Source of the DNA: a virus
Reading direction: 5' to 3' (one strand)
Virus record (IMG/VR): IMGVR_UViG_3300025096_003363
Location: 34,843-98,842 of that record
DNA length: 64,000 nt
In this document: one piece after another, positions 1 through 64,000 of the stretch
How positions within the stretch are numbered: the stretch's first letter is position 1
Layout of the letters: each line of letters begins with the position of its first letter
The notes under the pieces: model-generated
What the model was told of the DNA's origin: nothing
Seen by the model: only the letters and a program-made list of their open reading frames with translations
Databases searched by the model: none
Translations under genes and position numbers: made by a program

Positions 1-1114
1 TATCAATTTCATCATCTTGTAACTTAACACTTTCATCTCTACCGGTAATCTTTACAATTGTTTCTGTATTAATCTTTAGCGCAGGTGCTAATGTAGCCGC
101 GGTAATAGGTGAATTTTTGTCTTTAAAAGTTTTTATAGTCACATCAAACGGAGACAGTTTAGGTTTACTTTCTTTCTTAGGTTGCTTTGCACCTCTTATA
201 ATAGCCGTTGGATCTCCCTCCCGGTATATATCACCAAGCTTTAAGCCATCTTTTGTTCGAAATATTTCTGCTACAAACATTCCCTCGTCGTAGTCTGATG
301 GTGTATCTTCTTTCTTTTCTTTTGTTTCTGTAAACTCTATCTCATACCCCGGTTGAGCTTCTTGTAAAGTCTTTAACAACTCTATAATAACCTCATCATC
401 TAAACTTTCTAAAAATTTTACTCGACCCATTTTCATGTAGTCAGAAAATTCCTCTTGCTCTTCATCAGGTAAATCAACAACCCCGAGTTCAGGCTTTCCT
501 TTATATGTAAACTCCGGAATATTTGGACGCGCCTCTGTTATATACTTGAGAAAACCTTTCATGTTTTTACTGATATACTCAGTTACGTCCCTTGCGGAAT
601 CCTCCTTAACACCAGACTTAACTAAAGAACCAATGATTTGTTTCTTCACCGACCCCTTCTTACTAACAGGGTTATATTTTCCCTCTTTACTTCTAGACCC
701 GGGACCATGCCCCATCGCCGCTCGAGCTTCCTTTATAGTACCGGCGTCAGCACCTTCATATTCTCTTGTACCTTTATCATATAAGACACCCTGAAACGGA
801 ATTAGGGTTACAGTTTTTGGGCCGACAATTCTACCGAGGTAACCCTTTTTACCACTAGCTTGCTGCTTTGTAATACCCTTCTTATTAATTTTAACTATTT
901 CTATGCTCGGGTCATTAGCTAGTTCCTTTTTAAGAACCGCGATCGGTTGTTCACCCTTATAAGATTTCGTCATTCCCTTTACAAGCTTACCGGTATCAAG
1001 ATTTATACCCTGTTGAGCGGCTTGCTTTACACCCGCTGCCGCGGCTTTCGCTATTCCACGTATCTTATCTGAAAATCCCTCTTCAAGCAGCTCCTTTTGT
1101 GACAGTTTTGCCAT
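1..1114 (-). CDS. Hypothetical late protein, 3' end truncated by the window edge (absent from the ORF track)
   Basis: Read manually: ATG at 1114 (MAKLSQKELLEEGFSDKIRG...) stays open to position 1; TAAATA motif at 1126..1121, 6 nt upstream. Confidence 0.8.
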   Translation of the reverse strand, partial: MAKLSQKELLEEGFSDKIRGIAKAAAAGVKQAAQQGINLDTGKLVKGMTKSYKGEQPIAVLKKELANDPSIEIVKINKKGITKQQASGKKGYLGRIVGPKTVTLIPFQGVLYDKGTREYEGADAGTIKEARAAMGHGPGSRSKEGKYNPVSKKGSVKKQIIGSLVKSGVKEDSARDVTEYISKNMKGFLKYITEARPNIPEFTYKGKPELGVVDLPDEEQEEFSDYMKMGRVKFLESLDDEVIIELLKTLQEAQPGYEIEFTETKEKKEDTPSDYDEGMFVAEIFRTKDGLKLGDIYREGDPTAIIRGAKQPKKESKPKLSPFDVTIKTFKDKNSPITAATLAPALKINTETIVKITGRDESVKLQDDEID

Positions 1115-1129
1115 ATACAATATTTAGTC

Positions 1130-1156
1130 TTGAAAACAAAAATTAATATATATAAT
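1130..1156 (+). promoter_or_regulatory. Sigma70-like early promoter of folE
   Basis: TTGAAA (1130-1135), TATAAT (1151-1156), ATG 7 nt downstream. Confidence 0.55.
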
Positions 1157-1163
1157 ATAAGAT

Positions 1164-1820
1164 ATGGATCGAACTAAAGTTACTAAATTACCGACGGCTA
1201 ATGGTAATATGCCTCTAACAGGTGTAGAAAAGGAAGAAATTATTGAAGATGCAGCAAAGGCTTATGAGAAGTACCTAGATGCGCTTAGAATTGACTGGCG
1301 AAACGATCCTAATAGCGATAATACACCTAAAAGAGTAGCAAAAGCTTTTGTAACTGACTTAGCTGCTGGTTGTTATAACGAACTTCCAAATGTTACAGCA
1401 TTTCCATCAGATGGATACGATGGAATGGTGTTTCAAGGTGGTATTCCTGTTAAGTCATTTTGTTCACACCACCATTTACCGTTTTCAGGTAGAGCTCATG
1501 TAGCTTATATACCGTCTCCGAGCGGAAAGGTCATTGGATTGAGTAAATTAAACAGAATTGTTGAGCATTATGCAAGAAGACCGCAGATTCAAGAAGGTTT
1601 AACCATGCAGATTCATAAAGCTATTGATGAAATTTGTGAAGGTAATAAAGGAGTTGCTGTTATGATTTCTGCTACTCATACATGTGCTTGTCTAAGGGGA
1701 ATTAAGCACGATGGGTGTGAAATGAAGACTAGTCGACTTAGTAGTGACTTTTTAGATGATATTGCTACTAGAAATGAGTTTTATCAGTTTGTGTCTGACT
1801 GGAGAGGTCAATGTATCTAA
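1164..1820 (+). CDS. folE: GTP cyclohydrolase I
   Basis: [34 protein letters not shown] and HTCACLRG motifs. Confidence 0.95.
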
Positions 1821-2257
1821 TAAGATGCCTCTATTTCTTCATCAGCGATGTTTTCTTGACTAACATCAATAAGAGCACCTAGCTCTTTTTCAATAAAATC
1901 CTTACTTACTAAGATTTTAAATAGGTTTGTAGATCTATCGCCTACTGAAAAGGGTATATCTTTAAATTCCTTGTTGCCGATTTTAAGATCGAAGTTAACT
2001 ACAGGTCTTTCTTCAGTATTACCAGCACCGACATTAATAACAATAGTATCTACCTTATCCTTTATAAGATGTTTGTTGTTAACTGTCTTAAAAAGCACTT
2101 TATTACCCTGCACTTGTATATCTTCCCCATGAATAACGTTAAATGCACCGTTACCAGAGTCGAGTTTTGATGGAATTTTACCAATACCATCTACATCAAA
2201 GAACTCGATGAGTCCTAAGACTTGTTTTTCTAAAAAGAACCGGTTAAAATTTTTCAT
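1817..2257 (-). CDS. Retropepsin-like protease (RimK-associated 'ATP-dependent Zn protease' family)
   Basis: KLDSGN catalytic-type motif, [20 protein letters not shown]; TAAATA 9 nt upstream. Confidence 0.7.
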
Positions 2258-2281
2258 AGCAACTGCTATTTATGATTATGG

Positions 2282-2629
2282 TCAAGTGTTTTCAATATCC
2301 TCGTACCCTACATTAAATTGATCCACTACTTCAACTTCATCAACTACCTCTTCACCTATATCTACCGCTACAGAGATAGTAGCACCAGCAGCTGTAGCTA
2401 ATTCAGCTATAGCACCAATTGCCTGAGCGGCTATAACCGCTATATCTGGTGTCACGTTACCACACTCTTCCGATTCAACCTCAGGGACCGGCATTTCATC
2501 ACCCGTAATAAGAGGTCCCACGGCTCCAATAGAAGCAGTTTGTGCACCATGACCTAGACCTATACTCTCCTGTACCTTATGGTAGGCGTGTTCTAGAAGT
2601 TGTTTCTCTTTACGCTTCTCATCTCTCAT
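2282..2629 (-). CDS. Acidic hypothetical late protein, possible internal head protein
   Basis: ORF with TAAATA 5 nt upstream; N-terminus ends in QLLE. Confidence 0.6.
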   Translation of the reverse strand: MRDEKRKEKQLLEHAYHKVQESIGLGHGAQTASIGAVGPLITGDEMPVPEVESEECGNVTPDIAVIAAQAIGAIAELATAAGATISVAVDIGEEVVDEVEVVDQFNVGYEDIENT

Positions 2630-2637
2630 ACTATTAT

Positions 2638-3177
2638 TTATGCTAGTATGGCCTTTATTTGATCTCTATCCTCAATGGATATTTCCTCGGGTACAAAATA
2701 ATCTAACGCTTCGTCAATATCTTGCTGTATTATTTGTCTTGTCTCACTACCAGATATACCTTCCTCCTGCATTGGTATCTTTACCACATTCACATAAGGG
2801 TACTTTTCAACATTATCCTGAAAATACTTGTATCGTTTAACATCCGCATCCTTTTCACCCGCACCAACTAACAATGTTTTATCTAAATTTGCATCAGCGA
2901 AGTCGTAAACAGCCTTTACAGGGTTAGGTACATACACAACCTCTACATTCTTATCAAAATATCTTGAGTATATCTTCCATATTTGTTCAGACTGCTCAGG
3001 TGTAATACCTTCACGCTCCTTACCACCAATAAATACGACACCTCTATCAGCATCATCAAGCAAATACCTTAAAGCATTAAAGTGACCCTTTGTAGGCGGT
3101 TTAAATCCACCGGGAAGCAGAGCGATTCGCTCAACTCTTGTCTCCATATCTTCAAAATATTCTATAAATGTCCTCAT
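2638..3177 (-). CDS. HIGH-superfamily nucleotidyltransferase (cytidylyltransferase/NadD/CoaD-like)
   Basis: ALLPGGFKPPTKGH (HxGH variant), GAGEKD and C-terminal ISGSETR. Confidence 0.8.
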   Translation of the reverse strand: MRTFIEYFEDMETRVERIALLPGGFKPPTKGHFNALRYLLDDADRGVVFIGGKEREGITPEQSEQIWKIYSRYFDKNVEVVYVPNPVKAVYDFADANLDKTLLVGAGEKDADVKRYKYFQDNVEKYPYVNVVKIPMQEEGISGSETRQIIQQDIDEALDYFVPEEISIEDRDQIKAILA

Positions 3178-4382
3178 GACCCGGGTTTATCTTTTTGAAA
3201 GTTAGCTGAACTAAAATCTAATCTGTTAACAAGCTTAACAGCATTACCATCTCTATCAACCGCTACATATCCCTCTGGAGAAGTAACTCTCAACTTACCT
3301 TCACCCTCGTCGATAAAGTGTTTAGTGTTATAAACAGCATTATTGTACTTGTTAATAAAGATTTGCTTAGCCTGTGATAATAAACTACTAACCTTAAACA
3401 GATTAACTATGTCATCCTTTTGAGCTTGGAACTGAGCTGTTTTTTGCTTAAGAGTTTCTTCTAATCTTTGCTTTCCACGCTTAGATTTTCTCTTATCAAC
3501 CTCTTTATTAATTCTAGTAGTATACCATTCAATAAAGTTTCTATAAGACTCTTCTGGATCATTTAAGAACTTACCTTCTCGAATCTCCGTATTAATATAA
3601 GGGTTGAGAAGATCAGAAGGTAAGTCCTTGTAATCTATTTTGATTGAATCAGCGGTTTTTATTAAGTCTCTAACCTGCTTTACTTCATCTTTTGTTAAAT
3701 TTACAACGCCTGTATCGTCTTTAAAGTAGGCATCATCAAACCAAACACCTGGAACCTGCTTCAACCGGTTAACTTTAGCACCAAACGCCGCCGGGCTGTC
3801 TAAATCGTTATATTCTGTATGGAATATGATACCAAACACGGAGTTAGCTATCTTTTTACCTAGATCTGAATTAGCCTCTACTGCATATTTGATCGTATTA
3901 GGTTGAAATGTGTAATGAACTACACCATCTATGTTCTCTTTCTTAACCGATGAAGAATCAAACATAAAATCACCCTGCATTATGTTCTTAATACCTAACT
4001 TAGGTAGATATTTTAAAGCCTTCTTAAGTTTATCCGCTAAACCAGGGGCATGCCCGTGATTAACTTCAACATCTTGGTCATTATAGTTAATTTTAGGCTC
4101 TTTATTAAAGACAGCCTTAGTACCAACAAAGAATTTACCGGTATCAGGGTGCTTTCCAGCAAAGATAGCAGGGGCTCCATCCCATTTTACCGTAGTACCG
4201 ATCTTTCTTTTACTCTTTCCTTGTAAATGGCCGAGTAAATTAGTTAAAAAGCCCCTAGCCTGGTCATAACCACCCTTACCTCTTGTAAGGATCAGTTCTT
4301 CTAAGTGTGTAAGGTGTGTATTAGCCTTAGCTTCCTCGATTAACTCTAAGTAATGTTCGAAATATAGTTTAAAGTTTTTCAT
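3174..4382 (-). CDS. Conserved T4-like phage protein (DUF6267-like) with ATP-dependent ligase-type motifs
   Basis: NTHLTHLEE N-terminus; TVKWDG (motif I KxDG), MQGDFMF, PEGYVAV (motif IV), AVKLV (motif V). Confidence 0.65.
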   Translation of the reverse strand: MKNFKLYFEHYLELIEEAKANTHLTHLEELILTRGKGGYDQARGFLTNLLGHLQGKSKRKIGTTVKWDGAPAIFAGKHPDTGKFFVGTKAVFNKEPKINYNDQDVEVNHGHAPGLADKLKKALKYLPKLGIKNIMQGDFMFDSSSVKKENIDGVVHYTFQPNTIKYAVEANSDLGKKIANSVFGIIFHTEYNDLDSPAAFGAKVNRLKQVPGVWFDDAYFKDDTGVVNLTKDEVKQVRDLIKTADSIKIDYKDLPSDLLNPYINTEIREGKFLNDPEESYRNFIEWYTTRINKEVDKRKSKRGKQRLEETLKQKTAQFQAQKDDIVNLFKVSSLLSQAKQIFINKYNNAVYNTKHFIDEGEGKLRVTSPEGYVAVDRDGNAVKLVNRLDFSSANFQKDKPGS

Positions 4383-5750
4383 TTATTTTATTGTTAAGTT
4401 ATAACCTCCGCGTCCCCCACCTGTATTAGGTGAAATAGTAATACTGTCACCTAATTCGAATAATTTCTGTATAGAGCTGGTTGCATATTCCCTGTAACCC
4501 TTTCCCTTAAAGGGGCCTATTGTTACCATGTTAAAGTTATCCTTATTAAAGAATAAAAAGTAATTAAAGCCTTGACCCTTTTCTTCTTCTTCTTTAAAAT
4601 ATTCTGCTATTTGAAACCCAGCAGCTATTTTACGGCCCTTTAACTCCGGATCACCAGCCGCATCTAAAAAGGAATCAATAATACTAACTGCACTATCTGG
4701 TTCAGATGAAAATTCCGACAAACCAGCTACTAATTTTTCACGTGGTGCTTTAGCAAAAAAACTATTTGTAATTATAGCCTCACCAGCATCTCTCATTTTA
4801 AGTTCTTCTCTTTGATCAGCTAAATATTTTGTTACATCAATACCTTTACTATCTTTTATATTCTCAAAATAATCTCTACGCCGTACATCCTTTTCAACCA
4901 ACTTTAACTTAGTCTCTAAATCGTAACTACTATTATCAATAACACTAATTACCCGGTCAACAACGCGTTGTTGTGCTGGAGCTACATTAAATTCGTAATC
5001 TTTTATAGCACTAAACACAGTCTGAATTATATTTTCATCTATATTGGCTTCTTTTAATTGAAGTTTTGCAAATTTATTAAAGTTACGTATTAAACCTAAC
5101 GTTTTTCCCTTACCCGGTCTACCTGCACCTGACTTGACCTCAACCAACGATCCATCTGGTAGTGTTATATCACCCTCTTTTGGATTTTTACCCTCTGAAA
5201 ACAATGTTAAAACCGCCTCCCCGGGCCCAACTCCAACTGCCCCCTCTTCAAAAGTTATCTGTGACATTAATTCGACAGCCTTTCTATTTGTTACATGCTT
5301 AAGATCGTATTTAGCTCCTAGTTTTTCAATTACACGTAAAAAATTAGCTGTTCCCTTATTTAGCGCTTGTTGTAAATCTGATAATCTGTTTGAATTTTTT
5401 AAACGAGTTAATCTTTCTACTTCATCATAAAATTCTTCCCTAATACCCACGTTATCTAATTGTATAGACTTAGCATATATGTCATTTATTCGAACACTTA
5501 AATTATAGATAGCCGAAGGGCTATCCCAACCCCCTGATTCAACCCAGTCGTTAATTACACCAATTGATGTATTCTGTTTACCTAATCTTAATAACTTTCT
5601 AGCTTCGTCTTGATCTATTTCAACCTCTTTAATATTACCATCGTCAAACTCTATAGTTACTTTTGCTTCATCTAGTACATGAAGATGTTCACGAGGTGGA
5701 ATATTACCACGTACCCGCTTTTTATAAACGTCTTCTAATGACCATTGCAT
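4383..5750 (-). CDS. Putative PD-(D/E)XK nuclease-domain protein
   Basis: GVGPGE...EGDITLPDGSLVEVKS matches the E...D...ExK restriction-like core. Confidence 0.55.
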   Translation of the reverse strand: MQWSLEDVYKKRVRGNIPPREHLHVLDEAKVTIEFDDGNIKEVEIDQDEARKLLRLGKQNTSIGVINDWVESGGWDSPSAIYNLSVRINDIYAKSIQLDNVGIREEFYDEVERLTRLKNSNRLSDLQQALNKGTANFLRVIEKLGAKYDLKHVTNRKAVELMSQITFEEGAVGVGPGEAVLTLFSEGKNPKEGDITLPDGSLVEVKSGAGRPGKGKTLGLIRNFNKFAKLQLKEANIDENIIQTVFSAIKDYEFNVAPAQQRVVDRVISVIDNSSYDLETKLKLVEKDVRRRDYFENIKDSKGIDVTKYLADQREELKMRDAGEAIITNSFFAKAPREKLVAGLSEFSSEPDSAVSIIDSFLDAAGDPELKGRKIAAGFQIAEYFKEEEEKGQGFNYFLFFNKDNFNMVTIGPFKGKGYREYATSSIQKLFELGDSITISPNTGGGRGGYNLTIK

Positions 5751-5752
5751 GA

Positions 5753-6097
5753 TTAGTGTGCGTCTACAGTTTCAAGCTCTTGTTCAACGGTCTCGTCAGA
5801 AAATTCAACTAACCTTTCTATTGTTTCAATAACCTTTCTAGGCTGTGTCCTCCCAAACTCTTTGTTGACCTGTGCAGCAATGTTTATATCTTGCATATTA
5901 GGTGCATATATAAAGGCATTAGTCAACAGCTCAGCAACATATATTTCACCTTCTGGAGAAATGCCTGTTGGCGCTGGGGGAATATCTGCAACATCAGTAG
6001 CATCCGCTTCGACATCGACGTTAACGTCAACCTCCTCTACTTCATCCTGCTCAGAATAAAGCTCTTTATATTGTTCAAATAGTTTTAATGTTTTCAT
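5753..6097 (-). CDS. Acidic hypothetical late protein
   Basis: ORF in the late operon; MKTLKLFE N-terminus. Confidence 0.65.
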   Translation of the reverse strand: MKTLKLFEQYKELYSEQDEVEEVDVNVDVEADATDVADIPPAPTGISPEGEIYVAELLTNAFIYAPNMQDINIAAQVNKEFGRTQPRKVIETIERLVEFSDETVEQELETVDAH

Positions 6098-6099
6098 AA

Positions 6100-6507
6100 T
6101 TATTGTTCTGTGGGTTCTGTGGCTTTATCTCTTATTGCTTGTTTTAACTCTTCTGTCTTCTTTTGAAAAACTGATACAGCGTCTTTTGCTACTCTCTGTC
6201 TTTCCTTTACAGCTTTTTTAGCGCCTCTAGCACCGGAAAACATACCACCTTGATTTGCTAATCTGTTAACCTCTCTATCAACATCATATTTCTCAGGCCC
6301 GGTTTGAATTTCTTGATCTTCCACAGGAATAAGCGGAACCTCTATACCACCAACACTATCCTCAAAAGCTAAAAAATTCTCAAAAGGCGATCCAACACCA
6401 GATATTGCAAAACGTCTCATTACTTTACCATTAACATCCTTCAACTCTACAGTATATTTGTCCTCACCTGGTCGATTCTCTTCTAACAGTTTAAGAAACT
6501 TATTCAT
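6100..6507 (-). CDS. Hypothetical late protein
   Basis: MNKFLKLLEE N-terminus; TAAATA 5 nt upstream. Confidence 0.65.
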   Translation of the reverse strand: MNKFLKLLEENRPGEDKYTVELKDVNGKVMRRFAISGVGSPFENFLAFEDSVGGIEVPLIPVEDQEIQTGPEKYDVDREVNRLANQGGMFSGARGAKKAVKERQRVAKDAVSVFQKKTEELKQAIRDKATEPTEQ

Positions 6508-6515
6508 GTATATAT

Positions 6516-7028
6516 TTATGGAAGTAGTGAGAGTTTTATATTCACATTAGCAAGAAACTCTTTCTCTAAGTGCTTTAGATCATATCTTTTAAGAAAGTTC
6601 CGAAAGTTTCTAAAAGACAATTGAGCCTCAGTAGGGCTTTTCCATACTTCATAGTCCTGTCCTTCAATAAATTCCCTAAATCCTACCTCATCATACTTAA
6701 TTATACTCGGCAGCGTGTTAAAAATACGCCTTACAAGCTGATGTTCAATGACTTTTTTATCCACCTTGTAATAAAACAGCTTTTTATGCTCTTTATCTAT
6801 TTTAACAGCATGTATTATCTGCTTTAGTATAAAATGAATACCAAGCTTGTTTTTATCATGTCGATTTAACCTTAAATCGTTTTCAACGAGGTGATAATTA
6901 TACTCATTAAAGGATTTAGTTAAGAAATAATTAAGATTCATTATAGTCTTATGAATCTTCGGTACATAGAGATGGCTACTTTCGTCGTTTACCGATTCTA
7001 AGGTTGATGATTCCATTATAGTAGTCAT
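6516..7028 (-). CDS. Hypothetical protein (true start uncertain, possibly ATG 6941)
   Basis: Fills the gap between same-strand neighbours; the listed 5' end overlaps the upstream gene. Confidence 0.6.
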   Translation of the reverse strand: MTTIMESSTLESVNDESSHLYVPKIHKTIMNLNYFLTKSFNEYNYHLVENDLRLNRHDKNKLGIHFILKQIIHAVKIDKEHKKLFYYKVDKKVIEHQLVRRIFNTLPSIIKYDEVGFREFIEGQDYEVWKSPTEAQLSFRNFRNFLKRYDLKHLEKEFLANVNIKLSLLP

Positions 7029-7386
7029 CTCTTAACAATACTTCTTCTTTAAATTGTAATCTAGCTTCGTAATAACTCAACTCCCACTTAGAATCACACC
7101 ATCTAAGGATTTCGAACTTAAAATTACCTTTACCGAGTACACTTATATGCTCATTAAGCTGATTTGACGAAGAAGTGTACCCCTTCCAGTCAGTTTCGAC
7201 TTCATACCGTCGTTTATTCTTCTTTCCCTTTAAAGGCGGTCGCTTTCTAATACACTTACACTGCTTTTTACCAATATACTTCTTATCATTAGTAAGATTT
7301 GTTATCTTATAAATGAAACCGTAAGGTAAGTCCGTCCCTTCCTCGAGGATCCCCTCCCAATGTCCTAAATCACTCACTCTATCCAA
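6976..7386 (-). CDS. Small GIY-YIG endonuclease
   Basis: YGFIYKITN...KKYIGKK, W..Y.SS, E and YYN motifs. Confidence 0.8.
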   Translation of the reverse strand: MDRVSDLGHWEGILEEGTDLPYGFIYKITNLTNDKKYIGKKQCKCIRKRPPLKGKKNKRRYEVETDWKGYTSSSNQLNEHISVLGKGNFKFEILRWCDSKWELSYYEARLQFKEEVLLRDDYYNGIINLRIGKRRK

Positions 7387-8047
7387 ATACGCTTAACCAC
7401 TCATCCGGTACTTTTGATAAATCTAATACCTTAGCCTGTATATTATCGTCTCCTAGTTCAACAGCTTTATGTAATCTATGATTACCATCTAATATCATAT
7501 CATATTTACCACTATTCTTTGTAATAATAATAGGATACTTCAAATCAGCTTTCATAGCCCTATCATATGTAGACTTTACTTGCTCCGGAGTCTTATTAGG
7601 CTTGTGTCGTGTATGTATGTCTAAATGAGCGACACCCTCTACTGGGATAGAGATAACAGGCGATTCTAATTCCGCTAGCTTACTCTCTACATCCTGCATC
7701 GTGATGGTAAGCTTACCATCAGACCATGTGGTATCTTCGTACCCCGGGTGAGTATCCTCTTCTCCCTCTTCGCCAGTTAAAAACACCCCATCTATACCAT
7801 CAGTTTCTTTCTTTTTCTTCTTTTTCTTACCAGTAGAACCTTTACGTGTTTGAACCTTACCCTTACCCAACACTTTAGGCACTCTTGCATCACCTGGTGC
7901 GTATGTATCGCCGGAGTCAATAGTATCAGGTGGACTATAGACTGCATGTCCAGATGGGCCGTCACCAAATACACCACCAGCACCAGCTGTCATCGACTCT
8001 TTTAACATCTTAAAAAATAACTGTTCAAATCTACCACTTGATTCCAT
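7379..8047 (-). CDS. Late protein with a C-terminal ParB/Sulfiredoxin-like domain
   Basis: ADLKYPIII...ILDGNHRLHKA; perfect TATAAATA upstream at 8063..8056. Confidence 0.7.
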   Translation of the reverse strand: MESSGRFEQLFFKMLKESMTAGAGGVFGDGPSGHAVYSPPDTIDSGDTYAPGDARVPKVLGKGKVQTRKGSTGKKKKKKKETDGIDGVFLTGEEGEEDTHPGYEDTTWSDGKLTITMQDVESKLAELESPVISIPVEGVAHLDIHTRHKPNKTPEQVKSTYDRAMKADLKYPIIITKNSGKYDMILDGNHRLHKAVELGDDNIQAKVLDLSKVPDEWLSVFG

Positions 8048-8065
8048 TGTAACTATATTTATAAT
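8038..8065. promoter_or_regulatory. Overlapping divergent promoters: early sigma70-like (+) and T4 late TATAAATA (-)
   Basis: + strand TTGATT 8038-8043, N16, TATAAT 8060-8065, GTG 8072; - strand TATAAATA 8063..8056, ATG 8047. Confidence 0.7.
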
Positions 8066-8071
8066 AGTATT

Positions 8072-8467
8072 GTGGAATTGCTAAAGAAGTATATGGAAGA
8101 CATTGGGCAAGATCTTGTACTAAATGATCTCAACCTTAAAGAACAACAGCAAAGACTACCTGCTCGTAAGCATTTTTGGGTAGGAAGACTAATAGAAGCT
8201 AAGATTAAACGCAATAAGTTTTTTGCGCAAAAGAGTAAGCTTAAAAAAGACCTAGTTAAAAAGGTAATTACCGATTCGCCTGTACGCATCAATCAAGCTT
8301 CCGCGGAATCCGCTGCTGAAAAGTATGAATCTGTGGTTAAGCTTAATAATAGCATAAAAGAACAAGATACTATTATAGAATATCTCGAAAAGGTGGAAAA
8401 GATTCTTGGTAACATGCATTGGGAAATTAAAAATGTTATCGATATGAATAAAATGGAGCAGTATTAA
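8072..8467 (+). CDS. uvsY: Recombination mediator UvsY-like
   Basis: Size, helical composition, WEIKNVID C-terminus and position directly before uvsW. Confidence 0.65.
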   Translation: MELLKKYMEDIGQDLVLNDLNLKEQQQRLPARKHFWVGRLIEAKIKRNKFFAQKSKLKKDLVKKVITDSPVRINQASAESAAEKYESVVKLNNSIKEQDTIIEYLEKVEKILGNMHWEIKNVIDMNKMEQY

Positions 8468-9888
8468 TGCTAACTTTTGACTATAACCCGGGGACGCGCA
8501 AGCTTTTACTAAAAACAGAAGATCTAGATCTGTTTAATCGTATAAGAAAACATTTTAGCATTATTAATGATGCAGCTCGATTCGGTAGACGGTATGGTCG
8601 TTACATACCTCAAAGAAAATACGCTATTACTACAGCAGGCGCGTGTGAAATAGGTTTGTATTGGGAGATTAAGAAGTTTTTAGGTAAAGAAGAAACAACA
8701 ATAACCGATAAATTACAAAAAGTATTAAAAGTCGGTAGAGATATAGATCTTTATAAGGATTTTGCGTTTGATTTAAGAGAGTATCAAGAGGATGTTGTTA
8801 AAAAGGCACTTAAGCTTGGTAGAGGTACATGTGTCTTAGGTACAGGAGCAGGTAAAACCTTTGCAACGGCCGCCTTAGTTGAAAACTACTTTAGAAGTAG
8901 TAAAGATAAAGACACATTTAAATGTATTGTGCTTGTACCTGACTTAGGCCTAGTGACACAAACATACGACGAGTTCTTAAATTGCGGTACAACCTTTAAA
9001 ATAACTAAATGGACAGGTAAAACTAAACCTGACCTTACTGCTAATGTTATTATTTGTAATATTGGCATTGTTCAGAGCCGGTTTGAGCAGAATGATTGGT
9101 TAAAACATATTGATCTACTTATTGTTGATGAGTGTCATAAGATAAAAGCATCAAATAAGATTAGCAAAATAGTATCTAGGATAAGAACACCTAACAAATA
9201 TGGGTTTACTGGTACATTACCGGAAAATAATTTAGATAAATGGTCGATTATAGGTAAATTAGGACCAGTTATATATGAAAAAACGAGTTATGAGTTAAGA
9301 TTGGAGGATTATCTCGCAAATGTTAACGTAAAGATACTAAACTTAGAGTATAATACACCTCCGAGATACCTTTCCGATAACGCCTATAGGGAAGAGTTAG
9401 ATTTTATATATGAAAACCACTTTAGAAGTGACCTTATTACTAAATTATGTGAAAAGCTCGAAAATAATACACTTATATTAGTAAATCACCTTAAACATGG
9501 CCATTACTTAACAGATTACCTCTGTACTATACCCGATAAGCGCATTTACTTTATTAGAGGTGAGGTAGATGTTGAAGAACGTGATGAAATTAAGAAAATA
9601 ATGGAAAACAACACAAATGTAATATGTGTTGCTATGAGCTCAATTTTTTCGACCGGAATTAACATTAAAAACCTGCATAACATTATTTTGGCATCCGGAG
9701 GCAAGTCTTTTGTACGGACCGTACAGTCGATTGGGAGAGGGTTACGAAAACATAGCCTAAAGTCAAAGCTAATTATATTTGATATTTGTGATAGATTGAG
9801 ATACGGTATAAGACACTGCGAAAAGCGTAAAGAAATTTATGATATTGAGAAGATAAAGTATAGTGAAACTAATATTGTTGAAAAATAG
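8467..9888 (+). CDS. uvsW: SF2 DNA helicase UvsW
   Basis: LREYQ, GTGAGKT, IVDECH, GFTGT and QSIGRGLR. Confidence 0.9.
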   Translation: MLTFDYNPGTRKLLLKTEDLDLFNRIRKHFSIINDAARFGRRYGRYIPQRKYAITTAGACEIGLYWEIKKFLGKEETTITDKLQKVLKVGRDIDLYKDFAFDLREYQEDVVKKALKLGRGTCVLGTGAGKTFATAALVENYFRSSKDKDTFKCIVLVPDLGLVTQTYDEFLNCGTTFKITKWTGKTKPDLTANVIICNIGIVQSRFEQNDWLKHIDLLIVDECHKIKASNKISKIVSRIRTPNKYGFTGTLPENNLDKWSIIGKLGPVIYEKTSYELRLEDYLANVNVKILNLEYNTPPRYLSDNAYREELDFIYENHFRSDLITKLCEKLENNTLILVNHLKHGHYLTDYLCTIPDKRIYFIRGEVDVEERDEIKKIMENNTNVICVAMSSIFSTGINIKNLHNIILASGGKSFVRTVQSIGRGLRKHSLKSKLIIFDICDRLRYGIRHCEKRKEIYDIEKIKYSETNIVEK

Positions 9889-9905
9889 CAATATTATATT
9901 ATAAT
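9878..9905 (+). promoter_or_regulatory. Sigma70-like promoter of gp55
   Basis: TTGAAA-N16-TATAAT-N7-ATG. Confidence 0.65.
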
Positions 9906-9912
9906 AAAACAA

Positions 9913-10359
9913 ATGGCCGCAAAAGAGAAAAAAGAGAAAAAACCATATTATATTGAACCTAAAGTCTTTAAAGCATCGTTACAAAAGTACTATGACACTG
10001 ATATTCTTACTGACGACTTAGCAGAAAACATTAAAAAAATTGCTTATGGTCTAAGTTACAACGCATCATTTATCAACTATACCTATAAAGACGATATGAT
10101 TGGTGATGCTCTTATTAAAATGTATTCTGCACTAAAATATAAAAAATTTGACTTTTCAAAAGCTACAAATCCCTTTTCCTACTTTACAACTATTGCATAT
10201 CATGCGTTTATTAACAGAATTAAGAAAGAGAAAAAGCATCATGAAGCCGTTACAAAGTATAGAGAGCGTGTATATGAAGATTATATGTCCAACCCGGATA
10301 ATACACATGGACATGTTTACGTAAAACCAGCAGACGAAGAAAATTCTTTTGAAGATTAG
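9913..10359 (+). CDS. gp55: Late-transcription sigma factor gp55
   Basis: KIAYGLS...FINYTYKDDMIGDA, NPFSYFTTIAYHAFINRIKKEKK; upstream of gp47/46. Confidence 0.9.
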   Translation: MAAKEKKEKKPYYIEPKVFKASLQKYYDTDILTDDLAENIKKIAYGLSYNASFINYTYKDDMIGDALIKMYSALKYKKFDFSKATNPFSYFTTIAYHAFINRIKKEKKHHEAVTKYRERVYEDYMSNPDNTHGHVYVKPADEENSFED

Positions 10360-11398
10360 TAAACCCAGAGTTGCTATTTTTTCAGATCTTCACCTAGGAG
10401 TCCATACAAACAGTTCTAATTGGCATAATTATGCTGTAGAGTGGGCTCACTGGTTTAAAGAAGAGTGTAAACGGAAAAATATCAAAGATCTTATTTTTTG
10501 TGGTGATTGGCATCATAACAGAAGTGAGATATCAGTTAACACACTACAAATATCTGCAGATATATTAGATATTTTGTGTGATTTTAATATTATTGCTATT
10601 ACCGGTAATCATGATATTTACTATAAACATAGAACTGATGTTAATTCATTATCAATATTTAAGAAACGCAAAAATGTCACTATATTAGACACTTTTGACA
10701 CGATCGAAGCCTTTGATCGTACTATTACCTTCTGCCCCTGGAACACAAACATAAAAGAAGTACCTGAAAGCGATGTTATCTTTGGCCATTTTGAGATAGA
10801 AACTTTCAAAATGAACTCTTATAGGGTTTGTGAGGAGGGGTTTAAGGTTAAGGACCTACTTAAAAAGAGCCCACTAATAATATCTGGTCACTTTCATACA
10901 AGACACGAAAAAAAGTTTGGGAGAGGTACAATACTGTATGTAGGTAACCCGTTTCAGATGGATTTTGGTGATACAGACAATCAAAAAGGGTATTACATCT
11001 TAGATTTTGATACTCTAGAGTATAACTTTACACCCAACAACATCTCACCTTCATATAAAAAGATCTCGCTTGGTGAGTTAGTAAGGGAAGGCTCTATTAC
11101 TAAAAATATTATAGATAGTTTTGCTGGTAACATTACACGCTTAAAGGTTGATATGAATATTTCACAAGTAGATATGGACCTACTACTTAAAAAATTAACC
11201 TTACTTAAGCCTGAAGCCCTAACCATTGATTACGACATAAATTTTAATCGATTACTTGATGATACAGAAAATAAAGAAGACTTATCAGGTATAGATATAC
11301 CTCAAGCGATAGAAGAATTTGTAAATCTTCTTGAAATTAAGAATAAAAAAGAGATAATAAAATACACTCTTGGTTTATATGAAAAAAGTAAACTTTAA
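10349..11398 (+). CDS. gp47: Recombination endonuclease subunit gp47 (Mre11/SbcD-like)
   Basis: SDLHLG, GDWHH, GNHD, GHFE and SGHFH metallophosphoesterase motifs. Confidence 0.9.
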   Translation: MKISKPRVAIFSDLHLGVHTNSSNWHNYAVEWAHWFKEECKRKNIKDLIFCGDWHHNRSEISVNTLQISADILDILCDFNIIAITGNHDIYYKHRTDVNSLSIFKKRKNVTILDTFDTIEAFDRTITFCPWNTNIKEVPESDVIFGHFEIETFKMNSYRVCEEGFKVKDLLKKSPLIISGHFHTRHEKKFGRGTILYVGNPFQMDFGDTDNQKGYYILDFDTLEYNFTPNNISPSYKKISLGELVREGSITKNIIDSFAGNITRLKVDMNISQVDMDLLLKKLTLLKPEALTIDYDINFNRLLDDTENKEDLSGIDIPQAIEEFVNLLEIKNKKEIIKYTLGLYEKSKL

Positions 11399-13184
11399 GA
11401 AACTCAGCATAATAAATTTTTTATCTGTAGGTGAAGATCCTGTTACAATAGAGTTCAGTAAGGGTCTTCATGTTATTACGGGTAAAAATAAAGATAAACC
11501 TGACCGTAGAAACGCTATTGGTAAAAGTACCATAGCTGATGCTTTGTATTTTGCTATATTTGGTGAGACATTACGTGAGCTCAAAAAAGATCTTATACCT
11601 AATAATCTTACAAACGGTAAAACACATATTGAGTTAGATTTTGAGCTCGATTCCTCCAAAGGTAAGAACAACTATAAAATAATTCGCACACTGTCACCGT
11701 CAAAGGTTCTTATTTTTAAGGATGGTGTTGATAGAACAAGAGATAGTATTAAGAATACCACCGCGTATATTAATCGTGTATTAAGTGCCTCACCATCAAT
11801 TTTTCAAAACTGTGTTATTATGACAGTTAACAATGCTGTTCCTTTTATGGCTAAAAATAAAATCGAAAAACGAAAGTTTATTGAAGATATTTTTGGTATG
11901 GAAATCTTCAGTATAATGCTTACATCTTTACGTAATGAATATAATGAGATATCACGCGATCATGACACGCAGTTAACTAAATTGGAAGAAATAGAAAAGG
12001 CCTATAAGAACTATGAAGACCAAAAACAAAGGATCCTCCAAACAAGAAAAGAAAAGAAAGAAAAATATCTCACGCGTCAAGAAAATAATACCAAAGAAAA
12101 AGAAGATCTTAAAAAGGAACTTACATGCATACAAGAAGTAAATATCAATAAGGTTCAAACGCAGATAGTTGCTTTAGAAGAGGCTGCTCAAGATCAAGAT
12201 GTAAGGATTGAAACAAATTTAGAGGCAGTGGCTCGTAATAAAGCATTAGCATCTACAAGAAAAGAAAATTATAAGAAAATGGGTACGGATGAAGAGAAAT
12301 GCCCGGTATGTCTTCGTAGTGTGGAAGAGCATGACGCTGATCATATAGCTAAAGAAAAAGAAAAGCTTAAAGAAAGTATTCATGAAGCAATAGAAGATAT
12401 TAAGAATTATTCTGATGGTCTAAAGGAATTAAAAATAAGAAAGGAAAGATTTTTAAAAGCAATAAATGAATGTCAAAATAAATTATCTGAAGCTAGACTA
12501 CAAGAGCAAAATAAAAAGAATATTACACGACGTATAGCTCAACTAGATGAGTGGCAAAAGGAACTTAAAGACGATTTAGAGGTTATTGAATCTACTGAAA
12601 CTGATTTTGATTCGTTAATAATTGAGACAAAACAACGCGTTGATAACCTAGAAAAGAAAGTAAAGAAGTTTAGAGATGAATTAGCTAGGTTAGATATTGT
12701 AAAGTATGTTGTTTCAGAAGAAGGTGTAAAGTCTTATATTGTAAACAAGTTATTGGACCTTTTAAATAGTAAATTGCTACATTATCTTAAACGCTTAGAC
12801 TCTAACTCAATTTGTATCTTTAATGAATATTTTGAAGAAGAAATTTTAAACGAAAAAAATAAAGTTTGTTCCTATTTTAACTTTTCTGGAGCAGAGCGTA
12901 AATCGATCGATTTAGCATGCCTGTTTACGTTTTCTGACATAAGAAGACTACAAGGCGGGGTACAATATAATATCGCAATTTATGATGAGCTGTTTGATTC
13001 ATCTTTTGATGAAAAGGGAATTGAGCTTATTACGCGAATTTTACAAGACAGGGTTGAAGAGCTAGATGAGTGTTCAATTGTGATATCTCATAGAAAAGAA
13101 TCCGTTAAAGCCGTCACAGGAGATGTCATTTACCTAGAAAAAGAAAATGGTATAACACACCGGGTAGATTATAAGGAACTTTAA
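11379..13184 (+). CDS. gp46: Recombination ATPase gp46 (Rad50/SbcC-like)
   Basis: NAIGKST Walker A, CPVC zinc hook, FSGAE signature, YDELFD Walker B, ISH; start taken at ATG 11379. Confidence 0.9.
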   Translation: MKKVNFKKLSIINFLSVGEDPVTIEFSKGLHVITGKNKDKPDRRNAIGKSTIADALYFAIFGETLRELKKDLIPNNLTNGKTHIELDFELDSSKGKNNYKIIRTLSPSKVLIFKDGVDRTRDSIKNTTAYINRVLSASPSIFQNCVIMTVNNAVPFMAKNKIEKRKFIEDIFGMEIFSIMLTSLRNEYNEISRDHDTQLTKLEEIEKAYKNYEDQKQRILQTRKEKKEKYLTRQENNTKEKEDLKKELTCIQEVNINKVQTQIVALEEAAQDQDVRIETNLEAVARNKALASTRKENYKKMGTDEEKCPVCLRSVEEHDADHIAKEKEKLKESIHEAIEDIKNYSDGLKELKIRKERFLKAINECQNKLSEARLQEQNKKNITRRIAQLDEWQKELKDDLEVIESTETDFDSLIIETKQRVDNLEKKVKKFRDELARLDIVKYVVSEEGVKSYIVNKLLDLLNSKLLHYLKRLDSNSICIFNEYFEEEILNEKNKVCSYFNFSGAERKSIDLACLFTFSDIRRLQGGVQYNIAIYDELFDSSFDEKGIELITRILQDRVEELDECSIVISHRKESVKAVTGDVIYLEKENGITHRVDYKEL

Positions 13185-13188
13185 ACTA

Positions 13189-13196
13189 TATAAATA
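13189..13196 (+). promoter_or_regulatory. T4-type late promoter upstream of a glycosyltransferase
   Basis: Exact TATAAATA, although only 2 nt from the listed ATG. Confidence 0.5.
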
Positions 13197-13198
13197 GC

Positions 13199-14440
13199 AT
13201 GATATCACCGTCACCGTACCCACAGCCACATGTCGCTCCATTAACTCCACCCGGTGGTAGCTCTAGTTCTATACCTGGTCAAATGCCAGGCGTTCCTTTA
13301 AACAAACAAGAGGAGACGCCTCATGAAGCAAACCTTCCACGGTATGTAAATTACCTAGCAGATTACTCAGGTTGTGGTCATTGGAGAATTCTTTGGCCGG
13401 AGGCAACTATTAACGCTAGAGGTGACGGCATGTCACAATCAACAACTGCTATGGTTGCTGATCCAAGATGGTATCAAAATGTAACGGCTGTAAAGTTACA
13501 GCGACAAGCGTCTTCAGCACAAGTAGAATTCGTTAAGTACTTAAAACAAATTCAACAGGAACATGGATTTAAACTAATGTATGAAGTTGATGATGTTGTG
13601 TTTAAGGAAGTAATTCCAGATTATAATAAGTTTAAATTTGCATTTGATACGGAAGAAATTCGAGAAAATTGTATCGAAATTATTAACTTAGTTGATGAAG
13701 TAACAGTCACATGTGACTTTATGAGAAGGCTTTATCAAGAAAAAACCGATCAGAAAAATATTACAGTTATTCCAAACTTTATTCCAAATGGTTGGATGGG
13801 TCAACTTTTCAATCCTAGAGATATAGAAAGAAATTACGAGGCAAATAAAAGAAAGCCACGTATTCTATATACAGGCTCCGGAGCACACTACGATGTAGAA
13901 AATAAAACAGGCGGTAAGGACGATATGTATGAAGTGCGCGATTTTATAAGAAAGACTGTCGATAAATATCAGTGGATTTTTGTTGGGGCCTTTCCTCCAC
14001 AACTTGCTGATTTAGTTGAGCAACAAAAGATTGAATTTTACCAGTGGCAAACATTATTAAAATATCCATACTTTGTTAGCAGCTTAAGAGCTCAATTAAT
14101 GGTTGCGCCACTTCAAGTTAACGATTTTAATAGAGCTAAATCTGATATCAAATATATTGAAGGATGTATACTCGGTATACCATGCCTGTGTCAGGATATG
14201 GATACGTATGCTGCAGCGCCTGATAACCTCAAATTTAGTTCTGTAGAAGAGTTTGAAGATAAAATTAATCGCATCCTAAACCCGAAAAAGAAGAACAAAT
14301 ATTTTCAAAATGTTCATAAGCTTAGAAGAATAGGTGAACAGCGAATTCTTGAACTAGATGAAAATATTGGCGCGCATCTTGAAGCGCTAAATACACCGTA
14401 CGGTAGTTCTGAAAGACGGTTCCTTAGAGAGTGGAATTAG
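13199..14440 (+). CDS. Glycosyltransferase (GT-B-like)
   Basis: SGCGHWRI..P, YEVDD, VTVT, VIPN, ILYTGS..H and APL..NDFNRAKSDIKYIE motifs of phage GT-B enzymes. Confidence 0.75.
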   Translation: MISPSPYPQPHVAPLTPPGGSSSSIPGQMPGVPLNKQEETPHEANLPRYVNYLADYSGCGHWRILWPEATINARGDGMSQSTTAMVADPRWYQNVTAVKLQRQASSAQVEFVKYLKQIQQEHGFKLMYEVDDVVFKEVIPDYNKFKFAFDTEEIRENCIEIINLVDEVTVTCDFMRRLYQEKTDQKNITVIPNFIPNGWMGQLFNPRDIERNYEANKRKPRILYTGSGAHYDVENKTGGKDDMYEVRDFIRKTVDKYQWIFVGAFPPQLADLVEQQKIEFYQWQTLLKYPYFVSSLRAQLMVAPLQVNDFNRAKSDIKYIEGCILGIPCLCQDMDTYAAAPDNLKFSSVEEFEDKINRILNPKKKNKYFQNVHKLRRIGEQRILELDENIGAHLEALNTPYGSSERRFLREWN

Positions 14441-14466
14441 GAACTATACTACTATAATAGTAGTAG

Positions 14467-17040
14467 ATGTCATATCGTAATGTTGTTTACAACGGTAGAA
14501 ACCGTTGTGTTAATTTATTTACCTGGGATAAAGATGGTAAGCGTGTAATGAATGAGTGCTCGTTCGAACCTTATCTCTATATTGAAAGTGCTGTAGGTGA
14601 TAAGACATCTATTTACGGTACAAAAGTTAAGAAGCGTAAATTTAATACAAGCTTTGATCGATCTAGATTTGTTCGCGACTCAAACATAAAGCGAGTGTTT
14701 GAAAATATGCCTCCAGCGCAACAATTTTTACTCGATATGTATTGGCAGGAAAATGAGACTCCTGAATTTAGCACGCACCCATTAAAGACATGTTTGTTAG
14801 ATATTGAGACATACTCTCCGGACTCCTTTCCGGATACAGAAGACCCTACACATGTTGTAAACGTCATAACATGCTATGATAACTTTACAGAACAGTTTCA
14901 CACCTTCGGTATTAAGCCCTATAACGGTAAAGGTAGATCAGACCTGAATTATGTTTACTGTAAAGATGAGCGAGAGATGTTTATTAAATTTATTGAATAT
15001 CTTGAAAACGATTATCCTGACATTTTAAGTGGTTGGAATTCAGAGTTTTTTGATATACCTTACATTATTAATAGAATTGAGCGAATACTCGGTCAAGATT
15101 ATGTAGATAGACTATCACCGCTAGGTAGAGTACATTTTCGAGCTGTTAAAGGTAAGTTTGGTAGAGATCTCAAAAGGTATTATCTTGATGGTATTGCGTG
15201 TTTAGATTATCTAGATGTATACAGGAGGTTTTGTTTAAAGCTTCGTGAGTCATATAAACTTGATGCAATTGGTGAGGTTGAATTAGGCGAACGAAAGATT
15301 GATTACGGGGATACAAATCTTGCAACCCTATCTGATGAAGACTGGGACACATTTATTGACTACAACATTCAGGACGTTAATCTTCTTGTTAGGTTAGAAC
15401 AAAAGCTACAATATGTCCCGTTATTGAGAATGCTCTCATATGTTGGACTGACTACTCTAGAAGGGGCAATGGGTACCATTCAAGGGATTAATGGAGCTCT
15501 CTGTATTAAGGCTAGGCACCGAGGTGAGATTATTTCAACATTTGTACGAAATGCTGATACAGGTAAAAATCCTGGTGCTTATGTTGCAGAACCTAAACAA
15601 GGATTTAAAAATCATGTTGTTTCGTTTGACGCTAATTCACTATATCCAAATGTAATGATATCTCTTAACACTTCACCTGAAACAAAAGTAGGTAAAGTGG
15701 AAACAACTGATAATAAAATTATTATTCGACATGTCACTGGTAAAGTGTTTGAACTCGATAGACCGGCTTTTGCGAAGTTCCTTAAAGATGAGGAATGCGC
15801 CTTATCAAAAGCCGGGATTTTATTTACGCAAAAGAAAAAAGGTATTATACCGGAGTTCTTAGAGTACTACTACAATCAACGCGTAAAAATTAAGAAAGAT
15901 CTCTTTAAAGCTAAAACCAAGCTTAAAAAGCTTAAAAAAGATACTCCGGAGTATACAGATGCTAAGTACGAGGTCGAACGACTTAATACATCTCAGATGG
16001 TTATCAAGATTCTTATTAACTCGTGTTATGGTTATATGGGTAATAAAAACGCTCCTATTGGAGATGATGATATCGCATCATCGGTGACATTAACAGGTCA
16101 AGCAGTAATTAAGTTTTCGAATGAGCTTATTAAAGAGTTTATTAAAAAGGAAATACCCACAATTACCGACCATGAATTAGAACAATGCATTGTATACAAT
16201 GATACCGATTCATCATATGTTTCTATTACACCGCTTGTAGATAAAGGTCTAAAGTTTTTAGATGGTGATGATATACATCAAGATACACATGACAAAATTC
16301 AAGAGATTGAAAATTATCTAAATACCGGTGTTGAGAGCTGGGCTAAAAAATCTCTACTGTCAAAGGATAGCCGGTTTGTGTTTAAGCGAGAGTGTATTGC
16401 AGATGTAGGTGTATTTTTACAAAAGAAAAGATATGTAATGCATATTCTCGATGATGAAGGTATTAAGGAAAATAAATTTAAATATACAGGTGTTGAGGTG
16501 GTACGTACAACAATGCCTAATGCTATTAAGCCATATGCAAAAAAGATTATTGAAACAATGTTAAGTACACAGTCTTTAACTAAGACAAATAAAGTGCTTA
16601 ATAAAACATATGATATTTTTAAGGAACTAAGTCCAGAAGAACTTGCGTTTGTTATGGGTGTTAAAGGATATGAAAAATATGCGGTTGCTTGTAATGAATT
16701 TAATACAGTTAAAAGTATGCCTATTCATGTTAAGTCTGCATATTTTTATAACTTACTTTTAGATAAACTTAATACTGGCAACAAGTACGAATCATTAGGT
16801 TCTGGTGATAAGGTTCGTTATATGTACGTGGAGACACCAAATAAGTATGGGCTAAATAGTATTGGATTTAAATATAATTACCCTTCCGAGTTTAAAGATA
16901 CTTTTAAAATTGATTATGACAAAATGTTTGAAAAGATTTTATTTCAAGGCATTCAGAGATTTTATGATTGTGTGGGTTGGAATATTCGTAAGCCGGCTGA
17001 GAATGTTACAGTAGAACTTTTTGACTTGTTTAGTAAATAA
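14467..17040 (+). CDS. gp43: Family B DNA polymerase gp43
   Basis: DIET (ExoI), GWNSEFFDIPY, YNIQD, SFDANSLYP, KILINSCYGY, YNDTDS and KKRY. Confidence 0.97.
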   Translation: MSYRNVVYNGRNRCVNLFTWDKDGKRVMNECSFEPYLYIESAVGDKTSIYGTKVKKRKFNTSFDRSRFVRDSNIKRVFENMPPAQQFLLDMYWQENETPEFSTHPLKTCLLDIETYSPDSFPDTEDPTHVVNVITCYDNFTEQFHTFGIKPYNGKGRSDLNYVYCKDEREMFIKFIEYLENDYPDILSGWNSEFFDIPYIINRIERILGQDYVDRLSPLGRVHFRAVKGKFGRDLKRYYLDGIACLDYLDVYRRFCLKLRESYKLDAIGEVELGERKIDYGDTNLATLSDEDWDTFIDYNIQDVNLLVRLEQKLQYVPLLRMLSYVGLTTLEGAMGTIQGINGALCIKARHRGEIISTFVRNADTGKNPGAYVAEPKQGFKNHVVSFDANSLYPNVMISLNTSPETKVGKVETTDNKIIIRHVTGKVFELDRPAFAKFLKDEECALSKAGILFTQKKKGIIPEFLEYYYNQRVKIKKDLFKAKTKLKKLKKDTPEYTDAKYEVERLNTSQMVIKILINSCYGYMGNKNAPIGDDDIASSVTLTGQAVIKFSNELIKEFIKKEIPTITDHELEQCIVYNDTDSSYVSITPLVDKGLKFLDGDDIHQDTHDKIQEIENYLNTGVESWAKKSLLSKDSRFVFKRECIADVGVFLQKKRYVMHILDDEGIKENKFKYTGVEVVRTTMPNAIKPYAKKIIETMLSTQSLTKTNKVLNKTYDIFKELSPEELAFVMGVKGYEKYAVACNEFNTVKSMPIHVKSAYFYNLLLDKLNTGNKYESLGSGDKVRYMYVETPNKYGLNSIGFKYNYPSEFKDTFKIDYDKMFEKILFQGIQRFYDCVGWNIRKPAENVTVELFDLFSK

Positions 17041-17047
17041 GATTACT

Positions 17048-17365
17048 ATGGCAGTACAACCCGGCGGATATTTAGATAGACCAGAAGACGATAATACTCA
17101 TAACGCACACCCGGCGTGGAAGAGAGGAAAGATCGCTGGTATTTTAGAAACTTTAGCTATTCTAAAGGAGATTATTACAGGAGCAGATAATGGCACCGGA
17201 ACTATTAACTCCACGGAGATTGAAAAAATTAGAAGATCAGTTTTTATAATGAGAGATGCTCTTACTCATGCATCTGATAAATCAACATATCTCTCGAAAC
17301 AAGCGAAAGAAGCGCTTGACGAGGCAATTAAGGTGGCAAGTACTTTAGTTTATCAAAAAAAATAG
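17048..17365 (+). CDS. Hypothetical late protein
   Basis: Start reassigned to ATG 17048; TAAATA at 17034-17039. Confidence 0.6.
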   Translation: MAVQPGGYLDRPEDDNTHNAHPAWKRGKIAGILETLAILKEIITGADNGTGTINSTEIEKIRRSVFIMRDALTHASDKSTYLSKQAKEALDEAIKVASTLVYQKK

Positions 17366-17399
17366 TGGACTATTACCAAATTTAATTTAATATATTATT

Positions 17400-17756
17400 A
17401 TGGCAGACAAAAAACCAATTAAGACAATTATTGATCACATCGGCCGGACTGTCGTAGGTTCAGTCACAAAAGAGGATACTAAGAACATTACTCTTTTTAA
17501 CCCTGTGATTATTCACGTACAACCAGACTCCCAATCCGGTCAATTACAAGTACAATCGTTTCCGTATATCTTTATGGAGTTCCTAAAGGATAAGGACAAG
17601 AACAACTGGACCTTTAATAAGGCAGCCATTAGTACGTCTGATGTTGAGCTAGACGAGAGAATCATTACTCAGTACGAAAATATCAATAATCCTCAGCCGC
17701 CTATTCAAGAAACTTCAGCAGAAGAGCCAGAAGTAATTAAGCTCTTTGATGATTAA
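17400..17756 (+). CDS. Hypothetical protein (small beta-rich protein of the type found near hsp20/gp43 in T4-like phages)
   Basis: Clean ORF; position next to hsp20. Confidence 0.65.
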   Translation: MADKKPIKTIIDHIGRTVVGSVTKEDTKNITLFNPVIIHVQPDSQSGQLQVQSFPYIFMEFLKDKDKNNWTFNKAAISTSDVELDERIITQYENINNPQPPIQETSAEEPEVIKLFDD

Positions 17757-17793
17757 TTGCTAAAATACGCATTGTGTAATAAATAATTTTACT

Positions 17794-18204
17794 ATGAAAC
17801 TAACTAAGTACACACACAACCCAATCGCAGAAATCGAAAGAGCCTTTGATGGTTTTTTCAATCTGACACCAGTCTTCCACCAGTTGGAAGAAGTATATAA
17901 AACAGGAGATCAAGTTCGATTTGCATCGGATGAAGATGCACTAAGCGTGCAAATTGATCTGCCAGGAGTCACAAAAGAGAATTTAGATCTTTCTACTGAC
18001 ACCGATCAACGCGAGGTCTATATTAAGGCAAAGCGTCAAGTAAAAGCCCATGACGGGGAAAAGGAACAAACCTATAATAGGTCGTTCTCAGTTGGAAGAG
18101 AGTTTGATCTTAACAAGATTGATTTCACTTATGTCAATGGAGTCCTTGAGGTCGATGTACCTCGTAGGAAGAAAGAAGAATATATTAAAACATATAAAGT
18201 TTAA
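17794..18204 (+). CDS. hsp20: Small heat shock protein (Hsp20/alpha-crystallin)
   Basis: DLPGV.KE.L, YNRSF and YVNGVLEVDVP; TAAATA 8 nt upstream. Confidence 0.9.
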   Translation: MKLTKYTHNPIAEIERAFDGFFNLTPVFHQLEEVYKTGDQVRFASDEDALSVQIDLPGVTKENLDLSTDTDQREVYIKAKRQVKAHDGEKEQTYNRSFSVGREFDLNKIDFTYVNGVLEVDVPRRKKEEYIKTYKV

Positions 18205-18212
18205 CAATTAAA

Positions 18213-18403
18213 TGGGCTTAGCTAGCCCAACCCGGGTGTGCCTGAATAAACATTTTAAGCAAGAGTGTTAAGGGGGCTGCAACTTACATGGAGGGTCAAC
18301 TGACTATTATGTGTAAGGGAACGGAGTACAAGTAGGGAAAAAGATGAAACTGCATCTTGCCCACCCGAAAGTTGGAGGTAACCAGAAAATCCTCTCACCC
18401 ACC
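18213..18403 (+). ncRNA. Candidate structured non-coding RNA with a tRNA-like 3' end
   Basis: The only long intergenic region; raised GC, several hairpins, GGGTG/CACCC closing stem, followed by a terminator. Confidence 0.55.
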
Positions 18404-18409
18404 TTTTTT

Positions 18410-18434
18410 AAAAGCCCCGAAAGGGGCTTTTTTT
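18410..18434 (+). terminator. Rho-independent terminator, possibly bidirectional
   Basis: AAAAGCCCC-GAAA-GGGGCTTTT plus a T-tract. Confidence 0.9.
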
Positions 18435-18435
18435 A

Positions 18436-18463
18436 TTGAATTTAAGGACGTATATTATATAAT
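18436..18463 (+). promoter_or_regulatory. Sigma70-like promoter of uvsX
   Basis: TTGAAT-N16-TATAAT-N7-ATG(18471). Confidence 0.7.
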
Positions 18464-18470
18464 ACTTTAT

Positions 18471-19607
18471 ATGGATAAAGATATTACTAGTGCATTGGAT
18501 GCTATTGATAAAGTAAACCCCTTCGCAACTTATTTAGATAACAATTCACTCAGTCACGTTGGATCATGGATTGATACAGGATCTTATGTGCTAAACGCAA
18601 TTATTTCCGGTTCAATTCACGGCGGAATACCTAAAGGTAGAGTAACAGTACTTGCCGGTGAGTCGATGACAGGTAAGTCGCTTTTTGTCCAAAAAATTCT
18701 AGCCAAGGCCCAGGAGGACGGGCTCGTCCCTGTTATCTTTGATACTGAAAATGCTATTGACCCGGAAGGAGCTGCAAGATTAGGGCTAGATATTAGCAAA
18801 GTTAAATATGTTCCTTGTACTAGTATTGAACAAACTCGTAATTCACTGTATAAGTTTCTTATGGTGGTAAAAGAAAAGGGACTAGAGGGTAAGTTTATTG
18901 TAGCTATTGACTCACTAGCTAATCTTCAATCAGAGCTTGAACTGTCGCGGATGAGTAAAGACAGTGTTAGTTCAGATATGGGTACAAAAGCGCGCGCAAT
19001 GAAGACATTAATGCAAACTTGTACAAATTTAGGGTCAGTTACACAAACCACTATCCTATGTACTAATCATGTCTATGATGACCCAACAGCTCTGTTTCCT
19101 TCTATTGAAAAAAATATGCCAGGTGGTAAATCATGCATTTATCTTCCATCAGTAACAGTTCAACTAGCACGCAAGCCAATGAAATCAGATGGCGGTAAGA
19201 CTGTTGATGGGGAATTGGCAGTTGGTCAGAAAAAATACGCTGGAATTATTATTAGAGCCCTTACGCGTAAAAATAGATTTATTAAACAGTACCTTGAAGG
19301 TGAAATATACCTTTCATTTGCTTCTGGACTTGATCGCTACTATGGATTAGTTGATCTGGCCGTTGGTGTTGGTGCAGTAGTTCAAACTGGAGCAACTTAT
19401 CAGCTTGAAGATGGTACTAAGCTAGGCTATTATAAGAATTGGAGGAAGGATGTTAAACTTTGGGAAGAGACTATTCTTCCAAAACTTGAAGAACGAATTA
19501 AAGATGAGTGGTCTTATAGTAATAAAGAAGAAGAGCCACCTGATGAATTAGGTTTAGATGGTTTAGATGATTTAATTAATGAAAAAGAAACTAGTACTGA
19601 CTCTTAG
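18471..19607 (+). CDS. uvsX: RecA-like recombinase UvsX
   Basis: IDTGSYVLN, AGESMTGKS Walker A, FDTENA, IDSLANL and NHVY; start reassigned from 18357 to ATG 18471. Confidence 0.92.
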   Translation: MDKDITSALDAIDKVNPFATYLDNNSLSHVGSWIDTGSYVLNAIISGSIHGGIPKGRVTVLAGESMTGKSLFVQKILAKAQEDGLVPVIFDTENAIDPEGAARLGLDISKVKYVPCTSIEQTRNSLYKFLMVVKEKGLEGKFIVAIDSLANLQSELELSRMSKDSVSSDMGTKARAMKTLMQTCTNLGSVTQTTILCTNHVYDDPTALFPSIEKNMPGGKSCIYLPSVTVQLARKPMKSDGGKTVDGELAVGQKKYAGIIIRALTRKNRFIKQYLEGEIYLSFASGLDRYYGLVDLAVGVGAVVQTGATYQLEDGTKLGYYKNWRKDVKLWEETILPKLEERIKDEWSYSNKEEEPPDELGLDGLDDLINEKETSTDS

Positions 19608-20337
19608 TGGGGGAATGGACTCATCTGTGCTGTTGTATATGGCACAAGATAGAGGCTATGATCATATACATACCATAACCTTTGACTATGGTCAAAGGCA
19701 TAAACAAGAACTCGCTTGTGTTAAAAAACAAATTAATAATTTTAATAACATGTTTAGCGGGTGGTTTAATTTAAAGATTACTAATAAGGTCTTAGATGTA
19801 AAGTATATTAAAGACATTGCGCCTACCTCATCTTTAACTAATAAAGATATTGATAATCCTAATATTAGCGAGATGGCAGGTGATGCACAGCCTGTCTCAT
19901 ACGTACCGTTTCGGAATTTAATGTTTCTATCTATTTGCTCGTCATATGCTGAAAGTGTAGGTGCAGATACAGTATGGTATGGTGCTGCACAGGTTGATTC
20001 ACTAGCTGGGTATTGGGACGGTAGTGAAGAGTTTGTTAATGTAGTTAATGAAGTAACAGATCTTAATAGAGAGAACAGAATTAACATTGAAGCACCGCTT
20101 CTTGACATGTCGAAGGCTGCAATTGTTAAAGAAGGAATTAGACTAGGAGTTACATATGGTGATACATGGACATGCTATTCGAATAGAGAAGATGGGCTAG
20201 CTGATGCCACAACTCCGTCAAGTAGTATGCGAATAACGGGGTTTATTGATGCTGGGTATGAAGACCCTATTCAATATGTCCAACAGGAAAAGTTGGATGA
20301 CCTATACAAAGAAAATAACTGCAAGGAGTGTGCTTAG
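19579..20337 (+). CDS. queC: 7-cyano-7-deazaguanine synthase-like protein with an atypical Zn site
   Basis: LSGGMDS PP-loop, FDYGQRH..E, YVPFRN, APLL and TWTCY. Confidence 0.85.
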   Translation: MKKKLVLTLSGGMDSSVLLYMAQDRGYDHIHTITFDYGQRHKQELACVKKQINNFNNMFSGWFNLKITNKVLDVKYIKDIAPTSSLTNKDIDNPNISEMAGDAQPVSYVPFRNLMFLSICSSYAESVGADTVWYGAAQVDSLAGYWDGSEEFVNVVNEVTDLNRENRINIEAPLLDMSKAAIVKEGIRLGVTYGDTWTCYSNREDGLADATTPSSSMRITGFIDAGYEDPIQYVQQEKLDDLYKENNCKECA

Positions 20338-21749
20338 AGACCGTAGCGTCTAAGCTCTTCTAGCTGCCAGTGTGTCTTAGGCTTGTATTTTTCCTTAAAT
20401 GACTGACTTTTAACTTCAGTCAGTTTATTACGTTTGTCAGAAGCTACTTGCTCGTTAATATAACGGGAAGTATCGGTTTGATGTGAGTCGAGCATTGGAC
20501 TGTAACTAAAGTCCTCTTCTAGTGTCTCTTCATTCTCTCCATTTAATTTCTTTTTTGCATGCTCTCTTTTATCATCATCGACAAGAGCATCTAAAACATC
20601 TTCGTAATCGGTTGAAGGGATATAATCCTCCGGCTGCTCTTTAGTTAAGAAATGATCAAGCTCTAAGCCACCAAATTCATCATCCTCTTCATCACTGACA
20701 TTTGCTCTAAACTGACATCTTTTTTTAGCTAACTTTGATGGAGGCGATGCACAATACTGACTCATTGACTCACCAGCTGCTTTTGCGGCTCTAGTTAAAG
20801 CGCCTTCTGTCCCCTTCTTCTTCATACCCTTAACTGCACCCTGAATCCAATCTTCATTATCTTCTGGTGTAGTAAGACCACCTCCCTCTTCACCCATTGA
20901 ATACTCATCAGGCATACCCTCCGGTTCGTCTATTCCATAACCCACTTGCTCATCTTCGTCTGGAGCCATAACAACAACTACACTATCACTAATTTTATCA
21001 ACGTCTCTCTTTAGCGCTGCTTCAATCTTATCAATACCGTGTGCTATAACTGCTTTAGCAAGCGGCGTTCCAGGGTCAACTGAAAACTGTACAGTATCAT
21101 TACTAATATCTAAACCATCCTCATTAGCATACTTAGAAACGATATTACCGACATCTTCAACACGCTCAGCATCTCTAATTTTAATCTCAATAAAGGTAGT
21201 TGGATCTGCTTTTGAATCTTCTAAGCTTTGCGCTAATTCTTGTTCTGCGTCATCCAACTGACCAACTGTATCTTCAACCGCGTCCCCTACATCTGCACCT
21301 GCTTTAATATCCTTTGCGAGCTCTATAGCAGCTTTTTGCGCCGCGTATTTTTCTTCTCTTCCTCTATTAGTAGTAGCTCTATTAATATACGTCGCGAGAC
21401 CGTCTTTTATTGCATCAGCAATCTCATCTTTACTTTTTTCAATTTCTCTTTCCTTAGAATCTAATAAAGCTAATAAGTTATTCTTTTTAGCAGAAAACCC
21501 TGTACCCCTTTTCGCAGCATTCAATTCTTCATCACTAATTACCTCGAGATCATATAATACCGTTCTAATAAAGTTAATTGTATCTAATGGTGCAGAACTA
21601 AACCCCGCAGATCTTAGCTCTCTTGTAACAGGACCGAAAGAAGGGTGATATTTTTCATAAGGAGATTTTTTAGCTTCCTCGAGAAACTCTGACCTGTTGA
21701 ATAAATCATTAAAGCCACTAAAATTGTCGGTGTAGTTAAAGGAACTCAT
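20334..21749 (-). CDS. Acidic late protein, probable internal head protein
   Basis: TATAAATA at 21763..21756; D/E-rich; FLEE near the N-terminus. Confidence 0.65.
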   Translation of the reverse strand: MSSFNYTDNFSGFNDLFNRSEFLEEAKKSPYEKYHPSFGPVTRELRSAGFSSAPLDTINFIRTVLYDLEVISDEELNAAKRGTGFSAKKNNLLALLDSKEREIEKSKDEIADAIKDGLATYINRATTNRGREEKYAAQKAAIELAKDIKAGADVGDAVEDTVGQLDDAEQELAQSLEDSKADPTTFIEIKIRDAERVEDVGNIVSKYANEDGLDISNDTVQFSVDPGTPLAKAVIAHGIDKIEAALKRDVDKISDSVVVVMAPDEDEQVGYGIDEPEGMPDEYSMGEEGGGLTTPEDNEDWIQGAVKGMKKKGTEGALTRAAKAAGESMSQYCASPPSKLAKKRCQFRANVSDEEDDEFGGLELDHFLTKEQPEDYIPSTDYEDVLDALVDDDKREHAKKKLNGENEETLEEDFSYSPMLDSHQTDTSRYINEQVASDKRNKLTEVKSQSFKEKYKPKTHWQLEELRRYGL

Positions 21750-21766
21750 TTAATATATTTATATCT

Positions 21767-22219
21767 ATGAAGCTGAATTATAAGGATTTTAACAAAATGA
21801 CTGAAAAAGAGCTGTGTAAACTACCAGGAGTAGGAAGAACCACAGCTAGACGTATTGTTGGATTTAGACCTTTTCGTCATAATGACGATTTATTTAAAGT
21901 AAAGGGACTAGGGAAAAAGACACTTAAAAATTTGGGAATTCAAAAAACCAAAAAGAAAAAGAAAAAATGGTATACCATCGATGGTGTCGATTACCCAGAT
22001 TGTGCACTGGCTAGAGATACGAGATACGGTCACATTGATCTGTTTTGGAGAGTACCTAAAGAACACCGGGAAAGTATAGGTCCCCCATCCCCGTGGATAC
22101 TCAGAAATCGTCGTATAGATGAAAAGACAAGGGCAGAAGGGCCTGATGGGCTTATGAGTAGGTACGTCGACAACTCTTTTATGTGGGAACCAGGGTTTAA
22201 ATTTCCATGGGAAGATTGA
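21767..22219 (+). CDS. Helix-hairpin-helix (ComEA-like) DNA-binding protein
   Basis: ELCKLPGVGRTTARRIV..RPF...DLFKVKGLGKK. Confidence 0.8.
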   Translation: MKLNYKDFNKMTEKELCKLPGVGRTTARRIVGFRPFRHNDDLFKVKGLGKKTLKNLGIQKTKKKKKKWYTIDGVDYPDCALARDTRYGHIDLFWRVPKEHRESIGPPSPWILRNRRIDEKTRAEGPDGLMSRYVDNSFMWEPGFKFPWED

Positions 22220-22248
22220 TTACCTCGTAAAATATATTAACATATGTT

Positions 22249-22911
22249 ATGTGCGCTATTTTTGGATCGTTCGACAAAACAATGTTAGAGATTTTATACC
22301 AAGCTAATAAGGAGCGTGGTAATTTTGCTAGCAGCGTTGTATGCATATCAGATGATGATCAATATATCTCTAAACATGAAGGTGATATAAATTTTGATAA
22401 GTTTAATTATGCTGGTAGGGAAAATATAGAATATCTTCTTGGGCATGTACAGGCACCTACTTCCGCTAAAAGAACCTGGAACTACAACACATCTCACCCA
22501 TTCGAATCTCTGACATGGCTGGTTAGTCATAATGGTGTTTTAACAAATGAGAAAAAACTAAGAAGAAAACATACAAGATTTTTAGAAAATCCCGTTGATA
22601 CAGCGGTAATAGTTGAACTATTAGAAAAATTTACTCAGGTAAATAAAAACCCAGTTAATACCATAAAGCAAGTATTATCAATGTTAGAGGGGTCGTATGC
22701 TTTAAGTATGGTGCATTCTAATACTAACGATATCTATATAGCGAGAGTAGGGTCACTTCTTCACTATAATAATAAGGGCAACTACTCTACAATGATGGGA
22801 TCCGGTTATAAAATATTACCTGAAGGAATTATAATGAAGTTAAATAAAAAAACAAAACGATGGAATAAAGTAGGCACTTTTGAATCCAAGTCACCGTTTA
22901 CATTTGTATGA
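22249..22911 (+). CDS. Class II (Ntn) glutamine amidotransferase, stand-alone
   Basis: N-terminal MCAIFG (Cys2), GH..APT, HPF, SHNGVLTN and VDT; promoter TTGATT-N16-TAACAT-N5-ATG. Confidence 0.85.
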   Translation: MCAIFGSFDKTMLEILYQANKERGNFASSVVCISDDDQYISKHEGDINFDKFNYAGRENIEYLLGHVQAPTSAKRTWNYNTSHPFESLTWLVSHNGVLTNEKKLRRKHTRFLENPVDTAVIVELLEKFTQVNKNPVNTIKQVLSMLEGSYALSMVHSNTNDIYIARVGSLLHYNNKGNYSTMMGSGYKILPEGIIMKLNKKTKRWNKVGTFESKSPFTFV

Positions 22912-23567
22912 GTAAAACATTTATATTTTCTGCTACAGCAGGTAAAAAAGAAGACTCAATGCTTTACAATACGTGTAAAGATGAAAATATCGACATCTTT
23001 ATAAAAGAGTATAATAAAGAGTCTATACAAAAAACCTACAACAAGGCGATTGATTTTTCAATTAGGGAAGGAGTTAAAAACTTAGTATTAGTTCATGACG
23101 ATGTAATACTCGAAGCTTTTTCTGAAAGAAGAATTGAAAGAAATTTTAAAAATTTTGATCTAATTGGTGTAGCTGGCTGCAATCAGGTCAAGCTCGAAAA
23201 GCCAGTTCTCTGGCATTTAATGGGCGGTGGCTTCGACTCCGGTAATTTAGTAGGCGCAGTTGCCCACGGTACTGAAAATCAAAAAAATATGGGAGGGTTT
23301 GGATTTTATCCAAATAGAGCTATTTTAGTAGACGGAGTTTTTCTCGTAATTAAAAGAAAAGTATTTAAAAAAATTAGATTTGATGAAACCTGTCCTTCTA
23401 AATGGCATTTTTATGATCTTGATTACTCTATGCAGTGTCATAAAGCCGGCTTTAAAGTTGGAGTCGGCGACTTTATTGTAACTCATAAATCCCCCGGTCT
23501 TACTTCTTTTACTGAAGAATTTCAGAAGGGCGAAGATTGGTTTTTAGATAAGTGGAAAACCGAATAA
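22908..23567 (+). CDS. Glycosyltransferase (GT-A/GT2-like)
   Basis: YNKAI, LVLVHDDV (DxD), IGVAG, VDGVF, FDE and WHFYDLDYS. Confidence 0.8.
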   Translation: MSKTFIFSATAGKKEDSMLYNTCKDENIDIFIKEYNKESIQKTYNKAIDFSIREGVKNLVLVHDDVILEAFSERRIERNFKNFDLIGVAGCNQVKLEKPVLWHLMGGGFDSGNLVGAVAHGTENQKNMGGFGFYPNRAILVDGVFLVIKRKVFKKIRFDETCPSKWHFYDLDYSMQCHKAGFKVGVGDFIVTHKSPGLTSFTEEFQKGEDWFLDKWKTE

Positions 23568-23585
23568 CATATAATACCATAAGGC

Positions 23586-24893
23586 GTGAGTAAGTTAGAC
23601 TTAGACTATTTTGAAAATGTTCTTATATATAAGTCCCTTACAGATAGTGGGTATTTGGCTTCTATTGCTGATTTTGTAAAGCCTGAATATTTTAAAGATA
23701 AAGCGATCGCTAGTATCTTTAATATTATTAAAGACTTTACAGAAAAAAGAAATAAGCTTCCAACAACGACAGAGATTAAGTCTTACTTAGTATCAGATGA
23801 ACAAAAGAACTCTTTTAAAGAGCTCGTTAAGACGTTTAGTGATATTGATAAGACTCTAGATAAAGAAGAACTATATGATAATACGGAACAGTTTCTTAAA
23901 GAGAAGGCCGTATATCATACAATGCTTAATGTAGCAGAAGATGTATCAAAAGGTAAAGTTGATACATCAGTCGTTTTAGATAAATTTGAAAAATCATGCA
24001 ACATTAATTTAGTAACTGATTTAGGACTAGAACTGTATGGTGATGTTGATAAGCTTATTGATGATCTTAACTGTGTTGAAAGATATGTTCCAAGTAAATG
24101 GGAGTGGTTAGACAATTGTCTCGGAGGCGGTTTTTTAGAAGCTGGAAAAGCTTTATATGTGTTTGCTGGTGAGACAAATATTGGTAAGTCAATATTTTTG
24201 GGTAATATTGCCAGTAATATGGCTGAAGATGGTAAAAACGTTTTGTTAGTTACTTTAGAAATGTCTGAGCTGTTATATGCTAGACGAATTTGTAGTAACG
24301 TTACAAAAATTCCAATGAAGCAGTTAGCTGAAAATGCACCTAGTATTAAACAGGCTATGAATGATCAAGGTGGTAAAATTTTTATTAAAGAGTTTCCACC
24401 TGCCACTATTACGGCTAATCAATTAAAAGCGTTTGTTAAGAAGTTTCAAGAACAAGGCATTAAGCTAGATGCTATTGTATTAGATTACCTAAACTTGATG
24501 CACTCACCTGTAGGTAATAACTCTTATGAGCGCATTAAACATGTAACTGAACAGGTACGTGCAATGAGCTATTTGTTTAACTGTCCTATTATTTCAGCCA
24601 CACAGTTAAACCGAGCTGGGTTTGATACAGATAACCCTGATCTAGCAACAATTTCTGAATCTATCGGGTTGGCGGCCACTGCTGATGCTATTATATCTAT
24701 CTTTCAAAATGAAGAAGATAGAGGAATTGGAGTCATACGCTTAGGTATGATGAAAAACCGGTATGGTCCGCGTGGTATTACACAAGCTATGAGAATCGAT
24801 TATAATACGCTAACAATCGAACAAGCTGATGATATCGAAATAGATGAAGATATGGATAATACTCTTAATGTATTAGCTGGGCTTGCATCATAA
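23586..24893 (+). CDS. gp41: Replicative DnaB-like helicase gp41
   Basis: AGETNIGKS, TLEMSE, IKEFP, LDYLNL, SATQLNR, SES.GL and KNRYG. Confidence 0.93.
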   Translation: MSKLDLDYFENVLIYKSLTDSGYLASIADFVKPEYFKDKAIASIFNIIKDFTEKRNKLPTTTEIKSYLVSDEQKNSFKELVKTFSDIDKTLDKEELYDNTEQFLKEKAVYHTMLNVAEDVSKGKVDTSVVLDKFEKSCNINLVTDLGLELYGDVDKLIDDLNCVERYVPSKWEWLDNCLGGGFLEAGKALYVFAGETNIGKSIFLGNIASNMAEDGKNVLLVTLEMSELLYARRICSNVTKIPMKQLAENAPSIKQAMNDQGGKIFIKEFPPATITANQLKAFVKKFQEQGIKLDAIVLDYLNLMHSPVGNNSYERIKHVTEQVRAMSYLFNCPIISATQLNRAGFDTDNPDLATISESIGLAATADAIISIFQNEEDRGIGVIRLGMMKNRYGPRGITQAMRIDYNTLTIEQADDIEIDEDMDNTLNVLAGLAS

Positions 24894-24917
24894 GGAACCT
24901 TTAGTAAATAATCAAAA

Positions 24918-25793
24918 GTGAATATCCAAATATGGACAGATACTGATTTACATGGAGCTGGTTCTGCTCTTGTTTTAAAGTGGTTATATAAAGATGCTAA
25001 AACATTTAGTATTAATGATGTTTCAGAATATACTTTTTCTGGTAGATTTAAGGGATCGCTACAAGCATTAGATCATTATGATAGAGTCTACATTGTTGAT
25101 TTGGATTTATCACCAGAACAAATTCAATTAGCTGATAGAGATAATGTTGTTGTTATTGATACACATAAAGGACATGTCAGCCATAAGCATTTATACAAAA
25201 AAGCTAAAACCATATTAGACAGCAGTCAGTATGCTTGTTTAGATCTAATTTTTAATAAATTTAAAAGTCACCTAACACATTTAACTGACAAGCAACTACA
25301 ATTAATCAAATACATCAGCAAGTACGATTGGTATAATACACAGCACAAAGAGTCCTTAAAATTAAACGCTATATATTACAATTTAAATTCTCCAAAAACA
25401 GAAAAGTTTATTTCGGCATTTTCAGACGGGTTTAGAGATTTTACAATTCATGAAAAAAATGCTATTAAGCTGTATTTTAAAAAATTTAAAGATCAGATAG
25501 ATAGTGGGCAGGTATTTACAGGGATGATAAAAAACTATAGTGTTGTAGCGACGTTCGCGAACTATGCTGTAAATGAGCTAACTCATTTTTTAATTAAAAA
25601 ATATAATACTGATATTGGTATGGTTATTAATACTGGAGCTAAGACTGTATCATTTAGACGATCTAGACAAAGTGATGTTGACTTAAGCATATTAGCTACA
25701 AAACTTTGTGATGGTGGCGGTCACGCAGCATCCGCCGGCGGTAAATTAACTGAACAATTCGCGAATTTAACCAAAACATTTGTACCGTGTTAA
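24918..25793 (+). CDS. DHH/DHHA1-family phosphoesterase with degenerate motifs
   Basis: DTDLHGAGS, IVDL, IDTH, SFR and GGGHAASAGG; TAAATA 7 nt upstream of GTG. Confidence 0.75.
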   Translation: MNIQIWTDTDLHGAGSALVLKWLYKDAKTFSINDVSEYTFSGRFKGSLQALDHYDRVYIVDLDLSPEQIQLADRDNVVVIDTHKGHVSHKHLYKKAKTILDSSQYACLDLIFNKFKSHLTHLTDKQLQLIKYISKYDWYNTQHKESLKLNAIYYNLNSPKTEKFISAFSDGFRDFTIHEKNAIKLYFKKFKDQIDSGQVFTGMIKNYSVVATFANYAVNELTHFLIKKYNTDIGMVINTGAKTVSFRRSRQSDVDLSILATKLCDGGGHAASAGGKLTEQFANLTKTFVPC

Positions 25794-26086
25794 CAACCAG
25801 TAATATATCTCCAAACCCCTCAAAGACTTTAATACATGATGAAACAGAACATCTGTTACTTTGCTTTTGTACGTTCTGCTCCCTACTAAAAGGTAAAAAA
25901 CTTTCACTACAAAATATTTTTATATTAGTTTTACAGGAGGAGAGATTGAGAAATATATTAAAGGACCTTCTAACAATCGAAACTAATTTTGATATAGTAA
26001 AGCTATTCATAGATTTTGAGCCGGCAATAACAAAGTCAAAATATATCACCAAGTTCCTTAATTCGAACTCTAAAATACAGTTATAA
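25787..26086 (+). CDS. Hypothetical protein
   Basis: ORF overlapping the end of the DHH gene and filling the gap to gp32. Confidence 0.6.
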   Translation: MLTTSNISPNPSKTLIHDETEHLLLCFCTFCSLLKGKKLSLQNIFILVLQEERLRNILKDLLTIETNFDIVKLFIDFEPAITKSKYITKFLNSNSKIQL

Positions 26087-26093
26087 AAACCGG

Positions 26094-26121
26094 TTGAAGT
26101 TTTCCTTTTTGTGGTTATAAT
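26094..26121 (+). promoter_or_regulatory. Sigma70-like promoter of gp32
   Basis: TTGAAG-N16-TATAAT-N6-ATG. Confidence 0.65.
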
Positions 26122-26127
26122 TATGGC

Positions 26128-26958
26128 ATGAGTACTTTTAATACTTCAATGTTCCAATCAATTAAAGACGCGTTAGCAAGCTCCGAAAGTAAGGGGTCCG
26201 CTACATTTAACGAAATTATGCCTACTAAAGTAGGTAATACGTATACGGTAAGACTTTTACCTTATGCTAAAGATCCTAGTAAAACATTTTTCCATTATTA
26301 TAACCATGGATGGAATTCTTTTGCTACCGGCCAGTATGTTCAGACATTAAGTCCGCAAACATTTGGTGAGCGAGATCCTATTGCAGAAGAACGCTTTAAG
26401 GTCCTTAGAACTGGCAGTGAGGAAGAAAAAGAAAAGATGCTAGCAGTCCGCCGTCTCGAAAAGTGGCTGGTTAATATTTACGTTGTTGATGATCCTGCAA
26501 ATCCGGATAATAACGGCAAAGTAAAAATTCTTCGATATGGTAAACAACTTCAAAAAATTATTACTGAAGCTATTGAAGGTGAAGATGCAGAAGAGTTCGG
26601 ACCTCGTATTTTTGATCTTGGTGATGGTGGTGTAAACTTTAAGATTAAGGTTGAACAGCAAGGTGATTATCCAACATATGTCTCTTCGAGATTTACAACT
26701 GCTGGTAAAATTAATCTTTCCGAAGATAAACAAAAAGATGTTTATGAAGGGTGTTTTGATCTTGGTGAAGTGTTTACACAAAAGACATATGATGAACTTA
26801 AGGATATGTTAAGAGAGCATTATTATTGCAGGGCTGATGAGCCTGAGGCTCCAACATCAGCACCAGAACCGGATACTACTCCAGCCGAGCCGGAACCAGT
26901 CGCTGCTGGAAAAGATACGGTTGAAGAGGACATTGATGATTTGTTAAAAGATCTCTAA
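26128..26958 (+). CDS. gp32: Single-stranded DNA-binding protein gp32
   Basis: VRLLP, NIYVVDDPANPDNNGKVKI.RYGK, IFD...G.NFKIK and an acidic C-terminal tail. Confidence 0.88.
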   Translation: MSTFNTSMFQSIKDALASSESKGSATFNEIMPTKVGNTYTVRLLPYAKDPSKTFFHYYNHGWNSFATGQYVQTLSPQTFGERDPIAEERFKVLRTGSEEEKEKMLAVRRLEKWLVNIYVVDDPANPDNNGKVKILRYGKQLQKIITEAIEGEDAEEFGPRIFDLGDGGVNFKIKVEQQGDYPTYVSSRFTTAGKINLSEDKQKDVYEGCFDLGEVFTQKTYDELKDMLREHYYCRADEPEAPTSAPEPDTTPAEPEPVAAGKDTVEEDIDDLLKDL

Positions 26959-26962
26959 TAAA

Positions 26963-27454
26963 ATGAGCCAAGGAATCACTCCAGAAGAAAAGGCGGCAGT
27001 TATGCAGTTGATGGGGCAGACCTACGGCCAGGTAAACCAACAAGATCAAATGATTGTTGGTCAATCTGGTAATCTCCGCCCGGATGCCCATAAAATGAAA
27101 CAGGCATTTGAACAAACTGCACATATGCCGACTGTCGATGCTAATCCACAGCATGCACAACAACCACCGCCACCAGAGCGACCTCAGCAAGTTGCACCAG
27201 TAACTCCGGAGCAAGCTGCACAGGAGCTAGCTGAATCAGCTTCACCACCAACACCGGTCCCAGTACCAGTTTTTGATGATGAGGACCGTGTGCAAGAAGA
27301 TAAAAATACTAACCAAATGGAGTTAGATTTATCCGAGCCTAAGTTTGCTGATAAGTTGCTTGATTTAATGAAAGAGCAAAATTTGATATTAAAAGAAATT
27401 AGCTTAAAATTAGATAATGGAAAAAAGACAACTAGAGGTCGCAAACAAGGGTGA
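26963..27454 (+). CDS. Pro/Gln-rich hypothetical protein
   Basis: ORF between gp32 and gp45. Confidence 0.65.
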   Translation: MSQGITPEEKAAVMQLMGQTYGQVNQQDQMIVGQSGNLRPDAHKMKQAFEQTAHMPTVDANPQHAQQPPPPERPQQVAPVTPEQAAQELAESASPPTPVPVPVFDDEDRVQEDKNTNQMELDLSEPKFADKLLDLMKEQNLILKEISLKLDNGKKTTRGRKQG

Positions 27455-28142
27455 ATTTTTAAGATTATTAGACGCTATATCAAAAATAAATGACAGTGGC
27501 GTTATTCTTGATCTTAAAAAAGATAAAGTATCAAGCTTAGTTTCTAGTATAGATAGCACCTTAATACTACATTCAGAGTATAAAACTAACTCAGAGTTTG
27601 AGAATACATTAAACATCCCGGATGTAAAAAAATTAAGGAATGTATTAGACACAATTGAAGATAAAAATATATCTTTAGAAATAAATTCTAACAATATTCA
27701 ATATAACGGTAATGGTGTTAAATTTAAGTACCATCTCTTTGAAGAAGGCTTTATAACTAGACCAAATATTAATTTAGATAAAATTAATAAATTTACCTTT
27801 GATGTTGAATTTACTCTCGACAAGCCCACTTTGCAAAGATTGTTTAAAGGAAGTACCTTTGCGTCAGAAACAAATAAAATTTATTTTTATACTGAAAATA
27901 ATAATTTAATGGCTGAGCTTACAGATAGGTCTCGTCATAATACTGATAACTTTACTTTAAATTTAGGAAAAGCTGACTTTAGTCTTAATCCAATTCCAGT
28001 GAATTTAGATAATATTAGATTACTCTCTATTATTAATAACGAATTTAATGTAAAAGTAAATACTGAGTATGGTGTTGTTGTATTTGATATTGAAGATAAA
28101 GATATTAAATTAAAGTATATAATTTCAGCTTTAACTCAATGA
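27417..28142 (+). CDS. gp45: Sliding clamp gp45-like
   Basis: 241 aa beta-rich protein with clamp-like pattern (ISKIND, NIPDVKKL, KYIISAL) in the replication cluster. Confidence 0.65.
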   Translation: MEKRQLEVANKGEFLRLLDAISKINDSGVILDLKKDKVSSLVSSIDSTLILHSEYKTNSEFENTLNIPDVKKLRNVLDTIEDKNISLEINSNNIQYNGNGVKFKYHLFEEGFITRPNINLDKINKFTFDVEFTLDKPTLQRLFKGSTFASETNKIYFYTENNNLMAELTDRSRHNTDNFTLNLGKADFSLNPIPVNLDNIRLLSIINNEFNVKVNTEYGVVVFDIEDKDIKLKYIISALTQ

Positions 28143-28477
28143 CATCACAACATAAAAAGAACAAATTAAGAACCCCGGGATACTTTATAAAGAGATTAAA
28201 AGATAATAATTTTGTAACATTGCGAATGTTTCATAAGTATAGTCCAACTGATCCTCGGAGATGGACAGTGTTAGTCGATCCGGGTGGATCCTCTGTATTT
28301 GTTACATGCTTCGAGAATACGCCGTTTGTAGGGGAATATTTGTTTAGTTTTAATGACGGTAATCAAAATTTTAATAATAACTTTAGCTTAAAAACTGACT
28401 CGATCGAGGTTGTTGTTAGTAAACTGCTAAAAACCGGAGTGCGACAAAATGATAAGAGCGATTTTTTAGATAAATAA
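28139..28477 (+). CDS. Hypothetical protein
   Basis: ATGA-coupled to gp45. Confidence 0.65.
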   Translation: MTSQHKKNKLRTPGYFIKRLKDNNFVTLRMFHKYSPTDPRRWTVLVDPGGSSVFVTCFENTPFVGEYLFSFNDGNQNFNNNFSLKTDSIEVVVSKLLKTGVRQNDKSDFLDK

Positions 28478-28481
28478 TAAT

Positions 28482-28817
28482 ATGAGCGACGAAGTTAACC
28501 AAAACTCTGAAAATTTCGATAATGATGAAGAGTTAAGAGAAATGGTTGAAAAGGCTCTAAAGCAAAGTCTTGTTGAGAGGAAGACATTTAAAAGAAGACA
28601 AGACTTAGCGCTAAGATTGAGTAATATTATTAGTGAATATTTAGATTGTTATATTTTATTGGGTTATGACTTTCAAGGAAGACATCTAGATATAAAATCG
28701 TCCAAAACACCACAACAAACTGAAGCGCTACATTCATTCCTATTAAAATATTTTGCCTCTGAAATGCATCATATAAAAGGGTTAGATCATGGCATGGGTC
28801 CAGATGAAATACTGTAA
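28482..28817 (+). CDS. Hypothetical protein
   Basis: ORF with TAAATA 5 nt upstream. Confidence 0.6.
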   Translation: MSDEVNQNSENFDNDEELREMVEKALKQSLVERKTFKRRQDLALRLSNIISEYLDCYILLGYDFQGRHLDIKSSKTPQQTEALHSFLLKYFASEMHHIKGLDHGMGPDEIL

Positions 28818-29118
28818 AAGAGATATATATGCTGTTGAAACAGGCGACTACGTAGGGCAGATGTTTGCTATAGTCGACCTTAAAGATGATACTATCGGCT
28901 GTCTTTCGCTTCCACGAATGGAAAATATTGATGTTCCAAAAGAATCATTTGATACCGGAAGGAACGGTGATATAATTAAATTTGTAGAGAAGCTTCCAGA
29001 AGACGTTTTTTCGGTTGTAGAGGCACAATATATAAAGAATGAAAACTCTAATAATAGACGGGAACAACTTAATACACCGAACGTTTTATACGGCGAAAGC
29101 ACAGTCAAAAAAGACTGA
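28804..29118 (+). CDS. Hypothetical protein
   Basis: Start reassigned to ATG 28804; overlaps both neighbours in operon fashion. Confidence 0.55.
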   Translation: MKYCKRDIYAVETGDYVGQMFAIVDLKDDTIGCLSLPRMENIDVPKESFDTGRNGDIIKFVEKLPEDVFSVVEAQYIKNENSNNRREQLNTPNVLYGESTVKKD

Positions 29119-29923
29119 AGCACACACAGATTATCAAGTAAGCAACTTTCATATATACTTTACGCTTAACGCTGTGAGCTCCTACGTGAAGCAATTTGTT
29201 CCAGATACCACTATATTTGTGTGGGATGAAAAAAAAGACCATAAACCTAATATACGTAAGAGTATTTTAAAGGAATATAAGGGTAATAGGAGTAACGATC
29301 CATCACCACATGAAAATAACGAAGTAATTAAGTCTATACTGTATTCAATGGGGATTAACTCTATTTTCCCAAGTCAGTTAGAAGCAGATGATATTGTAGC
29401 GTATATTTGTAGAGAGCATGAAGGTAGCAAGGTTATTGTTTCAGTAGATCAAGATTTTTTGCAGTTGGTTAGCTCTGAATGTACCTTATATGATCCGATC
29501 CGTAAAAAGTTTTTTGAAAAGGGTAACTTTGAAGAGCAAACCGGTTATGAGAATGTTGAACAATGGTATACAGCAAAATGCTTAACAGGTGACGCATCAG
29601 ATAATGTACCCGGCATACCGCGATTTGGTAAAGCTTCAGTTAGAAAATATTTAGATGACCCAGGTTATCTATTAGATGAAAAACAACAAAAAATATTTAG
29701 GCGTAACGCTGACATATTTTGTTTAGATAAGTATATACAATTACCGGAAGAAAGACAATACTATAAGGACCAATTAGCAGTTAAACTGGATCCTTGTTAT
29801 AAGACGTTTCTTGAGTATTGTAGAGAATACAACTTTAACCGTATTCTTGATAAAAAAGAAGATTGGCATAATTTGTTTTTTATGAAAAGTCTTTATAATA
29901 AATTAAATGATATCGCTTCCTGA
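29039..29923 (+). CDS. rnh: T4 RNase H-like 5'-3' exonuclease (FEN family)
   Basis: IIDGNNL, YKGNR, LEADD, SVDQDFLQL and GDASDNVPG. Confidence 0.9.
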   Translation: MKTLIIDGNNLIHRTFYTAKAQSKKTEAHTDYQVSNFHIYFTLNAVSSYVKQFVPDTTIFVWDEKKDHKPNIRKSILKEYKGNRSNDPSPHENNEVIKSILYSMGINSIFPSQLEADDIVAYICREHEGSKVIVSVDQDFLQLVSSECTLYDPIRKKFFEKGNFEEQTGYENVEQWYTAKCLTGDASDNVPGIPRFGKASVRKYLDDPGYLLDEKQQKIFRRNADIFCLDKYIQLPEERQYYKDQLAVKLDPCYKTFLEYCREYNFNRILDKKEDWHNLFFMKSLYNKLNDIAS

Positions 29924-30968
29924 AGACTTTGTCATACTTAAGTTTTTTGAGCTAGGGTTCTATCCAAAGTATAATAAATTTAACAATGTATATCAATGCA
30001 GCTGTCCTATTTGTAGAGAAGGTAAGTCATTAGGTAAAAAACGTCGTTGTTATTATATACCAAAAAACGAAAACATATTTTGTCACAATTGTGGTTGGTC
30101 TGGAAAACCGTTAAGATGGATTAAGGAAGTTGCCGGCAATACTGATGAGGAAATTATTAAGGAATTAAAGGAATACATTCCTAATGCTGAAGACATAACT
30201 GAAAGAGATGAAAAACCTAAGTCAGATTTTAAAGTCGAGACCTTGCCTAAGGATAGTATTAATTTGTCTGATAAGTTTCAACTTGACTATTATAGTAGCA
30301 ACAATATTGTTACGGCTGTTAGATATCTTATTACTAAACGGAGATTAGATACTGCAGTTAATCGACCTGATAATTTATATGTTTCTTTAGTAGATAGAGT
30401 TCATAAGAATAGACTTGTTATACCTTTTATAAATGAAAATAAAGAGATTGAGTTTTATCAAACTCGTACAGTTTTAAATAAAGACGGTAGGACTAAACCT
30501 AAGTATCTTGGTAAAGTTCAAGCTGAAAAAACGCTATTTAATATAGATAGAGTTAGTAATGATCATGATAAAGTTTATATTTTTGAAGGACCATTAAATG
30601 CTTTCTTTACTAAAAATTCTATAGCAGTAGCTGGTATTACTGAAAGAGGTAGATCATTTACTCAAAGACAAGAACAACAGCTTAATAATACTCTAAAATG
30701 GTATGATAAGGTGTGGATACTTGATTCTCAGTGGGTTGATCAAGCTTCATTAGTAAAATCAGAAGCATTACTAAAGCAAAAGGAGAAAGTTTTTATATGG
30801 CCAGAAAAATTTGGTAAAAGATTTAAAGATTTTAATGATATTGCAATAGCATGCAAAGTAGATGAGATTAAATGGGATTTTATAGAAAAAAATACCTTCG
30901 AAAGACTCGAAGGTATTGTGAGGTTATCTGAAATTAAAAAATATCGAAATCAGACGTATTTAAATTGA
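29907..30968 (+). CDS. gp61: DNA primase gp61
   Basis: CPIC...CHNCG zinc finger, LVIPF, FEGP TOPRIM glutamate and KDFND. Confidence 0.9.
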   Translation: MISLPEDFVILKFFELGFYPKYNKFNNVYQCSCPICREGKSLGKKRRCYYIPKNENIFCHNCGWSGKPLRWIKEVAGNTDEEIIKELKEYIPNAEDITERDEKPKSDFKVETLPKDSINLSDKFQLDYYSSNNIVTAVRYLITKRRLDTAVNRPDNLYVSLVDRVHKNRLVIPFINENKEIEFYQTRTVLNKDGRTKPKYLGKVQAEKTLFNIDRVSNDHDKVYIFEGPLNAFFTKNSIAVAGITERGRSFTQRQEQQLNNTLKWYDKVWILDSQWVDQASLVKSEALLKQKEKVFIWPEKFGKRFKDFNDIAIACKVDEIKWDFIEKNTFERLEGIVRLSEIKKYRNQTYLN

Positions 30969-31387
30969 GCATTACCAGTCTGTGCAATATAACCTTTAAA
31001 CGACTCATTTAGAGCAGCAAGCTCTGTAGCGACTCTAGCAATTTTACGCTGTTCTGAAGCTTTCATTCGATCAAAGATTGTATCAGGCTCAGCACTAGCT
31101 AAAAGGGTTTGAATAGAATCAGCATCTTCACCATTTAGATAATGCAGAAACCCATCAATTTCATCAATCCACCCTTTTAAAGTAGCTCTCATAGCTGCAT
31201 TACGCTCTTCTACTGCTACAGCGGCCCTTACGTTAGGGTCATCTTCTACAACAGTCTCATCAACTTCAACATCTACATCAAAATCCCCTGCACTAGTATC
31301 ATCCTCTAATTCTGCCTCAAATGCTACTCTATCCTCGTCTGCTTGTTCATTGAGAGATTTAAAAAAACGTCTTTCGAATTTGGTCAT
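30950..31387 (-). CDS. Acidic late protein, possible internal head protein
   Basis: MTKFERRFFKSLNE N-terminus; TAAATA 5 nt upstream. Confidence 0.65.
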   Translation of the reverse strand: MTKFERRFFKSLNEQADEDRVAFEAELEDDTSAGDFDVDVEVDETVVEDDPNVRAAVAVEERNAAMRATLKGWIDEIDGFLHYLNGEDADSIQTLLASAEPDTIFDRMKASEQRKIARVATELAALNESFKGYIAQTGNAQFKYV

Positions 31388-31392
31388 AAAAT

Positions 31393-31414
31393 TATTTAGT
31401 CTCTAGCATAAATA
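31393..31414. promoter_or_regulatory. Back-to-back late promoters
   Basis: TAAATA on - (31398..31393) and on + (31409-31414), each 5 nt from an ATG. Confidence 0.65.
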
Positions 31415-31419
31415 ATTAC

Positions 31420-31746
31420 ATGGACGGACCGGAATTTCCTTATAGCGTAGGCCCAGAAGATAATCCTATTAATTTTCATATGAATGTACAAGATCAAATA
31501 GATATGTACAAGGATAACGAAAAACATCAAAAAGCCCCGCCAATTTTACCTTTTGAACTAGAACAAATGAATGAACTCCTTGGTAATACGTTTGTCTCTT
31601 TAGCTGAACTAAGAAATATGCTTTCGAAAGCAAAAGCTAATGAAAATATTTCATCCGGAGCAATTAATCAAATAAATGATAAAATTGATAAAATTAACGA
31701 ACTTATCCTTGATATTCCGGAAGATCTATCTAAAATAGCTATATGA
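31420..31746 (+). CDS. Hypothetical late coiled-coil protein
   Basis: ORF with late motif; heptad-like C-terminus. Confidence 0.6.
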   Translation: MDGPEFPYSVGPEDNPINFHMNVQDQIDMYKDNEKHQKAPPILPFELEQMNELLGNTFVSLAELRNMLSKAKANENISSGAINQINDKIDKINELILDIPEDLSKIAI

Positions 31747-32204
31747 CTATTTTTAGATCGATACTAATTACATGTATCGTATCAGCTCTATTCGGTTTTG
31801 CACTTCGTAATGCATTTGGCTTTTGGGAAGCCGCTACTTTAGCATTTGTGCTTCAATTTATTACGGCTTTTGTTGTTTCCTCCTTTAAGTTAAATAAGGT
31901 AAGTAATCTTACCATGGAGTTTGAAGCCGAATTGCAGCAGTTATTAGATCTTAATGAAGCTCAAATTATATGCCCATGTAATAATAATACCTTTATGGAA
32001 AATATATTTATTAATATGGATAACACATATACATGTGAAAAATGTAACAACACATATAGGGTTGATGTTAATTTAGTTCCAACACTACTTACAGAGACAG
32101 TAAATGTAAACAAAACGTTTGCTGACCTAACAAAAGGAGTAAAAGAAATAGAAGATAATAATATCAAAATAACATCAGAGTATACTCAAGGAACGGAACT
32201 ATAA
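31743..32204 (+). CDS. Membrane protein with two N-terminal TM helices and a Zn-ribbon-like motif
   Basis: Hydrophobic residues ~4-48; CPC...CEKC. Confidence 0.6.
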   Translation: MTIFRSILITCIVSALFGFALRNAFGFWEAATLAFVLQFITAFVVSSFKLNKVSNLTMEFEAELQQLLDLNEAQIICPCNNNTFMENIFINMDNTYTCEKCNNTYRVDVNLVPTLLTETVNVNKTFADLTKGVKEIEDNNIKITSEYTQGTEL

Positions 32205-32215
32205 TACAATAAAGT

Positions 32216-32449
32216 ATGGAAAAACATAAATTTAAATTAAAAGATGGTTCAACGAAAACTATGGAATTTGATGAATTGGTTCGTTGGGCTTGCTTGGTAG
32301 AAGCACTGGAAGTAGTCGGGGGGAAGGAAGATATAGATATTGAAAGTAATAAATGGATTAAACCATTAGCATTTCAAAAATATATTGATGAGCGATTCCA
32401 CTCAATGAAGCACGATCTTAAAGTTGAAGCTACTCTAGGTAATTTATAA
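32216..32449 (+). CDS. Hypothetical protein
   Basis: ORF with TATAAT/TACAAT just upstream. Confidence 0.55.
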   Translation: MEKHKFKLKDGSTKTMEFDELVRWACLVEALEVVGGKEDIDIESNKWIKPLAFQKYIDERFHSMKHDLKVEATLGNL

Positions 32450-33271
32450 TCCTAGCTCTTCTTTCACAGTTTGGATATACTCACTTGACACTTTATCTTT
32501 AAACTTGTCAATAACTTCGGTGGTATCTTTTCCAATTTCTTGGAAACCAATCATATAATTTCGGAACCGATCCTCTCTTGTTGGCTTAAACGGAGCTCCT
32601 AGTGGTCTTCCAAATCTATGTACCCATCTAAGAAACGGTAGGCATACTGATCGCCGACCCGCGTTGCGGTATTTTTCATGAATATACCCTTCTTCACCCC
32701 CAAACCCTCTAAACTTTTTGTTAAAGCCTAACCAGCTATCTTTTCTACATGTAAAGAGTCCAAGACCTTGAGCTTGGATTTCAAATGGCTTCCCGTTAGG
32801 GTCATCACCCCTTTTATCTGATCCCCAGACGCCCCACATATCACTACCCCATTTATCTAGATCAAAATGAGTAGCTGTATTTTTCATATCGTCATATAGT
32901 AGAGGGCCTTGCAATAAATTACCTTTATCCTTTCCAGCATCATAATAATCTAAAAGCTTTTTTAAGCTCCCCGGGTCAATTAATACATGACAGTCCATTA
33001 CTAATACGTATTCAGTATTCGCTAATCCAAATATTTTGTGTCTTAAAGAAGTTGCGGAAAATGCATCAAATTCAACATAAGTTAAAGGCTCTTTAATCCA
33101 TTCAGCAAATTTACGTATCTCTCTTCCTTGTGGTGATTTTGGATTGTTATTAATAATAACAAATTCTAGTCGATCTAAAATTTCTTTATGATACAATCTT
33201 AAAGACTGTATTGTAAAATAAAGTCCTTCATAGTCGTCATAAACACAGGTTCCAATAGTAAGTTTTCCCAC
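32444..33271 (-). CDS. Glycosyltransferase (GT-A/GT2-like)
   Basis: LTIGTCVYDD, VIINN, YVLVMDCHV (DxH), GLGLF, GFN..FRGFGGEEGY and WVHRF. Confidence 0.8.
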   Translation of the reverse strand: MGKLTIGTCVYDDYEGLYFTIQSLRLYHKEILDRLEFVIINNNPKSPQGREIRKFAEWIKEPLTYVEFDAFSATSLRHKIFGLANTEYVLVMDCHVLIDPGSLKKLLDYYDAGKDKGNLLQGPLLYDDMKNTATHFDLDKWGSDMWGVWGSDKRGDDPNGKPFEIQAQGLGLFTCRKDSWLGFNKKFRGFGGEEGYIHEKYRNAGRRSVCLPFLRWVHRFGRPLGAPFKPTREDRFRNYMIGFQEIGKDTTEVIDKFKDKVSSEYIQTVKEELGL

Positions 33272-33282
33272 ATTATTAATTA

Positions 33283-36200
33283 CTAAAATTGCAAATTATT
33301 GCAATCCGGATCTTCGGGACATATCGTTGTAGTTGTAGTCGTTGGAGCCGGGGTAGTAGTCGTCGTGGTAGTAGTCGTCGTCGTGGTCGTAGTTATTATT
33401 TGTTCTTCTATTAAGAAAGGTACCTGCAGCGGTAGGATCGGCGCCGGGTATATAAACACCGGGTCCTCCGGTTCCGGTTCCGGTTGCGGCGGATCCGGCG
33501 GATCCGGCGGATCCGGCGGCTGCGGCAGTGGCGGTTCAACAATTATAGTCGGTGGCACCCTGGTTGGAGGAACAGTACATGGGGGCGGTGGAGTTGTGTA
33601 GGGCGGCGTCGTATAAGGCGGCGTCGTATAAGGCGGCGTCGTATAAGGCGGAGTTGTGTACGGTGGTGGAGTTGTGTAAGGTGGTGGAGTTGTGTACGGT
33701 GGTGTTGTAGGATCATCGTATATTTTAAAATCACCAGACGGTCCACCGTTCGTATAACCACCCGGCCAATTAGACCCGGGTAAATCATTAGTATTCTCTA
33801 GACCGCTGGGTGTATCAATGACCTCTTCACGCGTGCTGGGATCTGTGACATCATCGTCCTCCTCCTCTAAATACGGATCAACAAAGACGTCTTTTTTAAG
33901 AAGAGGGTCGAGTCCACCGGAGTCAATGTCAATGATGGGACCTTCTTTGGTTTGGGTTGTATCATCCGTTTCCTCGATCTTTGTGCGAGGATCAGTAGGA
34001 TCGAGGCCACCAGGGTCAATGATGGGACCTTCACTTCCTTCCCCGGCATTTGGATCCCATGGACCGGCCGCCGACATCCGCCAGCCAGATGGCAGCTCAA
34101 ACGGGTCACTTCCTTCCCCGGCATTTGGATCATATGGGCCAGCCGCTGACATCACCCAACCGGGTGGCAGAATAGGATCAGCAACCTGATCAGGTTGGTA
34201 CGTTATTGGTTTTGAAGCTGATATTGCTTTATCAATATCAACTGTCTGCAAAACATAACTAGGCGACCCGGCATTATGGCTAAGGCGCTCCATTGCCGCA
34301 TTAATCTCATTTTGAGTATCGGGGTTCCCATAAAAAGGTCCACCGCCGGTGGTTGTATGAGTCTCAACTAAAATAGGTGTGTTATTAGTGTATATAAATG
34401 ACGGAGCACTACTATCACCCCTTTCCAATAATTCTTGGAAACTACTCTCTGGTATAGGTAGAGCAATGCTTACAGTTTCAGGATTTGCTCCGCGCTCTGA
34501 CCGGCCACGGTCGAATGTCATTACTCTTGGAATTGATTTTCTTTCCGCATCAACTGTAACAACATATGAATCCTGTAAAATATAATTATAATCCGTACGT
34601 GGTTCAGGAACGGGGTAAATAGCAGTGTTTTCAACCGGTGAATCAAAAATTCCGACACTTATATCCAGACTGCGGTCGCCAATCTTGATTCTTTCAACAA
34701 TATTTCTAGTTACTCTATTTCCATCTTTATCTATAAAATTTACAACGCCATCGGCACTATCACCCGGATACCGTACGTCCCAATGCTTGGACATTACGAA
34801 GTGAATTGGAGACACCATGGTTATTGATTTTTCTGTCGCGGCTCTCCAATTATTCGGATTAAAACCAACTCCACGTTCACTTATACCTGATATATCCAAT
34901 TTACCGGCAATTGGTAAGTTAGATACTAATAACCTGTTTATGAGTTTTTTAGTTTCAGACTCTGGTTCTGGACTTTCTCTTTGCTGTTGTACAGTTAAAG
35001 TGAATATCCGTGTTAGATATACTTGTATATCTTCCAATAACCACTCTGACAACATTCCGCTGGGGTCGTCCTCCACTCCACTGTTAATATCTGTAAGTCT
35101 TTGCTGATCAGCTTGTAGTCTTTGAGTGAGTTCCTCCAAACTTAAAGTTGGTAATATACTGTCTCTGAAACTCCTCCTCGCCTCCAACCGTCTTTGGTTT
35201 GCAGCATTTAAAAGCTCTTGCCGAGTCGTTTCATTTTGCTCACTTTCAGCTTCCTGTCGTTCTCTTTCTATTCTAGCTTCTTCAGCTATAGCTGCCTTAC
35301 TCGCGGCGACCGCAGCCGCCTCTTCCTGTAACTGCCTTAATCTAGCCTGTTCTAGCGATTTTTGTTCAGCTTCATAAGCAGCCGCCTTCCTAGCTGCCAC
35401 TTCAGCGTCACGTATTGCATCGGAAGTCGCTTCACCGGCTTTTGATAATCTACCGGCAGTGGTTGGCTTATCCGGTGTAGCCGCTGTATATAGCCTCCTA
35501 CCTTGGGTGATCTGCTCCTCTGCTTTAGTTGCTTGCGCTGCTTGTGCAGTTGCTTCTGCATCTGCCTGCGAGCGTGCCGCTTCTGCTTCCGCTTTTGCTG
35601 CCTCAGCAGCCGCGAGCGCCTCTGCCGCGACCTCTGCCGCGGCCTGAGCTATGCTTTCCGCTTTTGCCTGTGCTGCTGCATTTGCTGCGGCTCGAGCCGC
35701 GGTCTGAGCCGCAGATTCCGCTGCTGTACGTTCCGCTTGCGCAGCCGCGGCATCTACCGCGGCCTGAGCTGCTAATTCTGCCGCTTCTGCTTCTGCCTGC
35801 GCAGATGCTTCCGCTTTTGCTGCAGCATCTGCTGCCCTCACCGCTTCCTCCTCCTGTTGTCGAAGTTGATCAACCTGTTCTTGCGAGATTCTAAATTCGT
35901 CTTGAGGGTTAGGTATATTTTGTGTTATCCTTTGTGATACAGGCTTACCTTCAACAAATTGCTGTAACGAAATGGTAACATCCATACTACCGTCTTCAGC
36001 AACTTGATCTGCAATAAGTGTTAACCCATCAGCATTTATATTTACCCATGGGGTGGGTAACCCCCATACAGAAGCAGGTGTAGTACCACTAGCACCGTCC
36101 CAAAGCTCTTCTTTAGTTTGATAATCCTCAATAAAGATCTCAACCTCACCATCAAGCTCTCTAGATACTTGTACATAATCTACATTAACAGTACCTGTTG

Positions 36201-36660
36201 TGTTTTTAAAAGAGTTTGGAGCTCCACCACCGCCCAGTTGAGGGTAAGCGACAACAGTCACACCAACATCTATTAGTCCAACGTCCGGGCTGCCTAAATT
36301 TGAAGCCGCAGGCTCTACCGCGGTAGTTGGCTGATTAGGATCCGTATCCTCTGTGTCCGCGGTTGATGGTCCCGTAACGACCGGAACGACCGGATCAATT
36401 GGAGACACCGCACCTGGAGACACCGCACCTGGATTACAAAGCGCTGGGTCAGGTGGCACCTCATATGGGCCAGCCGCTGACATCCGGATCTCAGGCTGCA
36501 CCTTATATGGCCCGGCTGCTGACATCCGCCAGCCGGGTGGCAGCTCCGGTTCACTTCCTTCCCCGGCATATGGATCATATGGCCCGGCCGCTGACATCAG
36601 CCAGCCAGGTGGCAGCTCCGGGTCACCGCCATTCACGGAATATGGATCATCTATTGGCAT
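33283..36660 (-). CDS. Large repetitive virion-associated protein with Ala-rich coiled coil, trypsin-like domain and Pro/Thr-rich tail
   Basis: SPIHFVMSKHW (His), DISVG (Asp), GDSSAP (Ser); MSAAGP repeats; TTPPY repeats and poly-Thr. Confidence 0.65.
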   Translation of the reverse strand: MPIDDPYSVNGGDPELPPGWLMSAAGPYDPYAGEGSEPELPPGWRMSAAGPYKVQPEIRMSAAGPYEVPPDPALCNPGAVSPGAVSPIDPVVPVVTGPSTADTEDTDPNQPTTAVEPAASNLGSPDVGLIDVGVTVVAYPQLGGGGAPNSFKNTTGTVNVDYVQVSRELDGEVEIFIEDYQTKEELWDGASGTTPASVWGLPTPWVNINADGLTLIADQVAEDGSMDVTISLQQFVEGKPVSQRITQNIPNPQDEFRISQEQVDQLRQQEEEAVRAADAAAKAEASAQAEAEAAELAAQAAVDAAAAQAERTAAESAAQTAARAAANAAAQAKAESIAQAAAEVAAEALAAAEAAKAEAEAARSQADAEATAQAAQATKAEEQITQGRRLYTAATPDKPTTAGRLSKAGEATSDAIRDAEVAARKAAAYEAEQKSLEQARLRQLQEEAAAVAASKAAIAEEARIERERQEAESEQNETTRQELLNAANQRRLEARRSFRDSILPTLSLEELTQRLQADQQRLTDINSGVEDDPSGMLSEWLLEDIQVYLTRIFTLTVQQQRESPEPESETKKLINRLLVSNLPIAGKLDISGISERGVGFNPNNWRAATEKSITMVSPIHFVMSKHWDVRYPGDSADGVVNFIDKDGNRVTRNIVERIKIGDRSLDISVGIFDSPVENTAIYPVPEPRTDYNYILQDSYVVTVDAERKSIPRVMTFDRGRSERGANPETVSIALPIPESSFQELLERGDSSAPSFIYTNNTPILVETHTTTGGGPFYGNPDTQNEINAAMERLSHNAGSPSYVLQTVDIDKAISASKPITYQPDQVADPILPPGWVMSAAGPYDPNAGEGSDPFELPSGWRMSAAGPWDPNAGEGSEGPIIDPGGLDPTDPRTKIEETDDTTQTKEGPIIDIDSGGLDPLLKKDVFVDPYLEEEDDDVTDPSTREEVIDTPSGLENTNDLPGSNWPGGYTNGGPSGDFKIYDDPTTPPYTTPPPYTTPPPYTTPPYTTPPYTTPPYTTPPYTTPPPPCTVPPTRVPPTIIVEPPLPQPPDPPDPPDPPQPEPEPEDPVFIYPAPILPLQVPFLIEEQIITTTTTTTTTTTTTTPAPTTTTTTICPEDPDCNNLQF
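33326..33710 (-). repeat. Coding tandem repeats: poly-Thr, (PPD)x3 and (TTPPY/TTPPPY)x7
   Basis: GGCGGATCC x3 and GGCGGCGTCGTATAA-type 15/18-nt units visible in the DNA. Confidence 0.85.
34031..34170 (-). repeat. Two copies of a ~75-nt repeat (LPxGWxMSAAGPxDPNAGEGS)
   Basis: CACTTCCTTCCCCGGCATTTGGATC at ~34032 and ~34107. Confidence 0.85.
36464..36620 (-). repeat. Three further copies (one full, two partial) of the MSAAGP repeat at the 5' end of the gene
   Basis: ATATGGCCC/GGCC(G/A)GC(C/T)GCTGACATC units matching 34031-34170. Confidence 0.85.
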
Positions 36661-37559
36661 TATGCTGTTATACTAGATACGGTAGTATATGGTTTATCTG
36701 GCAATGTGCATAAACTTGGAGTTAATACGGTTTCTGTGAGTACTTCACTTCCTTCATAACCTTCAACGTGAAAATCTCTCAGAAAGAAGTCTTTCGCGCT
36801 TAGTGAATATCCACCTGCAGCTGCAGGTGTAGTTGAAGAAATTGGAGTGCTAAATGCAAATCCACAATAGATATTATCTAAATTAGATAACGTACTATAT
36901 CTAGACCCCATGTCAATTGCTGTTAGCAGAGTATACGTAGTGGTATTACTATCTCTTGAATCAATATATAGTGTTCTGCCCAAATTAACATATCTAAATC
37001 GTAATGTTCTATATGTATCAGTAGATATAGTACTAAAACTAGTAGATATAGAAGATAAATGATTATAAGCCAATACATTATGTAAATAGTCACGAACTAC
37101 AATTGACTCTCTTAATAGCTGATTCGGCTTTACACCTGGACGATCGTCTCTCCCAGTTAATGCATAACGCCCGGTTGAATCAAAACCAACCTTTACTAAC
37201 ATACCGCTTAATACAGCACCTTCTAGAAGAACTGTAGAATCGCCTTCAGTCTTTAATACTTCTGGTGTTTCCGTTAATAACGCATGCGCAGATAATACAA
37301 ATTCAGGGTCCTGATCACCGAGATATTGCCCAGGTAGAGTAGATATTGGTTGTACGAGATTTGTTAAAAAGGTTGAAAATCCTAGTTCATAGTTATGAAA
37401 TTGAGCTGTTGAGCCAAAACTTGTACTAGGTAATTTATACTGAAAGGACCACGTAATATCATAATTCGAATTAAACGCTTTTTTAGACTCAACAAACGTA
37501 TAATACCTTGCTAAAGAAGGTAATGATATATCAGACGGAAATCCTGCTAATGCTGCCAT
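36660..37559 (-). CDS. L-type (legume/ConA-like) lectin-fold virion protein
   Basis: DITWSF, GFSTFL, GQYLG, VKVGFDSTG and YCGFAFS pattern; TAAATA 5 nt upstream. Confidence 0.5.
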   Translation of the reverse strand: MAALAGFPSDISLPSLARYYTFVESKKAFNSNYDITWSFQYKLPSTSFGSTAQFHNYELGFSTFLTNLVQPISTLPGQYLGDQDPEFVLSAHALLTETPEVLKTEGDSTVLLEGAVLSGMLVKVGFDSTGRYALTGRDDRPGVKPNQLLRESIVVRDYLHNVLAYNHLSSISTSFSTISTDTYRTLRFRYVNLGRTLYIDSRDSNTTTYTLLTAIDMGSRYSTLSNLDNIYCGFAFSTPISSTTPAAAGGYSLSAKDFFLRDFHVEGYEGSEVLTETVLTPSLCTLPDKPYTTVSSITA

Positions 37560-37575
37560 ATATATATTTAATTAC

Positions 37576-37788
37576 TCATTCCTTTATAAAAAGACAGGTT
37601 AGAGAATTTGTTTTCTTAATCTGCGTCTTGAATGCTAAATCATATCCAAGTTTCCCTAATTCTATGTATAAAGTCTTAAAATGTTTAAAAGGGACATTAA
37701 GAAGAACACTATCCAACTCGCTATCATATATAACGTAGTCGGAAAACTCTTCACAGAGTGCACCAGCTCTGCAAAAACTTGCATTCAT
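37576..37788 (-). CDS. Small hypothetical protein
   Basis: ORF with TAAATA 5 nt upstream. Confidence 0.55.
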   Translation of the reverse strand: MNASFCRAGALCEEFSDYVIYDSELDSVLLNVPFKHFKTLYIELGKLGYDLAFKTQIKKTNSLTCLFIKE

Positions 37789-37796
37789 ACAAGTAT

Positions 37797-37964
37797 TTAT
37801 TCATTATCGAATACTTGTATAATTTTATTAATTTTTTGAATTAAAATAGAATTATCTGCCAGTAGTTGTTCTTGTTGTGCTGTAAAAGACGTGCAGTTAG
37901 TTAATATCTGTTTTAATGAAACAAAATCTTCAAAATCTAGACCTTCAACTATAACCTCTTCCAT
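37797..37964 (-). CDS. Small hypothetical protein, 55 aa (below the ORF-track cutoff)
   Basis: Read manually: MEEVIVEGLDFEDFVSLKQILTNC...QVFDNE*; its TAA is part of the next gene's TAAATA. Confidence 0.55.
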   Translation of the reverse strand: MEEVIVEGLDFEDFVSLKQILTNCTSFTAQQEQLLADNSILIQKINKIIQVFDNE

Positions 37965-37996
37965 ACTGTAGTTATATTATTAGTACTATAAAGCAA

Positions 37997-39655
37997 CTAG
38001 TTCCATTCAAACACTACAATTCCAGTGGTAGGTACAGGCCCGGATGGTTTTTTACTATGTGATCCTTGACCACCGCCATATGCTGGACTGTTACCGTAAA
38101 AACCTGAACCACCCACTCCTTCTTCTTCGCCACTATCGTCTGTATCTACATAACCGACGCCACCTACTAACGATATTGTTTCTGTTGGTAAATAAAGACT
38201 GTCAGCAATAACCGGTGTAGGTGCAGTAGTTGAATTGTACAAACCACCTTTAGCTCTAACTAATGGCGCTGTCGGATATCCGCCGGGTTCGTATATATAA
38301 CTAGACTTTCCACTAGTAAACCCTACCGGTGGAGCACCTACAACAACTGGGAATTGTGTACCTGGAGGTGCAGAGAGATAGCCAATTGCTGTTGATCCAG
38401 CATTACCACTTCTGCCTTTTCCAGGAGAGCCAGATCCAGTTACATAAAACTTAACGTACGAAATGCCATTTGGCATTGTAAATGTATGTGTTACACCTTC
38501 TGCATTAAAAATTCGAATTCCGGGCTGAGGTCTTGTTATTTGTATTGTACCGCTAAGTGGGTTAAAAGAAGCATCAGTTTTATTTTCCGTTACACCTGAT
38601 CCTGATGTAATAGTCGCAGATAGGTTTTTCCCGACAGTTAATGTAGGGCTAGTTACACCTCCAAAGGCTTTAATAATAAACGACATTCCTATAGCAGAAA
38701 CACCAGGGCTGCTTGAATGAGCTGTTGTTACCCCTACTAATGTACTGTTAGCAGGCGATGATCCCTCCATCCATCCATATAATGCAGTACTACTCAGATT
38801 TGGAAGAGTAAATGTATTGGCAGAAAAATCTCTTCCATATTTGCCGCCTGTTGCAGTAAGAAGTTCTGAATACGTTACAGCATCAACAGCCTGCCCATTA
38901 CAATTTAACCAACCATACGGCGCAGCTGATATCGGACACGCATACGGCATAATAGTTCCAATTGGAACCAAAGCCGCTGTAGTTGGAGCTACCGGTGAAT
39001 ATACTATTTGAGGTACTTGCCAAGCAAGTTGAGCCTGCCCTGCGCCATCCGTTGAACTGTAACCTAGGAATGTTTTAGCTTGCGGTGATGTTGCTGGAAA
39101 AGTATAATCGATTGAGTTAACTTTTAACTTTGATGGTAACGAAAGATAACTGGTAAGACCTGAGTCCCTTTGAATTATACCGTCTATGCTAATTCTAGAA
39201 CTTAATGCTACCTTATTAGACCCATCAAGAGTTAATGAGCTTCCTAATGCATTAGTAGATATATTTCCTGCGGATAATGTACCAACAGTAATTTGATTAG
39301 CCGCGTTAATACTAATTGTTGTATCTCCGGCGCTTATTAAATTCGATACTGTTACCCAGTCTGAAGCTGCAGCTCCTGTACCGGTAACACATACTTTTAT
39401 TTCATGGTTATCTGAATCATAACCATAGTCTCCAGTTAATACAGGTGCTAAAGTAGTTAAATTAGCTGCTCGCCCGGCCCACTTGTTTCCAACAATTACC
39501 CCACCTTTTGTTGTACCATCACCGACAAATAATCTCACCGTATCAGTCGTCATCCCAAGCTCACCAGTCTCGAGGGTAATTTGTTGTCGATCATAATTAG
39601 TCCCTCTCCTAACAAGGAGCTTTAACAAGGTATTTTCTAAAATTTCTATGGCCAT
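37997..39655 (-). CDS. Tail fibre protein (Mtd-N-like N-terminus, tail collar domain, Gly-rich C-terminus)
   Basis: LLVRRGT...GELG.TTD..RLFVGDG; PIGTIMPYA...GWLNCNG...FTLPNL. Confidence 0.8.
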   Translation of the reverse strand: MAIEILENTLLKLLVRRGTNYDRQQITLETGELGMTTDTVRLFVGDGTTKGGVIVGNKWAGRAANLTTLAPVLTGDYGYDSDNHEIKVCVTGTGAAASDWVTVSNLISAGDTTISINAANQITVGTLSAGNISTNALGSSLTLDGSNKVALSSRISIDGIIQRDSGLTSYLSLPSKLKVNSIDYTFPATSPQAKTFLGYSSTDGAGQAQLAWQVPQIVYSPVAPTTAALVPIGTIMPYACPISAAPYGWLNCNGQAVDAVTYSELLTATGGKYGRDFSANTFTLPNLSSTALYGWMEGSSPANSTLVGVTTAHSSSPGVSAIGMSFIIKAFGGVTSPTLTVGKNLSATITSGSGVTENKTDASFNPLSGTIQITRPQPGIRIFNAEGVTHTFTMPNGISYVKFYVTGSGSPGKGRSGNAGSTAIGYLSAPPGTQFPVVVGAPPVGFTSGKSSYIYEPGGYPTAPLVRAKGGLYNSTTAPTPVIADSLYLPTETISLVGGVGYVDTDDSGEEEGVGGSGFYGNSPAYGGGQGSHSKKPSGPVPTTGIVVFEWN

Positions 39656-39667
39656 ATGTTTTAATAT

Positions 39668-41215
39668 TTAGTAGCTAAAAACAGGTATTGCAAATCTATC
39701 AAACGTTTCAGTACTCTCTTCACTTCGTACGTCGCCGGATAACGCCATTGTAATAAATCCTGCAGAACTTAATTTAATATTATTTCCGGCTGAAGTTAGT
39801 CCTTCACATATTTGCTGTGAATATTTACCACCGAAATTATTTTCAACCTGGTTAGGAGCTCCATTAAAGATATTTAAAACAGGATCTTCAGCGTATTTTA
39901 TAATAAAGTTAACACCTGAAGCACTTAAAGTTGTGCCTGGTGTTGGACCAGATAGACTACCATCAGTAGCACTTAAATATAAGGTTTGTGTACCGGTTGT
40001 AATAGCGCCGTTAGCACCATATAATAAAACATCACCACCGGTGAGGTTTGGTACTTTAAAGTCGGTCATATTTGCACCGCCGTAAGTAGTTCCGATCTTA
40101 TCAAATAATTGTCTATATTCCGGTCGAGCTGTTGCGTTAAGACTGTGTCCGTTGCATAATAAATACCCAGCTGGGGGGAGTGTAAACGCTTGTGCATGTG
40201 GTAGTATCGAACCGATCGGAACACCGTCACCCGCTCCACTACCTGAAAGACCGGTAGCAGTAATGACATCAAATACAGAGCTTTTAATTTCAGTAATTAA
40301 TCCTTTGTTCGTGTCTAAGAAAGGCATCTCCATAAAGGCAGATGTAGCTCCATTTAATGTTACTGTACCGTTGTCATTTGTAATAAGTGCACCATCAACT
40401 GACTGTAATACAGCTTCTAATTTATTTGTTGCTGTGTTTACTTGTAATCCGCCGCCTAACCTACCATCTGTTGTTGAGGTACCATCTCCAGGTCCGGCCC
40501 ATGATGAAATACTAACATTCATCGCCCCAACATCTTTGAGCTCTAATTTATTATTAGTATCAAATTTAAATTGCTGCTCATTAATACTTAAAGCTAATTC
40601 TTCACCATCCCCACCCTTTAATCCGCTAGATGCTGGAAATAAGGCCTTTATCTCTCTTTTAGTTATAGAGTTTTGCTTTGGTGTTAATCTCCCGTCTTTA
40701 CCAGGCGCGCTAGATAACTGTAAATAATCAGTGTTAAATGCAACATTTACATTACCATTAACAGCAGATAATAGAGCATCCCCAAAAAACGTTCCACCTA
40801 AATATTCTGCATCAATTGCGTTTTTTGATAGCGTAAGCTTATTATTGGTATCAAATTCGAGGAATGCACCATCTGGAACTGATCCTATATAACTCCACCC
40901 TGATAAAGTGTTTGTATATGCCCTCCCGGTTGCCGATGCGCCGGAGAGTATATATAGCTTGTTTTTCGCGTAACCAATATCACCAACCTGTAAATATGGT
41001 GACTCACTAACCGCTGGGCCTAAACTAGCATCAGCAGCAAAAGGACCCACATTTACGTTACCAGCTACCTTACCACCGTAAGTAGCCCCATCACCGACAA
41101 ATAGTCTTTTTGAATCTAGGGTATAACCTACTTCACCTTGATCCAATACGATCTCCTTTCGTTGGTCATCAGTACCTCTCCTAACTTTTAATTTTACTAT
41201 AGTAATATTTGCCAT
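39668..41215 (-). CDS. Tail fibre protein (Mtd-N-like N-terminus, tail collar domain), paralogue of 37997-39655
   Basis: KVRRGT...GEVGY..D.KRLFVGDG; PIGSILP...GYLLCNG...LF..IGTTYG...FKVPNL. Confidence 0.8.
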   Translation of the reverse strand: MANITIVKLKVRRGTDDQRKEIVLDQGEVGYTLDSKRLFVGDGATYGGKVAGNVNVGPFAADASLGPAVSESPYLQVGDIGYAKNKLYILSGASATGRAYTNTLSGWSYIGSVPDGAFLEFDTNNKLTLSKNAIDAEYLGGTFFGDALLSAVNGNVNVAFNTDYLQLSSAPGKDGRLTPKQNSITKREIKALFPASSGLKGGDGEELALSINEQQFKFDTNNKLELKDVGAMNVSISSWAGPGDGTSTTDGRLGGGLQVNTATNKLEAVLQSVDGALITNDNGTVTLNGATSAFMEMPFLDTNKGLITEIKSSVFDVITATGLSGSGAGDGVPIGSILPHAQAFTLPPAGYLLCNGHSLNATARPEYRQLFDKIGTTYGGANMTDFKVPNLTGGDVLLYGANGAITTGTQTLYLSATDGSLSGPTPGTTLSASGVNFIIKYAEDPVLNIFNGAPNQVENNFGGKYSQQICEGLTSAGNNIKLSSAGFITMALSGDVRSEESTETFDRFAIPVFSY

Positions 41216-41219
41216 AATT

Positions 41220-42302
41220 TTATGCTATTCGTCGCCATACGTACGCACCATACGACGGCGGAATGTTATTGTGTTTTGTTCCATCACCTACAGCTGTAGA
41301 CGGCTTAATATTAGATGCTCCTTCATTTACAACTACTTGTTCATCTCCTTTTGTTACCACTGTTGCTGAACTTTCATTAGTAGCTAATTCCCCAGCTGTA
41401 GCCTGGCCTAAATCAACAGCACCTAACTCCCTACAAAATGTATATGCATCAAAATCCCATTGCGCTCCAGCCCCTCCAGGAAATTCACTTGCCACAAACC
41501 GTGTTTCACCGTTCCATAATCCAATCATTTCCTTATAACCATAATCCGGATTTTCTAGGTACGCGGCCCTTTGAATTGCAGAATAAGTAGCAGCAGATCC
41601 TAGTAAGAAATTAAGATCTAATGTTCTTCTTATAACATCCTGTGGGTCGCTAGGGTTATTTGTTCTGTTTCCAAAATCGTTATTCCAATTCCATCCACTA
41701 GCAGCTCCAAGTTGATTTCTTCGCCTCTGCTGCTGTGCCCATGCTTGTGTTGAATTTGTTGTACCAGCGCCAGTAGCAACAAAAACTTGCCCGTTACCTA
41801 CATTAGAACCGGTCGCGACAAAAACATCATCAGCTCCAACATTAGTGTCGTGCCTATGCGGCGGTAAGTTTGCAATAGTAAGTTCTGTCATATACTCACC
41901 AGCTAGATTTCCAGATTCTTCTGTGTTTTCGTAATCAGTACAAAATTTTCTAAAATCGTTATTTTTATCCGTAAAATCTCCAACACCTACTAAAAATCTA
42001 CCCTGTGCAATTTGCTCCCAAGTAGTCCCTGCTATTCTTGTTTGTGGGTTAACGTTATCTAGAGTTAATTGTATACACCCGACAGGAAAAAATGCTGTTA
42101 ACCATTCTGTAGGGTTTTCAGCAAACCCTTCCGGGTATATGTAATTATTAATTACTACTCTATTACCACTTAATTGTAACCCGGTAGAATTACCAGCTCC
42201 ATCAAACACTTGATTTAACGAGTCTCCTAGCTCTGACCCACTTAAATGGAGCAAAGAAGTATAAAAATCAGATATAAATTGATTTGTTAAACTCTCCGGC
42301 AT
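41220..42302 (-). CDS. Baseplate/short-fibre protein with a gp10 C-terminal-like domain
   Basis: FPVGCI...NP...GTTWEQIAQGRFLVGVG...LT.ANLPPHRH...HNNIPPSY..YVWRRIA. Confidence 0.7.
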   Translation of the reverse strand: MPESLTNQFISDFYTSLLHLSGSELGDSLNQVFDGAGNSTGLQLSGNRVVINNYIYPEGFAENPTEWLTAFFPVGCIQLTLDNVNPQTRIAGTTWEQIAQGRFLVGVGDFTDKNNDFRKFCTDYENTEESGNLAGEYMTELTIANLPPHRHDTNVGADDVFVATGSNVGNGQVFVATGAGTTNSTQAWAQQQRRRNQLGAASGWNWNNDFGNRTNNPSDPQDVIRRTLDLNFLLGSAATYSAIQRAAYLENPDYGYKEMIGLWNGETRFVASEFPGGAGAQWDFDAYTFCRELGAVDLGQATAGELATNESSATVVTKGDEQVVVNEGASNIKPSTAVGDGTKHNNIPPSYGAYVWRRIA

Positions 42303-42334
42303 ATTACTATTATTTATGTCACAATTTGAAAATA

Positions 42335-45172
42335 CTATCCAATGTTGACATTTCCTTCCGTTTGACCGTATATTATACCACCAACAATTCTAACACCACT
42401 ACCGCCTCTAACTCTTATTGAATAACCGCCTTTGCCGCCTTTATAAGTATCCCCGGATTGCGTTGTAGACCCGCCTGGCGCGCCCCAACCGCCGCCACCT
42501 GCACTAAATCTATTATACCAGCGACGGTTTGCGATTGAAGGGTAGCCCGATCCAGACCTATTTGTTGTTTGTACAGGGTATTTTTGAAAAACACCAGGTA
42601 GGCTTCCAGATCCACCTCTAACGAGTCCAGATCTATGATTATAGCCATCCCATCCCGTGGGTGATACATATGAAATGCCGTTATATATTAAATCGCTTCC
42701 ACCACCCGGTTTATTAATTCGAGCGGCGACATAAGGTAAACCTGGCGCGCCACCTACTATGCCGTTTGCTCTCCAGTGAGGCCCTACATGAAACCGCGGC
42801 CCGCGGCCGAAGAAATTGCCATATTTTCTATTTGACGTTAGCGTATACCCAGAGAGCCACCCGTAGTATGGCTCACTACGATTATAAGCTGTAATATATG
42901 TTTCAATACAACGTCTACTCAGGCGTCTTCCAGTACATGCTATATCTACCGATCCATTTTCACCTGGAGGTATATTACTCCACGCCGGCCCGCTTTCACG
43001 ACCTTCTTTTAAATTACCACTTAAATCTAGTGCACCAAATTCAGCACCAAAAATACCGCCTGTCCCTCCACCATATGCTGTAGGTGTTAGTATGCGACCC
43101 CCACCGCCTCCAGTGCCTTGAGGATTTACCCCTCTCCACTCCCTACCACCAGCTCCGGAGCCACCAGCTTCACCACCAATTCCAGGTAATAGTACGTAAA
43201 GTGGTCCCCACCCAACAGTAACAATATCACCAGCTCGTTTAAATTGTTGTAAAGAATGCGCACTAACAACTGGGCTAAAGAAACGACCAGCGCCGCCGGG
43301 TTCACCCGGAGCGCCGCCTGCGCCACCGCCGGCCGTAGTTGGTGCATTGACCTCTTTCCATCTATCAACAACACCTAAATGCCCATCACCATCGTTAGTA
43401 TAAAGAGATCGACCTATACCGTGGATTGGGCTAGTACCGCCCCAGCCTCCACCGGCCCCTCCTCCTCCACCAGACTTATCTCCATCATATGCGCTTGCTC
43501 CGCCTCCTCCACCACCACTTATACCACCTTGTGTGTTGTCAATTATAATTTCAGAATTACCAGTAACCAGTATAGCATCTCCACCATCTTGTCCAGATCG
43601 ATTAATACTCCAATAGCTACCTCCATTACCACCTCTACCCATAATGAACCCTTTATTTATTAACTCTAAACCACCAGGAAAATGATCTACGATCATTGCT
43701 GGTACCTTATCGTCACTTGGGTCGTCTGAATATATATAAACACCATTATCGATAATTACTCTACATTTAGACTGCCCATCCCACCCGTTATCTGTAGCCC
43801 ACTTATTTAAATTAAATACCTTATTTTTAGTAGATATTTTGTTACTAGAAATAGTTAACTGATATGGTAGATTATCACCCGGTCTTTGGTCTGGTGATAA
43901 ATTATCATGATAATTAAGAGGTACACGTTTCCAAAAGTAAACCGGGAAATTAGGTGGTATATTATTATGTCTTACAGATTGACCAGTAGTTGTCGATTGT
44001 ACAACTTTTGAACTAGGTACTAAACCGTAATATAAATTCTCACCGGCTACTGCTTGCCCTACCGTGGCGTTTAACTCTTTTAATCGGTTAACCCCATCAA
44101 GAGCTTTAGCTGCCTCATCCAGTCCTAATATATCGATAATAAAATCACGCGCTTTAATTAATTCTCTATCCGGAAACCTACCTGGATGGACTCTATCTGA
44201 GGATCTTGGGTCATAAAAAGACCGGTCTATGTAGTATTCTACGCCATTGTATTCCCATTTTACACCAACCGGTCTAGGACTAGATCCAATAAATTTACCA
44301 GACACATTTAAAATACCACCCCACCCTGGGCCTCCAGCGGCCGGTGGAGCCCATCCTGCTAAAGTTTGATTTCCAAACCTAGGATTAAAATCAGCATCAG
44401 TATATACTTTACCGGTTTTATGATTTTCTCTAATTATAAAATCTCTGTAGTGTTCAGTATCACCGTATGCAGTATTGTATTGAAACGCTTCAATTACATT
44501 ACTATCTAAGTACCGCTGGTCATCTGTTACTAGCTGCTGCGGGTTTAAAGTGTCACCAAAATAAAATATAAATGCTACATTCGTTCCTTCGCCCTGACTT
44601 TGCTCTGGTACTGCCTCTGTTTTAATATCAGTTGTGTGAGTATGCGTAGGTAGGTCTTCAGCATCAACACCAGCTCTAAATTCACCAGCTAGATCTCCGT
44701 TTTCTAATCCTGCACCTGTTCTTTCTTTATTACCAGCAGTAAAAGTAAAACTATTATTATTTTTATCAGTACCGGTTCCTACACCAACAGGAAATAACCC
44801 TTGTGACTCTAAAACCCACTTTGTTCCTGCTATTTTAATTCCAGGGTTTTTAAAATCAGTAGTTAGGATTATACTATTAATTGGAAAAAAAGCATCTAAC
44901 CACTCTTTTTGATATGACCAACCTTCAGGTTTGATATAGTTATTCACTACAACCCTATCACCGAGAGAGCTTAAAGATAGACCAGTTGTGCCCCCGGCGC
45001 CATCATATATTTGAGCTACACCAGGCTCTGGTGTAAACACATTATAAGGACCTGCTGTGGACCATAGCTCTGTTACAGTATTAGTTAACCAAGAAGCAAT
45101 ACTACCACCACTTACATGTAAAAGTGATGTGTATTGATCTGCTATACGTTGTTGTGAAAGACTGTCCGACAT
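42335..45172 (-). CDS. gp10-C-like domain fused to a gp38-like Gly-rich adhesin
   Basis: N-half paralogous to 41220-42302; C-half INKGFIMGRGGNGG...GGDAI...ISGGGGGG...GGGGWGAPG as in T-even gp38. Confidence 0.65.
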   Translation of the reverse strand: MSDSLSQQRIADQYTSLLHVSGGSIASWLTNTVTELWSTAGPYNVFTPEPGVAQIYDGAGGTTGLSLSSLGDRVVVNNYIKPEGWSYQKEWLDAFFPINSIILTTDFKNPGIKIAGTKWVLESQGLFPVGVGTGTDKNNNSFTFTAGNKERTGAGLENGDLAGEFRAGVDAEDLPTHTHTTDIKTEAVPEQSQGEGTNVAFIFYFGDTLNPQQLVTDDQRYLDSNVIEAFQYNTAYGDTEHYRDFIIRENHKTGKVYTDADFNPRFGNQTLAGWAPPAAGGPGWGGILNVSGKFIGSSPRPVGVKWEYNGVEYYIDRSFYDPRSSDRVHPGRFPDRELIKARDFIIDILGLDEAAKALDGVNRLKELNATVGQAVAGENLYYGLVPSSKVVQSTTTGQSVRHNNIPPNFPVYFWKRVPLNYHDNLSPDQRPGDNLPYQLTISSNKISTKNKVFNLNKWATDNGWDGQSKCRVIIDNGVYIYSDDPSDDKVPAMIVDHFPGGLELINKGFIMGRGGNGGSYWSINRSGQDGGDAILVTGNSEIIIDNTQGGISGGGGGGASAYDGDKSGGGGGAGGGWGGTSPIHGIGRSLYTNDGDGHLGVVDRWKEVNAPTTAGGGAGGAPGEPGGAGRFFSPVVSAHSLQQFKRAGDIVTVGWGPLYVLLPGIGGEAGGSGAGGREWRGVNPQGTGGGGGRILTPTAYGGGTGGIFGAEFGALDLSGNLKEGRESGPAWSNIPPGENGSVDIACTGRRLSRRCIETYITAYNRSEPYYGWLSGYTLTSNRKYGNFFGRGPRFHVGPHWRANGIVGGAPGLPYVAARINKPGGGSDLIYNGISYVSPTGWDGYNHRSGLVRGGSGSLPGVFQKYPVQTTNRSGSGYPSIANRRWYNRFSAGGGGWGAPGGSTTQSGDTYKGGKGGYSIRVRGGSGVRIVGGIIYGQTEGNVNIG

Positions 45173-45187
45173 ACTTATATATTTATT

Positions 45188-47314
45188 TTAGTAATCCAGA
45201 CCTCCACCGTCTGGGTTTAGTTCTTCAAATTCAGCGTCTCCTAAGACAATATTACCGAAAAAATCATCATCTGGTGAAGCTTCTAACTCATGTGATGTGT
45301 CTGTTATACTGTTTAAAACTTCTTGTTGTAAGTTAAATAACTGATCTATTACACGTGCTACAACGCTATAATCCACTGCTTCATTTTCATGAAACTCCAT
45401 GTCTCTAAAATTAATATCTGTACCTTTATAAGTGGTGTAATCTCTTAATACAGGTATACCATCAGAGACGGTTTCAGCAGGTATAACACTAAGATTTAAA
45501 AATATTTTTACTGTATCTTTAATAATATTTTGAATTTCACTATTTAAAGAGCTTCCTAAACTAGATTCACAACTAGTTATTTTTTCATATAAATTCTCAA
45601 GATCTAAGGGCACGAAGTTTTGATACAGTAAGTTACTTTCTTTAAACAAGTATATACGACCAATAGTATGCAGTAAGAAAAATAAGTCTGTTTCATTCTT
45701 AGCAACGAGGTAATTTATATAATTAAAATAGTTAGATCTTAATGTATTTGAATTAAACTTTTTCTGTATCAAATTAAATCTCTCACCTGTATTATCAAAA
45801 TACATATCAGGTAAATAAAGCAAATTTTCAGGTGAAGCAAACCCAGCAACCTGCGTTGGATTTGATATAAATCTAGTCGAAATAAACCCCTTATCGTTTA
45901 ATATAAACATATTAGAGTCGTTTTGCGAAAAATATACATCTATATCTTCTTCCCTCGCCGCAAAACCGTAGTTAGGCCTATACCGGCGGACGATTTTTGG
46001 CTTTAATTTAGGTCCTAAGTTAGTTATATTTTCTGCATTAATATGGTATAATAAAAATACATTAGAATTCCCATCCGAAACACTGTTAATCTTTTCTGGG
46101 TCATTATTAGCCAATCCACCGGCATTTGGATCTATATCTTGAACAGCCATCTCACCGGCTCCTGGTTCTGTTAAGATCAATATAGAATCATCCGTATCTC
46201 TTATATCAAATGCAATTATTTCCTCGTCAGCGTCTATCGTTGTTATAGTTTTAATTAATTTATTCGAATATTTGTTTCTAATAGCAATATAAGATATGGT
46301 TTCAGTTTTATCTGATAAACTGTTAATTTCTTCTTCACTTAAAATATCTTCATCAAAAGTTCGAACACCACGAACAGGGGGCAGCTCTTCTATTTCAACA
46401 CCAGGTCTTGGAGCCCCGAGAGGTATTATTTCATTATATCGATACCCTAATAAATCCTTACCTATCTTTACTACCTCGTCTATAATTTGCTCTTGTATTT
46501 CAATCCTGTCAACCAGTTTTAATTTTTTACAAGGATTAACAAAACTATTATCATATAAATTAAGCTGTATTTCATTCGTACCAGCAGACAAGCTATAAAG
46601 TATATCGGTTGAATTATCGTATGTGAATCTAGTAGAACCTTTAAATAAACTTTCCCCGGTATCCTCATCCGGTGTAATAGGTATAAAATTACTATTTTTT
46701 ACAAAACTTCCAGAGAACGTGTGAGCAGCTGTTGGTGTGGTAGTAAAATAAAAATATGTCTCATCATCGTACACAAATAAAGTGCTATCAATTGTGTCAT
46801 CCAATACATTAATACCGGGTACCTTATCGATAAAGCTAAAAGGATCTATTTGAATGGGAAATAGATTATCTTTAGCCATTTTTGTGTCATCATTTCGTAT
46901 ATCAAACTGACCACTAGATAGCCCTAAAAAATATGCATTTCCATCTGATGCAGAATTTTTGAAATTTAATAAATCCGTATTTGAGGTAATATTTAATGCA
47001 TATAAATTTAAATTGTTTTGATTTAGTATGCCTAAGTTGGTTTCAATAAAAGACTGATCGACAACACTTCTAGGTGAAACAACAGGCTTTGTTAGTATAT
47101 TAGACTCAACAATTGGTGTTGCTGTTCTATCAAATTCTAACTTCTCTAGTACACAGTTAGCATAAAAAGTATCTGATGATTTTAAAATCTTTGAAGATGT
47201 TGAGAAAGTTTTACCGGTGTAAGCAACACCGTCTCTTACATTGACAAACCCAGAGTAGGGAATCCCGCTTAAAGTAAACGAACCAGTAGTGGTGTATTTA
47301 AAGTATTCAATCAT
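45188..47314 (-). CDS. Probable virion (baseplate/tail) protein
   Basis: Long ORF coupled within the structural operon. Confidence 0.6.
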   Translation of the reverse strand: MIEYFKYTTTGSFTLSGIPYSGFVNVRDGVAYTGKTFSTSSKILKSSDTFYANCVLEKLEFDRTATPIVESNILTKPVVSPRSVVDQSFIETNLGILNQNNLNLYALNITSNTDLLNFKNSASDGNAYFLGLSSGQFDIRNDDTKMAKDNLFPIQIDPFSFIDKVPGINVLDDTIDSTLFVYDDETYFYFTTTPTAAHTFSGSFVKNSNFIPITPDEDTGESLFKGSTRFTYDNSTDILYSLSAGTNEIQLNLYDNSFVNPCKKLKLVDRIEIQEQIIDEVVKIGKDLLGYRYNEIIPLGAPRPGVEIEELPPVRGVRTFDEDILSEEEINSLSDKTETISYIAIRNKYSNKLIKTITTIDADEEIIAFDIRDTDDSILILTEPGAGEMAVQDIDPNAGGLANNDPEKINSVSDGNSNVFLLYHINAENITNLGPKLKPKIVRRYRPNYGFAAREEDIDVYFSQNDSNMFILNDKGFISTRFISNPTQVAGFASPENLLYLPDMYFDNTGERFNLIQKKFNSNTLRSNYFNYINYLVAKNETDLFFLLHTIGRIYLFKESNLLYQNFVPLDLENLYEKITSCESSLGSSLNSEIQNIIKDTVKIFLNLSVIPAETVSDGIPVLRDYTTYKGTDINFRDMEFHENEAVDYSVVARVIDQLFNLQQEVLNSITDTSHELEASPDDDFFGNIVLGDAEFEELNPDGGGLDY

Positions 47315-49683
47315 TTCTTGTAATCTATAAAATTGATATCGCTAATGTTTGCTGTCTTAGGTATTGAATTAGGTATATTAGATAAAATAATATTTCTAAC
47401 CTCATCTCGGATACTTTCATTAGTTATATTTAAATTCTTAACGTTAATATCAACAACATTACTCTTATGCTTTAGATTTGTGTTAATAGAGTTAACTAAC
47501 GTTATAGTATCTGTTAAGTTTCTCATACCACATGGTAATGATATTGTAATGTCTTGCACATTATTTAAATTAGAACTAAACAAAAATGCTAATTGTTCAT
47601 TTTCACTTAAAGGCTCTAGAGCTAAATATAAATTATCAATAGCAACCGTATCCTCTTGATCAAGAGCCGCATTTCGTAGTACTTCTATTTTTTGCTGCAC
47701 ATTGTCAGCGTCGATGTAATATACAAATATATCACCGAAAAGAAGTCTTTTAGTGTACATCTGATATGCGTTAATTTCAAATTCATAGAATTTAATTGAA
47801 TTTAAATATACCTTACCAATTCCTTGGACAGCATCAAAAGATAAAAATACATTATTCTTTTCAAATAAATCGATTTCAAAATTGTACTCAAATGTTGTTT
47901 TAGCTATTCTTGCTGATAAGCTGAGACCCTCTGTGCTGCTATCAAAAAATCTATATATAAATTTACATTTTTTTCCATTTTTTTCAAATCTAATGCCGCC
48001 ATGAACAGCGTTATATTCTGACTCTATATGAAAATCATCAGTATCATTTTGTATAGTAAATCCTAATCCAAACCCACCATTTTTATTAATGGTTGAAAAG
48101 TAATTATTTATTTTCCTATTTATTGATGACGTATCACAAAAGTTTGTAGGTGATTTTGCCACAAAATCATCTTTTGATATTCTAACATACTTATACCTCT
48201 TTGAAGGTTCAAAAACTAAGTCACTCTTTTTATCAAAATAAAACTTTTTAGTTACAGAAGTCTTTAAACTCGAGTTAGTCATTATTAAATTCTCCACCGT
48301 ACCATCATAGGTAACATTAAACGCTGGAACCCCGTTAAGAGCATTTTCCTTTGTAGTAACATCCGGGTAAAAATATCTATCAACCCATGTTCCACGCTCA
48401 CCTATGCCACCGGACAACCAAGTACAGAGATAAGTTACATTTTCACTCTTAACAGTGTTATCATCTAAGTTATATACCCTGTCCGCTAAATCCGGTGTTT
48501 TAAATGCAAATGACCCGCAATCTGCAAACTTAGTATCGTTAATGTTTATTTTATCAAAAGGTTGAAGTGATGAAGGTGTCGTAAAGTATGTAGTACCTGG
48601 TGTTATAACCAAATCGTAGTTATTGTATACATAGTTTAATGCTAGCGTTTCATTCTCTTCACTATCCACATCGGTAAAGATACTTGTATATGTTCTTAAA
48701 TCTTGTGAAAAAATAGTTGTTTCAGATGTGGATAATAAATTATTTGAAGAGGTAAACGAATCTTGTGTATTAACTATATTCTTTAGATTGAGAAAATTAA
48801 ACACTAGTGAATCACTATTACTTGAGCTGTAAAGCAGGTAATTTGATGGGAGGTTAAAATCACTATTACTATCTTTTACTTTACCGGTATCATCATATGT
48901 AATATATGAAGCATTATATGGTGATGGTACAGATAAATTTAACTCTTGATCAATTTTTATATTATATGAATTAATAAAAAATGCGTTGTATCTATTAGCT
49001 GGATCGAGATATGTTGCTACTACTTCTACACCGTTACTATTAATAGCATACTGATTTTTTGTAGCATCGACCTGTTTTGTGGAATACAGGTTGATGTAAC
49101 TGGTATTCAGGTACTTTGATAAATTATAATTTAAATTAAACCCGGATAGGGGTAATTGACTCTCAGCAACAAATAGTACGTTACGTGTCTCTGTAAACTC
49201 AGTACCGTCCTCTACTACAAGGTAATATTTAAAGTTATTTTTGCGAGTAGCTACCCTACATGTAAAACTATCTATCAGTTCAATCTCGAAAACATCACCA
49301 CTTATTGGACTAATGTCAGCTGTTCCATAATTTACAGCTTCATAAATTTTATTTTCAAGTTTAAAGGTACTTAAAGAAGCAGCTTTAAATTTACAAAATG
49401 CAGTGCCACTAAACCCAAAATTTAATGAAGTTGAATATTTACCTGGTTTTATGTTTGGTGAATTGTATGTAGTTACATCATCTAGAAGAAAACTATCCGT
49501 AAGATAAAAATTAGTATAGTTTAGATTTTTAAAACTTTGTGAACCAGATAGTGCTTGAACAAAATTTATTTTAAACCCCCCGTTAAAAGTCCTAGGAAAT
49601 TGATCTAATTCAATATTCATCGGGCAAAAGCTAGCCTCTGCTGAGCTAAGTGCACTTAGACTAGATTTTACTAAAGATCCCAT
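47311..49683 (-). CDS. Probable virion (baseplate/tail) protein
   Basis: Start reassigned to ATG 49683 (TAAATA 6 nt upstream); N/S/T-rich beta-type composition. Confidence 0.6.
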   Translation of the reverse strand: MGSLVKSSLSALSSAEASFCPMNIELDQFPRTFNGGFKINFVQALSGSQSFKNLNYTNFYLTDSFLLDDVTTYNSPNIKPGKYSTSLNFGFSGTAFCKFKAASLSTFKLENKIYEAVNYGTADISPISGDVFEIELIDSFTCRVATRKNNFKYYLVVEDGTEFTETRNVLFVAESQLPLSGFNLNYNLSKYLNTSYINLYSTKQVDATKNQYAINSNGVEVVATYLDPANRYNAFFINSYNIKIDQELNLSVPSPYNASYITYDDTGKVKDSNSDFNLPSNYLLYSSSNSDSLVFNFLNLKNIVNTQDSFTSSNNLLSTSETTIFSQDLRTYTSIFTDVDSEENETLALNYVYNNYDLVITPGTTYFTTPSSLQPFDKININDTKFADCGSFAFKTPDLADRVYNLDDNTVKSENVTYLCTWLSGGIGERGTWVDRYFYPDVTTKENALNGVPAFNVTYDGTVENLIMTNSSLKTSVTKKFYFDKKSDLVFEPSKRYKYVRISKDDFVAKSPTNFCDTSSINRKINNYFSTINKNGGFGLGFTIQNDTDDFHIESEYNAVHGGIRFEKNGKKCKFIYRFFDSSTEGLSLSARIAKTTFEYNFEIDLFEKNNVFLSFDAVQGIGKVYLNSIKFYEFEINAYQMYTKRLLFGDIFVYYIDADNVQQKIEVLRNAALDQEDTVAIDNLYLALEPLSENEQLAFLFSSNLNNVQDITISLPCGMRNLTDTITLVNSINTNLKHKSNVVDINVKNLNITNESIRDEVRNIILSNIPNSIPKTANISDINFIDYKK

Positions 49684-49720
49684 TAACAATATTTATGCTG
49701 TGTCTTCTTTATAAGATTTG

Positions 49721-50299
49721 TTATTGACCACCTCCGCTGTCCGAAGCTGCACCAGCCCCGCCACTTGCCGGGTCTTCTTTATATATTTTATTATCTAATT
49801 GTACGAGGAAGTCATCTTTTTTAGTAAGTAAGGTAAATCGCGAAGTATTATATTTATCATTCAAAAGATCCACACCAACTAACTCCATATCCTCTACAGC
49901 TTGGTAATATCCTTCAGTTCGTATGTTCATCGGAGCGCTTAATGTTGTCGTTTCACCGGTAACATACCCAATGTTTATTTTTAACACAACATATTTTTTT
50001 AATGCATAACTAGAAGGTTCATATATATGATGGTAATTATCAGTTAGATATTTTGGTGCCACGCCTTTATTAATTTCAGGGTAAATAGAATCTTTTGTGT
50101 AATCACGAAAAACCGAAACATCTGGTTCTAACACTGCAGTACCATCACCCCAGTCGATTGCTAGATAGTTAGGAAAGGTACCGGTATAGACATCTACCAA
50201 ATTTAATGCAAACTTTGTTACATCAAAGAGATCAATCGCTTCATAAACCTTTGATGCTCCGGTAGTGGTAGTGGATATAGAAAAAGTATGAGTGTTCAT
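49721..50299 (-). CDS. Probable virion protein with a PKD/Ig-like motif
   Basis: IDWGDG...HIY motif; in the structural operon. Confidence 0.55.
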   Translation of the reverse strand: MNTHTFSISTTTTGASKVYEAIDLFDVTKFALNLVDVYTGTFPNYLAIDWGDGTAVLEPDVSVFRDYTKDSIYPEINKGVAPKYLTDNYHHIYEPSSYALKKYVVLKINIGYVTGETTTLSAPMNIRTEGYYQAVEDMELVGVDLLNDKYNTSRFTLLTKKDDFLVQLDNKIYKEDPASGGAGAASDSGGGQ

Positions 50300-53274
50300 A
50301 GTATTAAAGCCGCAGCAGATAGAGGTGATGGTGATACATACGTCGCCGTTAATGATGGTATGGCTGAAGATAAAACAAAGTTCAAATTATTCAGATTGCG
50401 TGTGTTAGAGGCAGATTCCGCAAAAGTAAATGTAAACCTACTGTTGTTACAGACATAAACTTCAGAATTTAAAAATTTAATATCATCTACGTATTCAAAT
50501 AGATAATTAAACAGCACCGGCCCTTTGTTTTGATCTTTTAGTATAACCCCCAAGTTAAATTGCTCGTTATCGCTACTATACGTTAACAAGGGCTTGCTAC
50601 ACTCTATATAAGCAGCATCGCCCCCTGTTAGATTTAAAAATGCAGCAGAAGACACTGCTGGGTTACCTGTTGTAGGAAATATTTGTACACTCTTATCATC
50701 GATGTAACTATACTTGTAAATTTCTGGGTAAAATCTATCTCCCTTATATCCTAGCTGGTCTCTCGCCATCCTACAGTAAAACACATCATCCTCTACCTTT
50801 AACCTATTACTTACTTTATCAAAAAAGTTTGTATTTATAGTGAGAGAATTAGTAAACGTTCCTGGGCTAACAAACCTTTCGTCTTTATATGAAGTTCGCT
50901 CAACAACTAAATAACCACTGGTTTCAATAAACAACGTGCTATAAAAAATATCAAAATTAGTTACCGCGGAAGAAAGTTCGTTACAAACTGCGGTGTTGTA
51001 TTTTGTAGAGAGATATGATAACCACTCTGTAAGCTCTTTTACAGCAGGGGTATTCCACGCTGTATTTGTATTCTTTAAATAAATTTTGCCTAGGTGGTCT
51101 TGCTTATTAAAGAAGCTTTCTTTTGCTGATGTTACATTAGATATTGTAGTTTTAGAATCTACATTTGCGTTATACTCAAAACTCTCTTCATTAGGCGTGT
51201 AGTTAAATACTATATTATCTGTGAACCGCATTCCGTCATAGTTTTTAACATCATTTCCGGAATTACCAGAGCCACCAGATAATCGTACATCATAAGTAAA
51301 ATTACCTGTTAAATCATCTGTCCATGTATCTGTAGGATCACATAATGCTGTGAATAAAGTTTTGCCGGAGTCGGCATCAACATTAAAGAGACCTATTCCG
51401 GCTTCTACTAAATCTGAAAAATAAAACTGGTCACTACTAGTTGCGTAGGCACTTAACTGAGAAATGTTTAAGTCTCCAACTCGAGTGGCACTTACAGGGT
51501 CTGTAAGAAACTCCGAATCAGAAAATTTAAAATACGCCCCTTCTTTAATATCTGCATCTAGAGTCATAGACTCAGGCCGCCCATAATCTACTTCTAGGTA
51601 GTTTGAAGGTTTTTGTAAAGTTTGATAGGGGTTAAAATACCTAGCGAATATATTATATGCAGAGGTGGGAAAGCTTAACCAAGTGCTTGGAGTATCAGGT
51701 AGTAAACCGGACGGGCCTCTACCGGTAAAACCATTAGTAAATGTTGATAGGCCCGATCTTATAGTTTCGGAATACGTTGTCGTATCAGTTGTTTTATAAA
51801 CAAAATTATAGCCCTCGCCATACAGGTCATCAAAAAATTGATAACCGTTTAATAACAAGCTTTTTATTGTTTTCGGATTTTCTTGTACAATGTTACTTCT
51901 GTAATAATTGTAATCTTTTACTAAACCAAAGATATTTCCAAATAAATCCTTTTTACTATCATTTATATATCCTTGATCAAAAAGATAAGATAAGTCGGTG
52001 TTTAAATTCCTATCTTGTCCAATTTCAGAATTATAACCTATAAAAGCAGTACTATCTCTATCAGTATTAGGTTGATTAACTGCAATTCCTTTACTAGCAT
52101 TATTAATTGATCTAGAGGTATCAATAATAAAAGTTAATACGTTTTCTGTATTTGTAAATAAATTTGGATCCGGAAATATATATAATTGGTTAGGCGGGTA
52201 GGTCTTTTTAGTAAAGAATTTTAACCGCCGGCCTTCAATAGTTACGATTGAAGAATTTTGTGGTCTAAAGAACCCTAAATCTCTCTCACTTACAACTTCA
52301 CCAGAAAACACTGAAGCTGTAGAAGGGAAGTCTTGATTTAAAAAATTAGCATATGGTTTTTCTGCTTTAAATAAAATAGGAGGTAAATTATTTTCATCCA
52401 ATTCTGGCTTTCCATTTTCATCTGTGGCTAGATAATAAAAATCAGCCCCCATAAATTTTTCTGTTAGCTTCCGCTTATTATTAAACAGAGAATCGTCTGT
52501 AACATTAAAATCTAAAGTCTTACGACCTTCTTTAAGTGTAATTAAATCCTCACCAACATTAGCAAAAACCTGAGTAATTAATGACTCATCATCAGTTAAA
52601 AATATATTATCTTTTGGTAACCCAGCCGGATCATAGCTTTTAAAGGTTTTACCGTAGTCGCCTGCTTTTGGAGACCTGTTAAAGTACTGTGAAAAATTAT
52701 CAAAATACTCTGTTAGTGAGATTGATAAATCTCTTTTAATCTTTCCTATATCATAGTCTTTTGCAGCTGTGCTACGATTTTCGAGAAAGTTAATAACAAG
52801 ATCTATAGCAGCGCGCTCTGCACCTAATGAACTACCCTTTACTTTAGCTTTTGTAGTAGCATAATGAAGAGTTTGGCGCTTTTTCTTATAGTATGAAATA
52901 ATGTCTCTTATTTTACTACTATAAAAGGACATTGCGATCTCCATATCATATGGATCGGTAAAATCTAACTGTGTAAGAAACGTTCTTTCTGCATTAGTAG
53001 AAAAATTTAAAGTAATGTCTTTTAAAAAATCACGATACCGTTCGATAATTATATCCTTATTATCCTTAGCTTGATTATTCGTCTGAATATTCCACCTATT
53101 AAGATAGGTGTTATAAAAGTCTGTTAAAGTTTCTGGTTGGTAAGATTCACTTACCGTTTCAATAAACTGAACAAACGAAAATGGTGTAAATTTATCTAAC
53201 GCATCATCATGTTTTACATTAGGATTAGTTATAGATAAATCTACTTCAGGAAAGCCTGTAACAATAGTATCCAT
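50296..53274 (-). CDS. Large probable baseplate/tail protein
   Basis: 992 aa ORF in the structural operon; TAAATA 6 nt upstream. Confidence 0.6.
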   Translation of the reverse strand: MDTIVTGFPEVDLSITNPNVKHDDALDKFTPFSFVQFIETVSESYQPETLTDFYNTYLNRWNIQTNNQAKDNKDIIIERYRDFLKDITLNFSTNAERTFLTQLDFTDPYDMEIAMSFYSSKIRDIISYYKKKRQTLHYATTKAKVKGSSLGAERAAIDLVINFLENRSTAAKDYDIGKIKRDLSISLTEYFDNFSQYFNRSPKAGDYGKTFKSYDPAGLPKDNIFLTDDESLITQVFANVGEDLITLKEGRKTLDFNVTDDSLFNNKRKLTEKFMGADFYYLATDENGKPELDENNLPPILFKAEKPYANFLNQDFPSTASVFSGEVVSERDLGFFRPQNSSIVTIEGRRLKFFTKKTYPPNQLYIFPDPNLFTNTENVLTFIIDTSRSINNASKGIAVNQPNTDRDSTAFIGYNSEIGQDRNLNTDLSYLFDQGYINDSKKDLFGNIFGLVKDYNYYRSNIVQENPKTIKSLLLNGYQFFDDLYGEGYNFVYKTTDTTTYSETIRSGLSTFTNGFTGRGPSGLLPDTPSTWLSFPTSAYNIFARYFNPYQTLQKPSNYLEVDYGRPESMTLDADIKEGAYFKFSDSEFLTDPVSATRVGDLNISQLSAYATSSDQFYFSDLVEAGIGLFNVDADSGKTLFTALCDPTDTWTDDLTGNFTYDVRLSGGSGNSGNDVKNYDGMRFTDNIVFNYTPNEESFEYNANVDSKTTISNVTSAKESFFNKQDHLGKIYLKNTNTAWNTPAVKELTEWLSYLSTKYNTAVCNELSSAVTNFDIFYSTLFIETSGYLVVERTSYKDERFVSPGTFTNSLTINTNFFDKVSNRLKVEDDVFYCRMARDQLGYKGDRFYPEIYKYSYIDDKSVQIFPTTGNPAVSSAAFLNLTGGDAAYIECSKPLLTYSSDNEQFNLGVILKDQNKGPVLFNYLFEYVDDIKFLNSEVYVCNNSRFTFTFAESASNTRNLNNLNFVLSSAIPSLTATYVSPSPLSAAALIL

Positions 53275-53289
53275 TAAACATATTTATCT

Positions 53290-55539
53290 CTAGAACAGAG
53301 ATAGACTACTAAATAAGGAGTTTCGAATCATAACATCAAATACGTTATTAGCTCCTTCGAGGGCGCTAAGCGGGGTATTATAATCTAATGTTGTTAATCC
53401 ATTGGAATAGTCGATTAAACCACCCTCGATGGTGTTATCGTACGTTGCAGATAGACTATAAAATTTGTAAAACTTATCTACATCTGTAATACTAGCATAA
53501 GTTGCTGGTAATACTAAAGGCCACCCCCAATATGGGCCACCGCTAGTTGCAGGTGTCGCTGTAGTATTAAAATTACTAAGCATATAAGTCTGGAAATTAC
53601 CAGATTTAGAATATGAAGCTCCACTTAATGCAGATATTGGCTGATAAGTATTCAGTCTTGTATATGTGTCACTAAACTTTTCATACGCTACAATGTCTGT
53701 GCCGGCAGACACTTCGTAAGTTGATGTATCAAGTAATGCACTTAGATTTTTTCCATAAGTTGTTTTTGTTGTATGTCCTTTGGGGTTGTAGTTTTCATCA
53801 AATTTATTTTGTGTACCTCTAAATTTGTTATAATTCATACTGAGCACACTCATTAACCTATCCACTAATTCAGGTTGTTGAGCTAAAGATCGATCAAACA
53901 CGATCCCTTCGTCATCGGTTAGATCAGCTAAATTAATAAGAGAATTAATATCACAATAATCTATATCGCTAGTGTTTGATGTAAAGTTTTGAATTCTTTC
54001 CCAAATCTTCTTTCCTAAAACAGTATAACTACTACTAACGTTACCAAATATAGTTCCAATAAAATCAGTAAATAAGATATCCTTATCTAATAAAATTTCC
54101 TGGAACCGTAAATCCTTTATTGTTTGTTCAAAATCAAATTCTTCATTTTGCTTATATGCTTCGTAATAGTTTTTTGGATAACAAGTAAAAGCTGTATAGC
54201 CGGTTACTGTATTAGTTGTAGAGGTCGCAGTATTTTCATACGGACATTTTGCACTAAGTGTTAAGTACGCAGGCTCAGCAGAAAGTGAAGCAAGAGTATT
54301 ATCATTAAATGTTAAGAGACCTCTATACCAAAATGTTGTATCAAAAGAAGATAACGTAGCGCTTAAGCTTTGAATTGTATAATGTGATGCAGATACTTTA
54401 ACACCACTTACACCCGGAATTATTTGTGGTGTTTTACCTGATAACAACGAAAAGGTTGGTGTTAAGTGACTAGACAAGGACTTCATTGTATAGTAATCCT
54501 GATTCTTTGGTGAAAGAATAAATGGTATACCCAATCCTTTGTACTGAACTGGAGATACAGCAAAGGTAGCTACACTGTCACCTTCTCCTGGAATACCATT
54601 TGAGGTGATTGCTATACTACTAAGAGTTTGAGCAGAAGTTGCGCCAACTAAAGATGATAGTGTAATAGTAAAGTTGTTGTTGTAGTTATTATTTTTATAA
54701 CCAGTAGTGCTATTAGAGAATATATTATCTCTATCCTTAAAGAAAGATACGTTAATAGTGTTGTAAGGTGCTTTTTGTCCGTCAGTCTTAAAATATACTA
54801 CTTGATCTCCCGAGCTTCCTACATTAATACTTGATATATGCGTGCTTAATGAGTTTACTATTGCAAACGCACTCGGGCCTTTACCACTAGTGTAATTATT
54901 ACCACTTAACCGCACATATATGTTTGCAGAAGAAAGAGAAATCTTGTCTATATCCTCATACTCAAATCCAGATAGTGAAGGTATGTATTCTTTCTTATAA
55001 AATGAATTAAACTTTTTAAGATTATTAAACCTATTAGCATTTAAATTATAATAATTAGGTACATCACACCCAGACACCGAAAAATAAATATCTTGAAAAT
55101 CTTGATAGAAGGGCGACTGTGAATTAATTGTTATAGCATTAGAAAATTCACCTGCTGATAAATTTAATATATTTGTCTTTACAGGGCCAGCGGTAACTGT
55201 AAAGGTGTTAGTTATGTAATCAAATATTTCAACATCTGTGCTATACGACGCTAATATTGAATTATTATTACAATCACGTAACACCATTCTGACATTGTAT
55301 ACCCCGGGGTATTCGTAAACGTGGTTACTGGTTAATGTATTACCATAAGTACCGTCGCCAAAGTCGAAAGTAGCCTTTAAGGTATTATATTGGGTTGTTA
55401 CCGCCACACCGCCGAGAGAGCTAGGTATACGAGCCTTAAAAGTTAGCGGGGTAAAGGGTAGATTATAAGAAGATAACTTAGCTTCTCGCTTATAATCTTC
55501 TACGTCAAATGTCGCATAGTCTACTTTTATATTACTCAT
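53290..55539 (-). CDS. Baseplate wedge-associated protein with a PKD domain (gp7 position)
   Basis: FDFGDG...NHVYEYPGVYNV PKD motif; directly downstream of gp6. Confidence 0.6.
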   Translation of the reverse strand: MSNIKVDYATFDVEDYKREAKLSSYNLPFTPLTFKARIPSSLGGVAVTTQYNTLKATFDFGDGTYGNTLTSNHVYEYPGVYNVRMVLRDCNNNSILASYSTDVEIFDYITNTFTVTAGPVKTNILNLSAGEFSNAITINSQSPFYQDFQDIYFSVSGCDVPNYYNLNANRFNNLKKFNSFYKKEYIPSLSGFEYEDIDKISLSSANIYVRLSGNNYTSGKGPSAFAIVNSLSTHISSINVGSSGDQVVYFKTDGQKAPYNTINVSFFKDRDNIFSNSTTGYKNNNYNNNFTITLSSLVGATSAQTLSSIAITSNGIPGEGDSVATFAVSPVQYKGLGIPFILSPKNQDYYTMKSLSSHLTPTFSLLSGKTPQIIPGVSGVKVSASHYTIQSLSATLSSFDTTFWYRGLLTFNDNTLASLSAEPAYLTLSAKCPYENTATSTTNTVTGYTAFTCYPKNYYEAYKQNEEFDFEQTIKDLRFQEILLDKDILFTDFIGTIFGNVSSSYTVLGKKIWERIQNFTSNTSDIDYCDINSLINLADLTDDEGIVFDRSLAQQPELVDRLMSVLSMNYNKFRGTQNKFDENYNPKGHTTKTTYGKNLSALLDTSTYEVSAGTDIVAYEKFSDTYTRLNTYQPISALSGASYSKSGNFQTYMLSNFNTTATPATSGGPYWGWPLVLPATYASITDVDKFYKFYSLSATYDNTIEGGLIDYSNGLTTLDYNTPLSALEGANNVFDVMIRNSLFSSLSLF

Positions 55540-57379
55540 CTGTTATAACAATACGCTTAGCTACGGATAAGGGAGAGTATAGGTACGGAAATTTAAAAAA
55601 CGGTAACGTTTTATCTTGATTTACTAACTCTATATCACTTTCAGGGTATTGAGGGTTAAATGATAAAAATGATACACCACCTGTGAATATTTCCCCAGTT
55701 AGCTCATTTCTAGTTTCTATTCGCTTTATACCTTCCAGTGAAAGAATATCATTAGCTAAATCTATTAATTTTAAATTCTCACCTAGATTGTTATTTTCCG
55801 GAATGAAAAAGTTTTTAATTATACTGGCAATTCGCGACTTTAACGTGTTTTTATTAATTTTGTTGTTTGTTTCTCTAACAGCGTATAACTTACTTTGATC
55901 TAGTATATCTAATGTTAAGTTAGAAGCATTACCTATACCTAACCCAAACGCCATATAGATAGGATCTCTAGGTACAACAGTATTAGATAACATCTTACGG
56001 TCCTGCGTTTGCGTTACAATATAATTTTTAAATGAATTACTCAAAAACGGAGGATAGGACTTATCTTCTGTGATTTTAAATTTAGGTACAACAAATACAT
56101 TAATGTTATTAAAGTCACACGAATCTGCAAAATTCACTTGATTGATTATTACTCTATTTACCTTATTAGGGTCAACACATATATCATAAAAATATTGTAT
56201 ATATTCATTAATATAAGACGTGTTGCTAGCAACGCGCGTACTAGTGATCACGTTAGCTAAGTTTCTTTCTAGGAATGATTGATAGTCTTTTTCAGTAACC
56301 AGCCTCAATTGCGATGAAAACATTTTTGGAGCATTTTGTCTAATTTGGTCGACTGTTTCTTCTGTTGAAAGAGTAGAAGAATTGAGAGGGTTATTAAATG
56401 TAATCTTTGGACTGTTGGTAATATTTAGGAATGTTGTTTCGTCTTTATTCGGATATATGTCCTTAAATAATGCACGTTGCCTAGCCGAATCATAAACAAA
56501 TAATTTATTACCATTAATTATGTTTTTACTAATAATGCCGGCAGTATTATCTGACAATATATAATCGATTGATACAATATCACTCTGCTCTAGCTTTTTA
56601 CCAAATACACCATTTCCAAACTTTACTTCATAATGACCGTATTCATTTAATCTAATCTCACATACTCTATCAACCGCGCTTGATAGATACAAGCTTTCAA
56701 CAATCTGGTATTCATAGTATGTTGAATTACTAGCCTCTTTGACATACACGCTTACAGTACCATCAGCAATAAATTTATCATCATTACTATCAACAATGTT
56801 ATCTACAACAATTGGTAATATTTCAAATTCCTCGCCCTGGGCAGTATAATCTGGATACTCTTTAATGGTCCCTTGATACAAGATAGCTTCATCATTTACA
56901 GTTTGTAAAGTTTCTGTTTTGCCGGCAACATTTTTATTAAAGGATAAATCTTCATTAAAGTTATATTGAACACCGTCTGCTAAAAAATAAGAATATTTAC
57001 GAATAGTATAATTACCGGTAGGTAAAGATGCTGATGCAACTGCGTTTATTGGAACAATAGAAGTTTGCTTACCAGCCGGCTTATAACCGATTAACTTTAC
57101 AATTTTGTTCATGTTCTCATATAGAGTAGCTTGATCAAAATTTACTTCTGCAGCTGTATTGTTTAAATAGAACAAGAGAACATGATAAGAGTATGCAATT
57201 ATATCAATTACGGCGGCTAAATTACTACCTTCATAATTTTGATCGGTGAACTTTTGATTTTCATCTAATCGATTAATAATATAATCTTTTAAACTTACTG
57301 CATCAAACGCGACATATGCGTCTTGTGGCAGATTAAAATCTAAAAACTTATTCGATGTTTCGTTTGTGTTTGTTGGCAT
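55532..57379 (-). CDS. gp6: Baseplate wedge subunit gp6
   Basis: FTDQNYEGSNL..IDIIAY, LIGYKP, YEVKFGNGVFGKKL and ETVDQIR.NAP...Q.RLVT..DY. Confidence 0.9.
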   Translation of the reverse strand: MPTNTNETSNKFLDFNLPQDAYVAFDAVSLKDYIINRLDENQKFTDQNYEGSNLAAVIDIIAYSYHVLLFYLNNTAAEVNFDQATLYENMNKIVKLIGYKPAGKQTSIVPINAVASASLPTGNYTIRKYSYFLADGVQYNFNEDLSFNKNVAGKTETLQTVNDEAILYQGTIKEYPDYTAQGEEFEILPIVVDNIVDSNDDKFIADGTVSVYVKEASNSTYYEYQIVESLYLSSAVDRVCEIRLNEYGHYEVKFGNGVFGKKLEQSDIVSIDYILSDNTAGIISKNIINGNKLFVYDSARQRALFKDIYPNKDETTFLNITNSPKITFNNPLNSSTLSTEETVDQIRQNAPKMFSSQLRLVTEKDYQSFLERNLANVITSTRVASNTSYINEYIQYFYDICVDPNKVNRVIINQVNFADSCDFNNINVFVVPKFKITEDKSYPPFLSNSFKNYIVTQTQDRKMLSNTVVPRDPIYMAFGLGIGNASNLTLDILDQSKLYAVRETNNKINKNTLKSRIASIIKNFFIPENNNLGENLKLIDLANDILSLEGIKRIETRNELTGEIFTGGVSFLSFNPQYPESDIELVNQDKTLPFFKFPYLYSPLSVAKRIVITDE

Positions 57380-57383
57380 GATA

Positions 57384-57872
57384 TTATAATACGTAGTATC
57401 CGTTACTATTTAATAATGACTTAAGTGTTATCCCATATGCATTTAATGATGGTATGTTTATTTGTAAAGCTATGTAATATTCCTGCGCATCTGTAATAGC
57501 ATCTACGTTAACCTTTTCAAGCTGTATACGTGGCTCTTGTTCAGGTAATTTAGTATCAATATCATACCTAATTTTATACGCAGTCGAGCTGTTGACAGGG
57601 TCAAACAGATATCTTCTTAAATCAATACCAAATTCAGGGTTTAATATTTTCTGTCCCGGTGACGTTAAAAACGCATTTATAATGCTATTTTTAATAGCTT
57701 GTAAATCATATGACCCTTGAATATCTTTTAAAACTACGTCTTTGTTTAGTTGTTTGTTATAATATACCTCGGGTACTAGATCTAAAAATAAATCCTTATA
57801 CAGATAACCACCTTTAAGGGCCGCGTTATCTTTTTTATCTACCGAGACATCTGATATCTTTATAAGAGCCAT
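57384..57872 (-). CDS. gp25: Baseplate wedge subunit gp25
   Basis: AIKNSI.N...T.PG.K..NPEFG..L..YLF, EPRI.L. Confidence 0.9.
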   Translation of the reverse strand: MALIKISDVSVDKKDNAALKGGYLYKDLFLDLVPEVYYNKQLNKDVVLKDIQGSYDLQAIKNSIINAFLTSPGQKILNPEFGIDLRRYLFDPVNSSTAYKIRYDIDTKLPEQEPRIQLEKVNVDAITDAQEYYIALQINIPSLNAYGITLKSLLNSNGYYVL

Positions 57873-57933
57873 TTATAATATTTAATACCCGAGTGGTAAA
57901 TCGAGTTTAAGGAACTATAATATACTTATAGGT

Positions 57934-58212
57934 ATGCGTGTTAAAGGTAAAGCAGATGTTGATGTGGAGATATCCACTAACGAACTAGTAACAGCTCTCA
58001 AAAATGAAGTTTATGCAACATTGGAGCTCCCAAATCCAGTAGAAGGACGAGTATTCGTTAAAGATGATTCCGGAACGACTGGATGGGCGATCCAAAGAAC
58101 TGTACATACAACGCATTCTTTTGAACTCGAAGAGAATTTAGGACCTGCTGTAGAAGAGGATATTGAAGTGTTTACAGCATTTCATACAATAGCTGAGTTT
58201 CTTAAAGATTAA
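57934..58212 (+). CDS. Hypothetical protein
   Basis: ORF preceded by TATAAT/TATACT. Confidence 0.6.
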   Translation: MRVKGKADVDVEISTNELVTALKNEVYATLELPNPVEGRVFVKDDSGTTGWAIQRTVHTTHSFELEENLGPAVEEDIEVFTAFHTIAEFLKD

Positions 58213-58259
58213 GTTACGCGATACTGTGTGATTATTTGCAAGCTTGCATAAATAATATT

Positions 58260-58856
58260 ATGGCAGGTAAAAAGTTTGTTAATTTGCACGAGTCTTATAT
58301 GAGAAGATACCAACGCGGAGGTTTTCTTGTAGGTGACGTTTTTAAATTTAATGACGATTATCAATCAACTGATTGTTATAAATCATTACCGAAAAATACA
58401 AAAGAGTTACTCACAAAAATGATCGATTCAGGGCTCCATATTAGAGTCGTTGGAATAAAAGATACAGAACCTACGCGGTACCCTGCTAGTTCGCAGCAAT
58501 CATCTCTCGATGTAAATTTAGATATTGCACTCGATGAAGGAGGTGGGAGATATTCACATTATGTTACAGTTCCTGGTTTGTTAGGACAGTCTGTTGAATA
58601 TTACCCTAACCTTCTGCCTATACCAGATGCTCTAAAGAGACCTAGTAATGTAAACATCAAACCGGAAGAGGTTGTAGAGGATGAGGAAATGCTTTCCAAT
58701 AGATCTGATAGAGGTGGGACAGAGCCACATGAGCTCACACCAACAGAGAGATCTTTACCAAAGCAGAATACAGTAATTCCTAGTGATCCTGCTACCCCGT
58801 CGCCGGCGGTTACATCATACACAAACGAATATATGGCTGATCTTAAAAAAGCCTAA
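58260..58856 (+). CDS. Hypothetical late protein
   Basis: Start reassigned to ATG 58260 (TAAATA 58249-58254); KFVNLHE N-terminus. Confidence 0.65.
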   Translation: MAGKKFVNLHESYMRRYQRGGFLVGDVFKFNDDYQSTDCYKSLPKNTKELLTKMIDSGLHIRVVGIKDTEPTRYPASSQQSSLDVNLDIALDEGGGRYSHYVTVPGLLGQSVEYYPNLLPIPDALKRPSNVNIKPEEVVEDEEMLSNRSDRGGTEPHELTPTERSLPKQNTVIPSDPATPSPAVTSYTNEYMADLKKA

Positions 58857-59113
58857 ACGTCTCCGTTCTCGTCAATTTTTTGATCTTCGTAAAGACCTAC
58901 TACCGTTCTGTAGTATTCCTGTTTGCAACACTCTAGCGCGCCAATCATTTCATTATAATTTGCGTAATTTTCTCCCTGTGATCTAATATAATTATCTATA
59001 AAAACAGTAATTACGTAATTTAACTCACCTGCGTTTTTAGGGACAAAATTCAATCCGTATACTTCAAGAGCACCATCCACTAGTTGTCTTTGTTCTGGTT
59101 TAATGTAGGGCAT
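58853..59113 (-). CDS. Conserved phage hypothetical protein (MPYIK...GELNY family)
   Basis: MPYIK..QR, GELNY.IT, Y..YNE.IGALEC.K.EYYR and YED.KI.ENGDV. Confidence 0.75.
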   Translation of the reverse strand: MPYIKPEQRQLVDGALEVYGLNFVPKNAGELNYVITVFIDNYIRSQGENYANYNEMIGALECCKQEYYRTVVGLYEDQKIDENGDV

Positions 59114-60026
59114 TTTCTAAATTTACTAAACATGCAAATGCATTAATTTCTTTATCTACAACAAACGCGCTCTTATAGAGATGGTCTGCGATAATAGCAA
59201 TCGTTTCTTTCTTTTTAAGATCTTCGATATTTGAAGTATAGATAAAATCTAGATAATTAGCTAATAACGTGTCATAATCTCCTTGGAACCTATCTTCGTT
59301 TTCAATCAAATATCTCCTAGCTTCTAAACACTGCTTAGAGGCTATTTTTTTGTAAATCGTTTCGAGCAACTCGTTATCACTAACAACGCTAGTAATACAC
59401 AGCTCTGAATCAATGACGTTTTTTTGGAGCTCGTTAATGGTTTTCCGTAAATCGGGGAAGTGACGCTTGACAAGCTGTACGAACTTTTTCTTTTGCTCTT
59501 CCGGTACTTTAATATTTTCATTTTTTAGAATGGTGTAACATCTTTTAACTGCTAATTCGATAACAGGTTTAAAAGTTAATGACTGACATCTGGACTGTAC
59601 GGCTGGAATAATCTTATGCTTATAGTTCGCAGTAATAATAAACCTACAATACTTAGCATACGACTCCATTGTATTACGAAGCGCTGCTTGAGCTTGAGAT
59701 GTTAGACCATCTCCCTCATCTAAAATTACGACCTTAACCTTACCATCGAAAGATTTAGTTTGTGCAAAATTAGTAATACTGTGTCGAATAGTATCGATAC
59801 CAGACTCATCAGAAGCATTAATATAAAGGTAATTACACTTAAGAATGTCGTTAACAATAACTCTAGCAAGGGTGGTTTTACCAGTACCAGGATTACCAAC
59901 AAAAAGAAGATTAGGTATTTCATTTTTAAACTCTTTAACTACGCGTAATGTCTCTTGATCTAAGATAACATCATCTAGCGTTTGCGGGCGATATTTTTCG
60001 ACCCAAATTTTATCAAAATCAATCAT
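59100..60026 (-). CDS. gp44: Clamp loader AAA+ subunit gp44 (RFC-like)
   Basis: WVEKYRP, GNPGTGKTT, INASDE, ILDEGD, SRC and PDLRK. Confidence 0.92.
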   Translation of the reverse strand: MIDFDKIWVEKYRPQTLDDVILDQETLRVVKEFKNEIPNLLFVGNPGTGKTTLARVIVNDILKCNYLYINASDESGIDTIRHSITNFAQTKSFDGKVKVVILDEGDGLTSQAQAALRNTMESYAKYCRFIITANYKHKIIPAVQSRCQSLTFKPVIELAVKRCYTILKNENIKVPEEQKKKFVQLVKRHFPDLRKTINELQKNVIDSELCITSVVSDNELLETIYKKIASKQCLEARRYLIENEDRFQGDYDTLLANYLDFIYTSNIEDLKKKETIAIIADHLYKSAFVVDKEINAFACLVNLENALH

Positions 60027-60028
60027 AA

Positions 60029-60451
60029 TTATTTACCAGATGAACCAAACCCCTTTTCCCCGCGTTTTGATTCCATAATATTACCTTCACTTACCTCGAC
60101 ATTATAATTTTTATACACAACAAATTGAGCAATGCGATCTCCGGATTTAACCTTATAATCCTTATCAGTATTATTATATAACTTAATCCCAGCATCTCCA
60201 CGGTATCCTTGATCGATAATTCCAGGGTGCGGAATAATGCCATGTTTAAATCCAAGGCCTGAACGACCTTCCACCTTTATCCAAAACCCGTGATCAATGT
60301 ATGCAAATTTTAACCCTACATCAACGACAGCAGAGCCGCGCGCTGGTATTAACCTATCTTCAACGGAAGTTACATCTAAACCAGTATCTGAATCATGATT
60401 TTTAGACGGAATAACTGCATTTTCATTAGTTTTCTTAAACCTTACAATCAT
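60029..60451 (-). CDS. dut: Trimeric dUTPase
   Basis: GLDV, GRSGLG, GIIDQGYRG, RIAQ and RGEKGFGSSG. Confidence 0.95.
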   Translation of the reverse strand: MIVRFKKTNENAVIPSKNHDSDTGLDVTSVEDRLIPARGSAVVDVGLKFAYIDHGFWIKVEGRSGLGFKHGIIPHPGIIDQGYRGDAGIKLYNNTDKDYKVKSGDRIAQFVVYKNYNVEVSEGNIMESKRGEKGFGSSGK

Positions 60452-60457
60452 ATAACT

Positions 60458-60485
60458 ATAATAAGGTATGTTGTAAAAAATTCAA
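60458..60485 (-). promoter_or_regulatory. Sigma70-like promoter of dut-gp44
   Basis: TTGAAT-N16-TATTAT-N6-ATG on the minus strand. Confidence 0.55.
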
Positions 60486-60507
60486 GTGTAGATTAAATAT
60501 AGATGTA

Positions 60508-60951
60508 ATGGCTGATGAAGAGTTAGATGGAGCGGTGAATGATATTATTGCACAGATAAAAGGTAATAATAGTACCGTACGCGAAAAGCGCGAAGATATA
60601 ACTATAGATAAAGACAATTTAGAAGAGTTTATTATGAACTCTTCTGGAAAGCTTGTTAAAAAGTCTTTAGAACTTGTTGATAATGTTAATGATTACATTT
60701 CAACAGCTCCGGAGAATAGAGATGTTGCAGCATTGGCAGAAGTAATTAAAGCAACTGCAGGGTCTATTGATACATTACAAAAGCTTCACAGTTCTAACGA
60801 GAGAAACGAAACACAAAAGGAAGTTAAGAAAATGGATGTTGAATCTAAAGAGAGGATAAACATTACAGATAATCAGACTAGAGTGCTTCTCTCTCGTGAA
60901 GATATTATGCAAGCATTGGTTGATAGGGACGATGACGTTATTGATGTTTAA
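60508..60951 (+). CDS. Probable terminase small subunit (gp16-like)
   Basis: Size and pattern (APENRDVAALAEVIKA...IDTLQKL; NQTRVLLSREDIMQAL) resemble T4-like gp16; late TAAATA 8 nt upstream. Confidence 0.5.
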   Translation: MADEELDGAVNDIIAQIKGNNSTVREKREDITIDKDNLEEFIMNSSGKLVKKSLELVDNVNDYISTAPENRDVAALAEVIKATAGSIDTLQKLHSSNERNETQKEVKKMDVESKERINITDNQTRVLLSREDIMQALVDRDDDVIDV

Positions 60952-62264
60952 AAATCAAGCGCGTCGTCGCAAGTGTCTTTATCGTCGCAGATATCTTTTC
61001 CTCTATCTAAATATTCTTGAAACTCTTCCATAGTACCGAACGGCATCCATACTGTTTCGCCAGTACTTGTAAGATGTGTATGTGCACCAGATAAAGATCC
61101 GTTCGTTAGATCTAAAGTCTTTTGCGCGGCACTTAAAGGGTTGGTAAACGTAGTAACATTCAACACACCCGGGAAAGTACCGAGACCTTCAATTACCGGA
61201 TCAACTTGTGGCGACATTTGTGTACCTCCAATATTTGGATTCTCTCTCGGTTTCGACCCCGTTCCGCCCCGACCTGCAACTGTGTATAAATCAAACGAGC
61301 CTTCCCCGGTAGATATTGTAAGACCAAAATTTGGTATTGATGGACCGCAGCAACAACTACAACAAACCTCAACACATTCTTCTTCTAACTTTTCATTCCC
61401 TTGTTCGTCAAAGGCTTTTCTTAAGAGAAGGACAGATTTACAAACTGCTTCATTTTTTGTTTTTGATATATTTTGATTCGGGTCGAAAAAGTTTATATCT
61501 CTCTTGTAAGTAAATAATCTAAACGCATCCGGACCGAGGTAGCCCGCAACTAGTTGAATAATACTATTTGCAATGCCTTTTAATATGTTACCAAATTTAA
61601 CATCCTTAATCATTAGATTACCACACGCAACTGGCCCTGAACAGTAATCCCCGTTATATTCATTATTGACACGCTCTATAGAACGCCTGTCTATATACGG
61701 GTATGCACCATCGCTATATATTGCGCTTTCAGAGTTATAGTTAAAAACATCAGCGCATGTTGTCTGACAGATATTAAGATTCCTTCGTAAAAAAGCCGGC
61801 GTCTTTTTATATAAATTTATCGATATGTCTTCAGATGCACCGACATACACCGGTACATTGGCGTTTTGTTGAGTTGTATTAGCTAAGCATGCTAAAGTGT
61901 CCGGGGAGGGAAAAAAGCAATTTTCTTTACGACCTTGACCTCTATAAGGATTTTGCGCATACTGTACAACATAGTTTGTAAACGGTCCGTTATAAAGCTG
62001 CCTTATATAGTATAAAGCTGACTGTTCATCAATTTCTGGATTACCACGTATAAGATCATCAACAAATATTTGCAGCTGTCTTAGCCCTAATTGATATACT
62101 CTTTTAAATGATTGACACAGCTGTTTATCCTTATTTGTAAACTTATACCCTAATATTGGCCCTCTATTTTGTCCCCTGCAATCCCGTTCTACAAGGGAAT
62201 CAAATTGATCTTTAGTTAATTCTAAAGCTCTTAATGTTTCGATACTTTTGTTACATATAGCCAT
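60948..62264 (-). CDS. Cys-rich hypothetical protein in the baseplate operon
   Basis: 438 aa ORF; CVEVCCSCCCGP segment. Confidence 0.6.
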   Translation of the reverse strand: MAICNKSIETLRALELTKDQFDSLVERDCRGQNRGPILGYKFTNKDKQLCQSFKRVYQLGLRQLQIFVDDLIRGNPEIDEQSALYYIRQLYNGPFTNYVVQYAQNPYRGQGRKENCFFPSPDTLACLANTTQQNANVPVYVGASEDISINLYKKTPAFLRRNLNICQTTCADVFNYNSESAIYSDGAYPYIDRRSIERVNNEYNGDYCSGPVACGNLMIKDVKFGNILKGIANSIIQLVAGYLGPDAFRLFTYKRDINFFDPNQNISKTKNEAVCKSVLLLRKAFDEQGNEKLEEECVEVCCSCCCGPSIPNFGLTISTGEGSFDLYTVAGRGGTGSKPRENPNIGGTQMSPQVDPVIEGLGTFPGVLNVTTFTNPLSAAQKTLDLTNGSLSGAHTHLTSTGETVWMPFGTMEEFQEYLDRGKDICDDKDTCDDALDF

Positions 62265-62265
62265 T

Positions 62266-63645
62266 TTAAGTGTCTTCTATTTTAGAGTCGGGCCCCACAA
62301 ATGTTTTAACACATGAGATTACGTTAAAATACTTATCTTTTGTAAACAGGTGTCTTACCTTAGTTACAAACCACCTACCTAATAATTTTTTGTCTGCAAT
62401 TTCTTCTTTTTTGTTTCTCTTAAATACATCTATAAACTTACCAGCCTTTCTAGCTGTATCGCCAATATTATCAATAGCTAGCTGGAGGTTAAAAAAGGTT
62501 AAGTTAGAAACCATTTGAGCTTTTGCTATATTTCTTACATGCTCTTTTTTATATGGTAGAATAAAGGGCTTAAAAATATTACTCTTTGCTTCATTTAATG
62601 GTAGGAAGGGCTTCGGCACCCCACCAACACATTTAAAGACTTCGACAAACGACTTTGCCCATGCATCCTTAATAGTTTTAATTGTCATTAATTCTTTAAC
62701 TTCTATCCCCAGGTATTGGTTAGTTGTAGCTACTGAATAATTTGTAAAGAACTCGTTACTCCATGTTACCATCGGGGTGGTAAAGTTTGTATTCTTTAAC
62801 GCGTTAGTGTATTTATTAACCAGAACGCCCTCATCTATAGGGTTACTTTTAACTGTGCCGACATTCTCGACATTAGTCAAATCTCCAACACCAAATGCCT
62901 CTTGCGTCAACTCTGAGTTTTCACCAAATATTTTACTTATGGGCCGTAGTTGATATTTTTTATTTACCCTGTTAAAAGTAAGCATTCCTTGACAAGCTAG
63001 ATCACCATCGAGAAAATAATACAACCTAAGCAAATACTTGATTAGATCTGAATACCTAAATGATATTGGTGGGATAATATATTCCGGAAAGTTATCTATC
63101 ACCATGTCACCTGGCTCCCAGTTCTCATAGTCAATGCAATCAGGTCCAATAACTTCTTCTAATATTTCTTGAATGATAGTACCGATAGCAACATGCAGGC
63201 CACCGCGCCCGCCGCCGCCATATCTTTTACCATATGGAATTTGTTCATTTAACTTAAAATAGTTTTCTTCAATTAAAGTATACGTTTTAAAGTTATTAGT
63301 TCTATCTGTTTTAGATACACTATTACTCTCATTAGCAATTACAAAATCATATTCTAACTGAATTTCTTCTTTTGGTCTCTTATCTTCTGTATTGTATAAC
63401 GTTATACTAAACTTGTCCCTACCGTCTCCCCTTGTAAACACTGTGTTTTCAACAAAATCTAGAGGGTTATTAACTGTTACAGATGCACTAACAAATGGTT
63501 CAAAAAAGTTTTCTTCTAACTCAAAATGAACAACAGCAGATTTTGTAAATTGAATCTTACCTGGGCCTTCTGTACTCGGGCCTGTAAGATTGAATTTACA
63601 GTAAAAATCAGTCCCGTTAATAGGGAATATTGGTTCCGTTGCCAT
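62266..63645 (-). CDS. Probable baseplate hub protein (gp27-like)
   Basis: Follows gp53; C-terminal G.WFVTKVRH.F...YFN.I.CVK pattern typical of hub proteins. Confidence 0.55.
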   Translation of the reverse strand: MATEPIFPINGTDFYCKFNLTGPSTEGPGKIQFTKSAVVHFELEENFFEPFVSASVTVNNPLDFVENTVFTRGDGRDKFSITLYNTEDKRPKEEIQLEYDFVIANESNSVSKTDRTNNFKTYTLIEENYFKLNEQIPYGKRYGGGGRGGLHVAIGTIIQEILEEVIGPDCIDYENWEPGDMVIDNFPEYIIPPISFRYSDLIKYLLRLYYFLDGDLACQGMLTFNRVNKKYQLRPISKIFGENSELTQEAFGVGDLTNVENVGTVKSNPIDEGVLVNKYTNALKNTNFTTPMVTWSNEFFTNYSVATTNQYLGIEVKELMTIKTIKDAWAKSFVEVFKCVGGVPKPFLPLNEAKSNIFKPFILPYKKEHVRNIAKAQMVSNLTFFNLQLAIDNIGDTARKAGKFIDVFKRNKKEEIADKKLLGRWFVTKVRHLFTKDKYFNVISCVKTFVGPDSKIEDT

Positions 63646-64000
63646 TAGAAGTGTCTATTGCTGAAAGCAGTTGTATCAGTAATTTGCTGATAAATCAAAG
63701 CTCTATCAGTTTTCTTAATATACTTTAACTGCATACCACCTTCAGCATAAAATTTGTTTTTAAGAAGAGGTTTATTTAATAAGTATATCATCCACCAGCT
63801 TTCAATATCACCATATAGATTATAAGATGTTGTTGTCAATGGCTCTCTTGACTTTACAGTATACAAGTCAAGTAACATGGGATCTATATTATCTGGAAAT
63901 TCAATCTTATTAAGAATGTTATAAAAGTAAAACTGCTTACCATTTTTACCTTCTGTGTATATTCTAAATATTCTCTCATACCGCGTCAATGGAAGCGGTT
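63645..64000 (-). CDS. gp53: Baseplate wedge protein gp53-like, 5' end probably outside the window
   Basis: YTV...EP...SYNLYG....WWMI.LLN; frame stays open to the window edge. Confidence 0.75.
   Translation of the reverse strand, partial: PLPLTRYERIFRIYTEGKNGKQFYFYNILNKIEFPDNIDPMLLDLYTVKSREPLTTTSYNLYGDIESWWMIYLLNKPLLKNKFYAEGGMQLKYIKKTDRALIYQQITDTTAFSNRHF

Follow-up and report, generated by a model that had tools for sequence, protein, structure and literature searches.

In an uncultured marine T4-like phage and in the very large clade around it, proteins of the outer tail, baseplate and neck carry the tripeptide LS[AGS] at roughly five times the frequency expected by chance. Judged from sequence comparisons, it looks like a selected short linear motif in a subset of virion proteins across this clade. 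We analysed a 64,000-nucleotide stretch of the phage's DNA (the window), in which the motif-rich block comprises ten proteins encoded on the minus strand at 36660–55539 (6,104 aa), and we derived expectations from the composition of each protein. Together these proteins hold 57 LS[AGS] against 10.7 expected, with counts of 4, 6, 10, 2, 3, 3, 6, 1, 5 and 17 in order from 36660 to 55539.

The best reporter is an outer baseplate protein of 749 aa (53290–55539), in which PKD and a string of Ig-like domains are followed by a poorly modelled C-terminal part; it carries 17 motifs where 1.67 are expected. Ten motifs (1.21 expected) fall in a 515-aa fibre (39668–41215) and six (1.37 expected) in a 552-aa fibre (37997–39655), both with Mtd_N and Collar domains. 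Three baseplate proteins of no known family, with lengths of 992 aa (50296–53274), 792 aa (47311–49689) and 708 aa (45188–47314), contain 5, 6 and 3 motifs against 1.39, 1.28 and 0.93 expected, respectively. A 945-aa gp10_C-like protein with a weak GP38-like match (42335–45172) has 3 against 1.2, and its 360-aa paralog, also gp10_C-like (41220–42302), has 2 against 0.37. The block is completed by a 299-aa protein without family (36660–37559; 4 against 1.05, with 5–6 in relatives) and a 192-aa protein (49721–50299; 1 against 0.21). An earlier sequence-only reading had counted about 57 motifs in the block, 17 of them in the 749-aa protein (roughly 2 expected) and 10 in the 515-aa fibre; these counts were reproduced exactly.

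The enrichment survives correction for composition. Shuffling whole proteins gave a null of 11.0 ± 3.5 (z = 13), and shuffling within blocks of 15, 30 or 60 residues, which preserves local composition, gave z = 12.9–14.3, with a null maximum of 26 against the 57 observed. When the two strongest proteins were removed, 30 motifs remained against 8.5 expected (z = 7.9). Unbiased scans of the ten proteins ranked LS first among dipeptides (88 against 45.7, z = 6.3), and LSA (21 against 2.7) and LSG (20 against 3.7) led the tripeptides with real counts. Related patterns in the same proteins were flat: LT[AGS] (13 against 10.5, 1.2-fold), LS followed by any other residue (31 against 35.4), LN[AGS], LG[AGS] and the reversed [AGS]SL (17 against 10.9). 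[IV]S[AGS] showed no significant excess (21 against 15.2), so that the VSA, ISA and TSA variants previously listed beside the motif are not significantly enriched, and [S/T]-[G/A/S]-S was not enriched either (23 against 23.9). The only flanking preference was for Ser or Thr at −1 of Leu (−2 of Ser), giving an S-L-S context, and sites were not significantly clustered (P = 0.34). Ser is encoded by both TCN and AGY and Leu by both TTR and CTN, with 47 different 9-mers at the 57 sites; these mixed codons indicate a protein-level signal and rule out a DNA-level motif as its source. Tandem repeats, as that reading had argued, and also dispersed repeats and common modules were ruled out: paralogy is confined to the two fibres and the two gp10-like proteins, the motif proteins are otherwise unrelated in sequence and fold, and LS[AGS] is found in no fewer than eight unrelated proteins that represent several folds.

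The upstream edge of the block is a gp6-like baseplate wedge (55532–57379, minus strand), with 1 motif against 0.62 expected and zero in most relatives. The contrast case is a 1125-aa hypervariable distal fibre protein (33283–36660, minus strand), in which we found 0 against 0.91; over six genomes it has 5 against 6.0, which is chance level and rules out avoidance. The proposal that exposed virion proteins acquired the motif independently thus applies to the neck, the baseplate and the proximal fibres but not to the most distal fibre. Elsewhere, a 438-aa protein without family (60948–62264, minus strand) has 2 against 0.40, both near its C terminus; the major head protein has two, both internal (208 and 230); and all three in a gp15-like protein lie in a lineage-specific C-terminal extension past the T4-gp15 domain. 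Non-virion ORFs contain 12 against 14.7 (0.81-fold, P = 0.29), which is chance level with no depletion, and the contrast once drawn between structural and replication proteins therefore stands for the structural excess and was otherwise overstated.

Homologs of the 749-aa reporter (n = 120) have a mean of 14.7 LS[AGS] against 1.8 expected. Remote homologs (n = 49) hold 323 against 61.4, with LSA as the top tripeptide (z = 28) and LT[AGS] at 1.7-fold. Across 54 gp6-anchored IMG/VR loci, downstream ratios ranged from 1.9 to 6.4 and upstream ORFs were mostly at or below expectation, with a few exceptions; the excess is kept between lineages with gp6-like identity as low as 37%. Site positions are conserved down to 45% identity, and motif residues are more conserved than others (Leu, 0.87 against 0.64; Ser, 0.78 against 0.56). 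In homologs below 40% identity (n = 46), 297 motifs occupy 100 columns of the alignment, with the majority of query sites unshared, yet density is still about fivefold despite this positional turnover. Five lineages among the reporter homologs, grouped around P0132/P0136, P0156, P0191, P0210 and P0262, are independently motif-poor, and a search of motif-poor homologs found no substitute motif; the contig of one of them (P0262, contig G006), which has no replication module, still shows LS[AGS] at about twofold. Neither the reporter, nor its remote homologs, nor the 413-aa glycosyltransferase described below has a homolog in cultured phages. LS[AGS] stands at 1.1-fold in T4 (14 against 12.4), 0.7-fold in cyanophage P-SSM2 (9 against 12.2) and 0.98-fold in PKD-repeat giants (161 against 164.7 in 124,000 aa). 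These values rule out a generic trait of Ig/PKD folds or T4-like tails.

Sites were placed on the predicted model using secondary structure and pLDDT. In the confidently modelled part of the 749-aa protein (residues 1–455, Ig-like β-sandwiches), which holds 13 of its sites, most LS[AGS] are predicted to sit at the starts or ends of strands. Where motif-Ser columns hold another residue, it is Gly in 29% and Asn in 25% of cases (6% and 12% for the remaining Ser columns), and these Gly and Asn counts stem largely from a few columns.

The phage carries far more glycan machinery than was first noted. An island of about 17 kb (genome ~14.8–32 kb) encodes Gmd, two more SDR enzymes, an aminotransferase, a radical-SAM enzyme and an AsnB-like enzyme by Pfam, together with two to three GT47-like glycosyltransferases, a marginal GT11-like match, Nucleotid_trans and GT2, and a DUF115/Maf-type domain; the GT2 that anchors the island is at genome 30857–31654. 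The Pfam scan covered 21 island ORFs of this partial genome, four of which had no match; one further island ORF lay outside the scan. TM-like segments are absent from all 22 island ORFs, and we call the island soluble; Pfam families of the membrane oligosaccharyltransferase, flippase or lipid-linked donor type were not found in it, nor were nonulosonic-acid genes (NeuB/PseI-type synthase, CMP-transferase) among the 21 scanned ORFs. The Maf-type ORF (PF01973/DUF115 in G000; E = 2.2e-13, 50.8 bits, cutoff 34.6) had no BLAST match in G002, G004 or G005; the G002 and G004 contigs do not include the island region, so that G005 alone is informative. Island gene content is fluid between relatives, and all four motif-bearing genomes tested carry three to four epimerases and GT2 domains.

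No glycosyltransferase co-varies with LS[AGS] strength, the relationship that the sequence-only reading had looked to. The GT2 enzyme that is last in the fibre operon (32444–33271, minus strand; PF00535, E = 2.8e-8) is cleanly missing, with synteny intact, in two equally motif-rich relatives (G007 and G008) and is also lacking in G010 and G011, both near-complete, of which G010 is motif-rich at the baseplate locus; being dispensable, it is ruled out as an obligatory motif reader. A conserved 219-aa Glyco_tranf_2_5 enzyme (22908–23567, plus strand), coupled to a class-II amidotransferase (22249–22911), is a candidate DNA modifier. The only window glycosyltransferase that tracks the clade is a 413-aa GT4-like GT-B enzyme with a disordered, Pro-rich N terminus (13199–14440, plus strand), which is present in 12 of the 15 clade contigs tested, including both near-complete genomes; the three contigs without it are 28–38% complete. 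By Foldseek its fold is generic GT4, with the Ser-O-GlcNAc transferases GtfA/B and SdgB among its neighbours (ranks 31 and 38) and the small-molecule and LPS enzymes MshA, BshA and WaaG as closer matches. It has no sequence-level relationship to GtfA/B or SdgB, and neither T4 AGT nor BGT is among its best 50 fold matches. Its gene lies between replication genes and adjoins an 857-aa gene taken to be the DNA polymerase, so the enzyme may act on DNA and could equally be a DNA glycosyltransferase. Diverse glycans can be added to DNA as hypermodifications by virus glycosyltransferases (Pyle et al. 2024, as cited in PMC12619734), and the glycan island may thus serve DNA. The argument that this gene follows a late promoter was unconvincing: TATAAATA before 13199 stops 2 nt ahead of the ATG, and the window contains fewer copies of the octamer than chance would give (4 against 14.1).

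We tentatively read LS[AGS] as a serine tag that is recognized in trans and probably O-glycosylated by a phage glycosyltransferase, an interpretation to which we give somewhat less than an even chance. The clade has the motif on proteins of the neck, capsid surface, outer baseplate and proximal fibres, where the tag would present a solvent-facing serine at a β-strand end, with Leu buried and the small residue giving room. A soluble enzyme in the infected cell would read it, the serine would most likely receive a glycan built from phage-made nucleotide sugars, and the particle would leave the cell partly sugar-coated. The 413-aa enzyme may prime the serine and the variable island may extend and diversify the glycan; we regard as doubtful the full scheme, in which this clade-conserved enzyme primes a Leu-Ser-small sequon for cytoplasmic O-glycosylation of many virion proteins and the soluble island diversifies the coat. 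A selected motif and a soluble glycan island speak for glycosylation, as originally proposed, whereas the dispensable GT2 and a 413-aa enzyme that may act on DNA do not. The distal fibre, at chance although it is the most exposed, counts against it, as do the undepleted non-virion proteins and P-SSM2, which has glycan genes and no enrichment of the motif. The lack of a co-varying glycosyltransferase, the fluid island content and the unmatched Maf-type ORF weigh against it too, and so does the finding that Thr hardly replaces Ser.

That sites are conserved in position and mostly at strand ends is a further point against glycosylation and would also fit a structural role, in which Leu anchors the end of a β-strand in the core, Ser caps the strand or turn by a side-chain hydrogen bond and the small residue permits a tight turn; the β-rich virion proteins of the clade would have converged on a motif that nothing reads. 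We hold this possible, if on the unlikely side. Substitution of the motif Ser by the turn formers Gly and Asn, the absence of depletion in the rest of the proteome and the lack of any co-varying enzyme are consistent with it. A fold constraint should, however, allow Ile or Val for Leu and Thr, Asn, Asp or Gly for Ser, and the corresponding patterns among those counted, [IV]S[AGS], LT[AGS], LN[AGS] and LG[AGS], are flat; the same folds occur without the motif in the PKD giants, T4 and P-SSM2, the motif crosses unrelated proteins and folds, remote homologs shift its positions while keeping its density, and the Gly and Asn signal comes mainly from a few columns. Strictness, cross-fold occurrence and turnover argue equally for a trans-read tag of another kind, namely a site of phosphorylation, acylation or nucleotidylation, or one on which an assembly chaperone or cement protein common to these virion parts docks; the link to the motif is not firm for any glycosyltransferase, and the phage has many unannotated late genes. 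Such a tag seems to us quite unlikely, as no kinase, acyltransferase or chaperone candidates were identified and, in every motif-bearing genome tested, the only large conserved class of accessory enzymes is glycan-related. An origin as a neutral or compositional by-product, for example of recent duplication, of mutational bias or of a DNA-level motif, has the raised Ser, Gly and Ala content of the motif proteins in its favour and nothing else; the mixed codons and varied 9-mers, the flat reversed motif, the absence of repeats, the local-composition shuffles and persistence across divergent lineages effectively refute it, and we consider it highly improbable.

On either reading, tag or structural element, the LS[AGS] signal is strong and sharply defined. 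If structural, it is an unusual lineage-wide tripeptide idiom spanning unrelated folds. If it is a glycosylation site, phages of a major ocean group would emerge from the cell with neck, baseplate and proximal fibres coated in sugar, with consequences for adsorption, protease resistance, stickiness to marine particles and recognition by grazers or hosts. It would also explain the large soluble glycan islands of marine phages, whose usual presumed targets are DNA or the host surface. Among bacteriophages it would be the first case of virion glycosylation directed by a sequon and spread over many proteins, and a strict three-residue sequon with a soluble reader would make a useful glyco-engineering tool.

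Sequon-directed glycosylation in bacteria is exemplified by PglB (D/E-X-N-X-S/T) and PglL (summarised in PMC11339370). As in these systems, the acceptor site would be set by a short sequence element, LS[AGS] being the putative acceptor. PglB and PglL are membrane oligosaccharyltransferases that use lipid-linked glycans in the periplasm, whereas the phage island is predicted to be soluble and virions are assembled in the cytoplasm; the absence of TM-like segments sets the island apart from the Bacteroidetes type as well. Chlorovirus and giant-virus capsids and fibrils are glycosylated in the cytoplasm by virus-encoded enzymes, in eukaryotic hosts and mostly with N-linked glycans. These viruses resemble the phage in having a sugar-nucleotide pathway that includes Gmd, many soluble glycosyltransferases and non-canonical sites, and we know of no LS[AGS]-like motif described for them. 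The GT4 protein serine O-GlcNAc transferases GtfA/B and SdgB have the GT-B/GT4 fold in common with the 413-aa enzyme and differ in acting on Ser-rich repeats of Gram-positive adhesins. T4-type DNA glucosyltransferases, GT-B enzymes of the replication module, act on a hydroxymethylated base; the 413-aa enzyme has a GT-B fold and its gene lies in the replication block.

Maf-type flagellin O-glycosylation is known from Aeromonas, Campylobacter and Clostridium (PMC9290775, PMC11339370), and hydrophobic residues flank Maf-glycosylated serines, as in S159-L160-S161 of A. caviae FlaB (PMC9290775). There too a soluble enzyme modifies surface-exposed Ser or Thr before assembly; LS[AGS] has an obligatory Leu at −1, and one island ORF has PF01973. 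Maf enzymes have no fixed sequon and accept Thr, whereas the phage motif is strict (Leu, Ser, small); the phage ORFs scanned include no nonulosonic-acid genes, and the PF01973 ORF is unmatched in the three relatives compared. Mycobacteriophages Che8, Corndog and Myrna are described as O-glycosylating their virions with glycosyltransferases of their own (Freeman et al. 2023, Cell Host Microbe 31:1216, as cited in PMC12619734 and PMC12801897); according to the summary in PMC12619734, capsid and tail-tube subunits carry the glycans at their C-termini. Like them, this phage encodes its own glycosyltransferases, and the modification is proposed to be made in the cytoplasm on its structural proteins. 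Most sites here lie in baseplate and fibre proteins instead of a C-terminal capsid or tail-tube region, and the putative acceptor is a dispersed tripeptide of neck, baseplate and fibre proteins that occurs up to 17 times in a single protein.

The sequence-only reading had proposed LS[AGS], the tripeptide Leu-Ser-(Ala/Gly/Ser), as a sequon for virion glycosylation. Our recount in the ten minus-strand proteins encoded at 36660-55539 gave exactly the 57 occurrences it had reported (4, 6, 10, 2, 3, 3, 6, 1, 5 and 17 per protein), with 10.7 expected from composition. The enrichment survived a shuffled-composition null: whole-protein shuffles gave z=13, and shuffles within blocks of 15, 30 or 60 residues, which keep local composition, gave z=12.9-14.3 with a null that never exceeded 26. 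Leaving out the two richest proteins still left 30 versus 8.5 (z=7.9), and paralogy was confined to two pairs, two fibres and two gp10-like proteins. When we scanned without a preset motif, LS ranked first among dipeptides (z=6.3), and no tripeptide with a non-trivial count outranked LSA and LSG; the motif is therefore not cherry-picked.

The motif is strict at all three positions. LS was followed by A, G or S in 57 of 88 cases in the ten proteins, and S[AGS] was preceded by Leu 57 times, Val 12 times and Ile 9 times. Near-cognates in this block (LT[AGS], [IV]S[AGS], LN[AGS], LG[AGS], LS followed by any other residue, and the reversed motif) were at expectation, and an [S/T]-[G/A/S]-S motif was flat (23 versus 23.9). 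Outside the core, the only preference was for Ser or Thr directly ahead of Leu (37%). The 57 sites are encoded by 47 different 9-mers that use both Ser and both Leu codon families, which places selection at the protein level.

The phage under study, G000, is a T4-core myovirus. Its 98.8 kb contig, of which the 64 kb window covers positions 34843-98842, is a partial genome (47% complete by CheckV) whose end interrupts the tail-sheath gene (window 63645-63998); related contigs are as long as about 170-221 kb. It encodes a gp23-like head protein, portal, prohead protease and gp13- and gp15-like neck proteins, together with gp6-, gp25/53-like and gp10-like baseplate proteins. The head protein is at best only about 32% identical to that of any cultured phage, homologs came from marine metagenomes such as TARA, and 50,697 cultured phage records held no match to the motif-richest protein (749 aa, an outer baseplate protein, window 53290-55539, minus strand), to its remote homologs or to a 413-aa glycosyltransferase (GT); G000 is thus a member of an uncultured marine lineage. 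G+C is 0.40-0.44 at window 32001-44000 and 0.32-0.37 in the remaining window. The richer segment holds a GT2 gene, a hypervariable 1125-aa distal fibre, a 299-aa protein and collar/gp10-like fibres, and its composition suggests that these distal tail genes have a different history, possibly one of exchange.

Beyond the window, four further G000 proteins carried two to five motifs each, all exceeding expectation: the major head protein (2 versus 0.5), a gp13-like neck protein (5 versus 0.8), a 204-aa protein of no family (4 versus 0.37; genome 2916-3530, minus strand, on sequence piece L057) and a 406-aa gp15-like sheath stabiliser (3 versus 0.4; genome 10839-12059, minus strand, also L057). 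The gene for the 204-aa protein lies directly downstream of that for the major head protein, and its syntenic counterpart in the relative G007 is a 199-aa ORF with three motifs; the protein is a candidate capsid decoration protein. In the gp15-like protein the T4-gp15 domain spans residues 9-219, and all three motifs (247, 325 and 374) fall past it within a lineage-specific C-terminal extension. No enrichment was found in the gp6-like wedge, the small wedge subunit, the portal, the protease or a 459-aa tail protein. The operon-terminal 1125-aa distal fibre was at chance, both in G000 (0 versus 0.9) and summed across six genomes (5 versus 6.0). Two adjacent giant ORFs of 2283 and 2260 aa in G007 (G007:C1:123557-137212, pieces L085/L086) were likewise unenriched (3 versus 3.7 and 3 versus 3.5), and the enrichment therefore does not extend to all large putative fibres of the clade; one of the two has BppL_N-like similarity to G000 599-1684. 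A scarcity in replication proteins, claimed earlier, proved to be chance rather than depletion, as non-virion proteins held 12 versus 14.7 (0.8x, P=0.29).

The enrichment is not a generic feature. We found 14 versus 12.4 motifs in 21 structural proteins of T4. In the marine cyanophage P-SSM2, a phage with GTs and epimerases of its own (PMC12801897), 13 structural proteins held 9 versus 12.2, with no similar tripeptide signal. Across 35 giant PKD-repeat proteins (123,664 aa) the count was 161 versus 164.7.

Within the clade, we counted motifs in the 120 homologs nearest to the 749-aa protein (45-97% identity) and obtained a mean of 14.7 versus 1.8 expected. Most sites were retained in 80-95% of them, with the third residue interchanging freely among A, G and S, and motif residues were more conserved than other Leu (0.87 versus 0.64) or other Ser (0.78 versus 0.56). 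Searching 1.8 billion representatives with a profile recovered many remote homologs of full length; 49 of these, pooled, held 323 motifs versus 61.4 (5.3x). No tripeptide in the family was more over-represented than LSA (z=28), and LT[AGS] (1.7x) and [IV]S[AGS] (1.8x) showed a mild excess. In 46 homologs below 40% identity, 297 motifs were spread over 100 different alignment columns and most sites of the 749-aa protein were unshared. Positions thus turn over while density is kept, with a scatter that alignment error at such distances may inflate. Six motif-poor homologs corresponded to five separate changes on a quick family tree. IMG/VR relatives showed a uniform split between a gp6-like protein with zero motifs and four or five enriched proteins downstream. 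At 54 loci anchored on gp6, with identity to the seed down to 37%, downstream ratios were 1.9-6.4, mostly 4-5.5, and upstream ORFs were mostly at or below expectation, with a few loci above. No clean motif-free relative within the group was reached among those sampled.

AlphaFold modelled the 749-aa protein with moderate confidence overall (pLDDT 67), with a confident, beta-rich region at residues 1-455, and Foldseek matches were strings of Ig-like domains, for example in S-layer proteins, pilins and integrins. Motifs lie mostly at the start or end of strands, and several adjoin low-confidence loops. If the Leu, and a frequent hydrophobic residue two before it, occupied one face, the flanking Ser/Thr and the motif Ser would lie opposite.

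The three GTs that had been put forward as a link to the motif are present, but the GT2 that ends the fibre operon (32444-33271) does not track it. G002, G005 and G004 carry versions of this gene at 69-87% identity, and additional homologs (45-70%) occur in G009, G012 and G013. G007 and G008 lack it cleanly, with synteny preserved on either side, and their proteins are equally motif-dense (6, 8, 6-7 and 16-19). The near-complete genomes G010 and G011 lack it too; this GT2 is therefore ruled out as an obligatory reader. The 413-aa protein (13199-14440), of GT4-type GT-B fold, is highly conserved and was found in G002, G004, G005, G007, G010-G013 and G016-G018, a co-occurrence that amounts to a single clade-level event. 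Its nearest fold neighbours are MshA, BshA and WaaG, the matches further include GtfA/B and SdgB, and its gene sits in the replication block, adjoining an 857-aa gene taken to be a DNA polymerase. The T4 late-promoter octamer TATAAATA ahead of it, cited earlier as evidence, carries no weight: it ends 2 nt upstream of the ATG and is under-represented on both strands of the window (4 versus 14.1 in shuffles). This phage probably uses late promoters that depart from the T4 consensus. The third GT (22908-23567), coupled to an amidotransferase near preQ0 genes, looks DNA-related. Window 1164-1820 and 22249-23567 and piece L058:12425-14663 encode GTP cyclohydrolase I, PTPS/QueD-like and 4Fe-4S (QueE-like) proteins, and a free-standing class-II amidotransferase whose gene is translationally coupled to that of this third GT, a Glyco_tranf_2_5 protein. 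The set is consistent with a DNA modification of the 7-deazaguanine type, perhaps a glycosylated one.

A further block of 22 co-oriented ORFs, most of them glycan-related, occupies genome positions ~14.8-33.2 kb. This island encodes a GDP-mannose 4,6-dehydratase, two more SDR enzymes, an aminotransferase, a radical-SAM/SPASM enzyme, a cupin, an AsnB-like amidotransferase and GT47-like proteins (two above cutoff and a weaker third), with marginal matches to GT11-like, Nucleotid_trans and GT2 families. A 224-aa ORF (genome 19498-20172, L061:199-873, minus strand) matched PF01973, the MptE-like/DUF115 or Maf-type domain (E=2.2e-13), and weakly the CST-I sialyltransferase. It had no match in three relatives, but the contigs of two of these do not include the island region. 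No nonulosonic-acid synthase was seen among the 21 island ORFs scanned with Pfam. TM-like segments are missing from all 22 ORFs, and the acceptor is thus cytoplasmic, whether DNA, protein or a lipid carrier of the host. Virus GTs can attach diverse glycans to DNA as hypermodifications (Pyle et al. 2024, as cited in PMC12619734), which makes DNA a serious rival acceptor. Each of the four motif-bearing genomes tested, of which two are 96-100% complete, had 3-4 epimerase/dehydratases and GT2 domains; GT47 genes were peculiar to G000 in this comparison, and island content differed strongly among relatives.

We tentatively read LS[AGS] as an O-glycosylation tag. Several observations favour a tag read in trans: its strictness (Leu, not Ile or Val; Ser, not Thr, Asn or Gly), its presence in at least eight unrelated proteins of several folds, the same folds without it elsewhere, and positional turnover at constant density. 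These would also suit some other function read in trans, which we think unlikely. A structural idiom behind the motif is the main rival explanation, somewhat less probable than the glycosylation tag. In its favour are positional conservation across 45-100% identity, the siting at strand ends, the replacement of the motif Ser most often by Gly and Asn with a count dominated by a few columns, an undepleted remainder of the proteome and the failure to find a co-varying enzyme; the strictness and the spread over unrelated folds speak for the trans-read tag instead. That the enrichment is a neutral artefact is highly improbable.

As a glycosylation tag, LS[AGS] would be unlike the known phage precedent as summarised in PMC12619734 (Freeman et al. 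2023): glycans there sit at the C-termini of capsid and tail-tube subunits, whereas the motif in this clade is dispersed. Maf-type cytoplasmic flagellin glycosylation has no known sequon (PMC9290775; PMC11339370), and preferred serines are flanked by hydrophobic residues, as in S159-L160-S161 (PMC9290775). Mutating these flanks severely reduced motility and flagellin levels, with stability or folding a possible cause according to the authors (PMC9290775). Such hydrophobic-flanked serines offer a precedent for a reading of LS[AGS] in trans.
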